Shown: positions 1 to 64,000 of the stretch, in pieces
Layout of the letters: every line of letters begins with the position of its first letter
Numbering within the stretch: position 1 is the first letter of the stretch
Assembly: GCF_964204645.1 (NCBI RefSeq)
Contig: NC_134036.1
Coordinates: 8,682,230 to 8,746,229 of the forward strand
Reading direction: 5' to 3'
Length of the DNA stretch: 64,000 nucleotides
Origin: Tubulanus polymorphus
Taxonomy: Eukaryota > Animalia > Nemertea
Translations under genes and position numbers: made by a program
Notes under the pieces: model-generated
The model's database searches: none
Seen by the model: the letters and a program-made list of their open reading frames with translations, nothing else
Told to the model about the DNA's origin: nothing

Positions 1-2394
1 CAATTGCCCTTTAACGGTTCTACGATTTGTTTAGATTGTAAAAACATATTAATGATTAATCATATCCTGTCCAGAACTTGTTTTAATGGGCAAATTACTT
101 AACTTAAATATTTCACCTAGATCAGCTGGAAAAAATGAATCAAGAATTAGGGTTAAGGTTATAGAGAGTGATAAATGATAGTGATTACAGATGGTGTTAA
201 TAGATCTTCACATTTTTGGATTCTTTTCTGCAAAATGAATGAGTTGGCTATCACTATATATGTAACCAGAATTTAGGGTTTCCAAAAATGTCAAAATGCT
301 TACATATTTATGTCAAATTCTAGGTCAGGATCATGCTTACTTATCTAATGACTCGAATGTGTGTTATTGTTATGCTTGTGGGCAGTGGCGCGTCGTGGCC
401 CTCAGGTGAGTAACGACTGGTGAAATGATTTACAATTCACAATTTCTTAGAATTATATGAATAATATAAAAATGAAAGTCGCCTCCATCAGTAATATGTG
501 TTAGTTGTTTATCGATATAACGAATTAATTTGATAAATAGCATTTACACTGATTTTACTAAAATAGATTTGTTGTTTACGAGGGACATCTATTATCCCAA
601 CCAATTATTTCTTTTAATTCAAGTAAAATAGTGTGTCACTTAAAAAAGGCCCCTGCCAATATCATGCTTTTTGGATGTATAGGTTGCACAGTAAAATCCG
701 GGATATGTCTCTGGAGTGCCGAGTGTTGCAGTAACAAATGTAAAAACGGATTTTGTTCCTAATCGGCATAGATAAGGGTTTTAAACGGATTTACTTGTGG
801 TGGTATGGAAACTATCCGATAATGAACCCGAAACACTGTCAGATTATCGACTGACAAAGTTGAAAAAGCCGGAATTTATTTACTCATATTTGTAACTCAA
901 TTGTCAAATGTTTTTCTGAAATGATTCAATAAAACTGCGGGTAAATAAAATAGTTCAATGATCCGATTCTGAACTGTTTTTGATTATTGGCTGTGGATTT
1001 TAAAGTGATCAATAGACGCTGCACGCCGCTCCGTTCGTTGCGAGGAATATCAATCGTCAATTTAAGTTTCACGACTATACAGTGATAATATATTGGTAGC
1101 CCACTGTTATGGGTTAGAGTGGGCTGTTATGGTTGTTGAATGAACCACAGTGTCGTTACTGTGTTTAACCGTCGTATATGAACTTTTCTATAGATTTACA
1201 GTTTCCTATTTATCATAATCAAATGACGTGATTGTCAATGAACAAAGAATCAGCAGAGAAACAGTAATATACATATATAGAGTAGCAAAAATTGTGTATT
1301 TTATTTACAGAAAACATACCGTACAATGCGTATATATTTTCAAACATCAAATCAAATACAATATTCAAAACTCGATTTAACAAACTTCCCCAAATTCATC
1401 ACGTTAGATTCACTACTTACATAATTGAAAATTCTACTTATATTACATGCATCAATATTTACCAATTTTATTTTCGTCTTGAGATCGCTGAATTTACTGC
1501 TCGTTAGGATTAAAATGCAGCTCATCTTCCACACAGTTAAACGTATTACAAATCCTGTCATCTCTACTCAATCCCAGAGGTTCGTGTTTTTGCTATCATA
1601 AAACTGCGTTATTCTGATAGGATAACTATTCATTCTAAATGGGCCTCGATTAGGTGTAATACACTCTTAGGTAGGGTTCCCTGCACTTGCCTCCAAGGGA
1701 GAACATATAAAGGTTCGTCAAAGAAAGTTTTTTTGTAGGGGTCTTTAAAAACCCCAGGTGTGTCGAGTGGGTCTTCGCTAGACGTTCGAGTTTGACGTTT
1801 TAATTTGGAGTCCGGTATTGTAGAAGAAGGACTATAAAGATGATAGAAGTCCGGTATTGTAGAAGAAGGACTATAAAGATGATAGAAGTCCGGTATTGTA
1901 GGAGAAGGACTATAAAGATGATAGGAGTCCAGTATTGTAGAAGAAGGACTATAAAGATGATAGGTGTCCAGTATTGTAGAAGAAGGACTGTGTAGGTGAT
2001 AGCAGTCCAGGAATTGTAGTGGAGGGACTGTGAACATGAGAAGGGTCCAGGGTATTGTTGATTTAGGACTAAAGAGGATTAAGGCCGGTGGGGAATGGAC
2101 TGTTTAGAGCCCGTTATTGTAGAAAGAGGATTGGTTGGGTCTATGGATGAGGCCGGTTGTCAGGAAGGAGCCTGCAACTGTAGGAGTGATAAAAAAAACG
2201 ATGATAATAATAAAAGAGACTTATTATCATAAGTTTTATCACTCCTACAGTTGCAGGCTCCTTCCTGACAACCGGCCTCATCCATAGACCCAACCAATCC
2301 TCTTTCTACAATAACGGGCTCTAAACAGTCCATTCCCCACCGGCCTTAATCCTCTTTAGTCCTAAATCAACAATACCCTGGACCCTTCTCATGT

Positions 2395-2621
2395 TCACAG
2401 TCCCTCCACTACAATTCCTGGACTGCTATCACCTACACAGTCCTTCTTCTACAATACTGGACACCTATCATCTTTATAGTCCTTCTTCTACAATACTGGA
2501 CTCCTATCATCTTTATAGTCCTTCTCCTACAATACCGGACTTCTATCATCTTTATAGTCCTTCTTCTACAATACCGGACTTCTATCATCTTTATAGTCCT
2601 TCTTCTACAATACCGGACTCC
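2395..2621 (+). repeat. 39-bp minisatellite (~5-6 units), mirrored at ~1807-2033
   Basis: Unit tacaataccggacttctatcatctttatagtccttcttc; produces the 13-aa DFYHLYSPSSTIP repeat in the ORF track. Confidence 0.9.
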
Positions 2622-2689
2622 AAATTAAAACGTCAAACTCGAACGTCTAGCGAAGACCCACTCGACACACCTGGGGTTTTTAAAGACCC

Positions 2690-3070
2690 CTACAAAAAAA
2701 CTTTCTTTGACGAACCTTTATATGTTCTCCCTTGGAGGCAAGTGCAGGGAACCCTACCTAAGAGTGTATTACACCTAATCGAGGCCCATTTAGAATGAAT
2801 AGTTATCCTATCAGAATAACGCAGTTTTATGATAGCAAAAACACGAACCTCTGGGATTGAGTAGAGATGACAGGATTTGTAATACGTTTAACTGTGTGGA
2901 AGATGAGCTGCATTTTAATCCTAACGAGCAGTAAATTCAGCGATCTCAAGACGAAAATAAAATTGGTAAATATTGATGCATGTAATATAAGTAGAATTTT
3001 CAATTATGTAAGTAGTGAATCTAACGTGATGAATTTGGGGAAGTTTGTTAAATCGAGTTTTGAATATTGT
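2690..3070 (+). pseudogene. Degenerate 3' end of a non-LTR retrotransposon ORF2 (CR1/L2-type C-terminal Cys/His motif); mirrored at ~1358-1738 (-)
   Basis: Across frameshifts it reads YKKTFFDEPLYVLP...FRMNSYPIRI...RDDRICNTFNCVEDELHF/ILTSSKFSDLK, resembling the LINE C-terminal pattern RxCxxCxxxEDExHFLLxCxxYxxLR. Confidence 0.5.
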
Positions 3071-4963
3071 ATTTGATTTGATGTTTGAAAATATATACGC
3101 ATTGTACGGTATGTTTTCTGTAAATAAAATACACAATTTTTGCTACTCTATATATGTATATTACTGTTTCTCTGCTGATTCTTTGTTCATTGACAATCAC
3201 GTCATTTGATTATGATAAATAGGAAACTGTAAATCTATAGAAAAGTTCATATACGACGGTTAAACACAGTAACGACACTGTGGTTCATTCAACAACCATA
3301 ACAGCCCACTCTAACCCATAACAGTGGGCTACCAATATATTATCACTGTATAGTCGTGAAACTTAAATTGACGATTGATATTCCTCGCAACGAACGGAGC
3401 GGCGTGCAGCGTCTATTGATCACTTTAAAATCCACAGCCAATAATCAAAAACAGTTCAGAATCGGATCATTGAACTATTTTATTTACCCGCAGTTTTATT
3501 GAATCATTTCAGAAAAACATTTGACAATTGAGTTACAAATATGAGTAAATAAATTCCGGCTTTTTCAACTTTGTCAGTCGATAATCTGACAGTGTTTCGG
3601 GTTCATTATCGGATAGTTTCCATACCACCACAAGTAAATCCGTTTAAAACCCTTATCTATGCCGATTAGGAACAAAATCCGTTTTTACATTTGTTACTGC
3701 AACACTCGGCACTCCAGAGACATATCCCGGATTTTACTGTGCAACCTATACATCCAAAAAGCATGATATTGGCAGGGGCCTTTTTTAAGTGACACACTAT
3801 TTTACTTGAATTAAAAGAAATAATTGGTTGGGATAATAGATGTCCCTCGTAAACAACAAATCTATTTTAGTAAAATCAGTGTAAATGCTATTTATCAAAT
3901 TAATTCGTTATATCGATAAACAACTAACACATATTACTGATGGAGGCGACTTTCATTTTTATATTATTCATATAATTCTAAGAAATTGTGAATTGTAAAT
4001 CATTTCACCAGTCGTTACTCACCTGAGGGCCACGACGCGCCACTGCCCACAAGCATAACAATAACACACATTCGAGTCATTAGATAAGTAAGCATGATCC
4101 TGACCTAGAATTTGACATAAATATGTAAGCATTTTGACATTTTTGGAAACCCTAAATTCTGGTTACATATATAGTGATAGCCAACTCATTCATTTTGCAG
4201 AAAAGAATCCAAAAATGTGAAGATCTATTAACACCATCTGTAATCACTATCATTTATCACTCTCTATAACCTTAACCCTAATTCTTGATTCATTTTTTCC
4301 AGCTGATCTAGGTGAAATATTTAAGTTAAGTAATTTGCCCATTAAAACAAGTTCTGGACAGGATATGATTAATCATTAATATGTTTTTACAATCTAAACA
4401 AATCGTAGAACCGTTAAAGGGCAATTGCCATCAAAATTGTACTTTCCACGATTTCTCAACCAGAAGAAACTTTAGTATACATATAACGACCTGAGATGTG
4501 ACTTATTGAAAAAAAGAGCATGAATTAGCCGTAATAGTTAGCGGAATAGTCATCTAATTATCCTTCACTCCGTGCGTATAGTTCATATTTAACCCGCAGG
4601 TGGCGCTATTTATGATGTTAACTATGATAATCAACACAAGCACGTGTGCGCGCTAGTAGCGTAGCCTATGAATAATCGATATAATAAGCACCATTTGTTC
4701 ACCGTATTCACAGACCTAGAGCGCTACTCACTTATATGCCATTTTCATGTCATATACAACGGTAGCAACATTATACAATGATAAGAGTTTGTTAATTCAA
4801 ATCACTCCTAAAACGATAAAATATCGCATGAAATGTCTTGTGAAATGACTGGAAGCCGTCGGTTTAACAGTGTAATTATTTTTATATTATTGCACCTTTT
4901 TTACCCAAACTAGGATGCATCTGCAAATGTAGGCATACGAAAGGTTAAATTCCGTGTTTGTTC

Positions 4964-5485
4964 GGTTCCGGCTAAAAGTACAAATCGACGGAATTACGAA
5001 ATATGAAGCGAAATAACGGAACTACGAAATACGAAATTTTGCGAGAAGTGCTTAATTACGAAATGAAATACAAAGAAATGGTCATGAAATACGACCATAC
5101 TATTGACAAATGCTCATAACGCCACGGGATGTCAAAGTTTTGCGGTACATGTAAATGATCTTTTGAAATTATTCAAGAATTTACATTCTTCAACTGGATG
5201 GTTTTTAGCGTATTGGCCTTTTGAAACGGTCCACGGTGTGGAACCCCGTCACACTACATCATTGCGTATGTTTAAGCCAGCTCCACGAGCCAGCTCTTCG
5301 CGCTACTGTAGCAAAAAAATTCAATTTAGTTTCGTATTTCATTTCATAATTAAGCAGGACCCGTGAAAGAATGGCCATTTCGTTTCGTAGTTTAGCATTT
5401 CGTGACGTATTTCGTTTCGTACTTTAGCATTTCGTTATTTCGTTTCATATTTCGTAATTTCGTAGTTTCGTACTTTAGAAGAACC
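4964..5485. mobile_element. Non-autonomous DNA transposon (MITE/foldback), Mutator-like
   Basis: Ends GGTTC...GAACC with long imperfect TIRs built of TACGAAAT subrepeats. Flanked by tgtttgttc at 4955-4963 and 5487-5495 (9-10-bp TSD). Confidence 0.65.
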
Positions 5486-7494
5486 ATGTTTGTTCTTGTT
5501 TTTCTCATACAACTATCCGCGTCATCTTTAGAAAAAAAATTAAATTAAGTGAAAGTAAATAAGCTTAAAGGATAAAGTATATGGCATTCATTTTGCTTAA
5601 TCCTCATTTAAACCCTAACCCTCAAGACGATCCAAAAGGTTAACGAAGACAAAACTATGATATTGGCTAGTTTAGACAAACGTTTGCTGGATGGAAACCC
5701 ACTTAATATTGTGGAATCGATAGATTATATTGGTAATCTAAATGAATCGTTGGTCTATGCGATAGGTATACAACATTTGAAATTGTATATTGTTTCACTG
5801 AAAATCAACGTTTGAGTATGAATAATAAAGATATGAATATTTCATGACTGCGCTCACCTTAGTCGCTTCTTCCAACGTATTCAACTCTCTTTTTCTTCAG
5901 CCAGTACGGTCGACGAATAACACATTTGGTGCCTTGTTTTATACATTTGGACTCATGAAAAATAAGCTTATGATTGCACAGCTTGATATAGATTGAAACT
6001 TATACTGATGTTTTGTTATGGTAAATCGATTCGCATCTGGCACTTCCACCTGTATCACTATGTACTCTCGCAGAGCCGTTTTTCCAATAAGTCCTCAGAA
6101 AACCAGTTTATTCAATGATAATCAATTTTCGCGTTTCTGAATATTGATTTCTCACATGCTGTCCTAATACTTCGATGAAGCACGGTGCGTGTATATATCA
6201 TCATCTAACTAGAAACGCACCGGTCTTACACCTGAGTTCATTCGAATTTCCTACTCGTTTTTTGTAGAGCGCTAGGTTTGGTCCAAACTGTCAAATACCA
6301 CACACTTTCTTCACTCGTATCGCGTCATATTGATCGTCATCTGGTCATCACTAAGAGTGAATTTTGCCCTGAACAAAAATGGTAGAGAAAAGAATCTTTG
6401 AGGAATGATTCTGTCAGTATGATAATATAATTAACATCTTCGAACTATTGATCAAAGGGGGTACGAAACTAACTCATTTGCTTCGATTTATTTTTGCAAA
6501 TAAGCTGAACAATTTGATAAGTCAGCATTATGTAGAAAGCAGGACTGAATTGCCATAAACCGTATGTCCATAACATAAATCATAATTTCTTTTCGTATTT
6601 GAAGAAAATTTTTCAATTTTTAACAATATTCACGAATATGTGTTTTACTTCTATGAAGGAGTATCTGTAAACTGATTCATATCGTCACAGGTAAAAAGAA
6701 AGATTATGAAATCGCGTAACGACGAATATGATTCATTTGTTTCACCGATGAATTTAAATAGTCAATACATGCTGCAATATAAACTATTTCATACACGCAA
6801 TTCTTCATTCATATCCATTTTTGAGTTGCTTTAGATAGCACCAGAAGGGTTCTTTTTAAATTGCACTCTAGCAATCTATCCAGAAACGCATTGAGTTTAG
6901 AGGACTTCAACTCTGTAGAGCAGCCACTTTGTATATACTTATGACGCCTTGGTGCATCCGATATTCGTTACAAGGCCATTTTTTCGTCTGGTTATAGGCA
7001 TTCCGCTAATTTGACTGATAACAACTTAAATGAAAATCGATTGATAACTTTGAAAATAATAATTGCCCATGGGCCAAGAGGTTTTACCACAGCCTTATGA
7101 AGTGCAGAGATGAGATGAAGTCGAATTTCATAACTTGTAAACGATCGATAGAGAGATGCAAATTTTAACTGTAAAAAAATGTAAGGTTTGTCTGACAACT
7201 TTTCAAATTCAAAGGCTCCCACCGACTGTCGAGTTTTCCTATCGGTACTTAGCTATTTTATGCAAATACATGTATTATTGTTATGACTTTGCTTTTTCGG
7301 ATGACATTCTGGACGACAACATACATGTATATCACTTCTAATATTGAGCAACCTATTTCAATCGAATGATTCTCTATATTGTTGAACTAATTTCAATGAA
7401 ACAATTCCCGTTTTCTAAGGATAAAAAATATGTTACTATAGTAACTATTGCGACTTGTGCATGGGGAACGTAGCAGGACAGCGATTACCACACG

Positions 7495-7535
7495 GACAGC
7501 CGCGCACCCTACCCCGGCAGGGATTCGAACCTTAT
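7495..7535 (-). mobile_element. tRNA-derived SINE head fragment (Pol III B box)
   Basis: Reverse complement contains GGTTCGAATCCC; no full cloverleaf visible. Confidence 0.3.
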
Positions 7536-9439
7536 GCTGTGTTTTTCATGAGTTGAACTTTTGTAAGTGGGACTGATCATTTTGAGATTTTACAACTTGG
7601 CATCATATTCAAAACGAGGGGATCATCTACATATTCTCTTCCTAACAAGAAAGGATTGACATATACTTGCAGTAACGGCCTCAGTTATAGGTAGTCCAAT
7701 AAAGCCTTCTAATCGAGATGTTGTATATTAAATCAACCGCATTTTAACGACGCATTTTTGTTGTGAAATTTATGCCGAGCGTTTTTGATATTAATCATTT
7801 CAGCAGTGGTACGTATATAATGATAAGTGGCGATCAATAAATGACACGTCATTATTAATACACGTCACAATTATTCGTTGAATACGATTTCCACTAAATT
7901 TAGTCAACTGTTTCATCTTAGTATCTGGTTTCCGAACTTTCTGCTCGCAGAAAAATCCACCGTGAATTAATGAGCGATTAATATGGATCGATTCTGAAGT
8001 TTCCGATTCGAATCGATTTAGACTGACTGAACATCCATATAAATTTCAATCAATATCAAGCTGTAAAAATCACCGGTCGGTGTAGTTTTAATTTGTATTG
8101 GAAACGTATTGAACATTGCACGAAATTTATTTTGTTATTCGTCGACAGGTCTGGTCCGAGAAAACGGGATGCTTTTATTTCGAAAATAGAATAAATAGAA
8201 GGAAAAAACAAGGGTAAGCCCGGCGATGAACTATTCAAATTTGTCTTATTCATAATCATATTTTGGAACTGTATGCAATTAATTTATACATCATATCAGG
8301 TTGACGATAGAAGTAGAATAAATCAGTTGTTTTATTTATTTCATCATATTAAGTCAGATTTAAACTTGTCTAAAATAGTGAGTGTCCTATTATGTCAATT
8401 TTGCGTGTTCGTAAATATAGATAGATATACAGTCTTAACGAGATGATGAAATATTAGTGACGAAATATTCAAGGGTCATAATTGATATGTGCGTGTCCGT
8501 ATTTCAAATGAATATAACCTTGTAAACCACTATTAATCTTCAGCTGATTATTCGATGATTCAATTAGGAATAGATCTGTTGACAATGCCCATCGATTTTG
8601 ATAAAATGAAGGTAAAAAAATGGAAAAAAATAAATGCAACGTCTTTCATTACCATTTTATTTTGTATTTAAGAGAGAAGGTTGAAATTAATTAAAACAGT
8701 TTTTTAGATGGAAGAACCAAAGAAAATACAAAATACACAAATGCAGTCACTTCAAAGACGGAACTTTTTGTGAAGCGATTTTTGATTAATTAAGTTCGCA
8801 TGGAACGAGTTAATGGGCCCATAGTCGAAATCCATGCAGTCTGAATAAGGCATTAAATGTATGGAAACTATTGTTAATCTAGGAAATGAATCTGCAGATC
8901 CATGGCCTTCTCGGCCCAAATCTTCAGTCACAGCCATTAGGCCTACGGCAATCCTACAACAACATCGTCGAGAACCTCATTTCATTTCATTTTGGAGGTG
9001 TTTCATGCAATTGCAGATGTTTATGAAACGGTTTTAGGTCCACGTGATTCCTGATGATAAGCTTTTGTTCGATCTGTTCATTGTTAATATCGAAAACAAT
9101 ACAGAAATGCCGTTTCATTGTTCGAGACCATAATTTGCATGAAGATGATTCTTTTTGAAATAAATTGGGGTATAGTGATGTTTCTTTTTTAAAATAAATT
9201 GGAGTATATAATCATTTAAGTTGTCACAGATTGATCAAACCGGATAAGTCAACTCCCGGAAGTTAACTGTAGTATTAGGCCAAATCATGTGTAAACCTGA
9301 TTCAGTCAGAATGATTAGGGATATTCTATCAACTTAATAAAAATTTGACTGTATAACGAACGTGTTGGAATCCGTATCCAGTAACCTGGATTAGCAGCTC
9401 AATTTTTTGGGTTATAGGCCAACTATTTTATTTGATTGG

Positions 9440-9858
9440 CGTGTCGTTTCATACGATGCCAATCGTCTTACAGCAAACTAGAACACTTTCATGAGGCTAA
9501 TGCCCTTGGAATTAGGATCTACCGTTTCATCGATTTAAGAAAAGCACTGACTACAATGGAGTGAAAATTCAAAATCAGAAATATAGCTGCAAAGGGTTTT
9601 CTGCACAGTCTTAGAATCCTGTTCAACGGTGGATTTCAACAAAGCATTTGATAAGGCTCAACATCAGCCATTACTAAACAGGCTATTAGGAAACAGTATC
9701 AATGATAGGTCGCCCAAATGGCTCAGCAGTTATCTCTGAACGGAAACTTGTAACCGAAATCAACGGAACGCCTCATCTTGGAATGAGACGGTCTAACTAG
9801 TGGAGTAACGCAAGGTAGTATCCTAAGTCGTGTTCTGTTTAATGTCCTGACAAATGAC
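9440..9858 (+). pseudogene. Decayed CR1/L2-clade LINE reverse transcriptase fragment
   Basis: Translates through stops and frameshifts to VDFNKAFDKAQHQPLLNRL...KWLSSYL...LTSGVTQGSILSRVLFNVLTND (RT motifs DFxKAFD and SGVPQGSxL). Confidence 0.85.
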
Positions 9859-9944
9859 AAACACAGTAATCCAAAATATACCAGACCGAGTAAATTTCCA
9901 AAACGACCTTAACACACTGTTCGACCAAAAAACTTAATGTTCCG

Positions 9945-10219
9945 ACAAAACCACGGGCGACAAAACCAAAATTATGAATTGTCGCGGGTGACAAAACCAA
10001 AATATTGAATTGTCACGGGCGATAAAACCAAAATAATGAATTTTCGCGGGAGTTAAAACCACAATAATGAATTGTCGCGGGCGTTAAAACCAAAATATTG
10101 AATTGTCGTGGGCGATAAAACCAAAATAATGAATTGTCGCGGACGGCAAAAACAAAATATTTAATTGTTGCGTGCGACAAAACCAAAATAATGAATTGTC
10201 GTGGGCGACAAAACCAAAC
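9945..10219. repeat. ~31-bp satellite, left segment
   Basis: Tandem gggcgacaaaaccaaaataatgaattgtcgc units. Confidence 0.93.
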
Positions 10220-11590
10220 TAGGGGTCCAGGGACACCATGCTCACTTGGGAAGTGGTTTCAAATGCTCAACAATCTAACGATTTCAATACATAACGCCCT
10301 CTAGTGACCATATACAAAAACCAATGACCTTGAAACCCACAACAATCATAGAACATGTGAGCAGCTTTGATTTTGTAATTGATTGTGATAACAAAATATG
10401 CCTCGTTACCAATTTAATATGGAAATACTAAGTTATTCTACTATTCAACGCCCCCTGGTGACCATATGCAAAACCCAATGACCTTAAAACTCACCACAAT
10501 CGTAGTACATGTCATGAAATACAACTTTGCAATTGATCATAGTAACAAAATATGCCTAGGTACCAATCTAATAAGGAAATACTAAGCCATTCTACTATTC
10601 AGCGCCCCCTGGTGACTATATGGAATAACTAATGTCCTTAAAAGCTCACCACAATCATAGACGATGTCATGAACTACAACTTTGCAATGGATAATGGTAA
10701 CAAACTATGCCTAGGTACCAATCTAATAAGGAAAAACTAAGCTTTTCTACTATTCAACGCCCCCTGGTATCTATATGGAATAACTAATGTCCTTAAAAAC
10801 TCACCACAATCATAGAAGATGTCATGAACTACAACTTTGCAATTGATCATGGTAACAAAATATGCCTTGGTACAAATATAATATAGCGATACTAAGTTAT
10901 TGTATTATTCAACGCCCCCTGATGGCCACATACAAAAGCCAATGACCTTGAAACTCACCAAAATCATAGAGCACGTTATGGGCTACAACTTTCCAATTGA
11001 ATATAGTAACACAATATGCTTAGGTATCAATTTAATGTGGAAAAACTTTTTCCCACCTACGAATGTGTACTGATGACACCAAGATGGCCGCCAATTGCGT
11101 CATAATTGGCTGATCAAAATACCTGTCCCAGGTATAAAACATCCCTCTCTAAAGAATACCCATCAGCAATTGCAATGTTAATTGGCAAACCAGTAGGACG
11201 CTACAGGACCTAGAATTCTGGCCAAAATTGACATTTTTGGGCACTAAAAAGGTCATAGGACGGCCATCTTGAGTCAGATCGACCCAATTTTCTTATGCTG
11301 ATGGGCCTTTGGTAGATTCAAATATAAACGAAAGATCGAGGTAATTGATCAAAGCGTCTTCAAAATTTCCCACGAAAACTTCGAAAATGTTTAAAAAGTG
11401 CTGAGTTTGGCAAACAACAATGGCTGCCAGTCGACCATCTTGAATCTGACAGGGCCAGTTTTTGGGCTGACGATGTGTCTAGGGTAGATACATGTATAAA
11501 CCAAATATCAAGACATTACCTTGAAGCGTCTTCAAAACTTCCCGAAATAACTGGATTCCGTCTATGGATGGATGGACGGACGAAAAGGAC
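10218..11590 (+). mobile_element. Helentron/HINE-like non-autonomous element with internal ~154-bp tandem repeats, inserted in the satellite and 3'-truncated
   Basis: Starts aactaggggtccagggacacc. Five ~154-155-bp units (anchor acgccccctggtgacc near 10294, 10448, 10602, 10757, 10912). Ends in a GATG/GACG microsatellite, a layout typical of DINE-1/HINE-type elements. Confidence 0.55.
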
Positions 11591-14411
11591 AAAACCACAA
11601 AATAATGAATTGTCTCGTGCGACAAAACCAAAATAATGCATTGTCGAGGGCGATAAAACCAAAATAATGAATTGTTGCGGGCGATAAAACCAAAATAATG
11701 AATTGTCTCGTGCGACAAAACCTAAATAATGAATTGTCGCGGGCGACAAAAACAAAATATAAAATCAAAATAGTGAATTGTCGCGGGCGACAAAAACAAA
11801 ATATAAAAGCAAAATAATGAATTGTCGCGGGAGACAAAACCAAAATAATGAATTGTCGCTGGAGATAAAACCAAAGTAATGAATTGTCGCGGGTGATAAA
11901 CCCAGAAAAAGAATTGTCGGGGCGACAAAATCAAAATAATGAATTGTCGCGGGCGACAAAACCAAAATGGTGAATTGTCGCGGGCGACAAAACCAAAATA
12001 ATGAATTGTCGCGGGCGATAAAACCAAAATAATGAATTGTCGTGGGCGATAAAACCAAAATAATGAATTATCGCAGGCCATGAAACCAAAATATTGAATT
12101 GTCGCGGGCGATTAAACCAAAATAATGAATTGTCGCGGGTGACAAAACCAAAAAAAAATGTTGCGCGCGACAAAAGCAAAATATAAAACCAAAATAATGA
12201 ATTGTCGCAGGCGACAAAAACAAAAAGAAGAATTGTCGCGGGCGACAAAACCAAAACAATGAATTGTCGCTGGAGATAAAACCAAAGTAATGAATTGTCG
12301 TGGGCGATAAAACCAAAATATTGAATTTTCACGGGCGACAAAACCAAAATATTGAATTGTCGCGGGTGAAAAGACCAAACTAATGAATTGTCGCGGGCGA
12401 CAAAACCAAAAAAAGAATTGTCGGGTGAAAAAACCAAAATAATGAAATGTCGCGGGCGATAAAACCAAAATAATGAATTGTCGCCCGCAACAAAACCAAA
12501 ATAATGAACTGTCGTGGGCGATAAAACCAAAATAATGAATTGTCTCGGGCGACAAAACCAAAATATTGAATTCTCGCGGGCGACAAAACCAACAAAAAAA
12601 AATTGTCGCGGGCGACAAAAACAAAAGATAAAACCAAAATAATGAATTGTCGCGGGCGACAAAACCAACAAGAAGGATTGTCGCGGGCGACAAACCAAAA
12701 TAATGAATTGTCGCTGACGATAGAACCAAAGTAATGAATTGTCGTGGGCGATAAAACCAAAATAATGAATTGTCTCGGGCGATTAAAACATAATAATGAA
12801 TTGTCACGTGCGACAAAACCAAAATAATGAATTGTCGCGGGCGACAAAACCAAAAAAAAATTGTCGCGGACGACAAAAACAAAATATAAAACCAAAATAA
12901 TGAATTGTCTTGGGCGACAAAACCAAAAAGAAGAATTGTCGCGGGCGACAAAACCAAAATAATGAATTGTCGCGGGCAATAAAACCAAACTAATGAATTG
13001 TCTCGGGCGACAAAAACAAAATATTGAATTGTCACGTGCGACAAAACCAAAATAATGAATTGTCACGGGCGACAAAACCAAAAAAATGAATTGTCGCTGG
13101 AGATAAAACCAAAGCAATGAATTGTTGAGGGCGATAAAACCAAAATATTGAATTGTCCCGGGCGACAAAACCAAACTAATGAATTGTCGCAGGCGACAAA
13201 ACCAAAAAAAGAATTGTTGGGGCGACAAAACCAAAATAATGAATTGTCGCGGGCGACAAAACCAAAATGGTGAATTGTCCAGGCGACAAAACAAAAATGG
13301 TGAATTGTCGCGGGTGACAAAAGCAAAATAATGAATTGTCGCGGGCGATAAAACCAAAATATTGAATTGTCGCAGGCGATAAAACCAAACTAATGAATTG
13401 TCGCGGGCGATAAAACTAAAATAATGAATTGTCTCGAGCGACAAAACCAAAATAATGAATTGTCGCAGACGATAAAACCAAAATAATGAATTGTCTCGAG
13501 CAACATAACCGAAATAATGAATTGTCGCGGGCGATAAAACCGAAATAATGAATTGTCGCGGGCGACGAAACCAAAATGGTTAATTGTCGCGGGCGACAAA
13601 ACCAAAATGGTTAATTGTCGCAAGCGACAAAACTAAAAATAAAGAATTGTCGCGGGCGATAAAACCGTAATAATGAATTGTCGCGGGCGATAAAAGCAAA
13701 ATAATGAATCGTCTCAGGCGACAAAACAAAAATAATGAATAATCACGGGCGATAAAACAAAAATATTGAATTGTCGCAGGCGATAAAGCCAAAAAAGAAA
13801 ATTGTCGCGGGCGACAAAAACAAAATATAAAACCAAAATAATGAATTGTCGCGGGCGACAAAACCAAAATAATGAATTGTCGGTGGCGATAAAACCAAAG
13901 TAATGAATTGTCGCGGGCGATAAAACCAAAATATTGAATTTTCGTGGGCGACAAAACCAAAATATTGAATTGTCGCGGGCGATAAAACCAAACTAATGAA
14001 TTGTCGCGGGCGACAAAACCAAACTAATGAATTGTCGCGGGCGATAAAACCAGACTAATGAATTGTCGCGGCGATAAAACCAAAATAATGAATTGTCTCG
14101 GGCGACAAAAACAAGATATTGAATCGTCGCGGGCGTCAAAATCAAAATAATGAATTGTCGCGGGCGACAAAACCAAAATAATGAATTGACGCGGGCGATA
14201 AAACCAAAATAATGAATGGTCTCGGGCGACAAAGCCAAAATAATGAATTGTCGCGGGCGATAAAAACAAAATATTGAATTGTCCCGGGCGATAAAACCAA
14301 ATTAATGAATTATCGCGGGCGATAAAACCAAAATATTGAATTGTCGCGGGCGATAAAACCAAAATAATGAATTGTCGCGGGCGACAAAACCAAAATATTG
14401 AATTGTCGCGG
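11588..14411. repeat. ~31-bp satellite, main array (~90 units)
   Basis: Consensus GGGCGA(C/T)AAAACCAAAATAATGAATTGTCGC with internal dyad GCGACAA/TTGTCGC; accounts for all the spurious minus-strand ORFs here. Confidence 0.97.
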
Positions 14412-15230
14412 AATGATGCAATCGTGAGTTGAAATAATACCTGAACAAATCGATGCACAGACATTTACTTTATATATCTACTTGAACAATCGAGCCTACT
14501 CAGTAATATACTCAGTTTTTACGAAACCTGGAGTTTTTGTTTCAGAGAAATTTGAGTATCAGTATCCGATGCTATATACTAACGTTAACGTTAGTTATCA
14601 TCGCTCCGTCATGCTAAGTTATACATTTCATGTCAACCAGTATCTACAGGCAGCTGTACAGTTTGTACACACTATATCTGAATACGAGGCTGGAATAGCA
14701 GGCTCACTTCACGTAGGTTCATGATGAGGAGAAACTCGCAGCTGATACCCGGAACGACGATGTAGTAACACTCGTCGATTCGTCGATGTTTACGGCTCGA
14801 CAGTGCTTTTAAAATCTAAAGTAGTAAATTTCCAGTGTATCGGTAATATGATTTGATGAGGAAAATGGGCTATTGTTAAATTCACTGTTTGAAGACCGCG
14901 ACTGAATTTGAAGTCTGCGGCAATAAATTAGTTCATTTATACTTGAATTGATAATCGAAGTGACAGTCGGCCTGCGGGTTGATTTCGGGATGACGACTCG
15001 AAAAACATGTCGCCCCATTGAATGGGGCTAAATTTTCGATGTTTACGGCCCGACAGCGCTTTTGTAACGATGATTCGTGAAAAAACACGCGGGCTATTTG
15101 TAGATCTCAGTGAGCTGAACGATATTATATGGATTGTATATGAAACAGCGGTAAGGTAACAAAGCCTATGTTCTTTTGGTGAAAATAGTGTGGAAGAAAT
15201 TAATAATAATAATAATCACGCGGATATCAA

Positions 15231-15319
15231 TAGGGTTTTCTGTGAAATAACAGAAAACCCTAATAATAAGAAACACGCGAATCTCAATAGGGTTTTCTGT
15301 GATGTAACAGAAAACCCTA
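15231..15319. repeat. Two tandem 32-nt hairpins (57-bp period)
   Basis: tagggttttctgt-N6-acagaaaacccta at 15231-15262 and 15288-15319. Confidence 0.85.
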
Positions 15320-15447
15320 ATAACCAAGGATATTGTGAATAACGAGAAGAGTAGTATCATATAGGTTATCTATTTATTTGACGAACGAGCTTCCACCATA
15401 AATGTATAGAAGCTTCAAAAGGTAAATGAGAAAAAATGGAAAACAAT

Positions 15448-15533
15448 GGAAAACAACAGTATTTATAATGGGAAAACAACAGTACTTATAATGGGAAAAC
15501 AACAGTATTTATAATGGGCAAACAACAGTATTT
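15448..15533. repeat. 23-bp minisatellite (~4 units)
   Basis: ggaaaacaacagtatttataatg repeated. Confidence 0.85.
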
Positions 15534-15610
15534 TTAGGCAGACTGTCACTAATTATTGAGAACTGAGTGAGAAGAGTAATTACAAATAAATTGATGATTG
15601 ACATGGCAAT

Positions 15611-16209
15611 AGTAATAGGGGTAATAGGCTTTCATACCAAAGGTCGAACGGTCGAGCCCATTAAAAAACAAAACATTAAAAGTAATTAAAAAACTATAAT
15701 ATATTTTCATAACCGCGTGCATTTTATATCAAAACTAAATATTTATTCTAAGATATCAATAATTTTAAATGCATATTGTATTAAATCAATTGGTCGCTCC
15801 ACTTCGCTACCACTCCGCTCCGCGACCAATTGATTTAATTACAATACACAAATTCAAATAATCAAATATATTCAAATGATAATAATTATTATATTATTCA
15901 ACTGAAATGCACGCGGTTATGAAAATATATTATAGTTTTTAATTACTTTTAATATATGTTATTAATGAACTCGATCATTAAACCTTTGATATGAAAGCCT
16001 ATTACCCCTATTACTCTTAAAATATTCACATAAATGAATAACATTTAAATCATTGAACTTTTAAAATCAATTTTAATAAAAAATATAGTATTAAAATGGA
16101 AGCAAATAAATACTACTGCCCAACATGTAATATCGATATAGATAAATCCCAAAAAGCAAGACACAATAAAACTAGAACACATTTAGAGAATAAATTGAAA
16201 CTAGAGTAT
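15611..16209 (+). repeat. Left TIR (contains a 405-bp internal palindrome, the PolB promoter and the first 38 PolB codons)
   Basis: Reverse complement of 33192-33790 (coordinate sum 49401), with about six substitutions seen by eye. Confidence 0.95.
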
Positions 16210-19200
16210 GAAGATGATATATTAGAAACTAAATTAGATGAATTAAAGAATGAAAAAGAAGCATACAAATGTGATACATGTAATCAATCATTCAGTGATA
16301 AAAGATATTATAAAGAACATTTAAAATCTATAAGTCATATTAGAAATAAGAATAATGATATTTTAGGTGAAGATTATTTTGATAATGATAATGATAAGAA
16401 ACAGAAGACAATTAAAAGAATAAAAAATAAATTAAACAATAAAAGACCATATATGGAAGATGTAAGAAATTATATTAATTCATTAGATAATAAAAAAGAT
16501 ATAGAGATAACCGAAGCATTTAAAAGTGATATTGGTCCAGCAGCTATTGAGTTTAAATTTCATAAAGGAAAAACAATAGAAGAAAATAAAAAACATTTAG
16601 AAAATATGAAAGAAATAATAAAAATAATTACAGATGTTGAATATCCAAAAATTAGTATATCAGTTAAAGTTAAATTTATAAAATCTGAAGATAAACCAAT
16701 ATATAATATGAATTCTCATTCACAACATATTATATCTAAACAACATATAGATGATAAATTAAATAAATGTTATAATGAAATAAAAAGTAAAATAGAAGAG
16801 AAATATTTTGAAGGATCTGGTTTAATATTAGATGAGATAATATTTATAACTTTACATGTTTATAACACAAAATATAATAAGTTAACTAAATCAAAACCAA
16901 TTGATGAAAATAATTTATCATATTATAAAGAACCAGATATTGAAGCATCGAGTTATATTAAACTACCATTTAAAACTAATGCTGTAATAAATATACAAAA
17001 TGAAGATGATAAATGTTTTCTATGGGCTATAATAAGTTGTTTACATCCAACAGAAGATATTACACATAGTTTTAGATTAACTCATTATAAACCATTTGAA
17101 AGTAATTATAAGATAGATAAGTATCCTGTTAGAATTAAAAATATCCCAAAAATAGAAAGAGATAATAATTTAAAGATAAATGTATTTGATTTAATCAAAT
17201 TACCAAATACAAAAGGTAACAACATAAAACATTATACATTAGAACCTTTATACCTATCAAAAGATTATGATTCAAATGATGTTATAGATATACTATATTA
17301 TGAGAATCATTATATGTGGATTAAACAAATAGATTTATTTTTTAGAACAGAAAGTGATCACCATAATAAAATATATCTATGTCGAAAATGTTTACATAAA
17401 TTTAGTAATGAAAGTACATTATTAAATCATAAACAACTATGTGATAATCATGATTATTGTAAATTAGTTTTACCAAATGAAAAAGATAAAATATTAGAAT
17501 TGAAAAAATATGATTACAAAAATAAAGTACCATTTGTAATATATGGAGATTTTGAATCATTAAATAAAGAATTAACAGATAAAGATAGAAAAGATATATA
17601 TTATAAAAGAAAGAAATTAAATTCTAATGAAAATGATTTTTCAGACCCGCCAAAAACAAATACTATTAAAAAAATTCATCAAAGTGCTGCAGCTTTCGGG
17701 TTATATATTAAATCTAATTATCCAGAACTAATTGAAAGTGAATATTATAATTACAGAAATGAAAATGTTATCAATCATTTTTGTGACTTATTAATTGAAT
17801 ATGAAATAAGATTTAGTAAATTATTAAATACAAATATAGAAATTATAATGACAGAAGAAGATAAAGAAGAATTTGAGTTTGCAGATAAATGTTATTATTG
17901 TGAAAAGATATTTAATTTTAGAGATAAAAAAGTAAGAGACCATGATCATTTGAATGGAAAGTTTAGAGGCGCTGCACATGAGAATTGTAATTTGGAAGCA
18001 AAGAAAATTAACTTTGTACCAGTTATATTTCACAATTTATCGGGGTATGACGCGCATTTATTTATCAAACAGTTATGTCATAAAATAGAAAAAATCAATA
18101 ATGAAATAGAAATATTAAATTCAAATAGATCAAAAGATAAAATACCAACTTATAAATTTAGAATGTTAGCTAAAACATCTGAGAATTATATATCATTCCA
18201 ATTTGGTTGCCTAAGATTTATAGATTCATATAGATTTTTAAATAGTTCATTAGATAACTTATCAAAATCATTAGTTGATGATGAATTAAAGATATTAAAA
18301 GAATATTACCCAAATAATGATGATTTTCAATTAATGAGATATAAAGGAGCAATTCCATATTCTTTCTATAAAAATCATAATGATTTTAAAATAACTGAAT
18401 TATTGAAAGAACAATTTTATGATGAATTAAAAAATGAATATGTTAAAGATGAAGTCTATAATAGAACATTGAATATTTGGAATCATTTCAAAATAAATCA
18501 TGGGCAATTAGTAGATTTATATTTAAAATCAGATGTATTATTATTAACCGATATATTCGAAAGGTTTAGAGATGTAAACCTAAAATATTTTAATATTGAT
18601 CCATGTCATTGTTATTCTAGTCCAGGTTTAACATGGGATTGTGGATTAAAATTTACAGATATAAAAATGGATTTGTTAACAAATATAGATCAATTACTAT
18701 TATTTGAAAAATCTATAAGAGGAGGTGTTTCAGGTGTATTGGGTGATAGATATTTCAATGTAAATGATAATCCTGGATATAAATTATTATACATAGATGC
18801 AAATAATCTTTATAGTTGGGCAATGATGGAACCACAACCTTATGGGATGTTGAAATAACTGAAGTTTTACAAATTGATAAATTTGATTGGAAGAAAAGAA
18901 TCCTAGATATTGCAGATGATTCAGATATTGGTTACTTCTTCGTTGTAGATTTAGAATACCCCGAAAATATTAAATTCAAATCTAGAAATCTAGCATATTG
19001 TCCCGAACATAAAACTGTTAAACATGAAGAATTATCAAATTATCAAAAAAGAATTAAACCCGATAATCATATTCATACAGAAAAGTTAATGGTAACTCAA
19101 GAAGATAAATATAATTATGTAGTACATTATAGAATGTTGAAGTTTTATTTGAGACAAGGAATGATTCTAAAAAAAGTACATAGATATATTTCATTTAGCC

Positions 19201-20120
19201 AATCTAAGTGGTTAGAAAAATATATAGATTTTAATACTACACAGAGAACTAAATCTAAAACTGATTTTGAGAAGGATTTCTTCAAACTAATGAACAATGC
19301 GTTCTATGGTAAGACTTGTGAAAATATTAGAAATAGAAATGATATTGAGTTAGTTAGTAATGGTAAAAGGATAAGGCATTTACAATCATATCCTAAGTTT
19401 ATAGGTAACAGAATATTTGATGAAAATTTAGCTGCAGTTAAGATGAGAAGAACTTCAATGAAATTTAATAAACCGATTTATGTTGGAGCTGCAGTTTTAG
19501 AATTATCAAAGTTATTAATGTATAAATTTTACTATAACGTATTACAACCTCATTTTGGAGAAAAACACATAGAAATTCTATACTTTGATACTGACAGTTA
19601 CATATTAAAGATAAAAACTGATAACATTACAGATGATTTAAAAACATTAAAACACCATTTTGATTTTAGTAATTATCCAAAAAATCATGAATTGTTTAGC
19701 AATGATAATAAAAAAGTTCCAGGGAAGTTTAAGGATGAATTAGGTGGTGAAGAAATGATAGAGTTCATTGGTATTAGATCTAAAATGTATAGTTATAAAA
19801 CTAAAACTCGTGAATCAAAGAAATTGAAAGGAATTACTAAAAGTGTAGTAGAAAAGAATATCCATTTCAAAGATTACATCAATTGTATATTTAATGAAGA
19901 AGTTAGAAAACATAAGATGAAATGTTTAAGATCTGAAGATCATGAAATGTATATTGAAGAGATAGAGAAGATAAGTCTAAACCCATTTGATGATAAAAGA
20001 TATATTTTAGATGATGGAATCCACACAGTCGCCTATGGTTGCAATTTAGATGAATATATAAAATTCAAAAGAGAAGAAACAAAAGAAAATGAGATTATGA
20101 AAAGGATTCTAGCGTGTTAA
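16096..20120 (+). CDS. polB: Protein-primed family B DNA polymerase (pPolB), split by a 1-nt frameshift at ~18844
   Basis: Exo I YGDFES; Exo II FHNLSGYD; Pol motifs YIDANNLY, KLMNNAFYGK, YFDTDS; KxY (SKMY). N-terminal C2H2 fingers and an HNH/EndoVII-like insert RDHDHLNGKFRGAAHENCN. Adding one G to tatgggatg joins ORFs 16096-18858 and 18816-20120 as PYGDVEIT. Confidence 0.96.
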
Positions 20121-20148
20121 TCAATTTCAATAAAAATTTGTATAATAA

Positions 20149-20490
20149 ATGGAGAGTAAACAAGTACACAGTGAATTCTTAGATAGAATTAAAGATACTT
20201 CAAGCGTCAAATCAGTAGATTATAAATTTAAAAAACTAACTGAGTTAACAATTCACAAGAAATATTTAATTACTAACATTGAAACAATTACTAATAAATA
20301 TGGAGATAAATTTGTAATTCATTTAGAATATGAAGGATTAAAAGGAAATAAATATAAATTCAGAACTTATTTACCAGATAGATTTCATAGATTATCAAGT
20401 GAAGATTTAGAAGAATTATGTTCTGGAGATTTCTATTTCGTATACAAAGGTAAGAATGAAAAAGGGCACCATGAAATAGATTTCGAATAA
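20149..20490 (+). CDS. Hypothetical 113-aa protein, possible OB-fold ssDNA-binding protein
   Basis: Clean ORF with TAAATG start directly after PolB; beta-rich pattern (YLITNIETITNKYGDKFVIHLE...TYLPDRF). Fold is inferred only. Confidence 0.55.
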   Translation: MESKQVHSEFLDRIKDTSSVKSVDYKFKKLTELTIHKKYLITNIETITNKYGDKFVIHLEYEGLKGNKYKFRTYLPDRFHRLSSEDLEELCSGDFYFVYKGKNEKGHHEIDFE

Positions 20491-20507
20491 GAAAATATGT
20501 AAAATAA

Positions 20508-21263
20508 ATGGTAGAATTAAAAGAATACAGAATATTTGTAGATTCTAGAAGGCTTACAAATTATAAATCTCATAATTTACTAGTACAATTAGATAGAAAA
20601 TTTAAGAATTGTGTTGATCTAAAATTAGTAAATATAAGTTTATGTAATTCTTTTTATAATATATCGGATAAAACTTTTGAACATAGAGGGTTTATGATTT
20701 ATATGAGAAATAAAGATAAATGGTTTCATATATTTTTAAAACCAGGATTATATAATTTAGAATCATTAGCGCAGGAAATTAATAGAAGAGCTCGGTTGAA
20801 AATCGGGGGCACTTCTGTATTTGAAATTAAATTTAATAAAATTGATAGTACTAATAAAATTAGAATAAAGATATCTAATGAACAACATAAATTTATGGTA
20901 AACAAACCACTGGCTAAAATGTTAGGAATTAAACCGCTTACAGTTACTGGAAACGCAGAAGGCAGCTCAAATATAATACCTTTTACACACTTTTATATTT
21001 ATTGCAATTTAATCGAGCCTACAAAAACTTTCGAAGCAACTAAAGAAACAATTTGTAATTCTAGTATATTAAATATTTTACCATTAAAGAATGTTAAACA
21101 ATTTGGAACGCAAATAAATTATAATTTAGCTGAATGTGATTTCAAACCTTGTATTCCTCAATTTAATAATTTTAAATTAGAAATAAGAAATCACAATGGA
21201 TATCTAATTGATTTGAATAACTTTCCTGTAATTTATGAATTAGTTATAAGATGTAAAGAGTAA
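20508..21263 (+). CDS. Minor capsid protein (penton, single jelly-roll)
   Basis: IFVDS...LxxISLxNSFYNI...LKPGLYN...YIYCNLIE...LEIRNHNGYLIDLN pattern typical of Polinton/virophage pentons; 251 aa. Confidence 0.8.
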   Translation: MVELKEYRIFVDSRRLTNYKSHNLLVQLDRKFKNCVDLKLVNISLCNSFYNISDKTFEHRGFMIYMRNKDKWFHIFLKPGLYNLESLAQEINRRARLKIGGTSVFEIKFNKIDSTNKIRIKISNEQHKFMVNKPLAKMLGIKPLTVTGNAEGSSNIIPFTHFYIYCNLIEPTKTFEATKETICNSSILNILPLKNVKQFGTQINYNLAECDFKPCIPQFNNFKLEIRNHNGYLIDLNNFPVIYELVIRCKE

Positions 21264-21279
21264 TTTTTTCACTATATAA

Positions 21280-21642
21280 ATGAATATAACTGTTGGACCG
21301 AGTATATGTTTTGGGTTTGATTTTAAACGTGAGAAAGAAATGAAATTTAACATTAATGATGTAATAACACATATCAAAAATATTGCATTTTCTAATGAAA
21401 CAACATTTGAGTATGAAACAACAATTGATAAAGAAACTTTAAATGTAGAAAAGATTACTAATTTAATTAGAGAATCTTTAAGATTTTATGAATTAGATGA
21501 AGATTTTATCATCGATGATATTAAAAACATATTATCCAAAATATATGATAATCATAAAACTAGTAATAAAATAAATGTTGAATTAATCATAAATAAGTTA
21601 ACTAAATATTTTGAAGATAGTAATTTTTTGATAAATAAATGA
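21280..21642 (+). CDS. Hypothetical 120-aa protein
   Basis: TAAATG start; tightly packed in the gene block. Confidence 0.7.
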   Translation: MNITVGPSICFGFDFKREKEMKFNINDVITHIKNIAFSNETTFEYETTIDKETLNVEKITNLIRESLRFYELDEDFIIDDIKNILSKIYDNHKTSNKINVELIINKLTKYFEDSNFLINK

Positions 21643-21860
21643 GTGATAATAAGTGGATAATAACTGGATTATATAATGGCGCATTACTATCAGTTGGAAC
21701 TGTTGGTTATTCAATGGTATTAAAAAAAGTATTCAAAATGGGAAGTGTTAATGTTGATAGATTTGATATAAATGATATTTTGAAATTAACATTAGCGGTT
21801 ACTTTATCTAATTTAACTATTGATTATTTGGAAAAACAAAAATATATTCCTCCCATATAA
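21639..21860 (+). CDS. Small hydrophobic 73-aa protein
   Basis: TAAATG start overlapping the upstream stop; two moderately hydrophobic segments. Confidence 0.7.
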   Translation: MSDNKWIITGLYNGALLSVGTVGYSMVLKKVFKMGSVNVDRFDINDILKLTLAVTLSNLTIDYLEKQKYIPPI

Positions 21861-21885
21861 ATACATAATTTTTTTTGCTAAATAA

Positions 21886-22308
21886 ATGGCTTCTGCAATT
21901 ATAACTATTATAGGATCGGCAATTGTTAACGCTTTAGCATTTACTGGTGGTGGTTATTTATTTAAACATATTGATAAAAATAGTTCATTAGGAGAACAAA
22001 GAAGACATAACTTAGCGTTAGAGAAATACAATAAAGCTGCAGAAGAATATAGAGAAAAGAGACAAAACTATATGGATTACATCAATAAAGAATTATATGA
22101 TCAGAAGATTTCACATAGAGATTTTCAATCAGTTGATGATGCAATGAGTTTATATAACGCGGTAACAAATAAAGAAAAATTACATCTATACAAACCTAAA
22201 TTATCAGATTATTATACCCCAAGTAAAGAACAACAGAAATATGAAATAATTTGGATTTTAGGTGGAACAGTTATTGTTATATTTGTTGCTTATAAGTTTA
22301 CTAATTAG
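21886..22308 (+). CDS. 140-aa protein with N-terminal hydrophobic helix, coiled coil and C-terminal transmembrane (TM) helix
   Basis: MASAIITIIGSAIVNALAFTGGGYLF...EQRRHNLALEKY...IIWILGGTVIVIFVAY. Confidence 0.75.
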   Translation: MASAIITIIGSAIVNALAFTGGGYLFKHIDKNSSLGEQRRHNLALEKYNKAAEEYREKRQNYMDYINKELYDQKISHRDFQSVDDAMSLYNAVTNKEKLHLYKPKLSDYYTPSKEQQKYEIIWILGGTVIVIFVAYKFTN

Positions 22309-22327
22309 TAATTTTTATTCTAAATAA

Positions 22328-22762
22328 ATGGAAGATAAAGTTGATAGTATTGATATTATTCCTCATGATATAAATAAAACTAAATTAAAAACATATTTAG
22401 AAAAACAAATATTAGAATTTGAAAGTGACTTAAAGATAAAAAAGAAAAAATATTTAAAAAGTAAAATTATATATTATTTGATTATAAGTGGTTCGGTTAC
22501 AATTAGTTCTGTAATAACATTTTTAGCAATATTCAGTCCATTAACACCTTTAGCTATATCAATTGGTGTATTAGGATTAAGTTCAAGTGTTTTAACTGGT
22601 ATAAGTTCAAAATTAAATATAAAAAGTAATAAAGAAAAAATTAAAACTAATATAAAAGAAATTAATAAATTGAAGAATACACTAGATTATATAATAAGTT
22701 TAAATGGTCATATAACAGTTGAAGAACAAGATAAATTATTAAAAGAATTAATTAATTATTAA
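22328..22762 (+). CDS. 144-aa protein with two TM helices flanked by coiled coils
   Basis: IIYYLIISGSVTISSVITFLAIF and LAISIGVLGLSSSVLTGI. Confidence 0.75.
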   Translation: MEDKVDSIDIIPHDINKTKLKTYLEKQILEFESDLKIKKKKYLKSKIIYYLIISGSVTISSVITFLAIFSPLTPLAISIGVLGLSSSVLTGISSKLNIKSNKEKIKTNIKEINKLKNTLDYIISLNGHITVEEQDKLLKELINY

Positions 22763-22778
22763 TTTTTTAATTATATAA

Positions 22779-24080
22779 ATGGGGTTTCCAAAAGCTTTCC
22801 AATATAATAAATCAATTAAATATAATATTCCGGCAATAGATTTTAAGAAAAATATTACATATAAAAATGTAGTTTTAAATTCATTAACTAATTTAGAAAT
22901 TTATGTTAATGAATCACAGTTTTTTATTTCTAAAATGGAAAATATATTTAATACATATGAAGTTACTTTTACTCGAGATGAATATCATATATATAAAGTA
23001 AAATCTAATATGAAATATTGGCAGAATCAATTAAATTTTGCTGTTTATTGTGCAACAACAGGATGTGGAATTAGTTGGAATGATCATTTAAATAACTTAG
23101 ATAAAAATTTGAAGTATTCTGATTTAAAATTAATTCACACAATATTTAGATTTCACACATATTTTCAAATCAGAATAATATTAAATGAATTAGAATGTCC
23201 TTTACCCGGGTCTAAATATTTTAAAGAATTGGATAATAATATTAATATATCCAAGTTTTATAAAATATGTAATTAATTTAATATAAATATTAATTCCGAT
23301 TTCAGAGCGCATGGTAAATTGCAAGGTGTTGGTGAACAGTATGAAATAAAAAGAATTGATTATATGCATAGAATTGGAGCTTATCATAATTATAAAATTG
23401 ATAATAATAATGGTTGGGTTAATTTCATTTTAGAAAATGGTGAAGGTTTTACAAAATCAGGTATACAAAGAATAAATCAATCTATTAGAATTTATTTGAT
23501 ATGTATTTTAGGCGCTCAAGTTGAAACAAGATCCCCAATAATTGGAAATGATAACACTTCATTCGATGCGCAGAAACAGTTTAAAGTTTTATTTGAAGAT
23601 TCCATACATGATGATAAAAATAGATCGATTCCAGAAAACATTATAAGATATCAAAATTATTTAGATAAATCTCATGTAAGACTTAATTATTGTATAGGCC
23701 CTAATCTATTAATTATTTCTAATGATTTAGTATTGAAGATGGGAAATATAATTGGTTATAATAATCTAATTAAAACTGCAACAATAAATAATTCATTTGG
23801 ATTAAATGATATAAATAAAAAGATTATCACTGCTCCAAAATTAATGGAAGGTGAAAAAAATAAAAAACACATTCAATCAACAGAAACTAAAACTAAGAAT
23901 ATTAAATTAAATAATGATTCTAAAATAAAAGATTACAATACATCAGAAGATATAAAAACTGATAAAATTCAACATGATATAATTAAACTAAATGATGATA
24001 ATAAATCCCATGAAAATACTAAATTAGCTATAACTTCTATAGGAATTGTAATCGGAGGAATATTATATTTTAAATTTTAA
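22779..24080 (+). pseudogene. ~430-aa protein with C-terminal TM, interrupted by one in-frame stop (23274-23276)
   Basis: ORFs 22779-23276 and 23319-24080 share a frame; reads ICN*FNININSDFRAHGKLQG, consistent with GAA>TAA. Confidence 0.8.
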
Positions 24081-24096
24081 TTTTTTTATTATGTAA

Positions 24097-25547
24097 ATGG
24101 ATGTAGAAGGTGGAGAAGATATTCCAATGGATGACATGGGAAATGATAATGAAGGATATATTGATGATGAACCACAAACCGATTTTAATGAAACTAATAT
24201 TGATAATGATGATGAATCGGCATATAATTCTAATTTAACTACACCTCAATATATTGACAAGGCACGTTCAAAGATAAGTATTGAAAATGAAGTACCAGAA
24301 ATAACAGAAAAATAATACAATTATACAATTAATGAAATTATTCATGAATTTAAACCAATATTAAAAAAATCTGGTTTCAATATAACACATAAAGGTATGG
24401 ATAAATAAGCAAAAGATTTGAAATATTTAAATGGTGATTATTATTGGAAATTGAAAGGCGACTATTATTTTAAGATTTCAAATCTTAAAAGTAGCAGTAA
24501 TGATAAAATAATAATACAATCAACCGCTAATTTATTAGAACAATCTAGAATTAAGAAAATCAATAATGATGTTATAACTGATGTTACAAAAAAAGAAAGA
24601 ACTGTTAATTTTAAAGAATTTAAACAAAGAAATGCTAAATTTTTTGATATAATTAATGCAAATTTAAGACAAAAAAAATTCCTAAAGAAGTTATTAATTC
24701 CAAAACTAGTAAACCTAATTCAAGCGAAGTTCAAACTGAAAAACTTTTACCAAATGGATTACTTGATGCAACAGATCAACAATTAGAAGATTTAAATATA
24801 TTTTCTGATAAAGCAATTAGAGAAATTATTAGTATAAGACTTGCATCTAATAAAATTGCGCATGATAAAAGTATAAGAGATTTTAAAATTAGAACTTTAG
24901 AAAAAGAATTAACTGATAAAAATAAAGAAATAGAACAATTAAAATTAGATAGAGAATTTAAAGTTATTGAAGAAATTGAATTTAAAAAAAGAAATGCATA
25001 TTTAGAAAAAGAAATTGATGATTTAGAATATAACATAGAATTTCAGAAAGAAAAAATGAAATTATTATTAAAATCATATGATTATTGTATTAATAGATTA
25101 AAAGTTGTTGTTAAAGAGTTAATACTAAAACCAAATTCTGACATATCACTAAAAGATAGAATAAAATTATTATTTAAGTTTGAAGGAATAACAATTCTTT
25201 CAATTCTAACAGCTGTAACTATGTTATTTACAACAATTGGTTTAGCAATATCAAATGCTTTAAAATCTACTCCTACTCCCAATAAACCAGATAAACCTCC
25301 AGGTAATAATTCTATACAAGATAAAGTTAAGGATGGTTTAAAGAAATTAGCAAAATATTTATGGGAACTATCAAAGAAATCTGCTGCAGCTTTACCAGGA
25401 GTTATTGCTTCAATTGTTGGTTTTATATTGAAATCTGCAGGTAATATTCTTAACTTTGCTGCTGAACATATTATTTTATTTTTAATTACAGTTGTAAGTG
25501 CTATTATTTTTGGTTTAGTAAACATGATATCAAAAAATATCAAGTAA
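24097..25547 (+). pseudogene. Acidic N-terminus / coiled-coil / multi-helix hydrophobic C-terminus protein, with 2 stops and 1 frameshift
   Basis: Stops at 24313 and 24406 in the frame of 24097/24418; shift in the A8 run near 24671-24678 into the 25056 frame; C-terminus GITILSILTAVTMLFTTIGLAI...LPGVIASIVGFIL...IILFLITVVSAIIFGLV. Confidence 0.75.
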
Positions 25548-25592
25548 ACCATGATATCAAAAAATATCAAGTAAACCATGATATCAAAAAAA
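25518..25592. repeat. ~28-bp tandem triplication spanning the stop codon
   Basis: gtaaac(c)atgatatcaaaaaatatcaa repeated ~3 times. Confidence 0.85.
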
Positions 25593-25619
25593 TAAATAAT
25601 TAATTTTTTTGTTAAATAA

Positions 25620-26867
25620 ATGAGTGGGAGTTATATAAGTCCTTCGAAGAATCATAGAATATCTAATGCTATTAAAGCAGAAAGATCACATCATATAATT
25701 ACTCATAACCCTTCAAATATTAATCCCGATGAAACTTTATACGTTAGAATCCCTCGATTAACACAAAATACTTTTTATGTTCCAAACAGTATTTATTTAT
25801 CAGCTGATATAAAAGTAATCGGTAATAATAATAATTATGTCGTTGATAATGTTGGAAGATATTTGATTAAAAAGTTAACAATAAAGATTGGTCCGGAAAC
25901 AGTTTTCTCATTAGATGATTATAATTTATTTATGCATTATAAAGATTTATGGTTAACTAAAGAATATAGAAATAATATGATATTTCAAGGAATTCAATTA
26001 GAAAACCAAAATAAATTAAGATCAGAAGCTAATAGCGCAATATTAAGTAATGATGTAGATAAATTGATAAAAAGTATATCTGGAAGCAAATATAAAATTC
26101 CATTAGATTTTGAATTGATAAATAATAATGCACCTTTATATAAATACGCAATTCAAGAAGATATTATATTTGAGATAACATTTGCTCCTGTAAATGAAAT
26201 TGTATTATCTAGCGTTGTTAAAGATATGAGTTATAAATTATCGAATATATGTTTAGAATATGATACAGTAACTGATGAAAATATTTCAAGTATAATTCAA
26301 ACTAAATATAATCAAGGGTTTTCATTATTATATGATTATATTGATAAATTTAAAACTGTAACTATTAATGCAAATGATGAAATTATTAATGAGAATATTA
26401 ACTTTCCTAGAAGATCTATTAAAAGTATATTAATATTTTTTACTATTGGAACGTATACTAATGGCGCAATAAATGTTGATAATTATTATAATCCTGAAAT
26501 AACAAAAGTAGAAATAACTATCGAAGGAATAGCAAATAAAATATTTTGTCAAGGAATGAGAATGATAGATCAATGGGTAGAAATTAGAAAACATTTTATG
26601 AATGAAAAAGTAAAATCATCTGAAAATTGTAACATTAATCAAATTGATTATTATACCGGTAATAAATATGCATTATGGTTAGATTTTAGAACAACAGAGG
26701 ATAATTCATTACATGGTTCTGGGAAAAAACTACAAAATACAAAAGATGGAATACAATTATTCATGAAAAAGAATAAAGGAATCAAAAATTTTAAAATGCA
26801 CATTTATATTATATCTGACGCGCAATTAAATATTGTAAATTCACAATTAGATAGTGTTATGTATTAA
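25620..26867 (+). CDS. Major capsid protein (double jelly-roll)
   Basis: Intact 415-aa beta-rich ORF (HNPSNINPDETLYVRIP...YLSADIK...NVGRYLIKKLTIKIG...LSNICLEYD); size and context fit a Polinton-type MCP. Needs profile or structure confirmation. Confidence 0.75.
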   Translation: MSGSYISPSKNHRISNAIKAERSHHIITHNPSNINPDETLYVRIPRLTQNTFYVPNSIYLSADIKVIGNNNNYVVDNVGRYLIKKLTIKIGPETVFSLDDYNLFMHYKDLWLTKEYRNNMIFQGIQLENQNKLRSEANSAILSNDVDKLIKSISGSKYKIPLDFELINNNAPLYKYAIQEDIIFEITFAPVNEIVLSSVVKDMSYKLSNICLEYDTVTDENISSIIQTKYNQGFSLLYDYIDKFKTVTINANDEIINENINFPRRSIKSILIFFTIGTYTNGAINVDNYYNPEITKVEITIEGIANKIFCQGMRMIDQWVEIRKHFMNEKVKSSENCNINQIDYYTGNKYALWLDFRTTEDNSLHGSGKKLQNTKDGIQLFMKKNKGIKNFKMHIYIISDAQLNIVNSQLDSVMY

Positions 26868-26899
26868 AATTTTAACTTTAATAAAAATATATATATTAA

Positions 26900-27957
26900 A
26901 TGGAAGGTGGATATATGAAATACAATCTCCAAGTGAAATGATATCAGATATATATTATATATTACCTTATGATGAATACAGTAAGTATTTTGGAGATTAC
27001 TTTAATCAATTCAAATTCAGAATAAGTAAAATAGATAAGAATATTGAAACAAAAATAGAAGATAATATTGAACCTAAAATAGAAGATAAGAATGATATTG
27101 AATATAAAATAGAAGATGATATTGAATCTAAAATAGAAGATAATGTTATACCTTCTACATCGAATGATGATAAGATTGAAACAAAAATAGAACATAATAT
27201 TGAACCTAAAATAGAAAAATCAAATGTTCAACCAAAAGATAACATCAGATGTATGTATTGTGAAGAAGATTTTGATAATTATAATGATTATTTATTACAC
27301 ATCAAAAAAGATGAACATATTTTACAATTAGTAAAAACATATGCCAATATATATAAAGATAAATGCAAAGAGGATCAGAATTATTGTGCCTTCTGTAATG
27401 AATGTATAACAAAGGCTAATTGGGCAAAACATTATAAATTAAAAACAAAAGGTGGAAATGATTCAGCCCATGCAATACAAGTATTTAAATCTTGGTGTGA
27501 AAAATGTAAAGAATATGTAATATATGATAAACAATTGAATCATAAATACTCAATTAAACATATTGGTACAGATAATGTAATAGAAAATCCAACAGTTATA
27601 AATCCAAAATTTAATAATAAGAATATATTAGATTATCGGTGGTATAGAAAAACATTTATAGATTATTTCTTGAGTAATGATATAGTTACCATATTGAAAA
27701 AGTTAGATAACTTTAAACCAAATGTAACTTATGCAATGAACTTATTTGAACTTAAATATGATGATTTTAGAGAATTTTTAAATAAACATCCATCTAAAAC
27801 TGAAATCGAAAATTATATTCCAAAAATATTTTCAAGAGAAACATTCAGGAAATATAAACTCGGGAATCATTTAGGACCTATACCAATGAAAATGCAAAGG
27901 GATATATATTTAGAATACAATAAGCTTAAAGAAAAATATGAAAATGAAAAAGATTAA
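26900..27957 (+). CDS. Zinc-finger protein with KIEDNIEx repeats; probable true start TAAATG at 26900 with an early frameshift, or in-frame ATG at 26938
   Basis: CMYC-x12-H-x5-H, CAFC...HY...H and CEKC...HKYSIKH fingers; ~7 KIE(D/H)NIE-like repeats. Confidence 0.7.
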
Positions 27958-27965
27958 ATTCCATA

Positions 27966-28302
27966 TATATTGATGGATGAATGGATGAGTTGGATGAATT
28001 GGAAGAGTGGAAGAGTGGATGAGTATAATAATATATATATTTTACTTTTTAACACATAAATTGGAAGAATAGTATGAGTATAAATATAATATTTATATTC
28101 TTTATTAAATTTAACATAATATATATATATTATTAAAATAATATTTAAATATAGTATAAAATTGATTAAATAACTTCAAATCAAACTCTTACTGTTTTAA
28201 AAATAAAAAACATATGTAAATTATATATTATTACACTCATCCATTCATCCACTCTTCCAATTCATCCAACTCATCCAACTCATCCATTCATCCATCAATA
28301 TA
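27966..28302. terminator. Long imperfect inverted repeat at the convergence point of the two gene blocks (putative bidirectional 3'-end signal)
   Basis: tatattgatggatgaatggatgagttggatga... at 27966 versus ...tcatccaactcatccattcatccatcaatata ending 28302; arms ~70 bp built of GGA(T/A)GA(G/A)T units. Confidence 0.5.
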
Positions 28303-28311
28303 CAGTGAATT

Positions 28312-28893
28312 CTATAATATTTTGAATTTTGAACCTTTATTATTTTTTAATTTATTCATATATTCATTGTGTAATTCAGTAGGTATAATTTGATTTTCTT
28401 CTAATGATTGTTGCATAGATTTTCTATCTTTGTTGTAGAATAAAACTAGAAATCTTATATTCTCTCTAAAGTCTTTCACAATTGAATTATATTTCTGATT
28501 TAAAACCCAAGTTGTTATCCCAAAATGTCTCCCAGAGAAAGCTAAATAACATAACTCACTTTCTCTAATTTTAGAATCATGTAAATTTGCGCAATCATCG
28601 ATAATAAATAATGTATTAGATCCTTTATAAATATCTAATGCAATTTTTATACAATTATCTAAATTATCTTTCACTGTTTTAGAATTTAATATAATAAACT
28701 TTTTATCTTTAAAAACTATATCTCTATTATACGTTTCATTCATTTCATAAGTTGGGCAGAATAATATTATATTATCGAAATGATTTTTATAAATAGTTTC
28801 TAATAAATATAATATGAAGTGTGTTTTACCACAATTTGTAACTCCAGTAACTAACATATTATGTGGTTCAAATATAAACAAATCTTTATTCAT
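28312..28893 (-). CDS. A32/FtsK-like genome packaging ATPase
   Basis: Walker A GVTNCGKT, Walker B LFIIDD, SGRH arginine motif, VLNQ. Confidence 0.92.
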   Translation of the reverse strand: MNKDLFIFEPHNMLVTGVTNCGKTHFILYLLETIYKNHFDNIILFCPTYEMNETYNRDIVFKDKKFIILNSKTVKDNLDNCIKIALDIYKGSNTLFIIDDCANLHDSKIRESELCYLAFSGRHFGITTWVLNQKYNSIVKDFRENIRFLVLFYNKDRKSMQQSLEENQIIPTELHNEYMNKLKNNKGSKFKIL

Positions 28894-29998
28894 TTATTCT
28901 TTTAATTTTACTAGATAAAATCCATTCATTAAATTTATCATCATATCCTTTATATTTCACCAAAGAATACTTTTTTCCTTTAAGAGTTTTTGTTTTCAAT
29001 ACTTTTTCTATTTTGTATTCTATTTCATCTGGATTTGGTACTAATGATAATTCTTGTTCATAGAAATAACCTAATATTTCTTCATCTTTTAAATCTTCTA
29101 ATTTATAAACAAATGGTTTAGTTAATAATATCTTTTTAATCTTGAATATTTCTTCAGTAAAATTGGGGGTATAACCTTTATAAAATGTTTTTCGATATTT
29201 AGAAATTCTAACATGTTGTCCTATTTTAAATTTAGGTTCTCCAAAATTATGTGTAACAAATGCTCCATATAAATTATTCCAAACTATTTCTGAATTTTCT
29301 TCTTTTCTAGCTTGTATAGGTTTCATATTTATAGAACTATGTTTATAATTATTATAACCTTTAACTAAATCATCTAACACATCGATATATTTATATGTTT
29401 CATTAGCGGTGAAATATTTCCACATTCTAGTTTTCAATGTTTTATTAAATCTTTCTATAACAGATGCTTTTTTATCTGAATGTGTTGAAAAATATTCTAC
29501 ATCGTTATCAGTTAATAGTTTTTTAAAATGTTTGTTATAAAATTCTTTACCTTCATCAAATTGTATCTTATCTGGGATAGCTTCTTTAAATATAGATTTA
29601 AAAGCATTTGAAACTTCTATTCCAGTTTTATTTTTGATTGGAATTGACCATGCGTATCGACTGAATATATCTATAACATTCAGTATCCAGAAATATCCTT
29701 TGTTGTATTCTTCTAAGTTCTTCATATCAATTAAATCTGCTTGCCATTGTTGGTCAATATATGAAACCATAACTTTTCTTGTTAAATAAGTTTTATCCAT
29801 TTTCTTGTGGATTTGATATGTTGGTTGATTTTGTAACCATGATTTTAATTCACTATATTTTATATCACCGTGTGGGTGCCGTACGGCACCATTGCTATTA
29901 TCGGATTTAATTTTATTCCATAATTCTGAAACGTTAGAATATGATACTTTACTTTCTGGGTTGTAATATAACGCTCTTAAATATTGTTCTTTTTTCAT
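28886..29998 (-). CDS. int: Retroviral-like (rve) DDE integrase with C-terminal chromodomain
   Basis: WQADLID, IDIFSRYAW, QFDEGKEF, KASVIERFNKTLK; chromodomain YKIEKVL...YSLVKYKGYDDKFNEWI; consistent with the 6-bp TSD. Confidence 0.96.
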   Translation of the reverse strand: MKKEQYLRALYYNPESKVSYSNVSELWNKIKSDNSNGAVRHPHGDIKYSELKSWLQNQPTYQIHKKMDKTYLTRKVMVSYIDQQWQADLIDMKNLEEYNKGYFWILNVIDIFSRYAWSIPIKNKTGIEVSNAFKSIFKEAIPDKIQFDEGKEFYNKHFKKLLTDNDVEYFSTHSDKKASVIERFNKTLKTRMWKYFTANETYKYIDVLDDLVKGYNNYKHSSINMKPIQARKEENSEIVWNNLYGAFVTHNFGEPKFKIGQHVRISKYRKTFYKGYTPNFTEEIFKIKKILLTKPFVYKLEDLKDEEILGYFYEQELSLVPNPDEIEYKIEKVLKTKTLKGKKYSLVKYKGYDDKFNEWILSSKIKRINE

Positions 29999-30004
29999 CT
30001 TATT

Positions 30005-30391
30005 TTAATCCATTAATAATAATCTTGGTTTATTTTCAATGACTTTATCATTTGACTTATTTTCTGGTATGATAAGTTTATTGTCATCGGAATCATATTT
30101 ACCATCAGATTTAAATTTTGATTTATATATTACACCGGATAATATAATAACTGTTACTAATCCAATTGTAATATATAATTTATAATTACTTCCAGCATTA
30201 GAAGAATTAGATGGATTATTATTTGAATCAATACCACCGTGTGGGTGCCGTACGGCATCATCAGGTGATTCATTTATATCAGTTAATTTCTTTTTCTTAG
30301 CTTTTTTTAATTCTGATGATCTTTTACCTAATTCTCTTGCCCATTTAATTTGTTTCTCGGATCTAGCCTTTTTCTTAACTCCATCACTCAT
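30005..30391 (-). CDS. 128-aa protein with basic N-terminus and one TM helix
   Basis: KKKARSEKQIKWARELGKRSSELKKAKKKK; LYITIGLVTVIILSGVIY; TAAATG start. Confidence 0.75.
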   Translation of the reverse strand: MSDGVKKKARSEKQIKWARELGKRSSELKKAKKKKLTDINESPDDAVRHPHGGIDSNNNPSNSSNAGSNYKLYITIGLVTVIILSGVIYKSKFKSDGKYDSDDNKLIIPENKSNDKVIENKPRLLLMD

Positions 30392-30992
30392 TTATTTTAG
30401 TTAATTTTTGTTCTGATTCATTTTCTGTTTCGACGTTTTGTTGTAGTACAGCGTCATCTGTTTCGTTCTTACCTGATTTATATTCCATAGGTTTGATGTT
30501 CGAAAATGTTATGACGCCAGTAGAAATTAATGTCATAACCGATCCTAATTGAAATGAAGCATAACCGACCCATTTTTGTAATTCAGTCATAACTAAGTAG
30601 TCATTTTTCAAATCATTATATAATTTATTTTCATCATCAATTGGTATTAACTGGTTACATAATTTTGAATAACATTTGACAATACCATCTGAAATAGAAT
30701 CATTTATTTTAGATAATCTTGCCTCTTCATAAATCTTAAAATATTTTATTACTTTTTCTTTATTCATATTATCTAATTCTTGAAAAGTTATTGTTTTACC
30801 AATAAACTCTTTAGTTTTTCCACTCGCAATCAATAGTTCTAGATGATGCTTACAATATAAATAGTATTCATAATCTATATTGTTATTAACTTGAATAGAA
30901 TTAGAAACAACTGTATCTTTATTATCACTAATACCCAAATCATCTAATGTCTTTTCAATATCAATACTATTCTTATTAGATTTCTTTGACAT
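30384..30992 (-). CDS. Hypothetical 202-aa protein with a C-terminal hydrophobic segment
   Basis: Intact ORF, TAAATG start, overlaps the next gene by 8 nt. Confidence 0.75.
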   Translation of the reverse strand: MSKKSNKNSIDIEKTLDDLGISDNKDTVVSNSIQVNNNIDYEYYLYCKHHLELLIASGKTKEFIGKTITFQELDNMNKEKVIKYFKIYEEARLSKINDSISDGIVKCYSKLCNQLIPIDDENKLYNDLKNDYLVMTELQKWVGYASFQLGSVMTLISTGVITFSNIKPMEYKSGKNETDDAVLQQNVETENESEQKLTKINE

Positions 30993-31216
30993 TTATTTTA
31001 GAGAAATTTAATAAGAATAGTATTATAAGTATTCTTCAAATGATACTAGATAGTTAAAGCTAAAGAACTCTAGTATTAGTTATTGTTTTTTTAGTATTTT
31101 TTATTTGTGATATAAAGTATTCTTTTTTGAAAAGAAAATATTAAAAATATAATAGAAATAATAGATAGTTGAAGGTATGTAATTTTTATTATATTTTATT
31201 TAAAATCTATTATTCT

Positions 31217-31987
31217 TTAACCACTCATTAAAGACTCAACGTATTGTCCATTATGTGTTGAATTCCATAATTCAATATTTTTTTTTGCTTTATCCAGTTG
31301 ATTCAAATATAACTGTAAATCTATTTTATTAAATTTTATTTTATTTTCTTTCTTTTCAAGAGGTCTTAGATTCTTCCAATTCCATATTAACTTCTGATTG
31401 TATTCATCATTCATGTCAAATTTAGATATTGGTAACACATGATCAATATGAAAATAATTGCCATAATTATTTATATTCATTTTATCATCGAATTGAAATA
31501 TTATCCATGATTTGAAGAATTCATCCGAACAATCTAGTAAATTAGATAATGTGTATGAGTGACTGTCTTTACTGAATAATTGTGTTAATCTAGACCTTAA
31601 GCATTGTTTCAATCTAAAATTAAGATCTGTTTGATATTTTTCATTTTGATAATTGTTAATATTCTCTCTATTATTTTCCCTCCATTCTCTCATATATTCT
31701 GGGTGATTTTCTCTCCATTCTCTCATATAAACTTTCCACTTTTCTGGATTATTTTCTCTCCATTGTTTATCTTTTTCTTTATATTTTTCTGGATTATTTG
31801 CTCGATATTGTCTATTATATAGTTTATTACAAGTTTTGCAATAACAACTTTTACCATCTTTAGTTTTTTTATGTTTATTAAATTCTGTAAATGGCTTATT
31901 TATTTTACACTTATAACATGTCTTCTGATATATATTTATTACACTATTATTGTTTATATTTATAGCTTGTGATTGTTCTGGTTCCAT
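31217..31987 (-). CDS. HNH-type endonuclease with N-terminal Zn ribbon and REWRENxPE repeats (giant-virus homing-nuclease-like)
   Basis: CYKC-x19-CYCKTC; FHIDHVLPISKFD...WKNLRPLEKKEN; FRLKQCLRSRL helix. Confidence 0.8.
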   Translation of the reverse strand: MEPEQSQAININNNSVINIYQKTCYKCKINKPFTEFNKHKKTKDGKSCYCKTCNKLYNRQYRANNPEKYKEKDKQWRENNPEKWKVYMREWRENHPEYMREWRENNRENINNYQNEKYQTDLNFRLKQCLRSRLTQLFSKDSHSYTLSNLLDCSDEFFKSWIIFQFDDKMNINNYGNYFHIDHVLPISKFDMNDEYNQKLIWNWKNLRPLEKKENKIKFNKIDLQLYLNQLDKAKKNIELWNSTHNGQYVESLMSG

Positions 31988-33044
31988 TTATTATACATAT
32001 TTTTATTAAAATTGGTTAATATTTTATAATCCTCTTCCATTTCTTCGACTAACGTCATCCTTTTTCATTCCTCGCTGCTTTTGATAAGTCAGTTTCAATT
32101 CCTTGATATCTAAATAATACCACTGGGTAAAACGCTCGGGTGAGAGCGAGTTGGCTTCTGCGCATGCGCTAATTATAATTATATATTCATTCTATAAATT
32201 CTGTAAAATAGAAACGACCAACATAAAATATCAAAACGTGTTCGCACTAGGCAAAACCGCTCTTATAGTAGCGTTTTTGCTTAATGCGCATGCGCTAATT
32301 ATAATTATATATTTATTATTGAAACGACTGAACATAAAAATTCACAAATCAGATTTACACAATACATTATACAAGTTGTTCAGTCATTTCGTCCAATACA
32401 TCATTTGATTTCTATAAATACAATTTATAATTACAAACATTTTTTCAATTGCTGGTAAATATTTAACTACATCAATAAATGTTAAACTTAATCATTGGAG
32501 TCTTAATGTTTTTGAAATTATTATATTTCTTCTTCGATCTTTTGGTGATTCTATTGGTTCGATATCCATTGCTGTTGATTCCTCAGTCAGAAAGAGTATC
32601 TTGAGTTTCTCTATCGCTTCTTGATGCGTATGACTTTTTATTAATCTAAAAGATATTAGCGGTAACTCTAGCTATCTAAAAGATATACTAAATACACTTA
32701 AATATATCTAAAGGTTTCATATTTAATAGCCTTAATAACTACAACAAACAGTACTTACATTTAGATTTATAATTGTATACTATAAACTCCTAATTTCGTT
32801 TCGAAAGATAGAATATCCTGAGCACAATATTACAGCGTATGTCCATTTCCGGGGTGATTTCTAGAATGAACACATCGTTGATTATGCCACGTCATCTAGT
32901 TCCGGCGCGCCTTTCTAGAATATTCTACACGTTTCTGATTATGACGTGTCATCTCTATTCAGAGTTCCAGCACAGTTTGTAATATTATGAGTCATAATGT
33001 CTCGTCGTTATAGTAACAACTGTAACAGCTGTGAATTTATAGAT

Positions 33045-33305
33045 TTATTCTATAGCTCTGTACATTGAATGTATATAGGCTAAAATAGAATTATTTTCTA
33101 GTATAAACATCGTATCATCAACGTATTGTTCATTATTTGGATCAGTGTTCCATAATTCAATAAATTTCTTTCCTTTTGTTAACTGTTCTGAATATTCTAG
33201 TTTCAATTTATTCTCTAAATGTGTTCTAGTTTTATTGTGTCTTGCTTTTTGGGATTTATCTATATCGATATTACATGTTGGGCAGTAGTATTTATTTGCT
33301 TCCAT
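33045..33305 (-). CDS. Chimeric 86-aa ORF: PolB N-terminal Zn finger (from the TIR) fused to an HNH-paralog C-terminus
   Basis: First 38 aa identical to PolB; QLTKGKKFIELWNTDPNNEQYV resembles QLDKAKKNIELWNSTHNGQYV of 31217-31987. Confidence 0.7.
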   Translation of the reverse strand: MEANKYYCPTCNIDIDKSQKARHNKTRTHLENKLKLEYSEQLTKGKKFIELWNTDPNNEQYVDDTMFILENNSILAYIHSMYRAIE

Positions 33306-33790
33306 TTTAATACTATACTTTTTATTAAAATTGATTTTAGAAGTTCAATGATTTAAATGTTATTCATTTATGTGAATATTTTAAGAGTAATAGGGGTAAT
33401 AGGCTTTCATATCAAAGGTTTAATGATCGAGTTCATTAATAACATATATTAAAAGTAATTAAAAACTATAATATATTTTCATAACCGCGTGCATTTCAGT
33501 TGAATAATATAATAATTATTATCATTTGAATATATTTGATTATTTGAATTTGTGTATTGTAATTAAATCAATTGGTCGCGGAGCGGAGCGGTAGCGAAGT
33601 GGAGCGACCAATTGATTTAATACAATATGCATTTAAAATTATTGATATCTTAGAATAAATATTTAGTTTTGATATAAAATGCACGCGGTTATGAAAATAT
33701 ATTATAGTTTTTTAATTACTTTTAATGTTTTGTTTTTTAATGGGCTCGACCGTTCGACCTTTGGTATGAAAGCCTATTACCCCATTTACT
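33192..33790 (-). repeat. Right TIR
   Basis: Reverse complement of 15611-16209; followed by TSD GGCAAT. Confidence 0.95.
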
Positions 33791-36499
33791 GGCAATTAAT
33801 TGCTTAGTGAGAGAGAAGATACGGTATACAATTAATTACTGTACAACAGACTAAAATAAACAATAAATTATGCATGTAATATCAAGGACCAATAGAGTTA
33901 ATTTAGATTTAAATATATCAATTATGAATTGAAATGACCTGCAACCAGTCTTATCCCGATATATTAATGACATAGCACACGTAGCACCACGATAATAAAG
34001 GGAAGTTGATGTTTGTGTATTATATTTCACACTTGGAAACTGTTTATAAAAAGAAAAACATCAAATCTTGAATAGGCGTATAATATATTGTATACGGTAT
34101 TCCTGGAATTTTACAATCCAAGGTCGCCATCAATATCTGATAAGTAACGTTGTTTGAGCGCACAAGTACCATATCCAGAATAAAATTGTTAAATCCGATG
34201 TAATAAGATATTTTAATCACGTTGTCTCGGTGCGGACATCACGATTTCACGAAAAAAAAAATATTTACGAGAATGGAGAGCTTTGTAGTCGGTCGGCCAC
34301 ATATATATTTTTGAAAATAGTTATATCATCCACAATTTTGAAATAGGGTCGGTAGGCAATTTTATTTTATTTCGAAAATAATATTTTGAAATGACGACAT
34401 ATCGGGTCGATCGGGCCCGAGAAACATGGTTTTCTTTTGGTGTGGCCTAAACGCGGCGAAATTTTTGCCTGAAAGCGGCTAAAAGCTGCCTCGAGCAGAA
34501 GTACGGCGTCGATCGCTCGAAATCGATTTGTGAAGTTAGTGCCTCAGCCAATATTTGGCGTTCGTGTCAGTCCGGTTAATTCGACCACGCGCAGCCGTCT
34601 CACGCATGTCAGTCCCTATATCCACGACTACTTTTTAGCGCTAAATTCTGGAAACAATTTCCCCCGGGTATCCCCGAATTTTCGAGGTCGTTCCTACGGT
34701 TGATCGATTTTTCTCCTGAAAAAAATGACTGTTCAGTGTTCAGTGAATCATTCAGTATCGATTTTCGGTATACATTCTCGGAGCAATGACAATGAGTCGC
34801 TTCATAACTATCGTCGTTGAAATGGACGCGTCCATTGTGCAACACAAGATACTGTGCCACCAGCCTACGCCGCCGTGGTCTCTTAATTATACAGTGATTG
34901 TGTGTCCTTCGTACAGAGCCAAATGAGCAATGATTTGGCAATGTATAGGCTGCGTCATGTTCTGTGCTTATTTGTTGCGAAGTGCGAATATATTTTTTAT
35001 TATTGATCAGTATTATTAACTACGTCATTGATTGATTGCAGTGGCATCGATATGTTTGTTTTTTTGTGTTCAATTTTTGGTGTGACATTTGTTATGGAAC
35101 ACTGTGTATTGTAACCTTGGCTACTGCTGCCATCTATGGTAAAAAATGTGTGAATGCTCACTTGCCAGAACCGGAAGTGAAAAGAATAAATAAAAAGTCA
35201 TGAAAACTAGAAAAACTGGTCGTTAAAAGTTACTTCTCGGCTCAACCGAAGGGACAAGGATGGAATTCAAGACATAATTGGTGATAGCGAGATTTAGACT
35301 CACTGCTTCACCACCAAAAATTAGGTAGGTGCCTATTCTTTATTCGCTAAGAACAATCAGTTCAGCATTAGATTCAAAAGATACGTCGAGCAAATAAATA
35401 GTTTTATGCAGACACTCGCGCTTACTTACTACAGCGTACTCGTCAAAACAGGTGTACGAAACACGCAGTACGTTATAAGATAAAGAACATTGAGGCCGGT
35501 AATGGTGGAACGCAGCGTCGTGGCGTATCAACTAGGCATCCAGATTTTTTAGCGATGTCATATGAACTTGCATACATTTGTTACTAAATATAATTCTCTA
35601 CCGCTGCGCTATTGTTGGTGTAAGTTTATTTATTACACCATGATATGGTATACAGAGACGCGGCTGGCCAGGGGCCAGTTGCTCGAAAGCTGGTTAAAAA
35701 TAACCTGTTGGTTTAAACCCCGCACTATGTCATTTGTTCACCGTTTAACTCTTACGAACCTTTGAGCGTCACTGAATCCTGAATTCGCCTCCACTGCCTA
35801 GGAAATGTAATGAGCGAGATTACTATGTTTATCTAAGCGATGTTTTGCACATAGCTATCTGTTTGACATTGCCAAAGGCTATTACGTCAGTAGATAGAGG
35901 TACGGGGCCGTGATTAACCCCGAAAACATGTCACCACATGTGCTTTAACAACTTTAAACATCATACAACAAAAGTCGTAGTAGTTTAGGGAATATACCCT
36001 TCTCACTGATACTGCATATCTTTTGGTACAATTTTACTATCTGTGACCTTCAGAGACAGGGGTTGGATCAGTAATAACATCGAACATTATTTACTTAACC
36101 GACCGAGGTCACATTATTTCCGTCGGTGTTTATGGATTTAGAATAATAATCTGTTCGTTTTTCTCTTCAGACATCGTCGAACTCGGACGATGTAATGACA
36201 ATCGTTCACGCCCGCAAGTGGTCAACTGGAATCCAAACCGGTTGCCTGTCCGGTGTGCGGCGATGAGGATTTCAACATTTTGCGGCAGATACGCAGTGTC
36301 TATCGTCCTTTTCTTGTCGTCGAGATCGAAGAAAAAATGTTGAACACGGTTACGCCATAATATACGTACCCGTTCTGCCGTGAGCGGGTGACCCGTCTGG
36401 ATATCCACCTTCATTGCGCGGGCACACACTGCCTAAAAATCCACAATACCGGCGTTTGATTCCGACATACCGTGAAACATCGTCGTTAAACTCGGACGC

Positions 36500-37830
36500 A
36501 TGGAACGTGTTCACAGACGAGTTCGCGTTAACGTTCTTACTTTTTCACGGACAAAAAACGCACTTTTTATATGCATTGTCATCCGCGTATTCGTCGTTTT
36601 TATTTCTGTTCAGACACCCGAGGACGAGGAGCTCGATTTTGACGCCGTGAACGGATCGATGGCTCTTCCCTCTCATGTTCGAATTATTCATGACCGCACG
36701 CTAACGAAAGACGGGGTATGGTGTTGAGCTAGGCAGTAGCGAAAGGACTTCTCCCTGTTCGCAGGTCGAAGGGAGTCGCGACGAGCAGTGGCTTCGAGAA
36801 CGAACGCGAGTCGTTTCGTTACTTGCGACCAGTGAATGCACGTAACTGTTGTCGTCTGATCGACCGCTCTGGCGGCTGAGATGTCCAGGTGTATCCGGCT
36901 ATCAATGAGGGTGCAATGTTGATGTACACCGCCCACCCCGACTAGCGTTAAAATCCGCATTCGTCGTTTGTTTTTCCAGTGAGACATAGCCGACGTCGAC
37001 GTTCAGAGACAAGAGATCCTCGACGAGATTCTCGGGCCTCGTACGAGGTAAGCATTCTCGCTTTTCGACCGCCGACAGAAAGACGCACCTTTTTAAGGCA
37101 TTATAGTCCGTATTCGTCGTTCGTTTTTCCATCCAGACATCCTTGGACGAGGAGCTCGATTTTATCCCGAGCGAAATTCTTGACTTCAACTTCGACGCTC
37201 CAAACGGATATTGTTGTTGTTCGAATTACTTCCCGAACTCGCTCTAACGTACGTTGTGGTATGTTGATGAGCTTCTCCCGACTTCTCCCCGTTCGCGGGT
37301 CGAGAGTAATTGAACGAACGCTAGTCGTTTCGTAACATGCGACGAGTGGATGCGCGTAAAGATCGTCGTCTTTTCGGTCCCGACATTGAGCCGGCTGTCG
37401 CTTCGGCGGTGTTCGGGATGTCCTTATCTCCAGCTATTCTCGTTCATCGAGCGTGCTGGCCCGGCGTATTCGGTAAAGTAGATTTCGGATTGAGCCAGGA
37501 GAGTAAGTTCCGCCGTAATAATCAGCGATGACCAGTGAGGGTGAAGTGCCTCAACTTGCGCCTGACGCTGTTCCTAAAAGGTCGTCCGTTGTACACCTTC
37601 GAATGGTCGTGAACGACACGTACCCCCTTTCGAACTGCGCTTATCCATCACTGCAACCGGTGCGAGTCAGAGAACTGTCGCTCTCCTCGTTCAACGTTAC
37701 TGAACCTCCGAGCCCGTTATTCGACACGAACGCCGTAAGCATTCCCGCTTTTCGCCGGCGACGGAAAGATGCACCTTTTTTAGGCATTATAATCTGTATT
37801 CGTCTTTCGTTTTTCGTGGCGCCGAGCCGG
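36500..37830. repeat. Diverged tandem duplication/triplication (~520-700-bp units), GC-richer than the flanks
   Basis: Shared anchors ggacgaggagctcgatttt (~36622, ~37145), gtcgtttcgtNacNtgcgac (~36810, ~37324), and gcaccttttt(t)aggcattata (~37084, ~37771). Confidence 0.6.
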
Positions 37831-38228
37831 AAATGAAGATGGCGTCGCGTAAGAAAAATGCACTAATGCCCGGTATGCGTGGAGCGCAAACACAATATGC
37901 CCCGGCGCTTGCGCTCAAAACGTACACTTCACGATGTCGAGGTGTACAACAGCGCCAAGATCAGAAAGGCAATGTCGGGGCATCGTTCAAGCCCGTTATG
38001 CGGTAAAATCGTTACCCGTCTAGAAGTTACATCTCAGTGGTCGCGGCACTCACGCGTTGCAGAAAAACTCCCCGCAATATCGTCGCGCGATGTCACGAGT
38101 TATTGATAATGAATGAATAATTATATGCAAATCTTTTAATCGCGTAGTCTATCAGTCTAACGGGCGAAGAGGAAGATATTTTAGAAAGAAAGAATGACCC
38201 CCATACTTCGCAACCCTAAGTGAGAATG

Positions 38229-38476
38229 CGGTACAGCTAGGAATTAAATTAACAGTGTTAACGTTTATTTTCCGTTTCGTTTACGTTTAAAATGGAAATT
38301 GATTGGCGTTTTAGAAATTAAACGCGTACCGTACATTGATGTATCGGTTTTAAAACGCGTTCAAATCGCGTGTACAACGATACACGATGCATGATGTGGA
38401 ACGATACATGAGAACGCGAAGCGTTCAACACGCAAACGATGCGCAATTTTTGTTAAGTTAATTCTAAGCTGTACCG
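38229..38476. mobile_element. MITE
   Basis: TIRs cggtacagctaggaattaa / ttaattctaagctgtaccg. Confidence 0.6.
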
Positions 38477-41330
38477 TAGCTAGTACTAGCATGTTGAAGA
38501 GCTCGAGAAGTTGTGATATCATCACGAGTGTTTAAGGATTTGACACTGAATAGGGCCTTATTTTCAAATTCGACATTTCGCAGGCTTTCTTAAACTTGCC
38601 AGATATACTAAATAGATTACCAAGATAGCAATACGAGCTTACGTTTTCAATGGGTAAGTTATTAACGGACGCGTTGATCATAATTTCTGTTTTATTTCTT
38701 TATTCCTGGGCCTGGTTTCATAGACCAGGGTGGTGGGACCTTCCTGCATAGACTGAGTATCAAAGTTATCCCTAGGGGTAAATCCAATTGGGTGACGCCA
38801 CCACAGTAACAATGAGAAACCATGGTTATAACTGACAAATTTCAAACTGTTCCCAGGGACTATCTTTCTTCCACCTCTATGAAACCCAGCCCTGGAGATT
38901 ACTATGAGTTTATAATACCCCCGGCCTGCAGTTGTTCTGTCATTTCTGATTAGCGGACGCGTGTTAACCATATATGTCCGTTCTCGTATTAGCCTTTACA
39001 TAATATATCACCATAAACGGACGCGTAGACTACGTGGTCGTTGGCTGAAGACAGCTTGGTCAGTCCCGTAGACAGCATGCCACCGGAGCACACCCGATAC
39101 CGCACCGGCGTGCCACCTGTCAGCGGTGGCGAAACTATCGAAGACTTCCTGGTCGTTGCCCGTATATAGCAGAAATTCGTTTCACTTTGTTTTGTTCCTT
39201 TTATTTTCCAGCTGCAGGGCCCTCCCCAGTTTTTCTTCGTGATCGGAGACGCTAAAATTTATATTAAATGTTTGTAAGATGTAAAATATAACTTTATAAC
39301 ATGTTTGTGATGCTGAGATGAGAATGTAAAAAGACTTCGGTCTTGTAGATTATAAACGATTTTCTGTTTGAATGTAATTTCTATCGTAATGAAATATTTT
39401 ATGATTTAGTAGAATTCTAAAAACTGTACTTGAAGACCTTTCCTATGTGCTCGGGTCACTCCCGTATTGTATTTTTCAAGTTTATGTGCCTTAATCGACA
39501 TTCCCGTGCTTAGATCGATCTATGCTATGCCCGTGCCGAGATGGCGCCACTACACGGTTCTTAATTATATTGCGTGCTCGGGGTGCTTCTTTTGAGCCAA
39601 TTAGATTGGATTACGTCATAATCTGGCTCTATAAAAGGCAAAAATGCGCTTTATTAACGAGTCTCGGTGCATTTTCTTAGGTGTGTATTACTAAGATTTC
39701 GAACTATAGGGGGAGGGATTAATTCAATTAAGTCATACTAGGCACTGATTCTCTTTAGTTGAATATTTCTTAGTCCTTATTCGCAAAGTTGTTTTTCTTC
39801 CAAGATGTTTTCGGAAAACAATCTTTCAGGGTTCATAAGGAGACTTCCTCCTTTGAATTATTCCCCGAAAGTATTCTTCTCTCCGATTTCTTCTCTTGGA
39901 TTTTCCCACAACCTTTGAGTTTCTGGAATAGTGACCATCTCTTACATAAACATAATAGGGAAATAGATAAATACATAACGGGAACTTGTGAAACATAATG
40001 AGAGTTCTTATCTTTATTATGAACACTTAGGTTTAGATTTTTGGCATAAAAAGAGCACAGGTTTAAGGCAATTATTATTGAGTCTTAACGAGATCTTTTT
40101 TCTTAAAACTAATGGTTTGTGGTGCGATAATAATAATCTCCTTTGGTGGTCAGTTGGCCATTTATAAATCTTGTAAAATAGAAACAACAGGTACAGTATA
40201 TATTGTTTGTTGTTTAAACATTTCAAAAAGAGTATTATAATAAATAGTATTCAAAGAATATTATCATATACATAAAATTCTGAATCTTTGCCTTTTCCCT
40301 AACTATATGTGGTGTCGGATTTACTATTTCGTCGTAGCTAGAAAATGGTTGTAATGTTGATTTCTTGTATGCGTTGGTGGTTATTAATGGGTGTCAAACA
40401 ACAAACGATGTAGTAAGCAGGTTGTTGTTTGATGCTTTAATCTATCGGCGCTGACCATAAATCAGCCTGGTGTAAAAATAATTCTTTCTCGGTTCTTCTG
40501 CTGCGATATCTGGCAAACATTCAGAATATTTTTATAAAACTTAAGAATAGACGTGACCATATTTGGTTGGGTCGGACAATGAAGTGTATTGATAATGTGA
40601 CTAATTAATAACGTGAAGGGATCTCGCTGTACCGTACCGTACTTTGTGATGAAAACAAAGTTTTGTAAATATATATAATTTGAGTAATCTGGATATTATT
40701 TAAGAACAAAATGTTAATAGTCGCTAAGTTTTAGGAAAATTAATTTGTGTTAAAAGTTGATACTAGCTCTCTAAAATTTGCTCTTGTTGTATACGTCTGT
40801 TGGTAATTTGCAAAGAATAGCTGTTCCCTCAACGATGATAAGCAAGGAGTGAGTAAATCATTTTGCGTCATGAGAGGAGGATTGGATCGTTTAGCAAATC
40901 AGTTTTGAAAATAATTTTAGATCAGCGAATCATTAGGGCTATATTCTATATGACCGAAACAGTCATGACAGTCAGGTTGCTGCACCTTGCCAAAAGTTGA
41001 GTGGGAGAGTCGGAATTTTAAGAATGCCGATTCTTTCTATAAAAGGGGTGCGCAGTCTTGCGAGAGGAGAGACCGATTCGGAGGTTATATTCAAGACCTC
41101 GTTTAGAGAGTTTTGTTCGGGAAGACGGTTACCAACAGGTGTGTAGGCTAGAAATCATTTTAAGAGCAAGGATCTGGATTGTGTTTTAATTGGTAAGCTT
41201 AGATTACTTATCAAGGTAAATAAAATTCGTTTTACTAATATAACATTCAGTCAAAATTCCGGCATTCTAGTTAATTATTTGGGGTTGTGCACATACACGT
41301 TCTCTCGCCAGGGACCTATCAACGCATTTA

Positions 41331-41380
41331 TTAATCAACGACTAAGGAGAGGATTGTGACCGGTGTAACAGTTGGTATCT
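41331..41380 (+). mobile_element. Possible LTR 3' end followed by a partial tRNA-Met primer-binding site
   Basis: ...ccggTGTAACA-gt-TGGTATC; LTR start and gag/pol not identified. Confidence 0.35.
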
Positions 41381-42096
41381 ATTATTCCCTTTTAAGCTAA
41401 ACGCCTGCGCAGGTCGGCTGTGGAGGCCGGAAATACTTGTAGTCCTGTATTTCCTCCTCAGTCGGAGAAAAAGCTAGAGGATTTTTATTTTATATAACTT
41501 ATTCGTGATTCTCCTATAATTCCTGGGTCACAGTTTTTCATGTTTATGCACTCTTATTGACTTGGGTTACTCGTGTGGACATTCAGTCACCCGTTTATTA
41601 CCATTTTAACTGAGGATTGGACTCAATAACCTTATTATCTCCAGAGGAAGGCTTGACAGGTTTTTGTGCGTTAATTCTCATGGAGGAAACCTGAGGATTT
41701 CCCCTTCTAGCTTCTCTACCTCCCAGATGCTAGTGACGTGAGCGAACCCTTGAAGCGATGCCTATTAAGATTATTAGATATTATGATATACATTTATGAA
41801 TATTTGGGAATTTTTGATACATTTTGAGAAAGTCACAAAACATTTGAGACTGCGTTCTTAAACTTTCTCTAATTCGATTGGATATTCTATGCTAAAACGT
41901 AAATTCCATTGGATAGTGAGTCGTGCTGATATTCTTATTGTAGATTTCCTTTATTGAATATACACCAGTTATTACATATTCAGCGGTAATTGAAATTAAA
42001 AGGTGAATCAGTAATTCATAAAAAGTCAGGAATAACATTACATATTTGTGTACGAAAACAGTTTAATATCGTTCTGTTCAGTTCTGTCTCGAGAAG

Positions 42097-44961
42097 CTAC
42101 ATTGTACTAAATATTTGTATCTGATCAAATTCAAATGAATCTAATGAATTTGGTGAATCTGATGAATCTGGTGAATCCGATGAATCTGACCAGTACGCAG
42201 TTTGTTCGCTTATGCTTATATTCACTATCACTCTCACTCTTTTATTGAGTTGTCTAAGTTCTGATTTGACGTAACTTCTCATCGTATCGGGGTCGGTGCT
42301 CCAGCAGCTGATACACAGCTCAGAAAGATGCGGAAGATTTTCGACTTATTCGACGATTGATTTGACGTATAAATCGATATCGTGTACGTCAATCAGCGCT
42401 GCGTGAAACTCAAACCAACGAATCGATGAGACGTATTTACATTGTTGTAAGATGGCAATATACTCATCGGTTATATCAAGACGGCTATAAATACTGACTT
42501 GTATCAGCTGATCTACCGCATCTGATGATAGATACCAAACAAGCGCACATACATCAGCTTCTGACCGCAAATCTATTGATAATACAGTCAGCCGCGGCAG
42601 TTGAGATAGAACGTGTTTCATTTGTAAATCAGATCTCCCAGTAAAAAGACGCTTTAGTTTCGGCATTGAACCGACGCTATCACTGATTTCTATCCATTGA
42701 TCTGTCGTTAGTTCACGCAGTCCGCGCCTTCCGTACTTTCCGTGCAGGACGTTCGGTCCGTTCAGTTTGAGCTTAATTGTTTCGATCCCTGAATATTTAA
42801 AAGCGGTGTTAAAATTTTTGAATTCTTCGTCGGTCAAATTCCCATCGACATAACCGTCAAGATATAAGCTTTTCAACCTGGGAATTATTTTTGTAAGCTC
42901 TCTGATTACACTTCTATCGGGTTCTACGCGGAGAAATAGATGCTTTAAGGATTGATAAGATTTCAGAATATTGCCTAAAAGTTCGGCACTAGGCTTTACG
43001 TTTATAGATACAATTTCCTCTGTATTGTGGGAGGAAGTATCACCACTGTTACGTGATGTAATCGCGCTAATCCTCTTAATCCATTTACCATCGAGTTTCT
43101 TGTAACATTCACCAATATTGCACGATATATGGCTGTATTCCATGCTCATAAACCAATTTATACTGTTGCTCTTCTCACACAAAGTCAAGCACGGATCATA
43201 TTCGCCTATTGAAGCTGGAGGATTGCGAAATATCATACCCCGAAGACTGGTGTTTCTCGCTATGGCTGTTTCTAATACGCGGTATACGTCGGGTTCCAGT
43301 TCGTCGTTTAACATGTAAACTATCTCGATCGGACATTGTTTGTGTTCGAGTATTTTTGCGAGCATGTTTATTTTCGATCTGATATCGATATCTGCAGATA
43401 CGATCAACATGTTTCCTATGTAGTGAACTATTTCACTAATAGCGTCGTCCGGCCAGTCGGCTTCACTCAGGTAAATTGACAACTGACCAGATAACCGATA
43501 GCTTTCGGATAGGAGTTCGATGACGCGTTCGTAATCGGGGATGAGCGTCATATCTGTACTTACAACCATAAACAAACTCGCGGAATAGAACTCCTCTACT
43601 ATAACTGTTGAATGTTCAACTATTAATGTCTTGAAAAGTTCACCGAGGCCGCGGTTAGGGCTAGGGTTAGGATTAGAGTTATGCTTGTAACGATACAGCA
43701 GCCCTGCCATGAATCTCGGGTATAATTCACCATATTTTTCAAGCTCACCAGGAAGCTGATCAAATGCGCAATTGGTCCAGGGTATATCACCACTGTTGTT
43801 GAATTGCACGACCGAGTGTACCGCCGCCAGAAATTCGTGAACAGATTTGTGTATGAATCGAAGCTGGACGGAGCGGTCTGATTTCCGTCGCGGCGACTCC
43901 TCTTTGCACGTCAAAGCCGTCACCTTTGATTCGTCGAGTTTGAGACGATTTTCGGTGAAGCTGTTTTGATGCTTGATGAGCGTCTCATTCGCAATTTGAC
44001 AAATTTCTTTAAGCGCCTCCGATTTTACGATGTCCCCAAAAAAAAATTCCGACGACAAGTCGATGCCCTGGCGTTTACTGATCAGAAAACATGTCAAATC
44101 GATGTAGATATCGGTGAGTTTTGATGGTATCGTGATTTCTTCTTCGTCCATATACAAAAAACAAAACATATGTAGTATCAGCGGGTTGCAGTAGATACTT
44201 GAAAATAAAGGTGATGCTGCGTCTTCGAGCATGTGGAATAGCTGATACGGATTGCGTTTGGGGAATTTTTTTCACCATTATATCGATGACTTCTTCCTCT
44301 TTGAATCCGGATATCGATACAATGGTGAATTTGGGATCAGTGATGATCTTGCTGCCCCCGGACTCACGTGTTGTTATGACGAAATGCGCTTTCGGTAATT
44401 CATTAGTCACGTGTACGATATCTTCCTTCGCTTTATTGTTCTTCAACTCGTCGAAGCCGTCTAGAAAGAATATCTCTTTATCTGCATTTTCCCGGACGAA
44501 TCTCCTAAAATCAATCGGCAGATCCTTTTCGATGTCTCGATTCAAAAGATTTTCGTAAATGTACGTATAAATGCATGCGTTATCAGCGGGCAGATCGTTT
44601 AACGGTATATAGAATAACATAGGGAATGTTTTTAGGAATGGTGAGCTCTCCAATGACACAACTTGATTTATCAACTGTGTTGTTTTACCCATACCGGGCT
44701 CACCTACGAGGCACACGCGTTTCATAGCACGCGCGTCATAAGTGAAAAGCGTCTTGAAATCATCGGGTAATATCACTGACTGTTCCTCACTTTCTTCATT
44801 TCTCTTCGGGTTTCGTTTTTGGGGTCGAATTTCCGCGTGTTCTTTGGTGAAGATGTCGTTGAAATTGATGAATTCATCGCTCCACCAAACCTCTTTGTAA
44901 CAATCAACATCGATCATTTGTTTATACGTTTCTTCCAGCCACTCTCGAACCTGAGTAACAT
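42097..44961 (-). pseudogene. NACHT-LRR (NLR) large exon with one frameshift and one in-frame stop
   Basis: Acceptor ttttacag at 44962; Walker A GEPGMGKT; Walker B FFLDGFDE; VITTR; NPL; winged-helix FIHKSVHEFLAA; degenerate LRRs (LKHLFL, LKSLYL, LKRLF, LTVLSI). Extra base in the T7 run 44266-44272; TAA at 42346-42348 in frame with 42097-42282. Confidence 0.9.
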
Positions 44962-46544
44962 CTGTAAAAGTAAATCAGTTTGAGATTTTTCATTCAATTT
45001 TCTGGTGGCTCATTCGGTCTCAAAATTTCCAATTGGTTAACAGAAAATTTGTAATAGCAGAATATTTGTTTCAAGGTCAAGTGCTCTCTAATTCCTACTT
45101 TTTGAGATTAACTTTCCAAATGATACTTTAGCATGACCTGGGCCCAGCCTTATGGAAAAAATCACTTATTTGTCTGAAATCAGTAAAATTAAATAAATGG
45201 ATCATTTACCTATATAGCATAAAACGAAAAAAACAAAACTTTCTTATTTTCATCTTATTAGAAATAATGAACCTTCATGATTAAATTTTAATTTTGGATT
45301 CGAATTTATATTTAAAAATGCATTATAAATATGAGCGATTATGTTGTGACTATTGTGTGTAATTAGAATATTTGTTTCAGCACGTGCTGAAAACAATTTA
45401 GCTGATTTCAGCACCACCGAGAAAATGTTTTAGGTCCCGAAATCTAATAGTTGATGTTAGTATAATTATTTAGTATTCTGATTTTGGGCGAAGCTTTATG
45501 AAAATATGCCAAATGCCAAAAATTTTGAATTTCCCGTTTCACTTTGTGTCAGCCGAAATTCCAGTTAAGTTTGGAAAATCAGGACTATCAGTGACATACG
45601 ATACCGAATTACAGGGAATACAACTGATATTAACTAAAAAGAGGCAAATGGACAAATGGAGCAATTTGAAACAGGTCGGGATAGGCATCGGTTCATAAAA
45701 AAAGTGGAAAAGGCACTAATCAAAAATTAAGCCTAAAACTCGTGGGCAAAATGTTTGAATACGACAAGATTTCTATAATTGCATTTTAGAAAGGCGCATA
45801 GGAACAAGGCGTGGAAGAATGTGGCGCTAGGTGACTGATGTAATAAAATCACACAGGTTGCAAATTCTTTTACAAAAATGCCTAAAAGTCATGTAATTGC
45901 ACGATAAAATGACCTTGAGATAGAATTTGCAACGTGTGTGATTTCTTTTTGCATGGCCCAAATTAGCCTCAATACTGTCAAAGTCACTGTGAAAGGGCAT
46001 CTTTTAAAAAGATGCCAACGTGTTTTGGAAATGAATTTTGAAAAAAAGACTCGGACGGACATCCCCCTTCCTCAACACTTGCGGGGAGGGGGTATGAATA
46101 TACATAATAATAATGATGATAATAAAACTTTATTTATTAGACCGGTCTTATATTTGTAAGACAACATTTGGACTCAAGGCACATGAAATCTGATGGTTAA
46201 AATCTATAATTACTGAGATTTTCAGCAGAATTGCCGATGGCTCCGAAACTTTGAGATATTATCGTCGTATTATTGTCACCAATTATACTCATATTAGAAT
46301 TGTCTGCATTAATTCCTGGCCTACTCTCCGCCATCTTGCTTGTACTGAAAAACAGAATATAGAATTCAGTTATTTCATCTCAATAAGCGCAGACATCTTC
46401 ATGACCTAATTGTTTTATCCAGTATTTTCACAATTAGCCTCAACTCATATTGATTTGGACTCAAGTTTTCCATGTTGCTGATCACGCATTAAATAGTGAA
46501 ACAATTTGTGTGTATTATTCACCTGTGAGACAACTGATTTTACA

Positions 46545-46930
46545 CATTACAAACTCTCTACCGGTCACTACTATCAGGTTTACAGATCACAAACTCTCTA
46601 CCGGCCACTTCCATCAGGTTTACAGATTACAAACTCTCTACCGGCCACTTCCATCAGGTTTACAGATTACAAACTCTCTACCGGTCGACTCCATCGGGTT
46701 ACACATTACGAACTCTTTACCACCCGTTTCTATCTGGTATACAGATTACAAACTATCTACCGACCCGGGTTTACAGATAAAAAACTCTCTACCGACCGCT
46801 TCTATCAGGTTTACATATTACAAACTCTCTACCGGCCGCTTCTATCTGGTTTACTGATTACAAATTCTCTACCGGCAGCTTTTATCAGGTGTATACTGAT
46901 TAAAAACTATCTACCGAACGCTTCTATCAT
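46545..46930. repeat. 39-bp minisatellite (~10 units)
   Basis: tttacagattacaaactctctaccggccacttccatcagg repeated. Confidence 0.9.
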
Positions 46931-47219
46931 GTTCTATCAAAGTCAAGTACCTTTTGAAAACAAAGATATATAATGTAGGTTATCAGTGTAAATATTTTTC
47001 ATGATCCTTGTCACGTATTAGTTGTTCATACCGTACGATATACATTTACGATGCCTTATAGATAATTTGTCTGAAATTTCATAATATATGAAATACCTGA
47101 TAAAACAATTCGTTTTAATGTCCATAGGCCATGATAATACATACACTATAAATAAACGAAAAATGATTACCTTACATAGCGATACACCGGTCACAATCCT
47201 CTCCTTAGTCGTTGATTAA

Positions 47220-48608
47220 AGGGTAACTGACACTTTTCTACTTTTTACACTAAACGATACATTATAGTATACAATAAGGCTAGGTGATTTCATAACTGGA
47301 AAAACCTTTTCAATCTAGTCAGAATTGATGATTTTGATGTTCGCGCACCTGTTCAGTGTATGCATTGCTTCTGCTGCTGAACGCGTGGTACTGTGTCTAT
47401 TAATAGAACTACGTCACTAAAGTGACGGCTCAGAAATGATGTCTATATGAATGAATAGGAAATAAGTTACATTCGACTTGAGACAGAATGTCTCTTGATT
47501 TTGAAAGTCTACATATCAATGATTATGATTAGCTGTTGAACGGGCCATATCCGTTCAAAGTAAGCGCAAAAATAAGGATATGAATAGCAATCCATGGCAT
47601 TTTCTAGTAGACAGCAAGGAACACGGATGTTTAAATCATCGTTTTGTATTATCATTTAGTGATAGTAAGTAAGATCATGGTTAGATCTAAGAATATTTTA
47701 ACTTATGAACTGATGAAACTTAGACAGAATTAGCCGCAAGAACAATTTCAATTCTTTTCTTCAAATATACCTCGTATTGGTAGCGGCTTTGGTCACAAAT
47801 TAGAATATATCCTCATCCATACTATTTCAAAACTTAGAAATAATGTTTGTGAAAGATTTGCGATGTAATCTATCAAAACTCTTCTGCAGCGTGAAACTTT
47901 AAAAAAACATTATTCCTTTGAATATTTGCTGTAAAGTCTGTAGAAATTCATTGAAAGTTTTTGTAGAGTTTTGAAGGTTTAGTTTTCAAACTACTTAGTC
48001 TTAAATGACTATGAAAAATAGTAAATAGTAAACGAATATGAATCTATTTATTCTTTAGCGAGATCGAAATCTGTGATCGCTTATAAGACACTGTATAGTA
48101 TGCTTGTGGTGCTAAACTATAGGTGAACTATGGAGCAGCAGTAACAGTGCTGAGAGCTTAGCATAGTGTATTTTAGCTTCATAGCTGCGGATTGAAATCT
48201 GCATCTTCAATTTGATCGATTTAGCCTATTCAAATTACTCATTGATTCTTTGAAATAGGTTTATCCAATAGACAATAGATCCTTTTGCCTCCCTGGCCAG
48301 TTTCAAAGCTGTAAAACAATCTGGCATTGAGATATAACACGCAAACACACGCAGTTTCCTCAAAATTCAACTCATTTCTATAGACGCTATTTCTCAGCTG
48401 TCCCGTTAATGACGTTGCAGCGCGCCCCTGCTGATTTAGCCGACGCTGAACAGTTAGTGATGTAAACAACGAAATGAGCTCAAAAATCTTGTTACAAAAT
48501 CACAAATTGCGCGTAAACTAAACATTTTGGAACAGAACGGTTGAAGATGAGTGTATAGATCAATAGAATACATCATATTTTGAAATAAAAAAAAGTGTCA
48601 GTTACCCT
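47220..48608. mobile_element. Kolobok-like non-autonomous DNA transposon
   Basis: TTAA TSD (47216-47219, 48609-48612); TIR AGGGTAACTGACACTTTT / AAAAGTGTCAGTTACCCT; the RR terminus fits Kolobok rather than piggyBac (CCY). Confidence 0.8.
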
Positions 48609-49242
48609 TTAACATTTTCTAAAGTAAAACCTTTAGCGCGATTAATTGTCGTCCATCCCTCTTTTGACACAAAATTTAAACTCATGAATCGTTAGAAAGG
48701 TGACAATTTCTATTTTCTGATTTTTTTTATTTAATTTTTCTCGGCTGCAACAATCGAACACAGTTACAGTTAAGATATGTCACTTTTAGGGAGGCACCTA
48801 AAAAAATTGGTAGTTTTGTGTCGTTGGCTGAATGAAAATAGAAATGGTCACCATGCATTCTGACGATTCATAAATTGAAATTTTGTGCGTAAAGCCCGCC
48901 GCACACGGCACCGAAAAAACGTTTTTTCCTCGTGAAAAAAATTTAAATCATATATTGATATAACGTATATACTCGAATTTATTTCAAATCTTAGAGATTT
49001 CTCCCATAAATTTGATAATTTACAAACGATTTTATTCATTTATAACAAAGATTGTTGTATATCATGGAGAAAATAAGCAGTTATCTTGATCACTGTGTTG
49101 CGGGGCGTGGGTGGCATCCTGTATACGCAACTAAATTGACCTTTTGAAATCTAGATCTTTAATTACGGCGCAATATGATAACAAGTTTATCTCATTTGAT
49201 AGCTTTTACTCCAATCAGGGACTAGCGAGTGCAAGGAGAACA

Positions 49243-49776
49243 TTATTTGTAGATCCATTGTGGAAGATTCCGGCGTCGATCTCCGTAATTATGTAACAAC
49301 TCATGATTCGGTGGAATGTCATATTTCGCGTAAACTTCCAATGTGTTATTGCCATCGTTTTTTATAATACAGTTAGCGTTTAACTTAGAATGGTTCAAAT
49401 ATGCACCTGGATTATCCTCTATGGCCAAAAGTGTTCCATTTTTATCTCGACTACCATCGAGCCAGAGATTATTGCCCATATCATACATCGTTACGATCTC
49501 TCCGTTGCGTTGGTAGACTTTTTCGCGTATTATCATACCCTTGTATTCGCAAATGAATTCACCGGCTTTGATAAATCGCGAAGAAATCGCCCCGTGCCCC
49601 TTTTCCTTGCATATAAATTTGTATTCCAACTTAACATCCTGTCTTTTTTCACCAACGTCGTCATTTTTTATATCTGCGGACCTATGTCTTGTCACCTTCG
49701 TAGTTTGAACCATATAACTGCGTTGTTTGTGCGAACAATATTTCCAGCCACGGATACCTGCCTCAGTTGACAATTG
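49243..49776 (-). CDS. SET-domain lysine methyltransferase (PR-Set7/SETD8-like), terminal exon
   Basis: KGHG...GEFICEYKG...YLNHS...NC...ELLHNYG motifs; polypyrimidine-CAG acceptor at 49777-49779. Confidence 0.85.
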   Translation of the reverse strand, partial: QLSTEAGIRGWKYCSHKQRSYMVQTTKVTRHRSADIKNDDVGEKRQDVKLEYKFICKEKGHGAISSRFIKAGEFICEYKGMIIREKVYQRNGEIVTMYDMGNNLWLDGSRDKNGTLLAIEDNPGAYLNHSKLNANCIIKNDGNNTLEVYAKYDIPPNHELLHNYGDRRRNLPQWIYK

Positions 49777-51662
49777 CTGAAGTAAAAGATGAAAGTGATA
49801 GCTATTTTATAATCTATGAAAAATTATAATCTAGATAATGATTTTGATAACTTCGATTCAATTATAACATACCCTACTGAATCTTTGAAATCCTTTCCCG
49901 ATATCAATCAACTTTGGTTCACATGTTTTGATCTTAAGCCATGCTACGAACTCCATATGAAGTTCACGAGTACTCGTGATATTTTCATCGCTTTTTATTT
50001 GTCCATCACAAAATTCCTTCAAGAAGGGAATACTTGCTTTAACGTCGTTCGGAAAAGTTGAGCCTCCGTGGTGATGTCTTGCTCGTTGCATTTTCTCCTC
50101 ACTAAAATGCCGACAATGACGTACGGTAACCTGTCTGCGCGTGGGCGTGTTTTGTGTGTATAATAGCTAGTGCGGTACACTATTCGACGGGGTTGATTGA
50201 TTCGTACACATTGGAATGATTTGTCCAATTCAAGCGTACACGTTGATTCACATTGATTGCGCAAATACTTTTGATAGAATGTATGTATATATAGTAATAA
50301 TCCCCTGGTAAATATCCCCCCCCCCCCCGGTAAAAATCCCTCTCCACGGGTAAAAACCCATTTCAGTTTTCTATCATATTTAAGTATAAGTCCTAAATGA
50401 AAATAGATTATACTTTTTAACAATAATATTCAGGAATATATATGTAAACCGCCTATCCCAAAGAGGAATATCGGTAGCCAATCTTTTAGCTTTATCTCAC
50501 CAACACTATAATCTGACCAATATATATTCGGGTGAGCGAGTCGATTCAAATAAGAAAAAATAAAAAAAGGAAGACTTAAAACATATTTTTGATGAAATTT
50601 AAAACTGGAAATGATTTAGCTAAAGGGAATATTGTATTTCAAACTGTTATGTTGAACATTTTTTCGTGAAGCGCTCTGAGACATTATGAGATTTAGCGCT
50701 AAACAATAATAAATTTTGATAATGTGATTTTTATGCACATACGTAGCTTAGTAAAAGTCACAGATTATCCAAGGTGAATATTGTGAAAAACACCACGGCA
50801 AATTTAAATTTTTTTATCAAACTATCTAAGTTTTTCAACATAAGAATATCGAAGTATCTTATTGTATTTTGCTGTGAAATCCAATTATTAGGGGATTTTT
50901 ACCGGGGGTTATTTATCGGGGGGGGGGGGTTGACCTGCTACCGTTTTGATAAGCACGATCCACACAAAAATATATACTATATGTCGGTACTGATTAAGAC
51001 GCAGGGGTGGATCCAGAGGGGGTTCGCGGATCCGAACTTTAGACCAAGTGCCCTTTCGAAAATCACATGTGGATAATTCCACACGACATTGATCTATGAC
51101 GAAAGTCCACACCGGCCATAGGCCTATATTTGATACATTTTTAAAATATCTTTTCTACTGGACTGTGAAAAAAGAAGGGATCAAGCATTGGTTCTTTTCG
51201 TTGTTATTCAGTTAGGTTAAAATGTACATAGTTCGCTAGTTTGAACCGAGAGGTGGTGTAAAATATATATGATCGAATATCAATTTCGGGGATTTCGATT
51301 AAAACTAGAACACCAAGTAACTGATGCATAATGGCATAATATTTTTCTGTGAAACAACTAACAAGAAATCTGGATAGATTTACAGAATGTCATGAAATGC
51401 CCAATCAAGAAACAATATAGGATCTCGGCGCATTCGCTTGTCGCCTGGTTTTTTTTCATGGGTGTCATACAGCTTCTTGGAACTAATTTTCTTGTTTAGA
51501 ATATCTGTAATAGGCTGCTCCTCTACAAACCAAAATAAAACCTCTATAAATCAAAACTCGTAAACAAACAGCTCACGGGACTAGATTAAACATCTCATTT
51601 CACGATAAAAACTTTTACTAATGGTAATGTCACCTCTTATCGTCTAGTTCTTTTCCTTGTAG

Positions 51663-54600
51663 ATCATTCTAAGATCGAATGAAGTCAAATGTTTAGCGCT
51701 GAAAGACTTCAGGTTCCGAACTTCTAGTGGTACTTTCACGCCACAAGCATCGGAGTCGCGGACGATCTTCAGTCGAGAATTTAAACAAAACTTCTCGGTC
51801 CAATCAAGATATGTTGTTGATGAGACGGATAATGGTAAGTATAGCGTCTTAAATCTAAATTTGTTTTCATTTCTTTCTATCCACTAAGCAGGCGCAGATC
51901 CAGGATTTTTCCCAGGAGGGGAAAAATGTTAATGTTAAACTGCCGACTAAAATCTCTAATCATAGGGGCCTATTCGGCATATTGTTTGGCCAAACATAAG
52001 ATGATATGGTACCATCGGAGCCATCGGATATTTTAAGCTGGTTATAGGTTTTTATGATAGGTGGGTCGTTTAGGTCGCCCTTAGTCATCATTGGCGAATG
52101 CGCGACTCATTTGAGCTACTAAACTACTATTAGCAGCGACCGTCAGCGAGACCCCGATATGTTGTCAGTTGCATCTATGGGTAATCAGACTGAATTACTC
52201 CAAGGTTGCATTGGCCCGAGCATGTTTACAACACTAGCCGCGATCACACAAGTGTTTTTGGCCCGGGCCACCCGAGCCAAATTCTAGCACGAGACAAATG
52301 ATTGCGTTTGAATTGCAACTGGTACCGGAAAAAACCCCACTTCGCTTTGTTCGAGCATTGTTTTAGTATCGATTGAATGGTTTGCGTGTGAACGCACTCT
52401 CTAATTAGGCACGGGCCAAATCGTCTCCGTGTGATCGCGGCTAATGTCAGCGACGAAAAATACCAGTGGCGAGTTGCGCACTAATGAGCATGGCGTCTGA
52501 ACGACATCACTCGTTGCTGAATGCACGGGGTTTTTGTCGACCGAGCGCTTCTGCGTCGCGATCGCTCCAAGGCTGACCTACCCCGGGTATATGACCTATA
52601 TGACCTCTAAATAGAATAGGTTTAAATGCAACATTGCAACAAGCGTTTCAATGCTTGAAACAATAGATTTTCAATATCAAAATCGCTTATAAATAATTAG
52701 TGTGGATGTCAAATATAAACTGAATATTTTTGACGCTTATGCTTCGTTGTATGAATACGCAGAATTCCTTTTTCTAGGCATCGCTCCCTCACTAACTGAA
52801 GAACAGCCCGAGTCATCTGTTTATGGTAAATTATATTCCATTAATATCGACCCAAGCAGAAGCACAGTTTTATCTGCACTTAACACGAAAATGTCTTAAT
52901 GTTTTAGATTTTGGACACGATATTCCAGAACATTTTACAAGTAAGTAGAGTATGATGGATACTTTAGAAGCTTCATTAATGCAATCCCTTTAGCATTCAA
53001 ACATACCATATTCAACAATTAAGATTAATCAATCCATAACGATTAAATTTTAAAATATTTCCTTTATAATTCCTCAATTTTTAATTTCCGTTATAGGTCA
53101 ATCAGTTGAATCAGCGAATGAAACGAGTGAAAGTGAGTACCGGTAATTGTAAAATGAAAGCAGAATAATGACGCCTAATATGTTTTATATGTAATGGGTT
53201 TATCAAATTACTTGAATTATCATATGAATAACATGTTTCCTGCCCACAGGTCAAGAAATCGAACCTCAGACATCGCGTGAGTTACTAGCAAGTACGTTAT
53301 ATTTAAAATTATTTTTGAATTGAAAAATAATCCATATGCCATCTAAAAGATTACCTGAAACCACCTTCAAAATAAATAGATAGTATATGTAGGAATATCA
53401 AATGAGCATGATTTATCTAATATCACCTGAAACATTGTAGGAACGCGTTTGCTGAAAGATGATACTATGAAATTCTTCATAGGTGAGCTTAAAAGTTATC
53501 CTGAAAAACGAGATCTCTAGATTCCCCTTTGTACGATGGTTGGGTAATTGAAATCCCTCCCGGTTGTGCAAACTGCTCTTGAGACAATAAACGTCAATTT
53601 CTATGTGTCTTAATTCGAGCTAATTTTAATGATCATTTACGAAAAATAACATCTTGTGATATTTCGAAAGACGAATTACTCGCGCCGATAAACCTCATTA
53701 AGAAATTTTATCTGACCAACTGTAGGAACTCAGCCAGTACCTGCGTCAAAAATTCGACAGACAGAATGGTGCCGTTCAGTGCGGGAATTGAACGGCGATC
53801 ATGTTTCTTATCTCGAAAAACAGTTTCTCGAGAATCCCGCATTCTATACAATAATGTTGGTGCGGCAGGATGGAGCGGGAGAATTCGAGGTTATCGGAGG
53901 AAATCACACTCTGGCGGCGCTAAACAGAGTTCTATTAAAAGAAGGTAAGATGATTTCTGATCCCTGTCGTGATGACGTAAAAATTGAATTATTGCAACCA
54001 AGTCCCATTTATTCTTTTCAGATCTAGGAGATAAACGAAAGGTTTATGAGACGCCGATATGCAGCGTATACTCCGCCCAGATGCCGGATGATTTAGCGAG
54101 ATTTCTGGCTGCCGACCATAATCTGGCACACTCCCGGATACTTGACACTAAGTATACCGACTTGGTTCGGTCAGCCAGAATCGTTCTCCTTCAACTCGAA
54201 GGAAAATCTGACTTCGGGGAAGAAATCGCGGCTCAAAAAAGGATAATTCAGAGATGGAAAGCTTCTCTAGAAGTTATGTTTGGTCTCAATGTAAGTTTTC
54301 AAATACTTGTATTAGAATAAAACACTCTAATCCGTCTAAACTATAGAGATAAGTGGAGAAGTTCCCCAATAGAGTAGTATGATAGGTTTAGTATATTGCA
54401 TTAATGTGACTTGTATAGTTTGGACGATTTAAAATGGTTCTTATAAACAGGTATCAGTTAAAATGATCCTTCCAATCTAAATGTGCTTTATCTATCAGAG
54501 CCGAGAAATGTGGGGTCTTAAGTTTAGTAAAGTATATATAGGTGTCACTAAACCTAAGAACCCCTAAACCCAACACCTAAGAGTAAGGGGGTCTTATTAC

Positions 54601-57600
54601 AACGAATCCACAACGTTTCGGCTTTTGACTAACAGCCATAATCAGATGGAATGAGATTATCATCCACCTGACTATGGCTGTTAGTCAAAAGCCGAAACGG
54701 TGTGATCTCGTTGTAATAATTGCCATCGTGAATCTAGAATTCTATTATGTGTGACTTCTTTGATAATTTCAAATACTTGAGAATAATGGTACGTAAGTGA
54801 AACTAAAAGAGTCAAGTCGTTGTGATTTGTGGTTTGAACCGTCGATATAGCACTCGGCAGTGTTGCTTTTGGCAGATCGTCTCCCGCTAATGGAACTGTA
54901 TTTTTTGGAATGAAACGAAACACTACAGAGTTTTTGCACAACGTTATTTAGACCGGTCTAAATTTGATCCGGTCCAATTTAGACCCGACCAAGCGTTCAC
55001 ACCGGCAAAAATTCCGTTCCAAATTGGCCCGGTCCATTTTAGACCGATCTAATTTTGACCACAAAGAGTGAACCAGGTCCGGTCCAAATTTTGGTACGGA
55101 TTAAATCTCTAGCCGCGTTCACACGACAACTAGTTAGACCGGTCTAAATGAGTCAGTACCTGGGGCCAGTTGCATAGTCGTGGCTTAGACTTAAGACCAG
55201 TCTAAGACCAACTTAGTTCTATAGCCAATCTAACAAATTAAGATCAGTCTTAAGATTTAAGACCACTTTTAGACTTAAGTCACGACTGTGCAACTGGGCC
55301 CTGGTCCGGTCCAAATTTAGACCGGACCAAATTTTGGTTAGCGTTCACACGGCGTTTTGACACGCGTTGATAAAATCGCTTGTCTCTGGGCCCACAAGAT
55401 GTTGCCATCTGCTAGATAATTAACTGGGCCTGGATGAAGTCTTACTTCCAGATTCCAAGTAGAGCAAGACATTCTTCATTTGACGAATTCGATTCTCTCT
55501 CAGTTTTAGACATTTTTGATTCAGACGCACTCATTTGTCCTGGACACAAATTTGGTCCGCCCAAGTCCGATGTTTTTGGTCGGGCCAAGTTTGACCCTCA
55601 AGCAGACACACGCCAAAAAGGGTACCCGTCTAAACAGTTTTCCCGGGCCAATTTGGCCGGTGTAAAAATGCCAAAAATGCTCGTGTGATCGCGGCCATAA
55701 ACTGGTATCACACTCAAACCAATATTTTCTTTTAGCGCAAGCAACTCAACGATCGGTACCGTATCGTCATTAAAGCAGCACAAATGCCCACGTGTGCATG
55801 GCTGCTATTGGAAAAAATGATCGAAGGATGGTCGAAGGGGCATATCAAAGGCCAAAAATATGAAACAATCGACAGGAATGGCGAAAAAAGGAAAACATTG
55901 GTACCTTTTGGGTCAAGGAAGGTCAAATCTTTGGTATCATTACCTGTACCGGATATGATGGCTATCATGAAGGATATTACCAACGGAAAAATCGACCAAA
56001 AAGACATTATTCCATTATGCAGTAGTAGAGCCAGGTTAGTTTGCTATTTATCTGTTATATATATAATGTCTATAAATCATATTTTAATTTATTTATTCAT
56101 TCCATTTACCGGGTTACTAAGACTACAGCTGCTAAGACTAGGGAAGTAAGTATAACAATTTAGTAGCTTCTCATTTAAAAATTAACCAAACATGTCTGAT
56201 ATGGATTCTCATACTGATATATTTCATTTGTTTACAGCCTGCCGTAGAACGAGAGAAGAATGAACAAGCTGAAAATGAGGTACAGACACTTACAGCTCAT
56301 ATAGCTCTTTTTTCGTATATGTCACATTTCTTACAAATGATGAATATGTTTCATGAGTTATTATCAAGAGGGAGATTTTGTTTCAGCAAAACAGAGCAAA
56401 TTTAGATCGACGAGTCACCGGAGAGGTAATTTATGATTGTAAAAATATTATCACTTCATAAGAACTTAAAGCATGGACGATTAGTACAGAAGGAGTGGAT
56501 TCAGTTGGGTTCTAGGAGCCCTCCCCCTCCCCGATTTTTGCCCAAAAGAAGATTATTGTATATTAGTGGTTTGTCTTAGGGCCTTAGGTTTATCTGAGGC
56601 ATACTTAACTTAAGTTATGTTTGAGGATGATAAACCTTTGACTGTGAACAGTACGTAATCTCTCAGTTAACTCATTTTGATTGATAGTCATCAGTGTTCA
56701 ATCAACATTCTTTTATTGGAAGTCATGATCAAAGGAATTTTCTCATTTCTATTCGGTTTCAGTTGGAAGTTGACCAGTCATCATTTGCAGAAGATATGGA
56801 TATGGAAGACGACCCTAGTGTCTTCATAGTAAGTATATGACTATTGCACGGGCACGTTGAGCATTTTTGAGGTTTATTTCTTTGTCAGTCATCGGCTGCC
56901 TAGGCGCATTTTCATTAAGATTTTCTGAGAAAAAATTTAATGCATTATTTCTCAGCACGTATAAGATGGGCTGGCTGGCTGGTGAATCAAGGCACACGCG
57001 TCCTCTATGAATTGAGATGCCTTTTTGCTCTGGTTGCGTGGGTGATAAAAACTTAATTTATAAGAGTAAAATCAGAATTCATTAATATACTTTTTTCTTT
57101 TCAGGAAAAAGAACACGCATCAATCAGCCAAGAGGTATGGAATATGTCATTTACGTAGATATTGTTGTAACAATTTTTCATTGCTTGTCCAAAAGCTTAC
57201 ACCCATTCTATGCGACCAACTAAGTTTTTTTTCAAAATCAACTTATCGATTGTTACAATTACTTATATTGTAGGTCAATGAATTGTTGACCTCTATATGT
57301 TATCTACTTCTACTAGCTTCAGAGTACCTTTATTGATGGCAATAAACGAAGACGTCCGCGCCACGATTTAGAGGTTAGTTATCATTCAAAAAAGTTTAAA
57401 ATGGGAAGCGTCCTAGGAACATTGAAAACATTTTTTAAAAAATCCTATTTTCGAAAAATATCCAACGTCTGAATTAAACAAAAATAGAATTTTTGAATAA
57501 AATACCCAGGGCCTGGTGTTATAGACTGGTATTAACTTTTAACCGAGAGGTTAACTCAATTGAAAATGAGTTGAGTTAGCTCTGGGTAAAAGATAAATAC

Positions 57601-60122
57601 AATTCTATAAAGCCGGCCCCAGGATTTTTTAATCAAACAATGATATTTTCCAGGACGCTACCGTAAGGGTCAAACGTATTTACATTATATTGTATAATCA
57701 CTTGTGTTTTTTGCACTTGTAACTCATTAATGTTGAGAACCAATGATTACACGGATACGTGTTAGAACAGTTCTTTTTATATATCCAATCAACCATTAGT
57801 CATGTTATATGTAACTCAAGTGCATATTTCTTTAGATATCCCATGTTCTACCTACGAAGAGTTTACGCTTACAGGCAAGTAAATCTTAGTATTTTTGTTT
57901 ATAAAAGAAAAAACTGTATTTGCCGTCGCTTTCCCTCTCAGTGAATTATACAGTTCATAACGACCCTACCACTACTTGAGAACGAAATCGGTTTCAGCTA
58001 TGTCTCGCTTTCTACGTTCAATGGTAACTGCTGTGTATTTTATAGGTGAATCAAATCAATGCGACAAGCCAGACCGAACCTAGTAATGAGGTATATATCG
58101 ATAATGTAATCCTCAAGTTGTTTCAAAGGACATCGGGTGCCACAACAACAGTCAGTTTTGGTAGTATGTACTTGACATGTGTCAAAATGATCAGCATGCT
58201 AAACCAGAGACATAAAATATCGATTCTCAATCCATCCTGTACTGCATGGCCCGATTTTATAGACTGGTATTAACTTTAACCCGGGGGTTAACTCAATTGA
58301 AATTGAATTGAGTTAGCCCCCGAGTGAAAGTTAATACCTGTCTATGAAACTGGCCCCAGGAGTTGAAGAATGGCATAAAATTCTTTTCACAAGGTGAATC
58401 AGAGAAAAAGTCACTCCAGCCGTAAATCAAGTTTAACCCATATATACCTATAGGGACATTGTTAAACATTAGAAAACAATTAGGTTTTTCTTCATTTAAC
58501 AAAATTGGAACTGCGCATCTGTGCTGGTCATTTTAACACCTTTATCAGGTGAACTAATCGAGTTATGGCACCCCGGCTTCCTTTCAAACGTCAAGTCGAA
58601 ATTTATACTAATGGCAACTTGCATCGAATTTTACAGGTTGTTACACAACAGCTCGTTACAGAGCTGAGGGAAAAGCTTGCCACCACTGAGAGAAGGCTTA
58701 AAGATATTGAGGTAAGGTTTGCGTACTTGATAACAATGAAAATCATCTAAAACATGTATATACAGTAAAACCTGCGATCATACGGAGACGATTTGGCCGT
58801 GCTAAAATTTGACTCGGGCCTGCTCCGACGTTTTTGGTCGGGTTAAATTTGTCCCGGGTCTAACTAGCGCGCGCCTATTTGTCACCCCTGCGAACGGTAA
58901 TTGTAGGCCTAATTTGGCACCCGTGTGATATAATTGTACTTAATATAACTTTTTTTTAAATTTTGTTTTAAGATTGAAAAACAGTTCTCCACTAACATGA
59001 TACAAGGCTTAGAAGAAGAATTGTTGGAAGTAAAGGTCAGTGTCACCAAATCTTACTACAAATTTGCCAAACTACCGGGTACAAAAAGTATCCCATTTCA
59101 TGGTCCTGTACTAACCATGTCCTGATCTGGAATCTATGTATATTTTGATAGAACTGTAAGGACTACCGCACTCCTTTTTCTGAAAATCATATCTTCATGG
59201 TTTTGTCGGCTCATCACCAAAGTGTGCGCTTTCAATATTGGCCGACGACTTTTTTGTACGATATCTTAAACATCGCGCGGCTGTGCGCCGCAGTAATCAG
59301 CAGTGGTTCGTGGACTAACGTCGACATAGGCCTAACTAACGGCTTCATTGTTTTTTTTTTTTTATTTATAGAAGTCTAATAAGGAAAAAAACGAAAAGAT
59401 TCATCTCTATGAACAGGTATGCCAATTCGATTTTTTTTTTGTCTTGGAAAAAAGTATTTAGTATGCTCTAACATGGGATGCTTCAACGGTAAAAAGCGAT
59501 AATTATAACAGCTGTGCCCTTCAGTTACACTTCTATGGTTCCTGGGACCTTGGAGTAATCAGACTGGTGAAATCAGAGAGTACGTTCACACACGTGATAG
59601 TGAATTGACTACAGACCACTGGCCCCCGTAATCTATTAATGACTGCAGTTCATCATTGTCACCCGCACCTACACTCTAAACATCAAGTAGCTGTAATGAG
59701 TGTGATGGATTACAGAAATATTTATGATTCAAAAGTGTAAATTTGAAGGATTTTTAAATCTTATTACTTCAAGGTTTATCTAATCAAAAGTACGCTTAGT
59801 TAAAAACGGTGCTGATGAAGACACGATAGGGGCGATATGCTAAATTCACGTCAGTGTGAACTCCTAGCTACACACTGATATTCATTTCATCTACCCAAAG
59901 TTAACCCTGTAGTAATTATCTTATCCAAAGTACGCTTAGTAAGTTAAACTCAGATGAACCAGCCCCAGATTTTATGTATTGAATTTGAAAATGCAGTGGA
60001 AAATAATTTACCGTGATGGCTTTCTGTATTTAATGTTCTAATATTCATACAGTGTGCTTACATGTATTTCTAGGAATTGAAAAGGATTCGGCATCAAAAT
60101 CCACAAGATGTAAATTGTAAAG
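51663..60122 (+). CDS. Multi-exon gene with a ParB/Sulfiredoxin-like N-terminal domain and a micro-exon-encoded low-complexity/coiled-coil tail (gene model incomplete)
   Basis: Phase-compatible exons 53441-53482, 53726-53944, 54022-54290 and 55736-56034 give VRELNGDHVSYLEKQF...EFEVIGGNHTLAAL...CSVYSAQMPDDLARFLAADHN. Many further short AG/GT-bounded exons (e.g. 51663-51834, 56763-56828, 58046-58090, 58637-58711). Confidence 0.65.
52235..52443. mobile_element. MITE (intronic)
   Basis: TIRs tagccgcgatcacac / gtgtgatcgcggcta; related ends near 55680-55695 and 58772. Confidence 0.7.
54594..54719. ncRNA. Inverted pair of degenerate Penelope-type minimal hammerhead motifs
   Basis: Each arm reads CTGAYTA-T-GGCT-loop-AGCC-GAAAC; the canonical core is CUGANGA...GAAA. 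Confidence 0.45.
55163..55300. mobile_element. PIF/Harbinger-type MITE nested in an older GACCGGTC-rich element
   Basis: TIR GGGCCAGTTGCA(T/C)AGTCGTG; 3-bp TSD CTG at 55160-55162 and 55301-55303. Confidence 0.8.
57510..57619. mobile_element. PIF/Harbinger-type palindromic MITE
   Basis: GGCC termini, CAG TSD; second copy at 58248-58356. Confidence 0.75.
58248..58356. mobile_element. PIF/Harbinger-type palindromic MITE (same family as 57510-57619)
   Basis: tatagactggtattaacttt...ggttaactcaattgaaa shared with the 57510 copy. Confidence 0.75.
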
Positions 60123-60731
60123 GTAGATCATTTTACTTTATTGAAGGCCCACTAAACTGTCACTTAACCGATTTGGATCCTTCTTTTCGTCAAACATACA
60201 TGTATTACTGTGTTATATTCATTTCTGTAATCAAAATGTGTTTAGATCATCCTCTTTTGAGAAATATAGCTTTAGAATTTATCCCTTCAAAATCTATAAA
60301 ATCCCTGCATAACATAAAGGGGGAACTAGCTTAGTTCAAATTCAGATTCAGATTACACATAAACAAAATATAGGCTAATTCAAAGTACAAATATTGACAA
60401 CTTAAATACCCGTAATTATCATCATTATTGTTACTGTTACTCATTTCAAGTGCTGAAGTCACTTTGAGCGGTCTTGGTCAAGTGCCAGTATCCACTGCAA
60501 TTAAGTGATCACTTGACACATGGCTAGTGGGGTAGAATATTATTGAGCAGCTGCCCTTGAAAATAGGTGGATCTTAAGAGTATTATGAGTTTTCTTATGT
60601 GTCAGGTTTAACCGTGTTGGGCCTACAGTACTGTTGTGATCGCCAACCATTCTCGCTGTGAATATTATAAATAGGCTAACAGTAGCTAGAGGGAAGGCCT
60701 AAGTGGCATATGTGGCTGTAGAAATGCGTTA

Positions 60732-60858
<127 letters not shown>

Positions 60859-61961
60859 TTATTGTGCAGTTTGGATGTATTATGATATAATTTCGTAACA
60901 TAATTTGATGATGCATTACTAAGTTGATTACTACTGATACATGGAATAGAGGGGCTGGGGGTAACAATACCAATTTGGGGCGAATTTGATCTAGATTCTG
61001 TTTAGGATACCTGCGCTTTATAAATGACATTATAATTATTGTTATTATTATTACTATTATCATTATTATAAGTTCATAGATATATACTGCAGTATTTGAC
61101 AGATAATATGCCTGTTATACTGCTCCTCAGCCCAAGTTACTAACACAAACAATAGACAGACGATCATCATGATGATCTATCTAAAAAAATTAGTTGTGAC
61201 TCCATTTTACGTGTTCAAGCTCAAATTCATGTGAAATATAAATTTTTCGTGAAAGATTAAACATACCCCAGCATAGCTCTTATTGGTAAAAATGAAATGA
61301 TCCTTTATAATTTACACAATTTACCGAAAAACTATGGGGCTAACATTAAAATGCATATGGTTTGAAATTGATATTTTCCAGCGAAAACGGCAGACATATC
61401 GCTGATTTCCCCAAATTTTAGTGATGAACTGCCATTAGTTGACATTCCCATGCAGACGAAGCAAACGGTAGGTTTTATAATACAGCCCCGCAAAAATCCC
61501 AAGTTCTGTTATTTTGTGTTAAAGAATATTTTTGGACTACATTTTTCCATCACTAAATAGAATGTTCCCACCATCATGCAGGGACTTAGTCTTCATTTAT
61601 GAAATTCACGCATCTTAATTGAAATACTGAATAACATAATAACTTGCTAGTTGCGACGTCCTCCTTGTCGACTGGACAAGATTTGGAATCTATTTGGCAG
61701 CAGTTGATTCCACAAAAAATCTCATTTCCTGCCAAAAGCATATATGCAAAAGACCGTCGCATAACTTCAGTGACGCCTTAGAAACAAGAATCCTCAACAA
61801 AGAGGACGTGCAAAGTATGAAGTCGGTCGACCTGAAGATGGTCATTTGCAAGGTGCCGAATGCCAGGCGAGAGGACGATGCAATAGTTGGTGTAGATTAC
61901 ATTTGGGTACACGCCATGGTTAAGAAATACACCTCCCAACATTCTTAATACTTATTTTTCT

Positions 61962-64000
61962 GTTTAGATTACTTAGCGCTTAATGATAATCATTTATTCG
62001 TTCTATTATTTGATATATACGATCTATCGCTACTAGTTTATAGAAGCTTCGTCGGGTCGCTTCTTTAGACTAGCAGAAAAAACTCGTACTTGCCAAATAG
62101 ATAAAGAAAACCCTCAAAGTGCTGCCTATTTTATGTCAATTCAATAGATATTGAGTTAAGACTTAATTTTGAAATATGTTTAAGCGATTTCTATAGAAAA
62201 ACAAATCAATTTGCTTGTCTCGAATTTGACAGATAAATTTGAGTGAAAAAATGTTTTCCACTTTGTACTAAGTTCGATTTGCAGATTATCGAATTTCGAC
62301 ATTAACCGTTGCATCTTAATATCCGACTTTAAGAGGACCTATCTCGCGATATTGTCCAAAGATTTGACGTCTCCGGGGTCCTGGGATTAAATCCTTGCCT
62401 CGGCCGGTGTAAGTTTCATAGTCTAGTATTCTAACTGGTGAGATAAGAAATTCTGGTCCACAGTGATATTCAGGTTTCTGTTTCGCTGATAGGAAGTTTA
62501 TTGGGCGCCAGAGTCCTACATTAGGTGTACTGATAATCTTGTCTTTGATTTTTTCAGATGAACAGTTATTTGTGTATTTCCTAATCTGAATATTTCTTAC
62601 TAGTACATTGTAACTCAGTCATTCGTTATCATATTCCGACAATGGGGCTGATTTGACATTTCATAGAATCACTGAAAACATACTATAAATTAGAATTGTC
62701 TGTGCGAAAATTTCAACAAATAAGTTCCGTGATTGCCAGGAAAATGGGTTTAGTTTACTTAGCGCTTAATAATAAACATTATTCTTTCAATTAAGTGCTA
62801 CGATATTTTGAAATGATTAGAATGATATAAAGTCTACATATATTTATAGGGAAAATTAAGAAGAAGCAAGCCGTTTTAACCAGAATAAATTGACCGAAAT
62901 TCATTAACCAAAAGAATTGATGTTAAACACGTAGTACTCTTTAGGTAGTCTACATTTATTTGATATATACGATCTATCGCTACTAGTTTATAGAAGCTTC
63001 ATCGGGTCGCTTCTTTAGACTAGCAGAAAAAACTCGTACTTGCCAAATAGATAAAGAAAACCCTCAAAGTGCTGCCTGTCAATTCAATAGATATTGAGTT
63101 AAGACTTAATTTTGAAATATGTTAAAGCGATTTCTATAGAAAAACAAATCAATTTGCTTGTCTCGAATTTGACAGATAAATTTGAGTGAAAAAATGTTTT
63201 CTACTTTGTACTAAGTTCGATTTGCAGATTATCGAATTTCGACATTAACCGTTGCGTCTTAATATCCGACTTTAAGAGGACTTTTCTCGCGATATTGTCC
63301 AAAGATTTGACGTCTCCGGGGTCCTGGGATTAAATCCTTGCCTCGGCCGGTGTAAGTTTCATAGTCTAGTATTCTAACTGGTGAGATAAGAAATTCTGGT
63401 CCACGGTGACATTCAGGTTTCTGTTTCGCTGATAGGAAGTTTATTGGGCGCCAGAGTCTTACATTAGGTGTACTGATAACCTTGTCTTTGATTTTTTAGA
63501 TGAACAGTTATTTCTGTATTTAATTCCTAATCTGAACATTTCTTACTAGTACATTGAAACTCAGTCATTCGTTATCATATTTTGACAATGGGGCTGATTT
63601 GACATTTCATAGAATCACTGAAAACATACCATAATTAGAATTGTCTGTGCGAAAATTTCAACAAATAAGTTCCGTGATTGCCAGGAAAATAGGTTTAGAT
63701 TAGTTAGCGCTTAATAATAAACATTATTCGTTCAATTAAGTGCTATACGATATTTTGAAATGATTAGAATGATATAAAGTCTACATATATTTATAGGTAA
63801 AATTAAGAAGAAGCAAGCCGTTTTAACCAGAATAAATTGACCGAAATTCATTAACCAAAAGAATTGACGTTAAACAGGTAGTACTCTGTAGGTAGTCTAC
63901 ATTTATTTGATGTATACGATCTATCGCTACTAGTTTATAGAAGCTTCATCGGGTCGCTTCTTTAGACTAGCAGAAAAATTCGTACTTGCCAAATAGATAA
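61962..64000. repeat. ~950-bp tandem repeat array, more than 2 units, continuing past the window end
   Basis: atttgat(a/g)tatacgatctatcgctactagttta recurs near 62008, 62958 and 63905 with highly similar sequence between. Confidence 0.93.

What the first reader, a model, noticed from the sequence alone, without database searches (positions are those of the whole stretch)
16090..33311. Endogenous Polinton whose genes almost all start at the poxvirus initiator TAAATG: candidate virophage of a pox-like virus in an animal
Seen: ATG is embedded in exactly TAAATG at 20149, 20508, 21280, 21639, 21886, 22328, 22779, 24097, 25620, 26900 (+) and 28893, 30391, 30992, 31987 (-), i.e. 14 of 17 starts. The others are TAAAATG (PolB and its TIR mirror) and TAAGATG (integrase). 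The motif is kept even inside upstream coding sequence, where two genes end in I-N-E-stop (ATA AAT GAR TAA). T at -3 is a poor animal Kozak context. The element encodes no RNA polymerase or capping enzyme. Established: TAAAT(G) is the poxvirus intermediate/late initiator, yielding 5' poly(A) leaders by slippage, and virophages such as mavirus copy their helper's late promoter. Inference: this element is transcribed by a cytoplasmic pox/NCLDV-like helper, possibly acting as an inherited antiviral.
Basis: partly seen in the sequence, partly recalled or inferred. Interest (0 to 1): 0.9.

Follow-up and report, generated by a model that had tools for sequence, protein, structure and literature searches.

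The report
Polinton clade with poxvirus-style late promoters
A virus-like mobile element integrated in a likely animal genome, and its whole branch of relatives, starts almost every gene at the same two-part DNA signal that poxviruses and some iridovirus relatives carry at many gene starts, so it is likely a parasite that borrows the transcription machinery of a still-unidentified large DNA virus.

Summary
The element spans 15611-33790 (604-bp TIRs, GGCAAT target duplication); this copy is decayed, from a high-copy family. All 14 listed TAAATG starts are real, and all 14 also have T at -12. In 12 metagenomic relatives plus the window, 63 of 78 ORFs start at TAAATG, even at 40-44% GC; seven sister loci with the same genes show 0 of 49 and use TATA(G) instead. 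The signal is bipartite (AT-only -18..-13, T-12, TAAATG): 50 of 63 starts versus 9 of 117 other TAAATG sites. Stop-start coupling, poly(A) signals and AT bias are excluded. No RNA polymerase was found, and internal AATAAA is not avoided. Best reading: post-replicative promoters for a helper virus's polymerase, as mavirus copies CroV. The helper is not pinned down: TAAATG also marks invertebrate iridoviruses (42 of 100) and marine iridovirus-related bins; tight packing, +4G and missing 3' hairpins favour pox, but a promoter matrix cannot separate pox from those bins. No helper, RNA or antiviral effect is shown. I found no report of this promoter in Polintons.

The parts
15605..15610 (.). left target-site duplication GGCAAT
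15611..16214 (+). left TIR, 604 bp, ends AGT; its first ~405 nt form an imperfect hairpin; holds the PolB promoter and first codons
16078..16098 (+). PolB promoter-like signal: TAAAAA block, T at -12, TAAAATG
16096..20120 (+). protein-primed-type DNA polymerase B gene with N-terminal zinc fingers and an endonuclease VII-like domain; split between two frames near 18,850 in this copy
   Evidence: Pfam PF02945; polymerase motifs in two frames; protein-primed type inferred from context
20149..20490 (+). 113-aa conserved unknown gene, TAAATG start, A-rich class
20508..21263 (+). 251-aa gene, likely minor capsid protein (label partly recalled, not folded), TAAATG start, A-rich class
   Evidence: weak DUF5901; orthologues in L003, L009, L015, L019, L021
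21280..21642 (+). 120-aa unknown gene, TAAATG start, T-run class; its last codons hold the next promoter
21639..21860 (+). 73-aa hydrophobic core gene, TAAATG start inside the upstream CDS
21886..22308 (+). 140-aa membrane-type core gene, TAAATG start, T-run class
   Evidence: family of 12 ORFs in both clades
22328..22762 (+). 144-aa two-helix membrane gene (weak SLATT-like), TAAATG start
22779..24080 (+). core gene of the 442-aa family, interrupted by a stop near 23,275 in this copy; TAAATG start
   Evidence: tblastn with the intact L003 orthologue, 68% identity
24097..25547 (+). coiled-coil/membrane core gene (485 aa in L003), broken in this copy; TAAATG start
25602..25622 (+). MCP promoter-like signal: T-run, T at -12, TAAATG
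25620..26867 (+). double-jelly-roll major capsid protein, 415 aa, open frame
   Evidence: model pLDDT 82.6; fold matches PBCV-1, iridovirus and mavirus capsids
26900..27957 (+). zinc-finger accessory gene, TAAATG start at 26900 out of frame with the 339-aa ORF in this copy
27962..28302 (.). long inverted repeat between the two convergent gene blocks (candidate 3'-end or collision signal)
   Evidence: I25; fold z -16.4; unrelated hairpins at the same junction in L001 and L005
28312..28893 (-). A32-like packaging ATPase, 193 aa (204 in L001), TAAATG start inside the integrase CDS
   Evidence: PF04665 E 9e-12
28886..29998 (-). rve integrase with chromodomain, TAAGATG start (TAAATG in L001 and L003 orthologues)
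30005..30391 (-). 128-aa gene, TAAATG start inside the upstream CDS
30384..30992 (-). 202-aa core gene, TAAATG start
   Evidence: family of 13 ORFs in both clades
31217..31987 (-). 256-aa accessory gene (HNH-like by weak family link), TAAATG start, A-rich class, no upstream gene on its strand
33187..33790 (-). right TIR (8 mismatches to the left), with the mirror PolB start at 33305
33791..33796 (.). right target-site duplication GGCAAT

Best explanation
This is a decayed integrated copy of a capsid-encoding Polinton whose clade places a two-part signal (AT-only block, T at -12, TAAATG) on nearly every gene, and that signal is likely a post-replicative promoter read by the RNA polymerase of a co-infecting large DNA virus, most likely pox-like. 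Shown: the element, the signal, its restriction to one capsid clade, and the lack of a detectable polymerase. Inferred: the helper polymerase starts within the AAA, so the mRNA has almost no templated leader and, if the helper is pox-like, gains a slipped poly(A) leader that puts A, not T, at -3; transcripts read through tightly packed neighbours and the two convergent blocks meet at a hairpin; all genes, PolB and integrase included, switch on together in infected cells, as in mavirus; integration itself would need no helper. Helper identity, my odds: pox-like 0.40, iridovirus-related 0.27, other large DNA virus 0.05. A protective effect on the host is untested and this copy is broken.
For: Clade 63 of 78 starts versus sister loci 0 of 49; AT-matched sisters L012, L017, L023 0 of 10, GC-richer clade members L006-L008 9 of 11; TAAATG loci on one side of a capsid-tree branch, SH-aLRT 97. 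Bipartite signal 50 of 63 versus 9 of 117 other TAAATG sites, p 5e-23. TAA is the upstream gene's stop in 1 of 64 cases; the signal is kept inside upstream CDS in 8 overlaps. Back-to-back pairs with 19-30 nt between ATGs (6 of 7 pairs), like chordopox pairs (mostly 23-29 nt). +4G 43 of 63, as in pox 148 of 215, against 13 of 47 in the marine bins; sisters keep a purine at -3 (40 of 49). AATAAA inside CDS not avoided (window 65 observed, 62.7 expected; 18 within PolB), as in pox and iridovirus loci, while sisters show 15 versus 24. Gene-end hairpins 3 of 73, as in pox 0 of 104, unlike iridovirus 66 of 98. No RPB1/RPO147 match in the window or L001-L043. Other giant-virus polymerase loci have TAAATG at only 77 of 1020 starts. 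Vaccinia late consensus T-N9-TAAATG (PMC11423596); TAAA is read by the viral polymerase itself (PMC12917281); mavirus precedent (10.1101/068312); PLVs occur in entomopoxvirus occlusion bodies (PMC11296320). Unnamed RPO147 proteins fall in the pox clade, one on a very long branch (P0317, P0319, P0320), so uncatalogued pox-like viruses exist.
Against: No helper was linked to this host; no genome was available to search. The T peak is at -12 (0.95) here but -13 (0.70) in chordopox loci, and A at -4 (0.86) resembles the iridovirus side (1.00; bins 37 of 47) not pox (0.38). The A-rich class has TAAAAA 9 nt before TAAA, not 14 as in the vaccinia intermediate consensus. Matrix test pox versus marine bins: 37 of 63 favour the bins, mean log-ratio 0.09, undecided. 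The one entomopox-like locus shows T-12 in 1 of 5 TAAATG starts. T5NT depletion is largely general homopolymer avoidance (A7 0.35, T6 0.25). The family fills 0.67% of reads in DNA run X5 with mixed flanks: many germline insertions are easier to explain if it can also move without a helper. A cytoplasmic pox polymerase must somehow reach a nuclear provirus. Sister clades have equally compact gene-by-gene signals (median gap 22 nt), so compactness alone is not a helper mark. The pox sample is one syntenic region (18 orthologue families).
Confidence: 0.68

Rival explanations
1. Same satellite life-style, but the helper is an iridovirus-related virus (Pimascovirales), whose nuclear phase would let its factors reach the integrated copy.
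For: A scan of viral contigs with the Polinton pattern returned iridovirus records and giant-virus bins, no poxvirus, among 60 hits. TAAATG starts: 42 of 100 in iridovirus loci; 19 of 54, 12 of 30, 10 of 45 in bins G001-G003; 7 of 15 in L255 with T-12 in 7 of 7. G001 and G002 capsids are closest to grouper iridovirus among solved structures. A at -4 matches. G001 has back-to-back pairs of the same form. Iridovirus-like particles are reported from marine invertebrates (PMC5923455). A clade protein resembles IIV22_098L (25%, E 5e-9).
Against: Insect-type iridoviruses fit badly: only 21 of 63 Polinton starts favour their matrix over pox, they have no T peak, their AATAAA lies at variable distance from ATG, and 66 of 98 gene ends carry hairpins against 3 of 73 here. 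The bins have +4G in 13 of 47 and hairpins at 31 of 136 ends. The shared gene also occurs in sister L019. The bins' hosts are unknown and three were found by a pattern taken from the Polinton (selected sites were dropped before scoring).
Confidence: 0.27
2. The signal is a compact, TATA-like nuclear promoter or start-context element read by host Pol II, possibly with a factor encoded by the element, and the likeness to viral late promoters is convergence in AT-rich genomes.
For: High germline copy number. Sister clades also have one compact signal per gene (TATA within -20..-5 in 33 of 49, shuffles 8.9). Several element genes have no known function, including zinc-finger proteins and the 442-aa family whose model was uninformative. 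Adintovirus transcripts occur in fish tissue without a stated helper (PMC8502044 passage).
Against: A signal fixed on the start codon leaves no room for a TATA box 25-30 nt upstream in pairs only 19-30 nt apart. About 5 AATAAA per kb inside CDS, unavoided, would be expected to cut Pol II transcripts short. T at -3 is fixed while +4G is selected, which fits a start inside the AAA better than scanning on a normal leader.
Confidence: 0.22
3. The pattern is a by-product: AT bias, stop-start coupling (TAA then ATG), or the upstream gene's AATAAA poly(A) signal overlapping the next ATG.
For: The element is 24% GC; AATAA is the top upstream 5-mer (48 of 78).
Against: Nulls give 6.7%; AT-matched sisters 0 of 10; GC-rich members keep it; TAA is an upstream stop in 1 of 64; divergent pairs and first genes with no upstream neighbour carry it; -5 is T in 43% so AATAAA is not the invariant; T-12 is unexplained.
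Confidence: 0.02

Closest known systems
Mavirus and EMALEs of Cafeteria (10.1101/068312, passages; PMC10945749, passages)
   Same: Integrating element of 15-20 kb with PolB, rve integrase, capsid, TIRs and TSD; one promoter motif on all genes that resembles a large virus's late promoter; related types differ in promoter motif, implying different helpers.
   Different: Protist host; CroV motif (TCTA) rather than TAAATG; dependence and protection shown by experiment there, only inferred here; this capsid is only a distant fold match to mavirus (rank 37) and no protease was found.
Entomopoxvirus-associated PLVs AHEV_PLV1/2, CBEV_PLV1, Ca_PLV1 (PMC11296320; parts 1-2 of 8 read, main text searched)
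   Same: Polinton-like elements proposed as poxvirus hyperparasites in animals.
   Different: About 12 kb, encode a protease, PolB-bearing ones lack an rve integrase; link rests on co-sequencing from occlusion bodies. The words promoter, motif and transcription do not occur in the main text. No sequence comparison with my element was possible.
Poxvirus late and intermediate promoters (PMC11980589, PMC11423596, PMC12917281, PMC5294985; passages)
   Same: TAAATG over the start codon, AT-rich upstream block with a conserved T about one helical turn away, back-to-back pairs, promoters inside upstream CDS.
   Different: T at -12 not -13; strong A at -4; the A-rich class is 5 nt closer than the vaccinia intermediate core; used on 81% of called starts, replication genes included.
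Animal Mavericks/adintoviruses (PMC8097293, PMC8502044; passages)
   Same: PolB, integrase, ATPase, DJR capsid, two convergent gene blocks, AGT..ACT ends, 6-bp TSD; a virophage-like role against iridoviruses was speculated for vertebrate Mavericks.
   Different: No adenovirus-type protease detected; no promoter evidence was given in the passages seen; usually assumed to be transcribed in the nucleus (own knowledge).
Invertebrate iridovirus gene signals (PMC5923455 passages; PMC5294985 section 9)
   Same: AATAAATG at many starts (my measurement, not stated in these reviews).
   Different: Hairpin at most 3' ends and long intergenic gaps (median 110 nt), absent here (median 20 nt).

Membership tests
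Polinton/Maverick | terminal inverted repeats with AGT..ACT ends | tested here: met
   604-bp TIRs, 8 mismatches
Polinton/Maverick | 6-bp target-site duplication | tested here: met
   GGCAAT on both sides
Polinton/Maverick | family B DNA polymerase | tested here: met
   polymerase motifs in two frames, no PF03175 hit; broken in this copy
Polinton/Maverick | rve integrase | tested here: met
   PF00665 E 8e-9 plus chromodomain
Polinton/Maverick | A32-like ATPase and double-jelly-roll capsid | tested here: met
Polinton/Maverick | single-jelly-roll minor capsid | tested here: inconclusive
   251-aa ORF: weak DUF5901 only, not folded
Vertebrate-type Maverick / adintovirus | adenovirus-like protease (adenain) | tested here: not met
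   no protease family among 19 window ORFs or 15 further proteins; not filed as adintovirus
Named capsid lineages (Mavpol1/2, PgVV, Virophaviricetes) | capsid phylogeny with reference members | not tested
   no named reference capsids were at hand; Atlas hits are unnamed Preplasmiviricota/Nucleocytoviricota clusters
Virophage (functional sense) | helper's late promoter on essentially all genes | tested here: inconclusive
   one signal on 63 of 78 starts, like pox and iridovirus-related signals, but no helper identified
Virophage (functional sense) | no own RNA polymerase | tested here: met
   no Pfam or tblastn hit; some ORFs remain unassigned
Virophage (functional sense) | silent without helper, replicates with it, inhibits it | not testable with these tools
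   needs infection and RNA data
Poxvirus late promoter | TAAAT(G) over the start codon | tested here: met
Poxvirus late promoter | conserved T nine bases before TAAATG (position -13) | tested here: inconclusive
   T-13 48 of 63 but the invariant is T-12, 60 of 63; pox loci peak at -13
Poxvirus late promoter | start in the AAA with a non-templated poly(A) leader | not testable with these tools
   no raw RNA reads
Vaccinia intermediate promoter | TAAAAA core 14 nt before TAAA | tested here: not met
   spacer is 9 nt in the A-rich class
Invertebrate iridovirus transcription signals | hairpin at the 3' end of most genes | tested here: not met
   3 of 73 versus 66 of 98; only convergent junctions carry hairpins

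The most novel reading that the evidence does not exclude
Animal Polinton lineages are sorted by the promoter of the giant virus they parasitise: this clade is the inherited satellite of an undiscovered pox-like virus of invertebrates, its sister clade (T-rich block plus TATAG just before ATG) of an asfarvirus-like one, so Polinton promoters can be used to predict unknown animal viruses and a virophage-type defence in animals.
Probability: 0.3. Interest if true: 0.92.

Novelty: new variant of a known kind. Interest (0 to 1): 0.74.

Why it matters
How the many Polintons in animal genomes are expressed, and whether any are virophages, is an open question: virions and triggers are mostly unknown, and the virophage idea for animals has rested on speculation or co-sequencing. 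A clade-wide promoter of large-DNA-virus type gives a sequence-level argument and a cheap direct test (a 30-nt reporter, 5'-end mapping). It also predicts a helper virus of invertebrates that can be searched for in reads, and the promoter switch between sister clades offers a way to match Polintons to helpers across genomes.

Tried and rejected
No host genome was held, so no search for helper genes or other copies in the assembly. RNA: no RNA holder listed; laying contigs of runs X6-X10 gave only short partial matches and cannot show starts; not used as evidence. Viral contigs hold no relative of the capsid. Pattern scan with the A-rich class gave 64 loci, none with a convincing run of TAAATG starts beyond L069, 3 of 4. 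T5NT avoidance as a pox mark: rejected, it tracks general homopolymer avoidance. Two promoter classes as vaccinia intermediate versus late: rejected on spacing, and the likely minor capsid gene has the A-rich class in two elements and the T-run class in two others. Gene sharing with a helper: only a two-helix gene shared with iridoviruses in both clades and a deoxynucleoside kinase in L003 with no close viral donor. Folding the 442-aa core protein to exclude a hidden polymerase failed (pLDDT 41, no match); the 113-aa family has no solved relative. Entomopox-like calibration gave one locus only. Yang et al. 2011 was not held. Earlier findings: none by sequence.
Full report
Anatomy. The element runs from 15611 to 33790 (18,180 bp, 24% GC, against about 33-40% around it). 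It has 604-bp TIRs with 8 mismatches, AGT..ACT ends and a GGCAAT duplication. It carries PolB (zinc fingers, endonuclease VII-like domain, polymerase motifs), an rve-chromodomain integrase, an A32-like ATPase and a 415-aa protein whose model (pLDDT 82.6) is a double jelly roll matching PBCV-1, iridovirus and mavirus capsids. Genes form two blocks that converge near 28,100. This copy is decayed: PolB is split near 18,850, the genes starting at 22779, 24097 and 26900 are interrupted, and the ATPase is shorter than in L001. No protease was found. The host is inferred to be an animal from a NACHT gene, a SET fragment and satellites in the flanks; this is not proven. In raw DNA run X5, 85,978 of 12.9 million reads (0.67%) lie on the family, mostly 90-99% alike, with mixed sequence beyond the right end, so it is a high-copy family with many insertion sites.

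The observation. All 14 listed starts have TAAATG; PolB and its mirror have TAAAATG and the integrase TAAGATG. Blind ORF calling gives 13 of 21 against 19 of 279 out-of-frame ATGs and a 6.7% null.

Relatives. A capsid alignment retrieved 41 metagenome and 2 genome loci. I split them after seeing both capsid identity and starts. Twelve loci plus the window (near-copies L002, L014, L022 dropped) give 63 of 78 TAAATG starts. Seven sister loci with the same core genes (near-copies L016, L025 dropped) give 0 of 49. The other 19 loci, mostly short or frame-broken, give 2 of 71 and were not used further. Composition does not explain the split: sisters at 29-31% GC score 0 of 10, clade members at 36-44% GC score 9 of 11. 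On a quick capsid tree (45 rows, midpoint root, only 4 sister rows) the 15 clade rows lie on one side of a branch with SH-aLRT 97; L022 was labelled with its near-copies although its own two called starts lack the motif, and L017, L021, L023, L024 were not in the tree. Gene by gene, orthologues have TAAATG in the clade and not in the sisters.

The signal has two parts. Among the 63 starts, T at -12 occurs 60 times, A at -4 54 times and G at +4 43 times; an AT-only block at -18..-13 plus T-12 occurs in 50 of 63, against 9 of 117 TAAATG sites that are not starts. In the window 14 of 14 have T-12. The block is TAAAAA-like before PolB, the 113-, 251- and 256-aa genes and 26900, and a T run before the capsid gene and most core genes. 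TAA is the upstream gene's stop in 1 of 64 cases; the signal lies inside upstream coding sequence in 8 overlaps; six of seven divergent pairs have only 19-30 nt between their ATGs. This excludes stop-start coupling and poly(A) signals as the cause.

Whose promoter? Papers give the vaccinia late consensus as T-N9-TAAATG and the intermediate as TAAAAA-N14-TAAA (PMC11423596, Table 1 passage), and show that the viral polymerase itself reads TAAA at -1 to +3 (PMC12917281, passages). I measured the same statistics on fetched loci. Chordopoxviruses (36 loci of one region): 364 of 776 starts, T peak at -13, no bias at -4, +4G 69%, back-to-back pairs mostly 23-29 nt, no gene-end hairpins. Invertebrate iridovirus loci (L117 encodes a protein identical to IIV22_098L): 42 of 100, A at -4 in all, no T peak, hairpins at 66 of 98 ends. 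Giant-virus bins G001-G003 (partial sequence only; G001 and G002 have capsids nearest iridovirus, G003 had no capsid match): 19 of 54, 12 of 30, 10 of 45; L255 7 of 15 with T-12 in all seven. So TAAATG is uncommon among large DNA viruses but not private to poxviruses. A position matrix disfavours insect iridoviruses (21 of 63) and cannot separate pox from the bins (37 of 63, mean 0.09 bits). The Polinton resembles pox in +4G, tight packing and missing hairpins (3 of 73), resembles the bins in A-4, and matches neither exactly in T-12. One entomopox-like locus (label inferred from its tree position) gave 5 of 15 TAAATG starts with no clear upstream pattern. Unnamed RPO147 proteins group with poxviruses, P0320 on a very long and therefore uncertain branch.

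Nuclear or helper transcription? No RPB1/RPO147 homologue was found in the window or 43 loci and no capping family among the ORFs; several ORFs stay unassigned, and the 442-aa model was uninformative. AATAAA inside CDS is not avoided (65 versus 62.7 expected in the window, 141 versus 147.7 in the clade), as in pox and iridovirus loci, while sisters show 15 versus 24.2 (z -2.4). T5NT is depleted, but so are A and T runs generally, so I give it no weight. Long hairpins of unrelated sequence sit at the convergent junction in the window, L001 and L005, but not at two overlapping convergent pairs in L001 and L003.

Mechanism. Most likely the genes are post-replicative templates for a helper virus's polymerase, as mavirus genes carry the CroV late motif and stay silent until infection (10.1101/068312, passages) and as EMALE types differ in motif and helper response (PMC10945749, passages). 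Shown: element, signal, clade restriction, failure of trivial causes. Inferred: start in the AAA, poly(A) leader, read-through, helper dependence. Against: no helper or RNA evidence, the one-base offset, the high germline copy number, the difficulty of a cytoplasmic polymerase reaching a nuclear copy (easier for an iridovirus-related helper with a nuclear phase), and equally compact signals in sister clades. An antiviral role is untested.

Sister clade. TATA lies within -20..-5 in 33 of 49 starts (shuffles 8.9, maximum 18), TATAG 17 versus 2.6 expected, often after TTTTC. That is too close to ATG for a classical TATA box and recalls the TATTT plus TATATA late promoter of African swine fever virus (PMC5294985, PMC5974111, passages). 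It is a lead only; these loci also show some AATAAA avoidance and normal -3 purines, which fits host Pol II.

Novelty. Poxvirus-associated PLVs are known (PMC11296320; parts 1-2 of 8 read, main text has no occurrence of promoter, motif or transcription; supplements not seen). A virophage role for vertebrate Mavericks was speculated (PMC8097293, passages). Ten full-text searches listed no paper reporting TAAATG or any large-virus promoter in animal Polintons; most hits were seen as listings only, and subscription journals are largely missing. Also seen: PMC11980589, PMC8502044, PMC5923455, PMC11464507, 10.1101/2025.10.09.676808 (passages); 10.64898/2026.10.13.758929 (passages and part 1 of section 10); PMC5294985 section 9. 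The poly(A)-leader mechanism is from own knowledge and reference titles. Verdict: a new variant of a known kind, real and directly testable, with the helper's identity open.

Noticed in passing
window 15611-16015 and 33386-33790: The outer ~405 nt of each TIR is itself an imperfect palindrome with a second copy of the terminus at its inner end (DNA fold z -19.9). Reads of other copies diverge inside it but share its ends. Possibly a fold-back end or a mini-element at both termini.
   Followed up: partly
L012, L015, L017-L019, L023, L024: Sister Polintons carry TATA(G) 5-20 nt before ATG, often after TTTTC, and L019 has a divergent pair with one central TATATA; possibly an asfarvirus-type or host-type promoter.
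   Followed up: partly
L117, L119, L170-L173: Invertebrate iridovirus genes very often have AATAAA at or a few bases before ATG (AATAAATG-type at 42 of 100 starts); the two reviews read do not state this as a late promoter.
   Followed up: partly
P0317, P0318, P0319, P0320: Unnamed RPO147-like proteins from Logan contigs that group with poxviruses; P0320 is 24% identical to chordopox and 20-22% to the others, a possible deep pox-like lineage.
   Followed up: partly
L003:10340-10981: A deoxynucleoside kinase gene with a TAAATG start in a clade member, unusual cargo for a Polinton; no close viral donor found.
   Followed up: partly
L117:14822-15457, L009:2348-2956, L019:8392-9012: A two-helix membrane gene family shared by invertebrate iridoviruses (IIV22_098L, MIV071L) and Polintons of both clades, 25-29% identity.
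   Followed up: partly
window 1-4427: A perfect 2,207-bp inverted duplication at the window start with a 13-nt spacer; likely an assembly fold-back.
   Followed up: no
window 42346-44974 (-): NACHT-domain gene, split over two frames near 44,100-44,270, with an LRR-like tail (label by eye); a host immune-receptor-type gene 8.5 kb from the insertion.
   Followed up: partly
window 49243-49806 (-): SET-domain ORF fragment (PF00856 E 9e-15), origin not examined.
   Followed up: no
window 9832-14500 and 61960-64000: A 31-bp tandem array and a ~945-bp tandem unit.
   Followed up: no
window 31397-33100: The right accessory region is covered far more deeply than the core in runs X4 and X8, and some copies skip 32004-33328, suggesting non-autonomous derivatives or a separate repeat inserted there.
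   Followed up: no
P0058-P0120: A large set of 427-aa capsid relatives at 37-39% identity on megabase contigs, i.e. another high-copy endogenous family whose gene starts could not be read.
   Followed up: no
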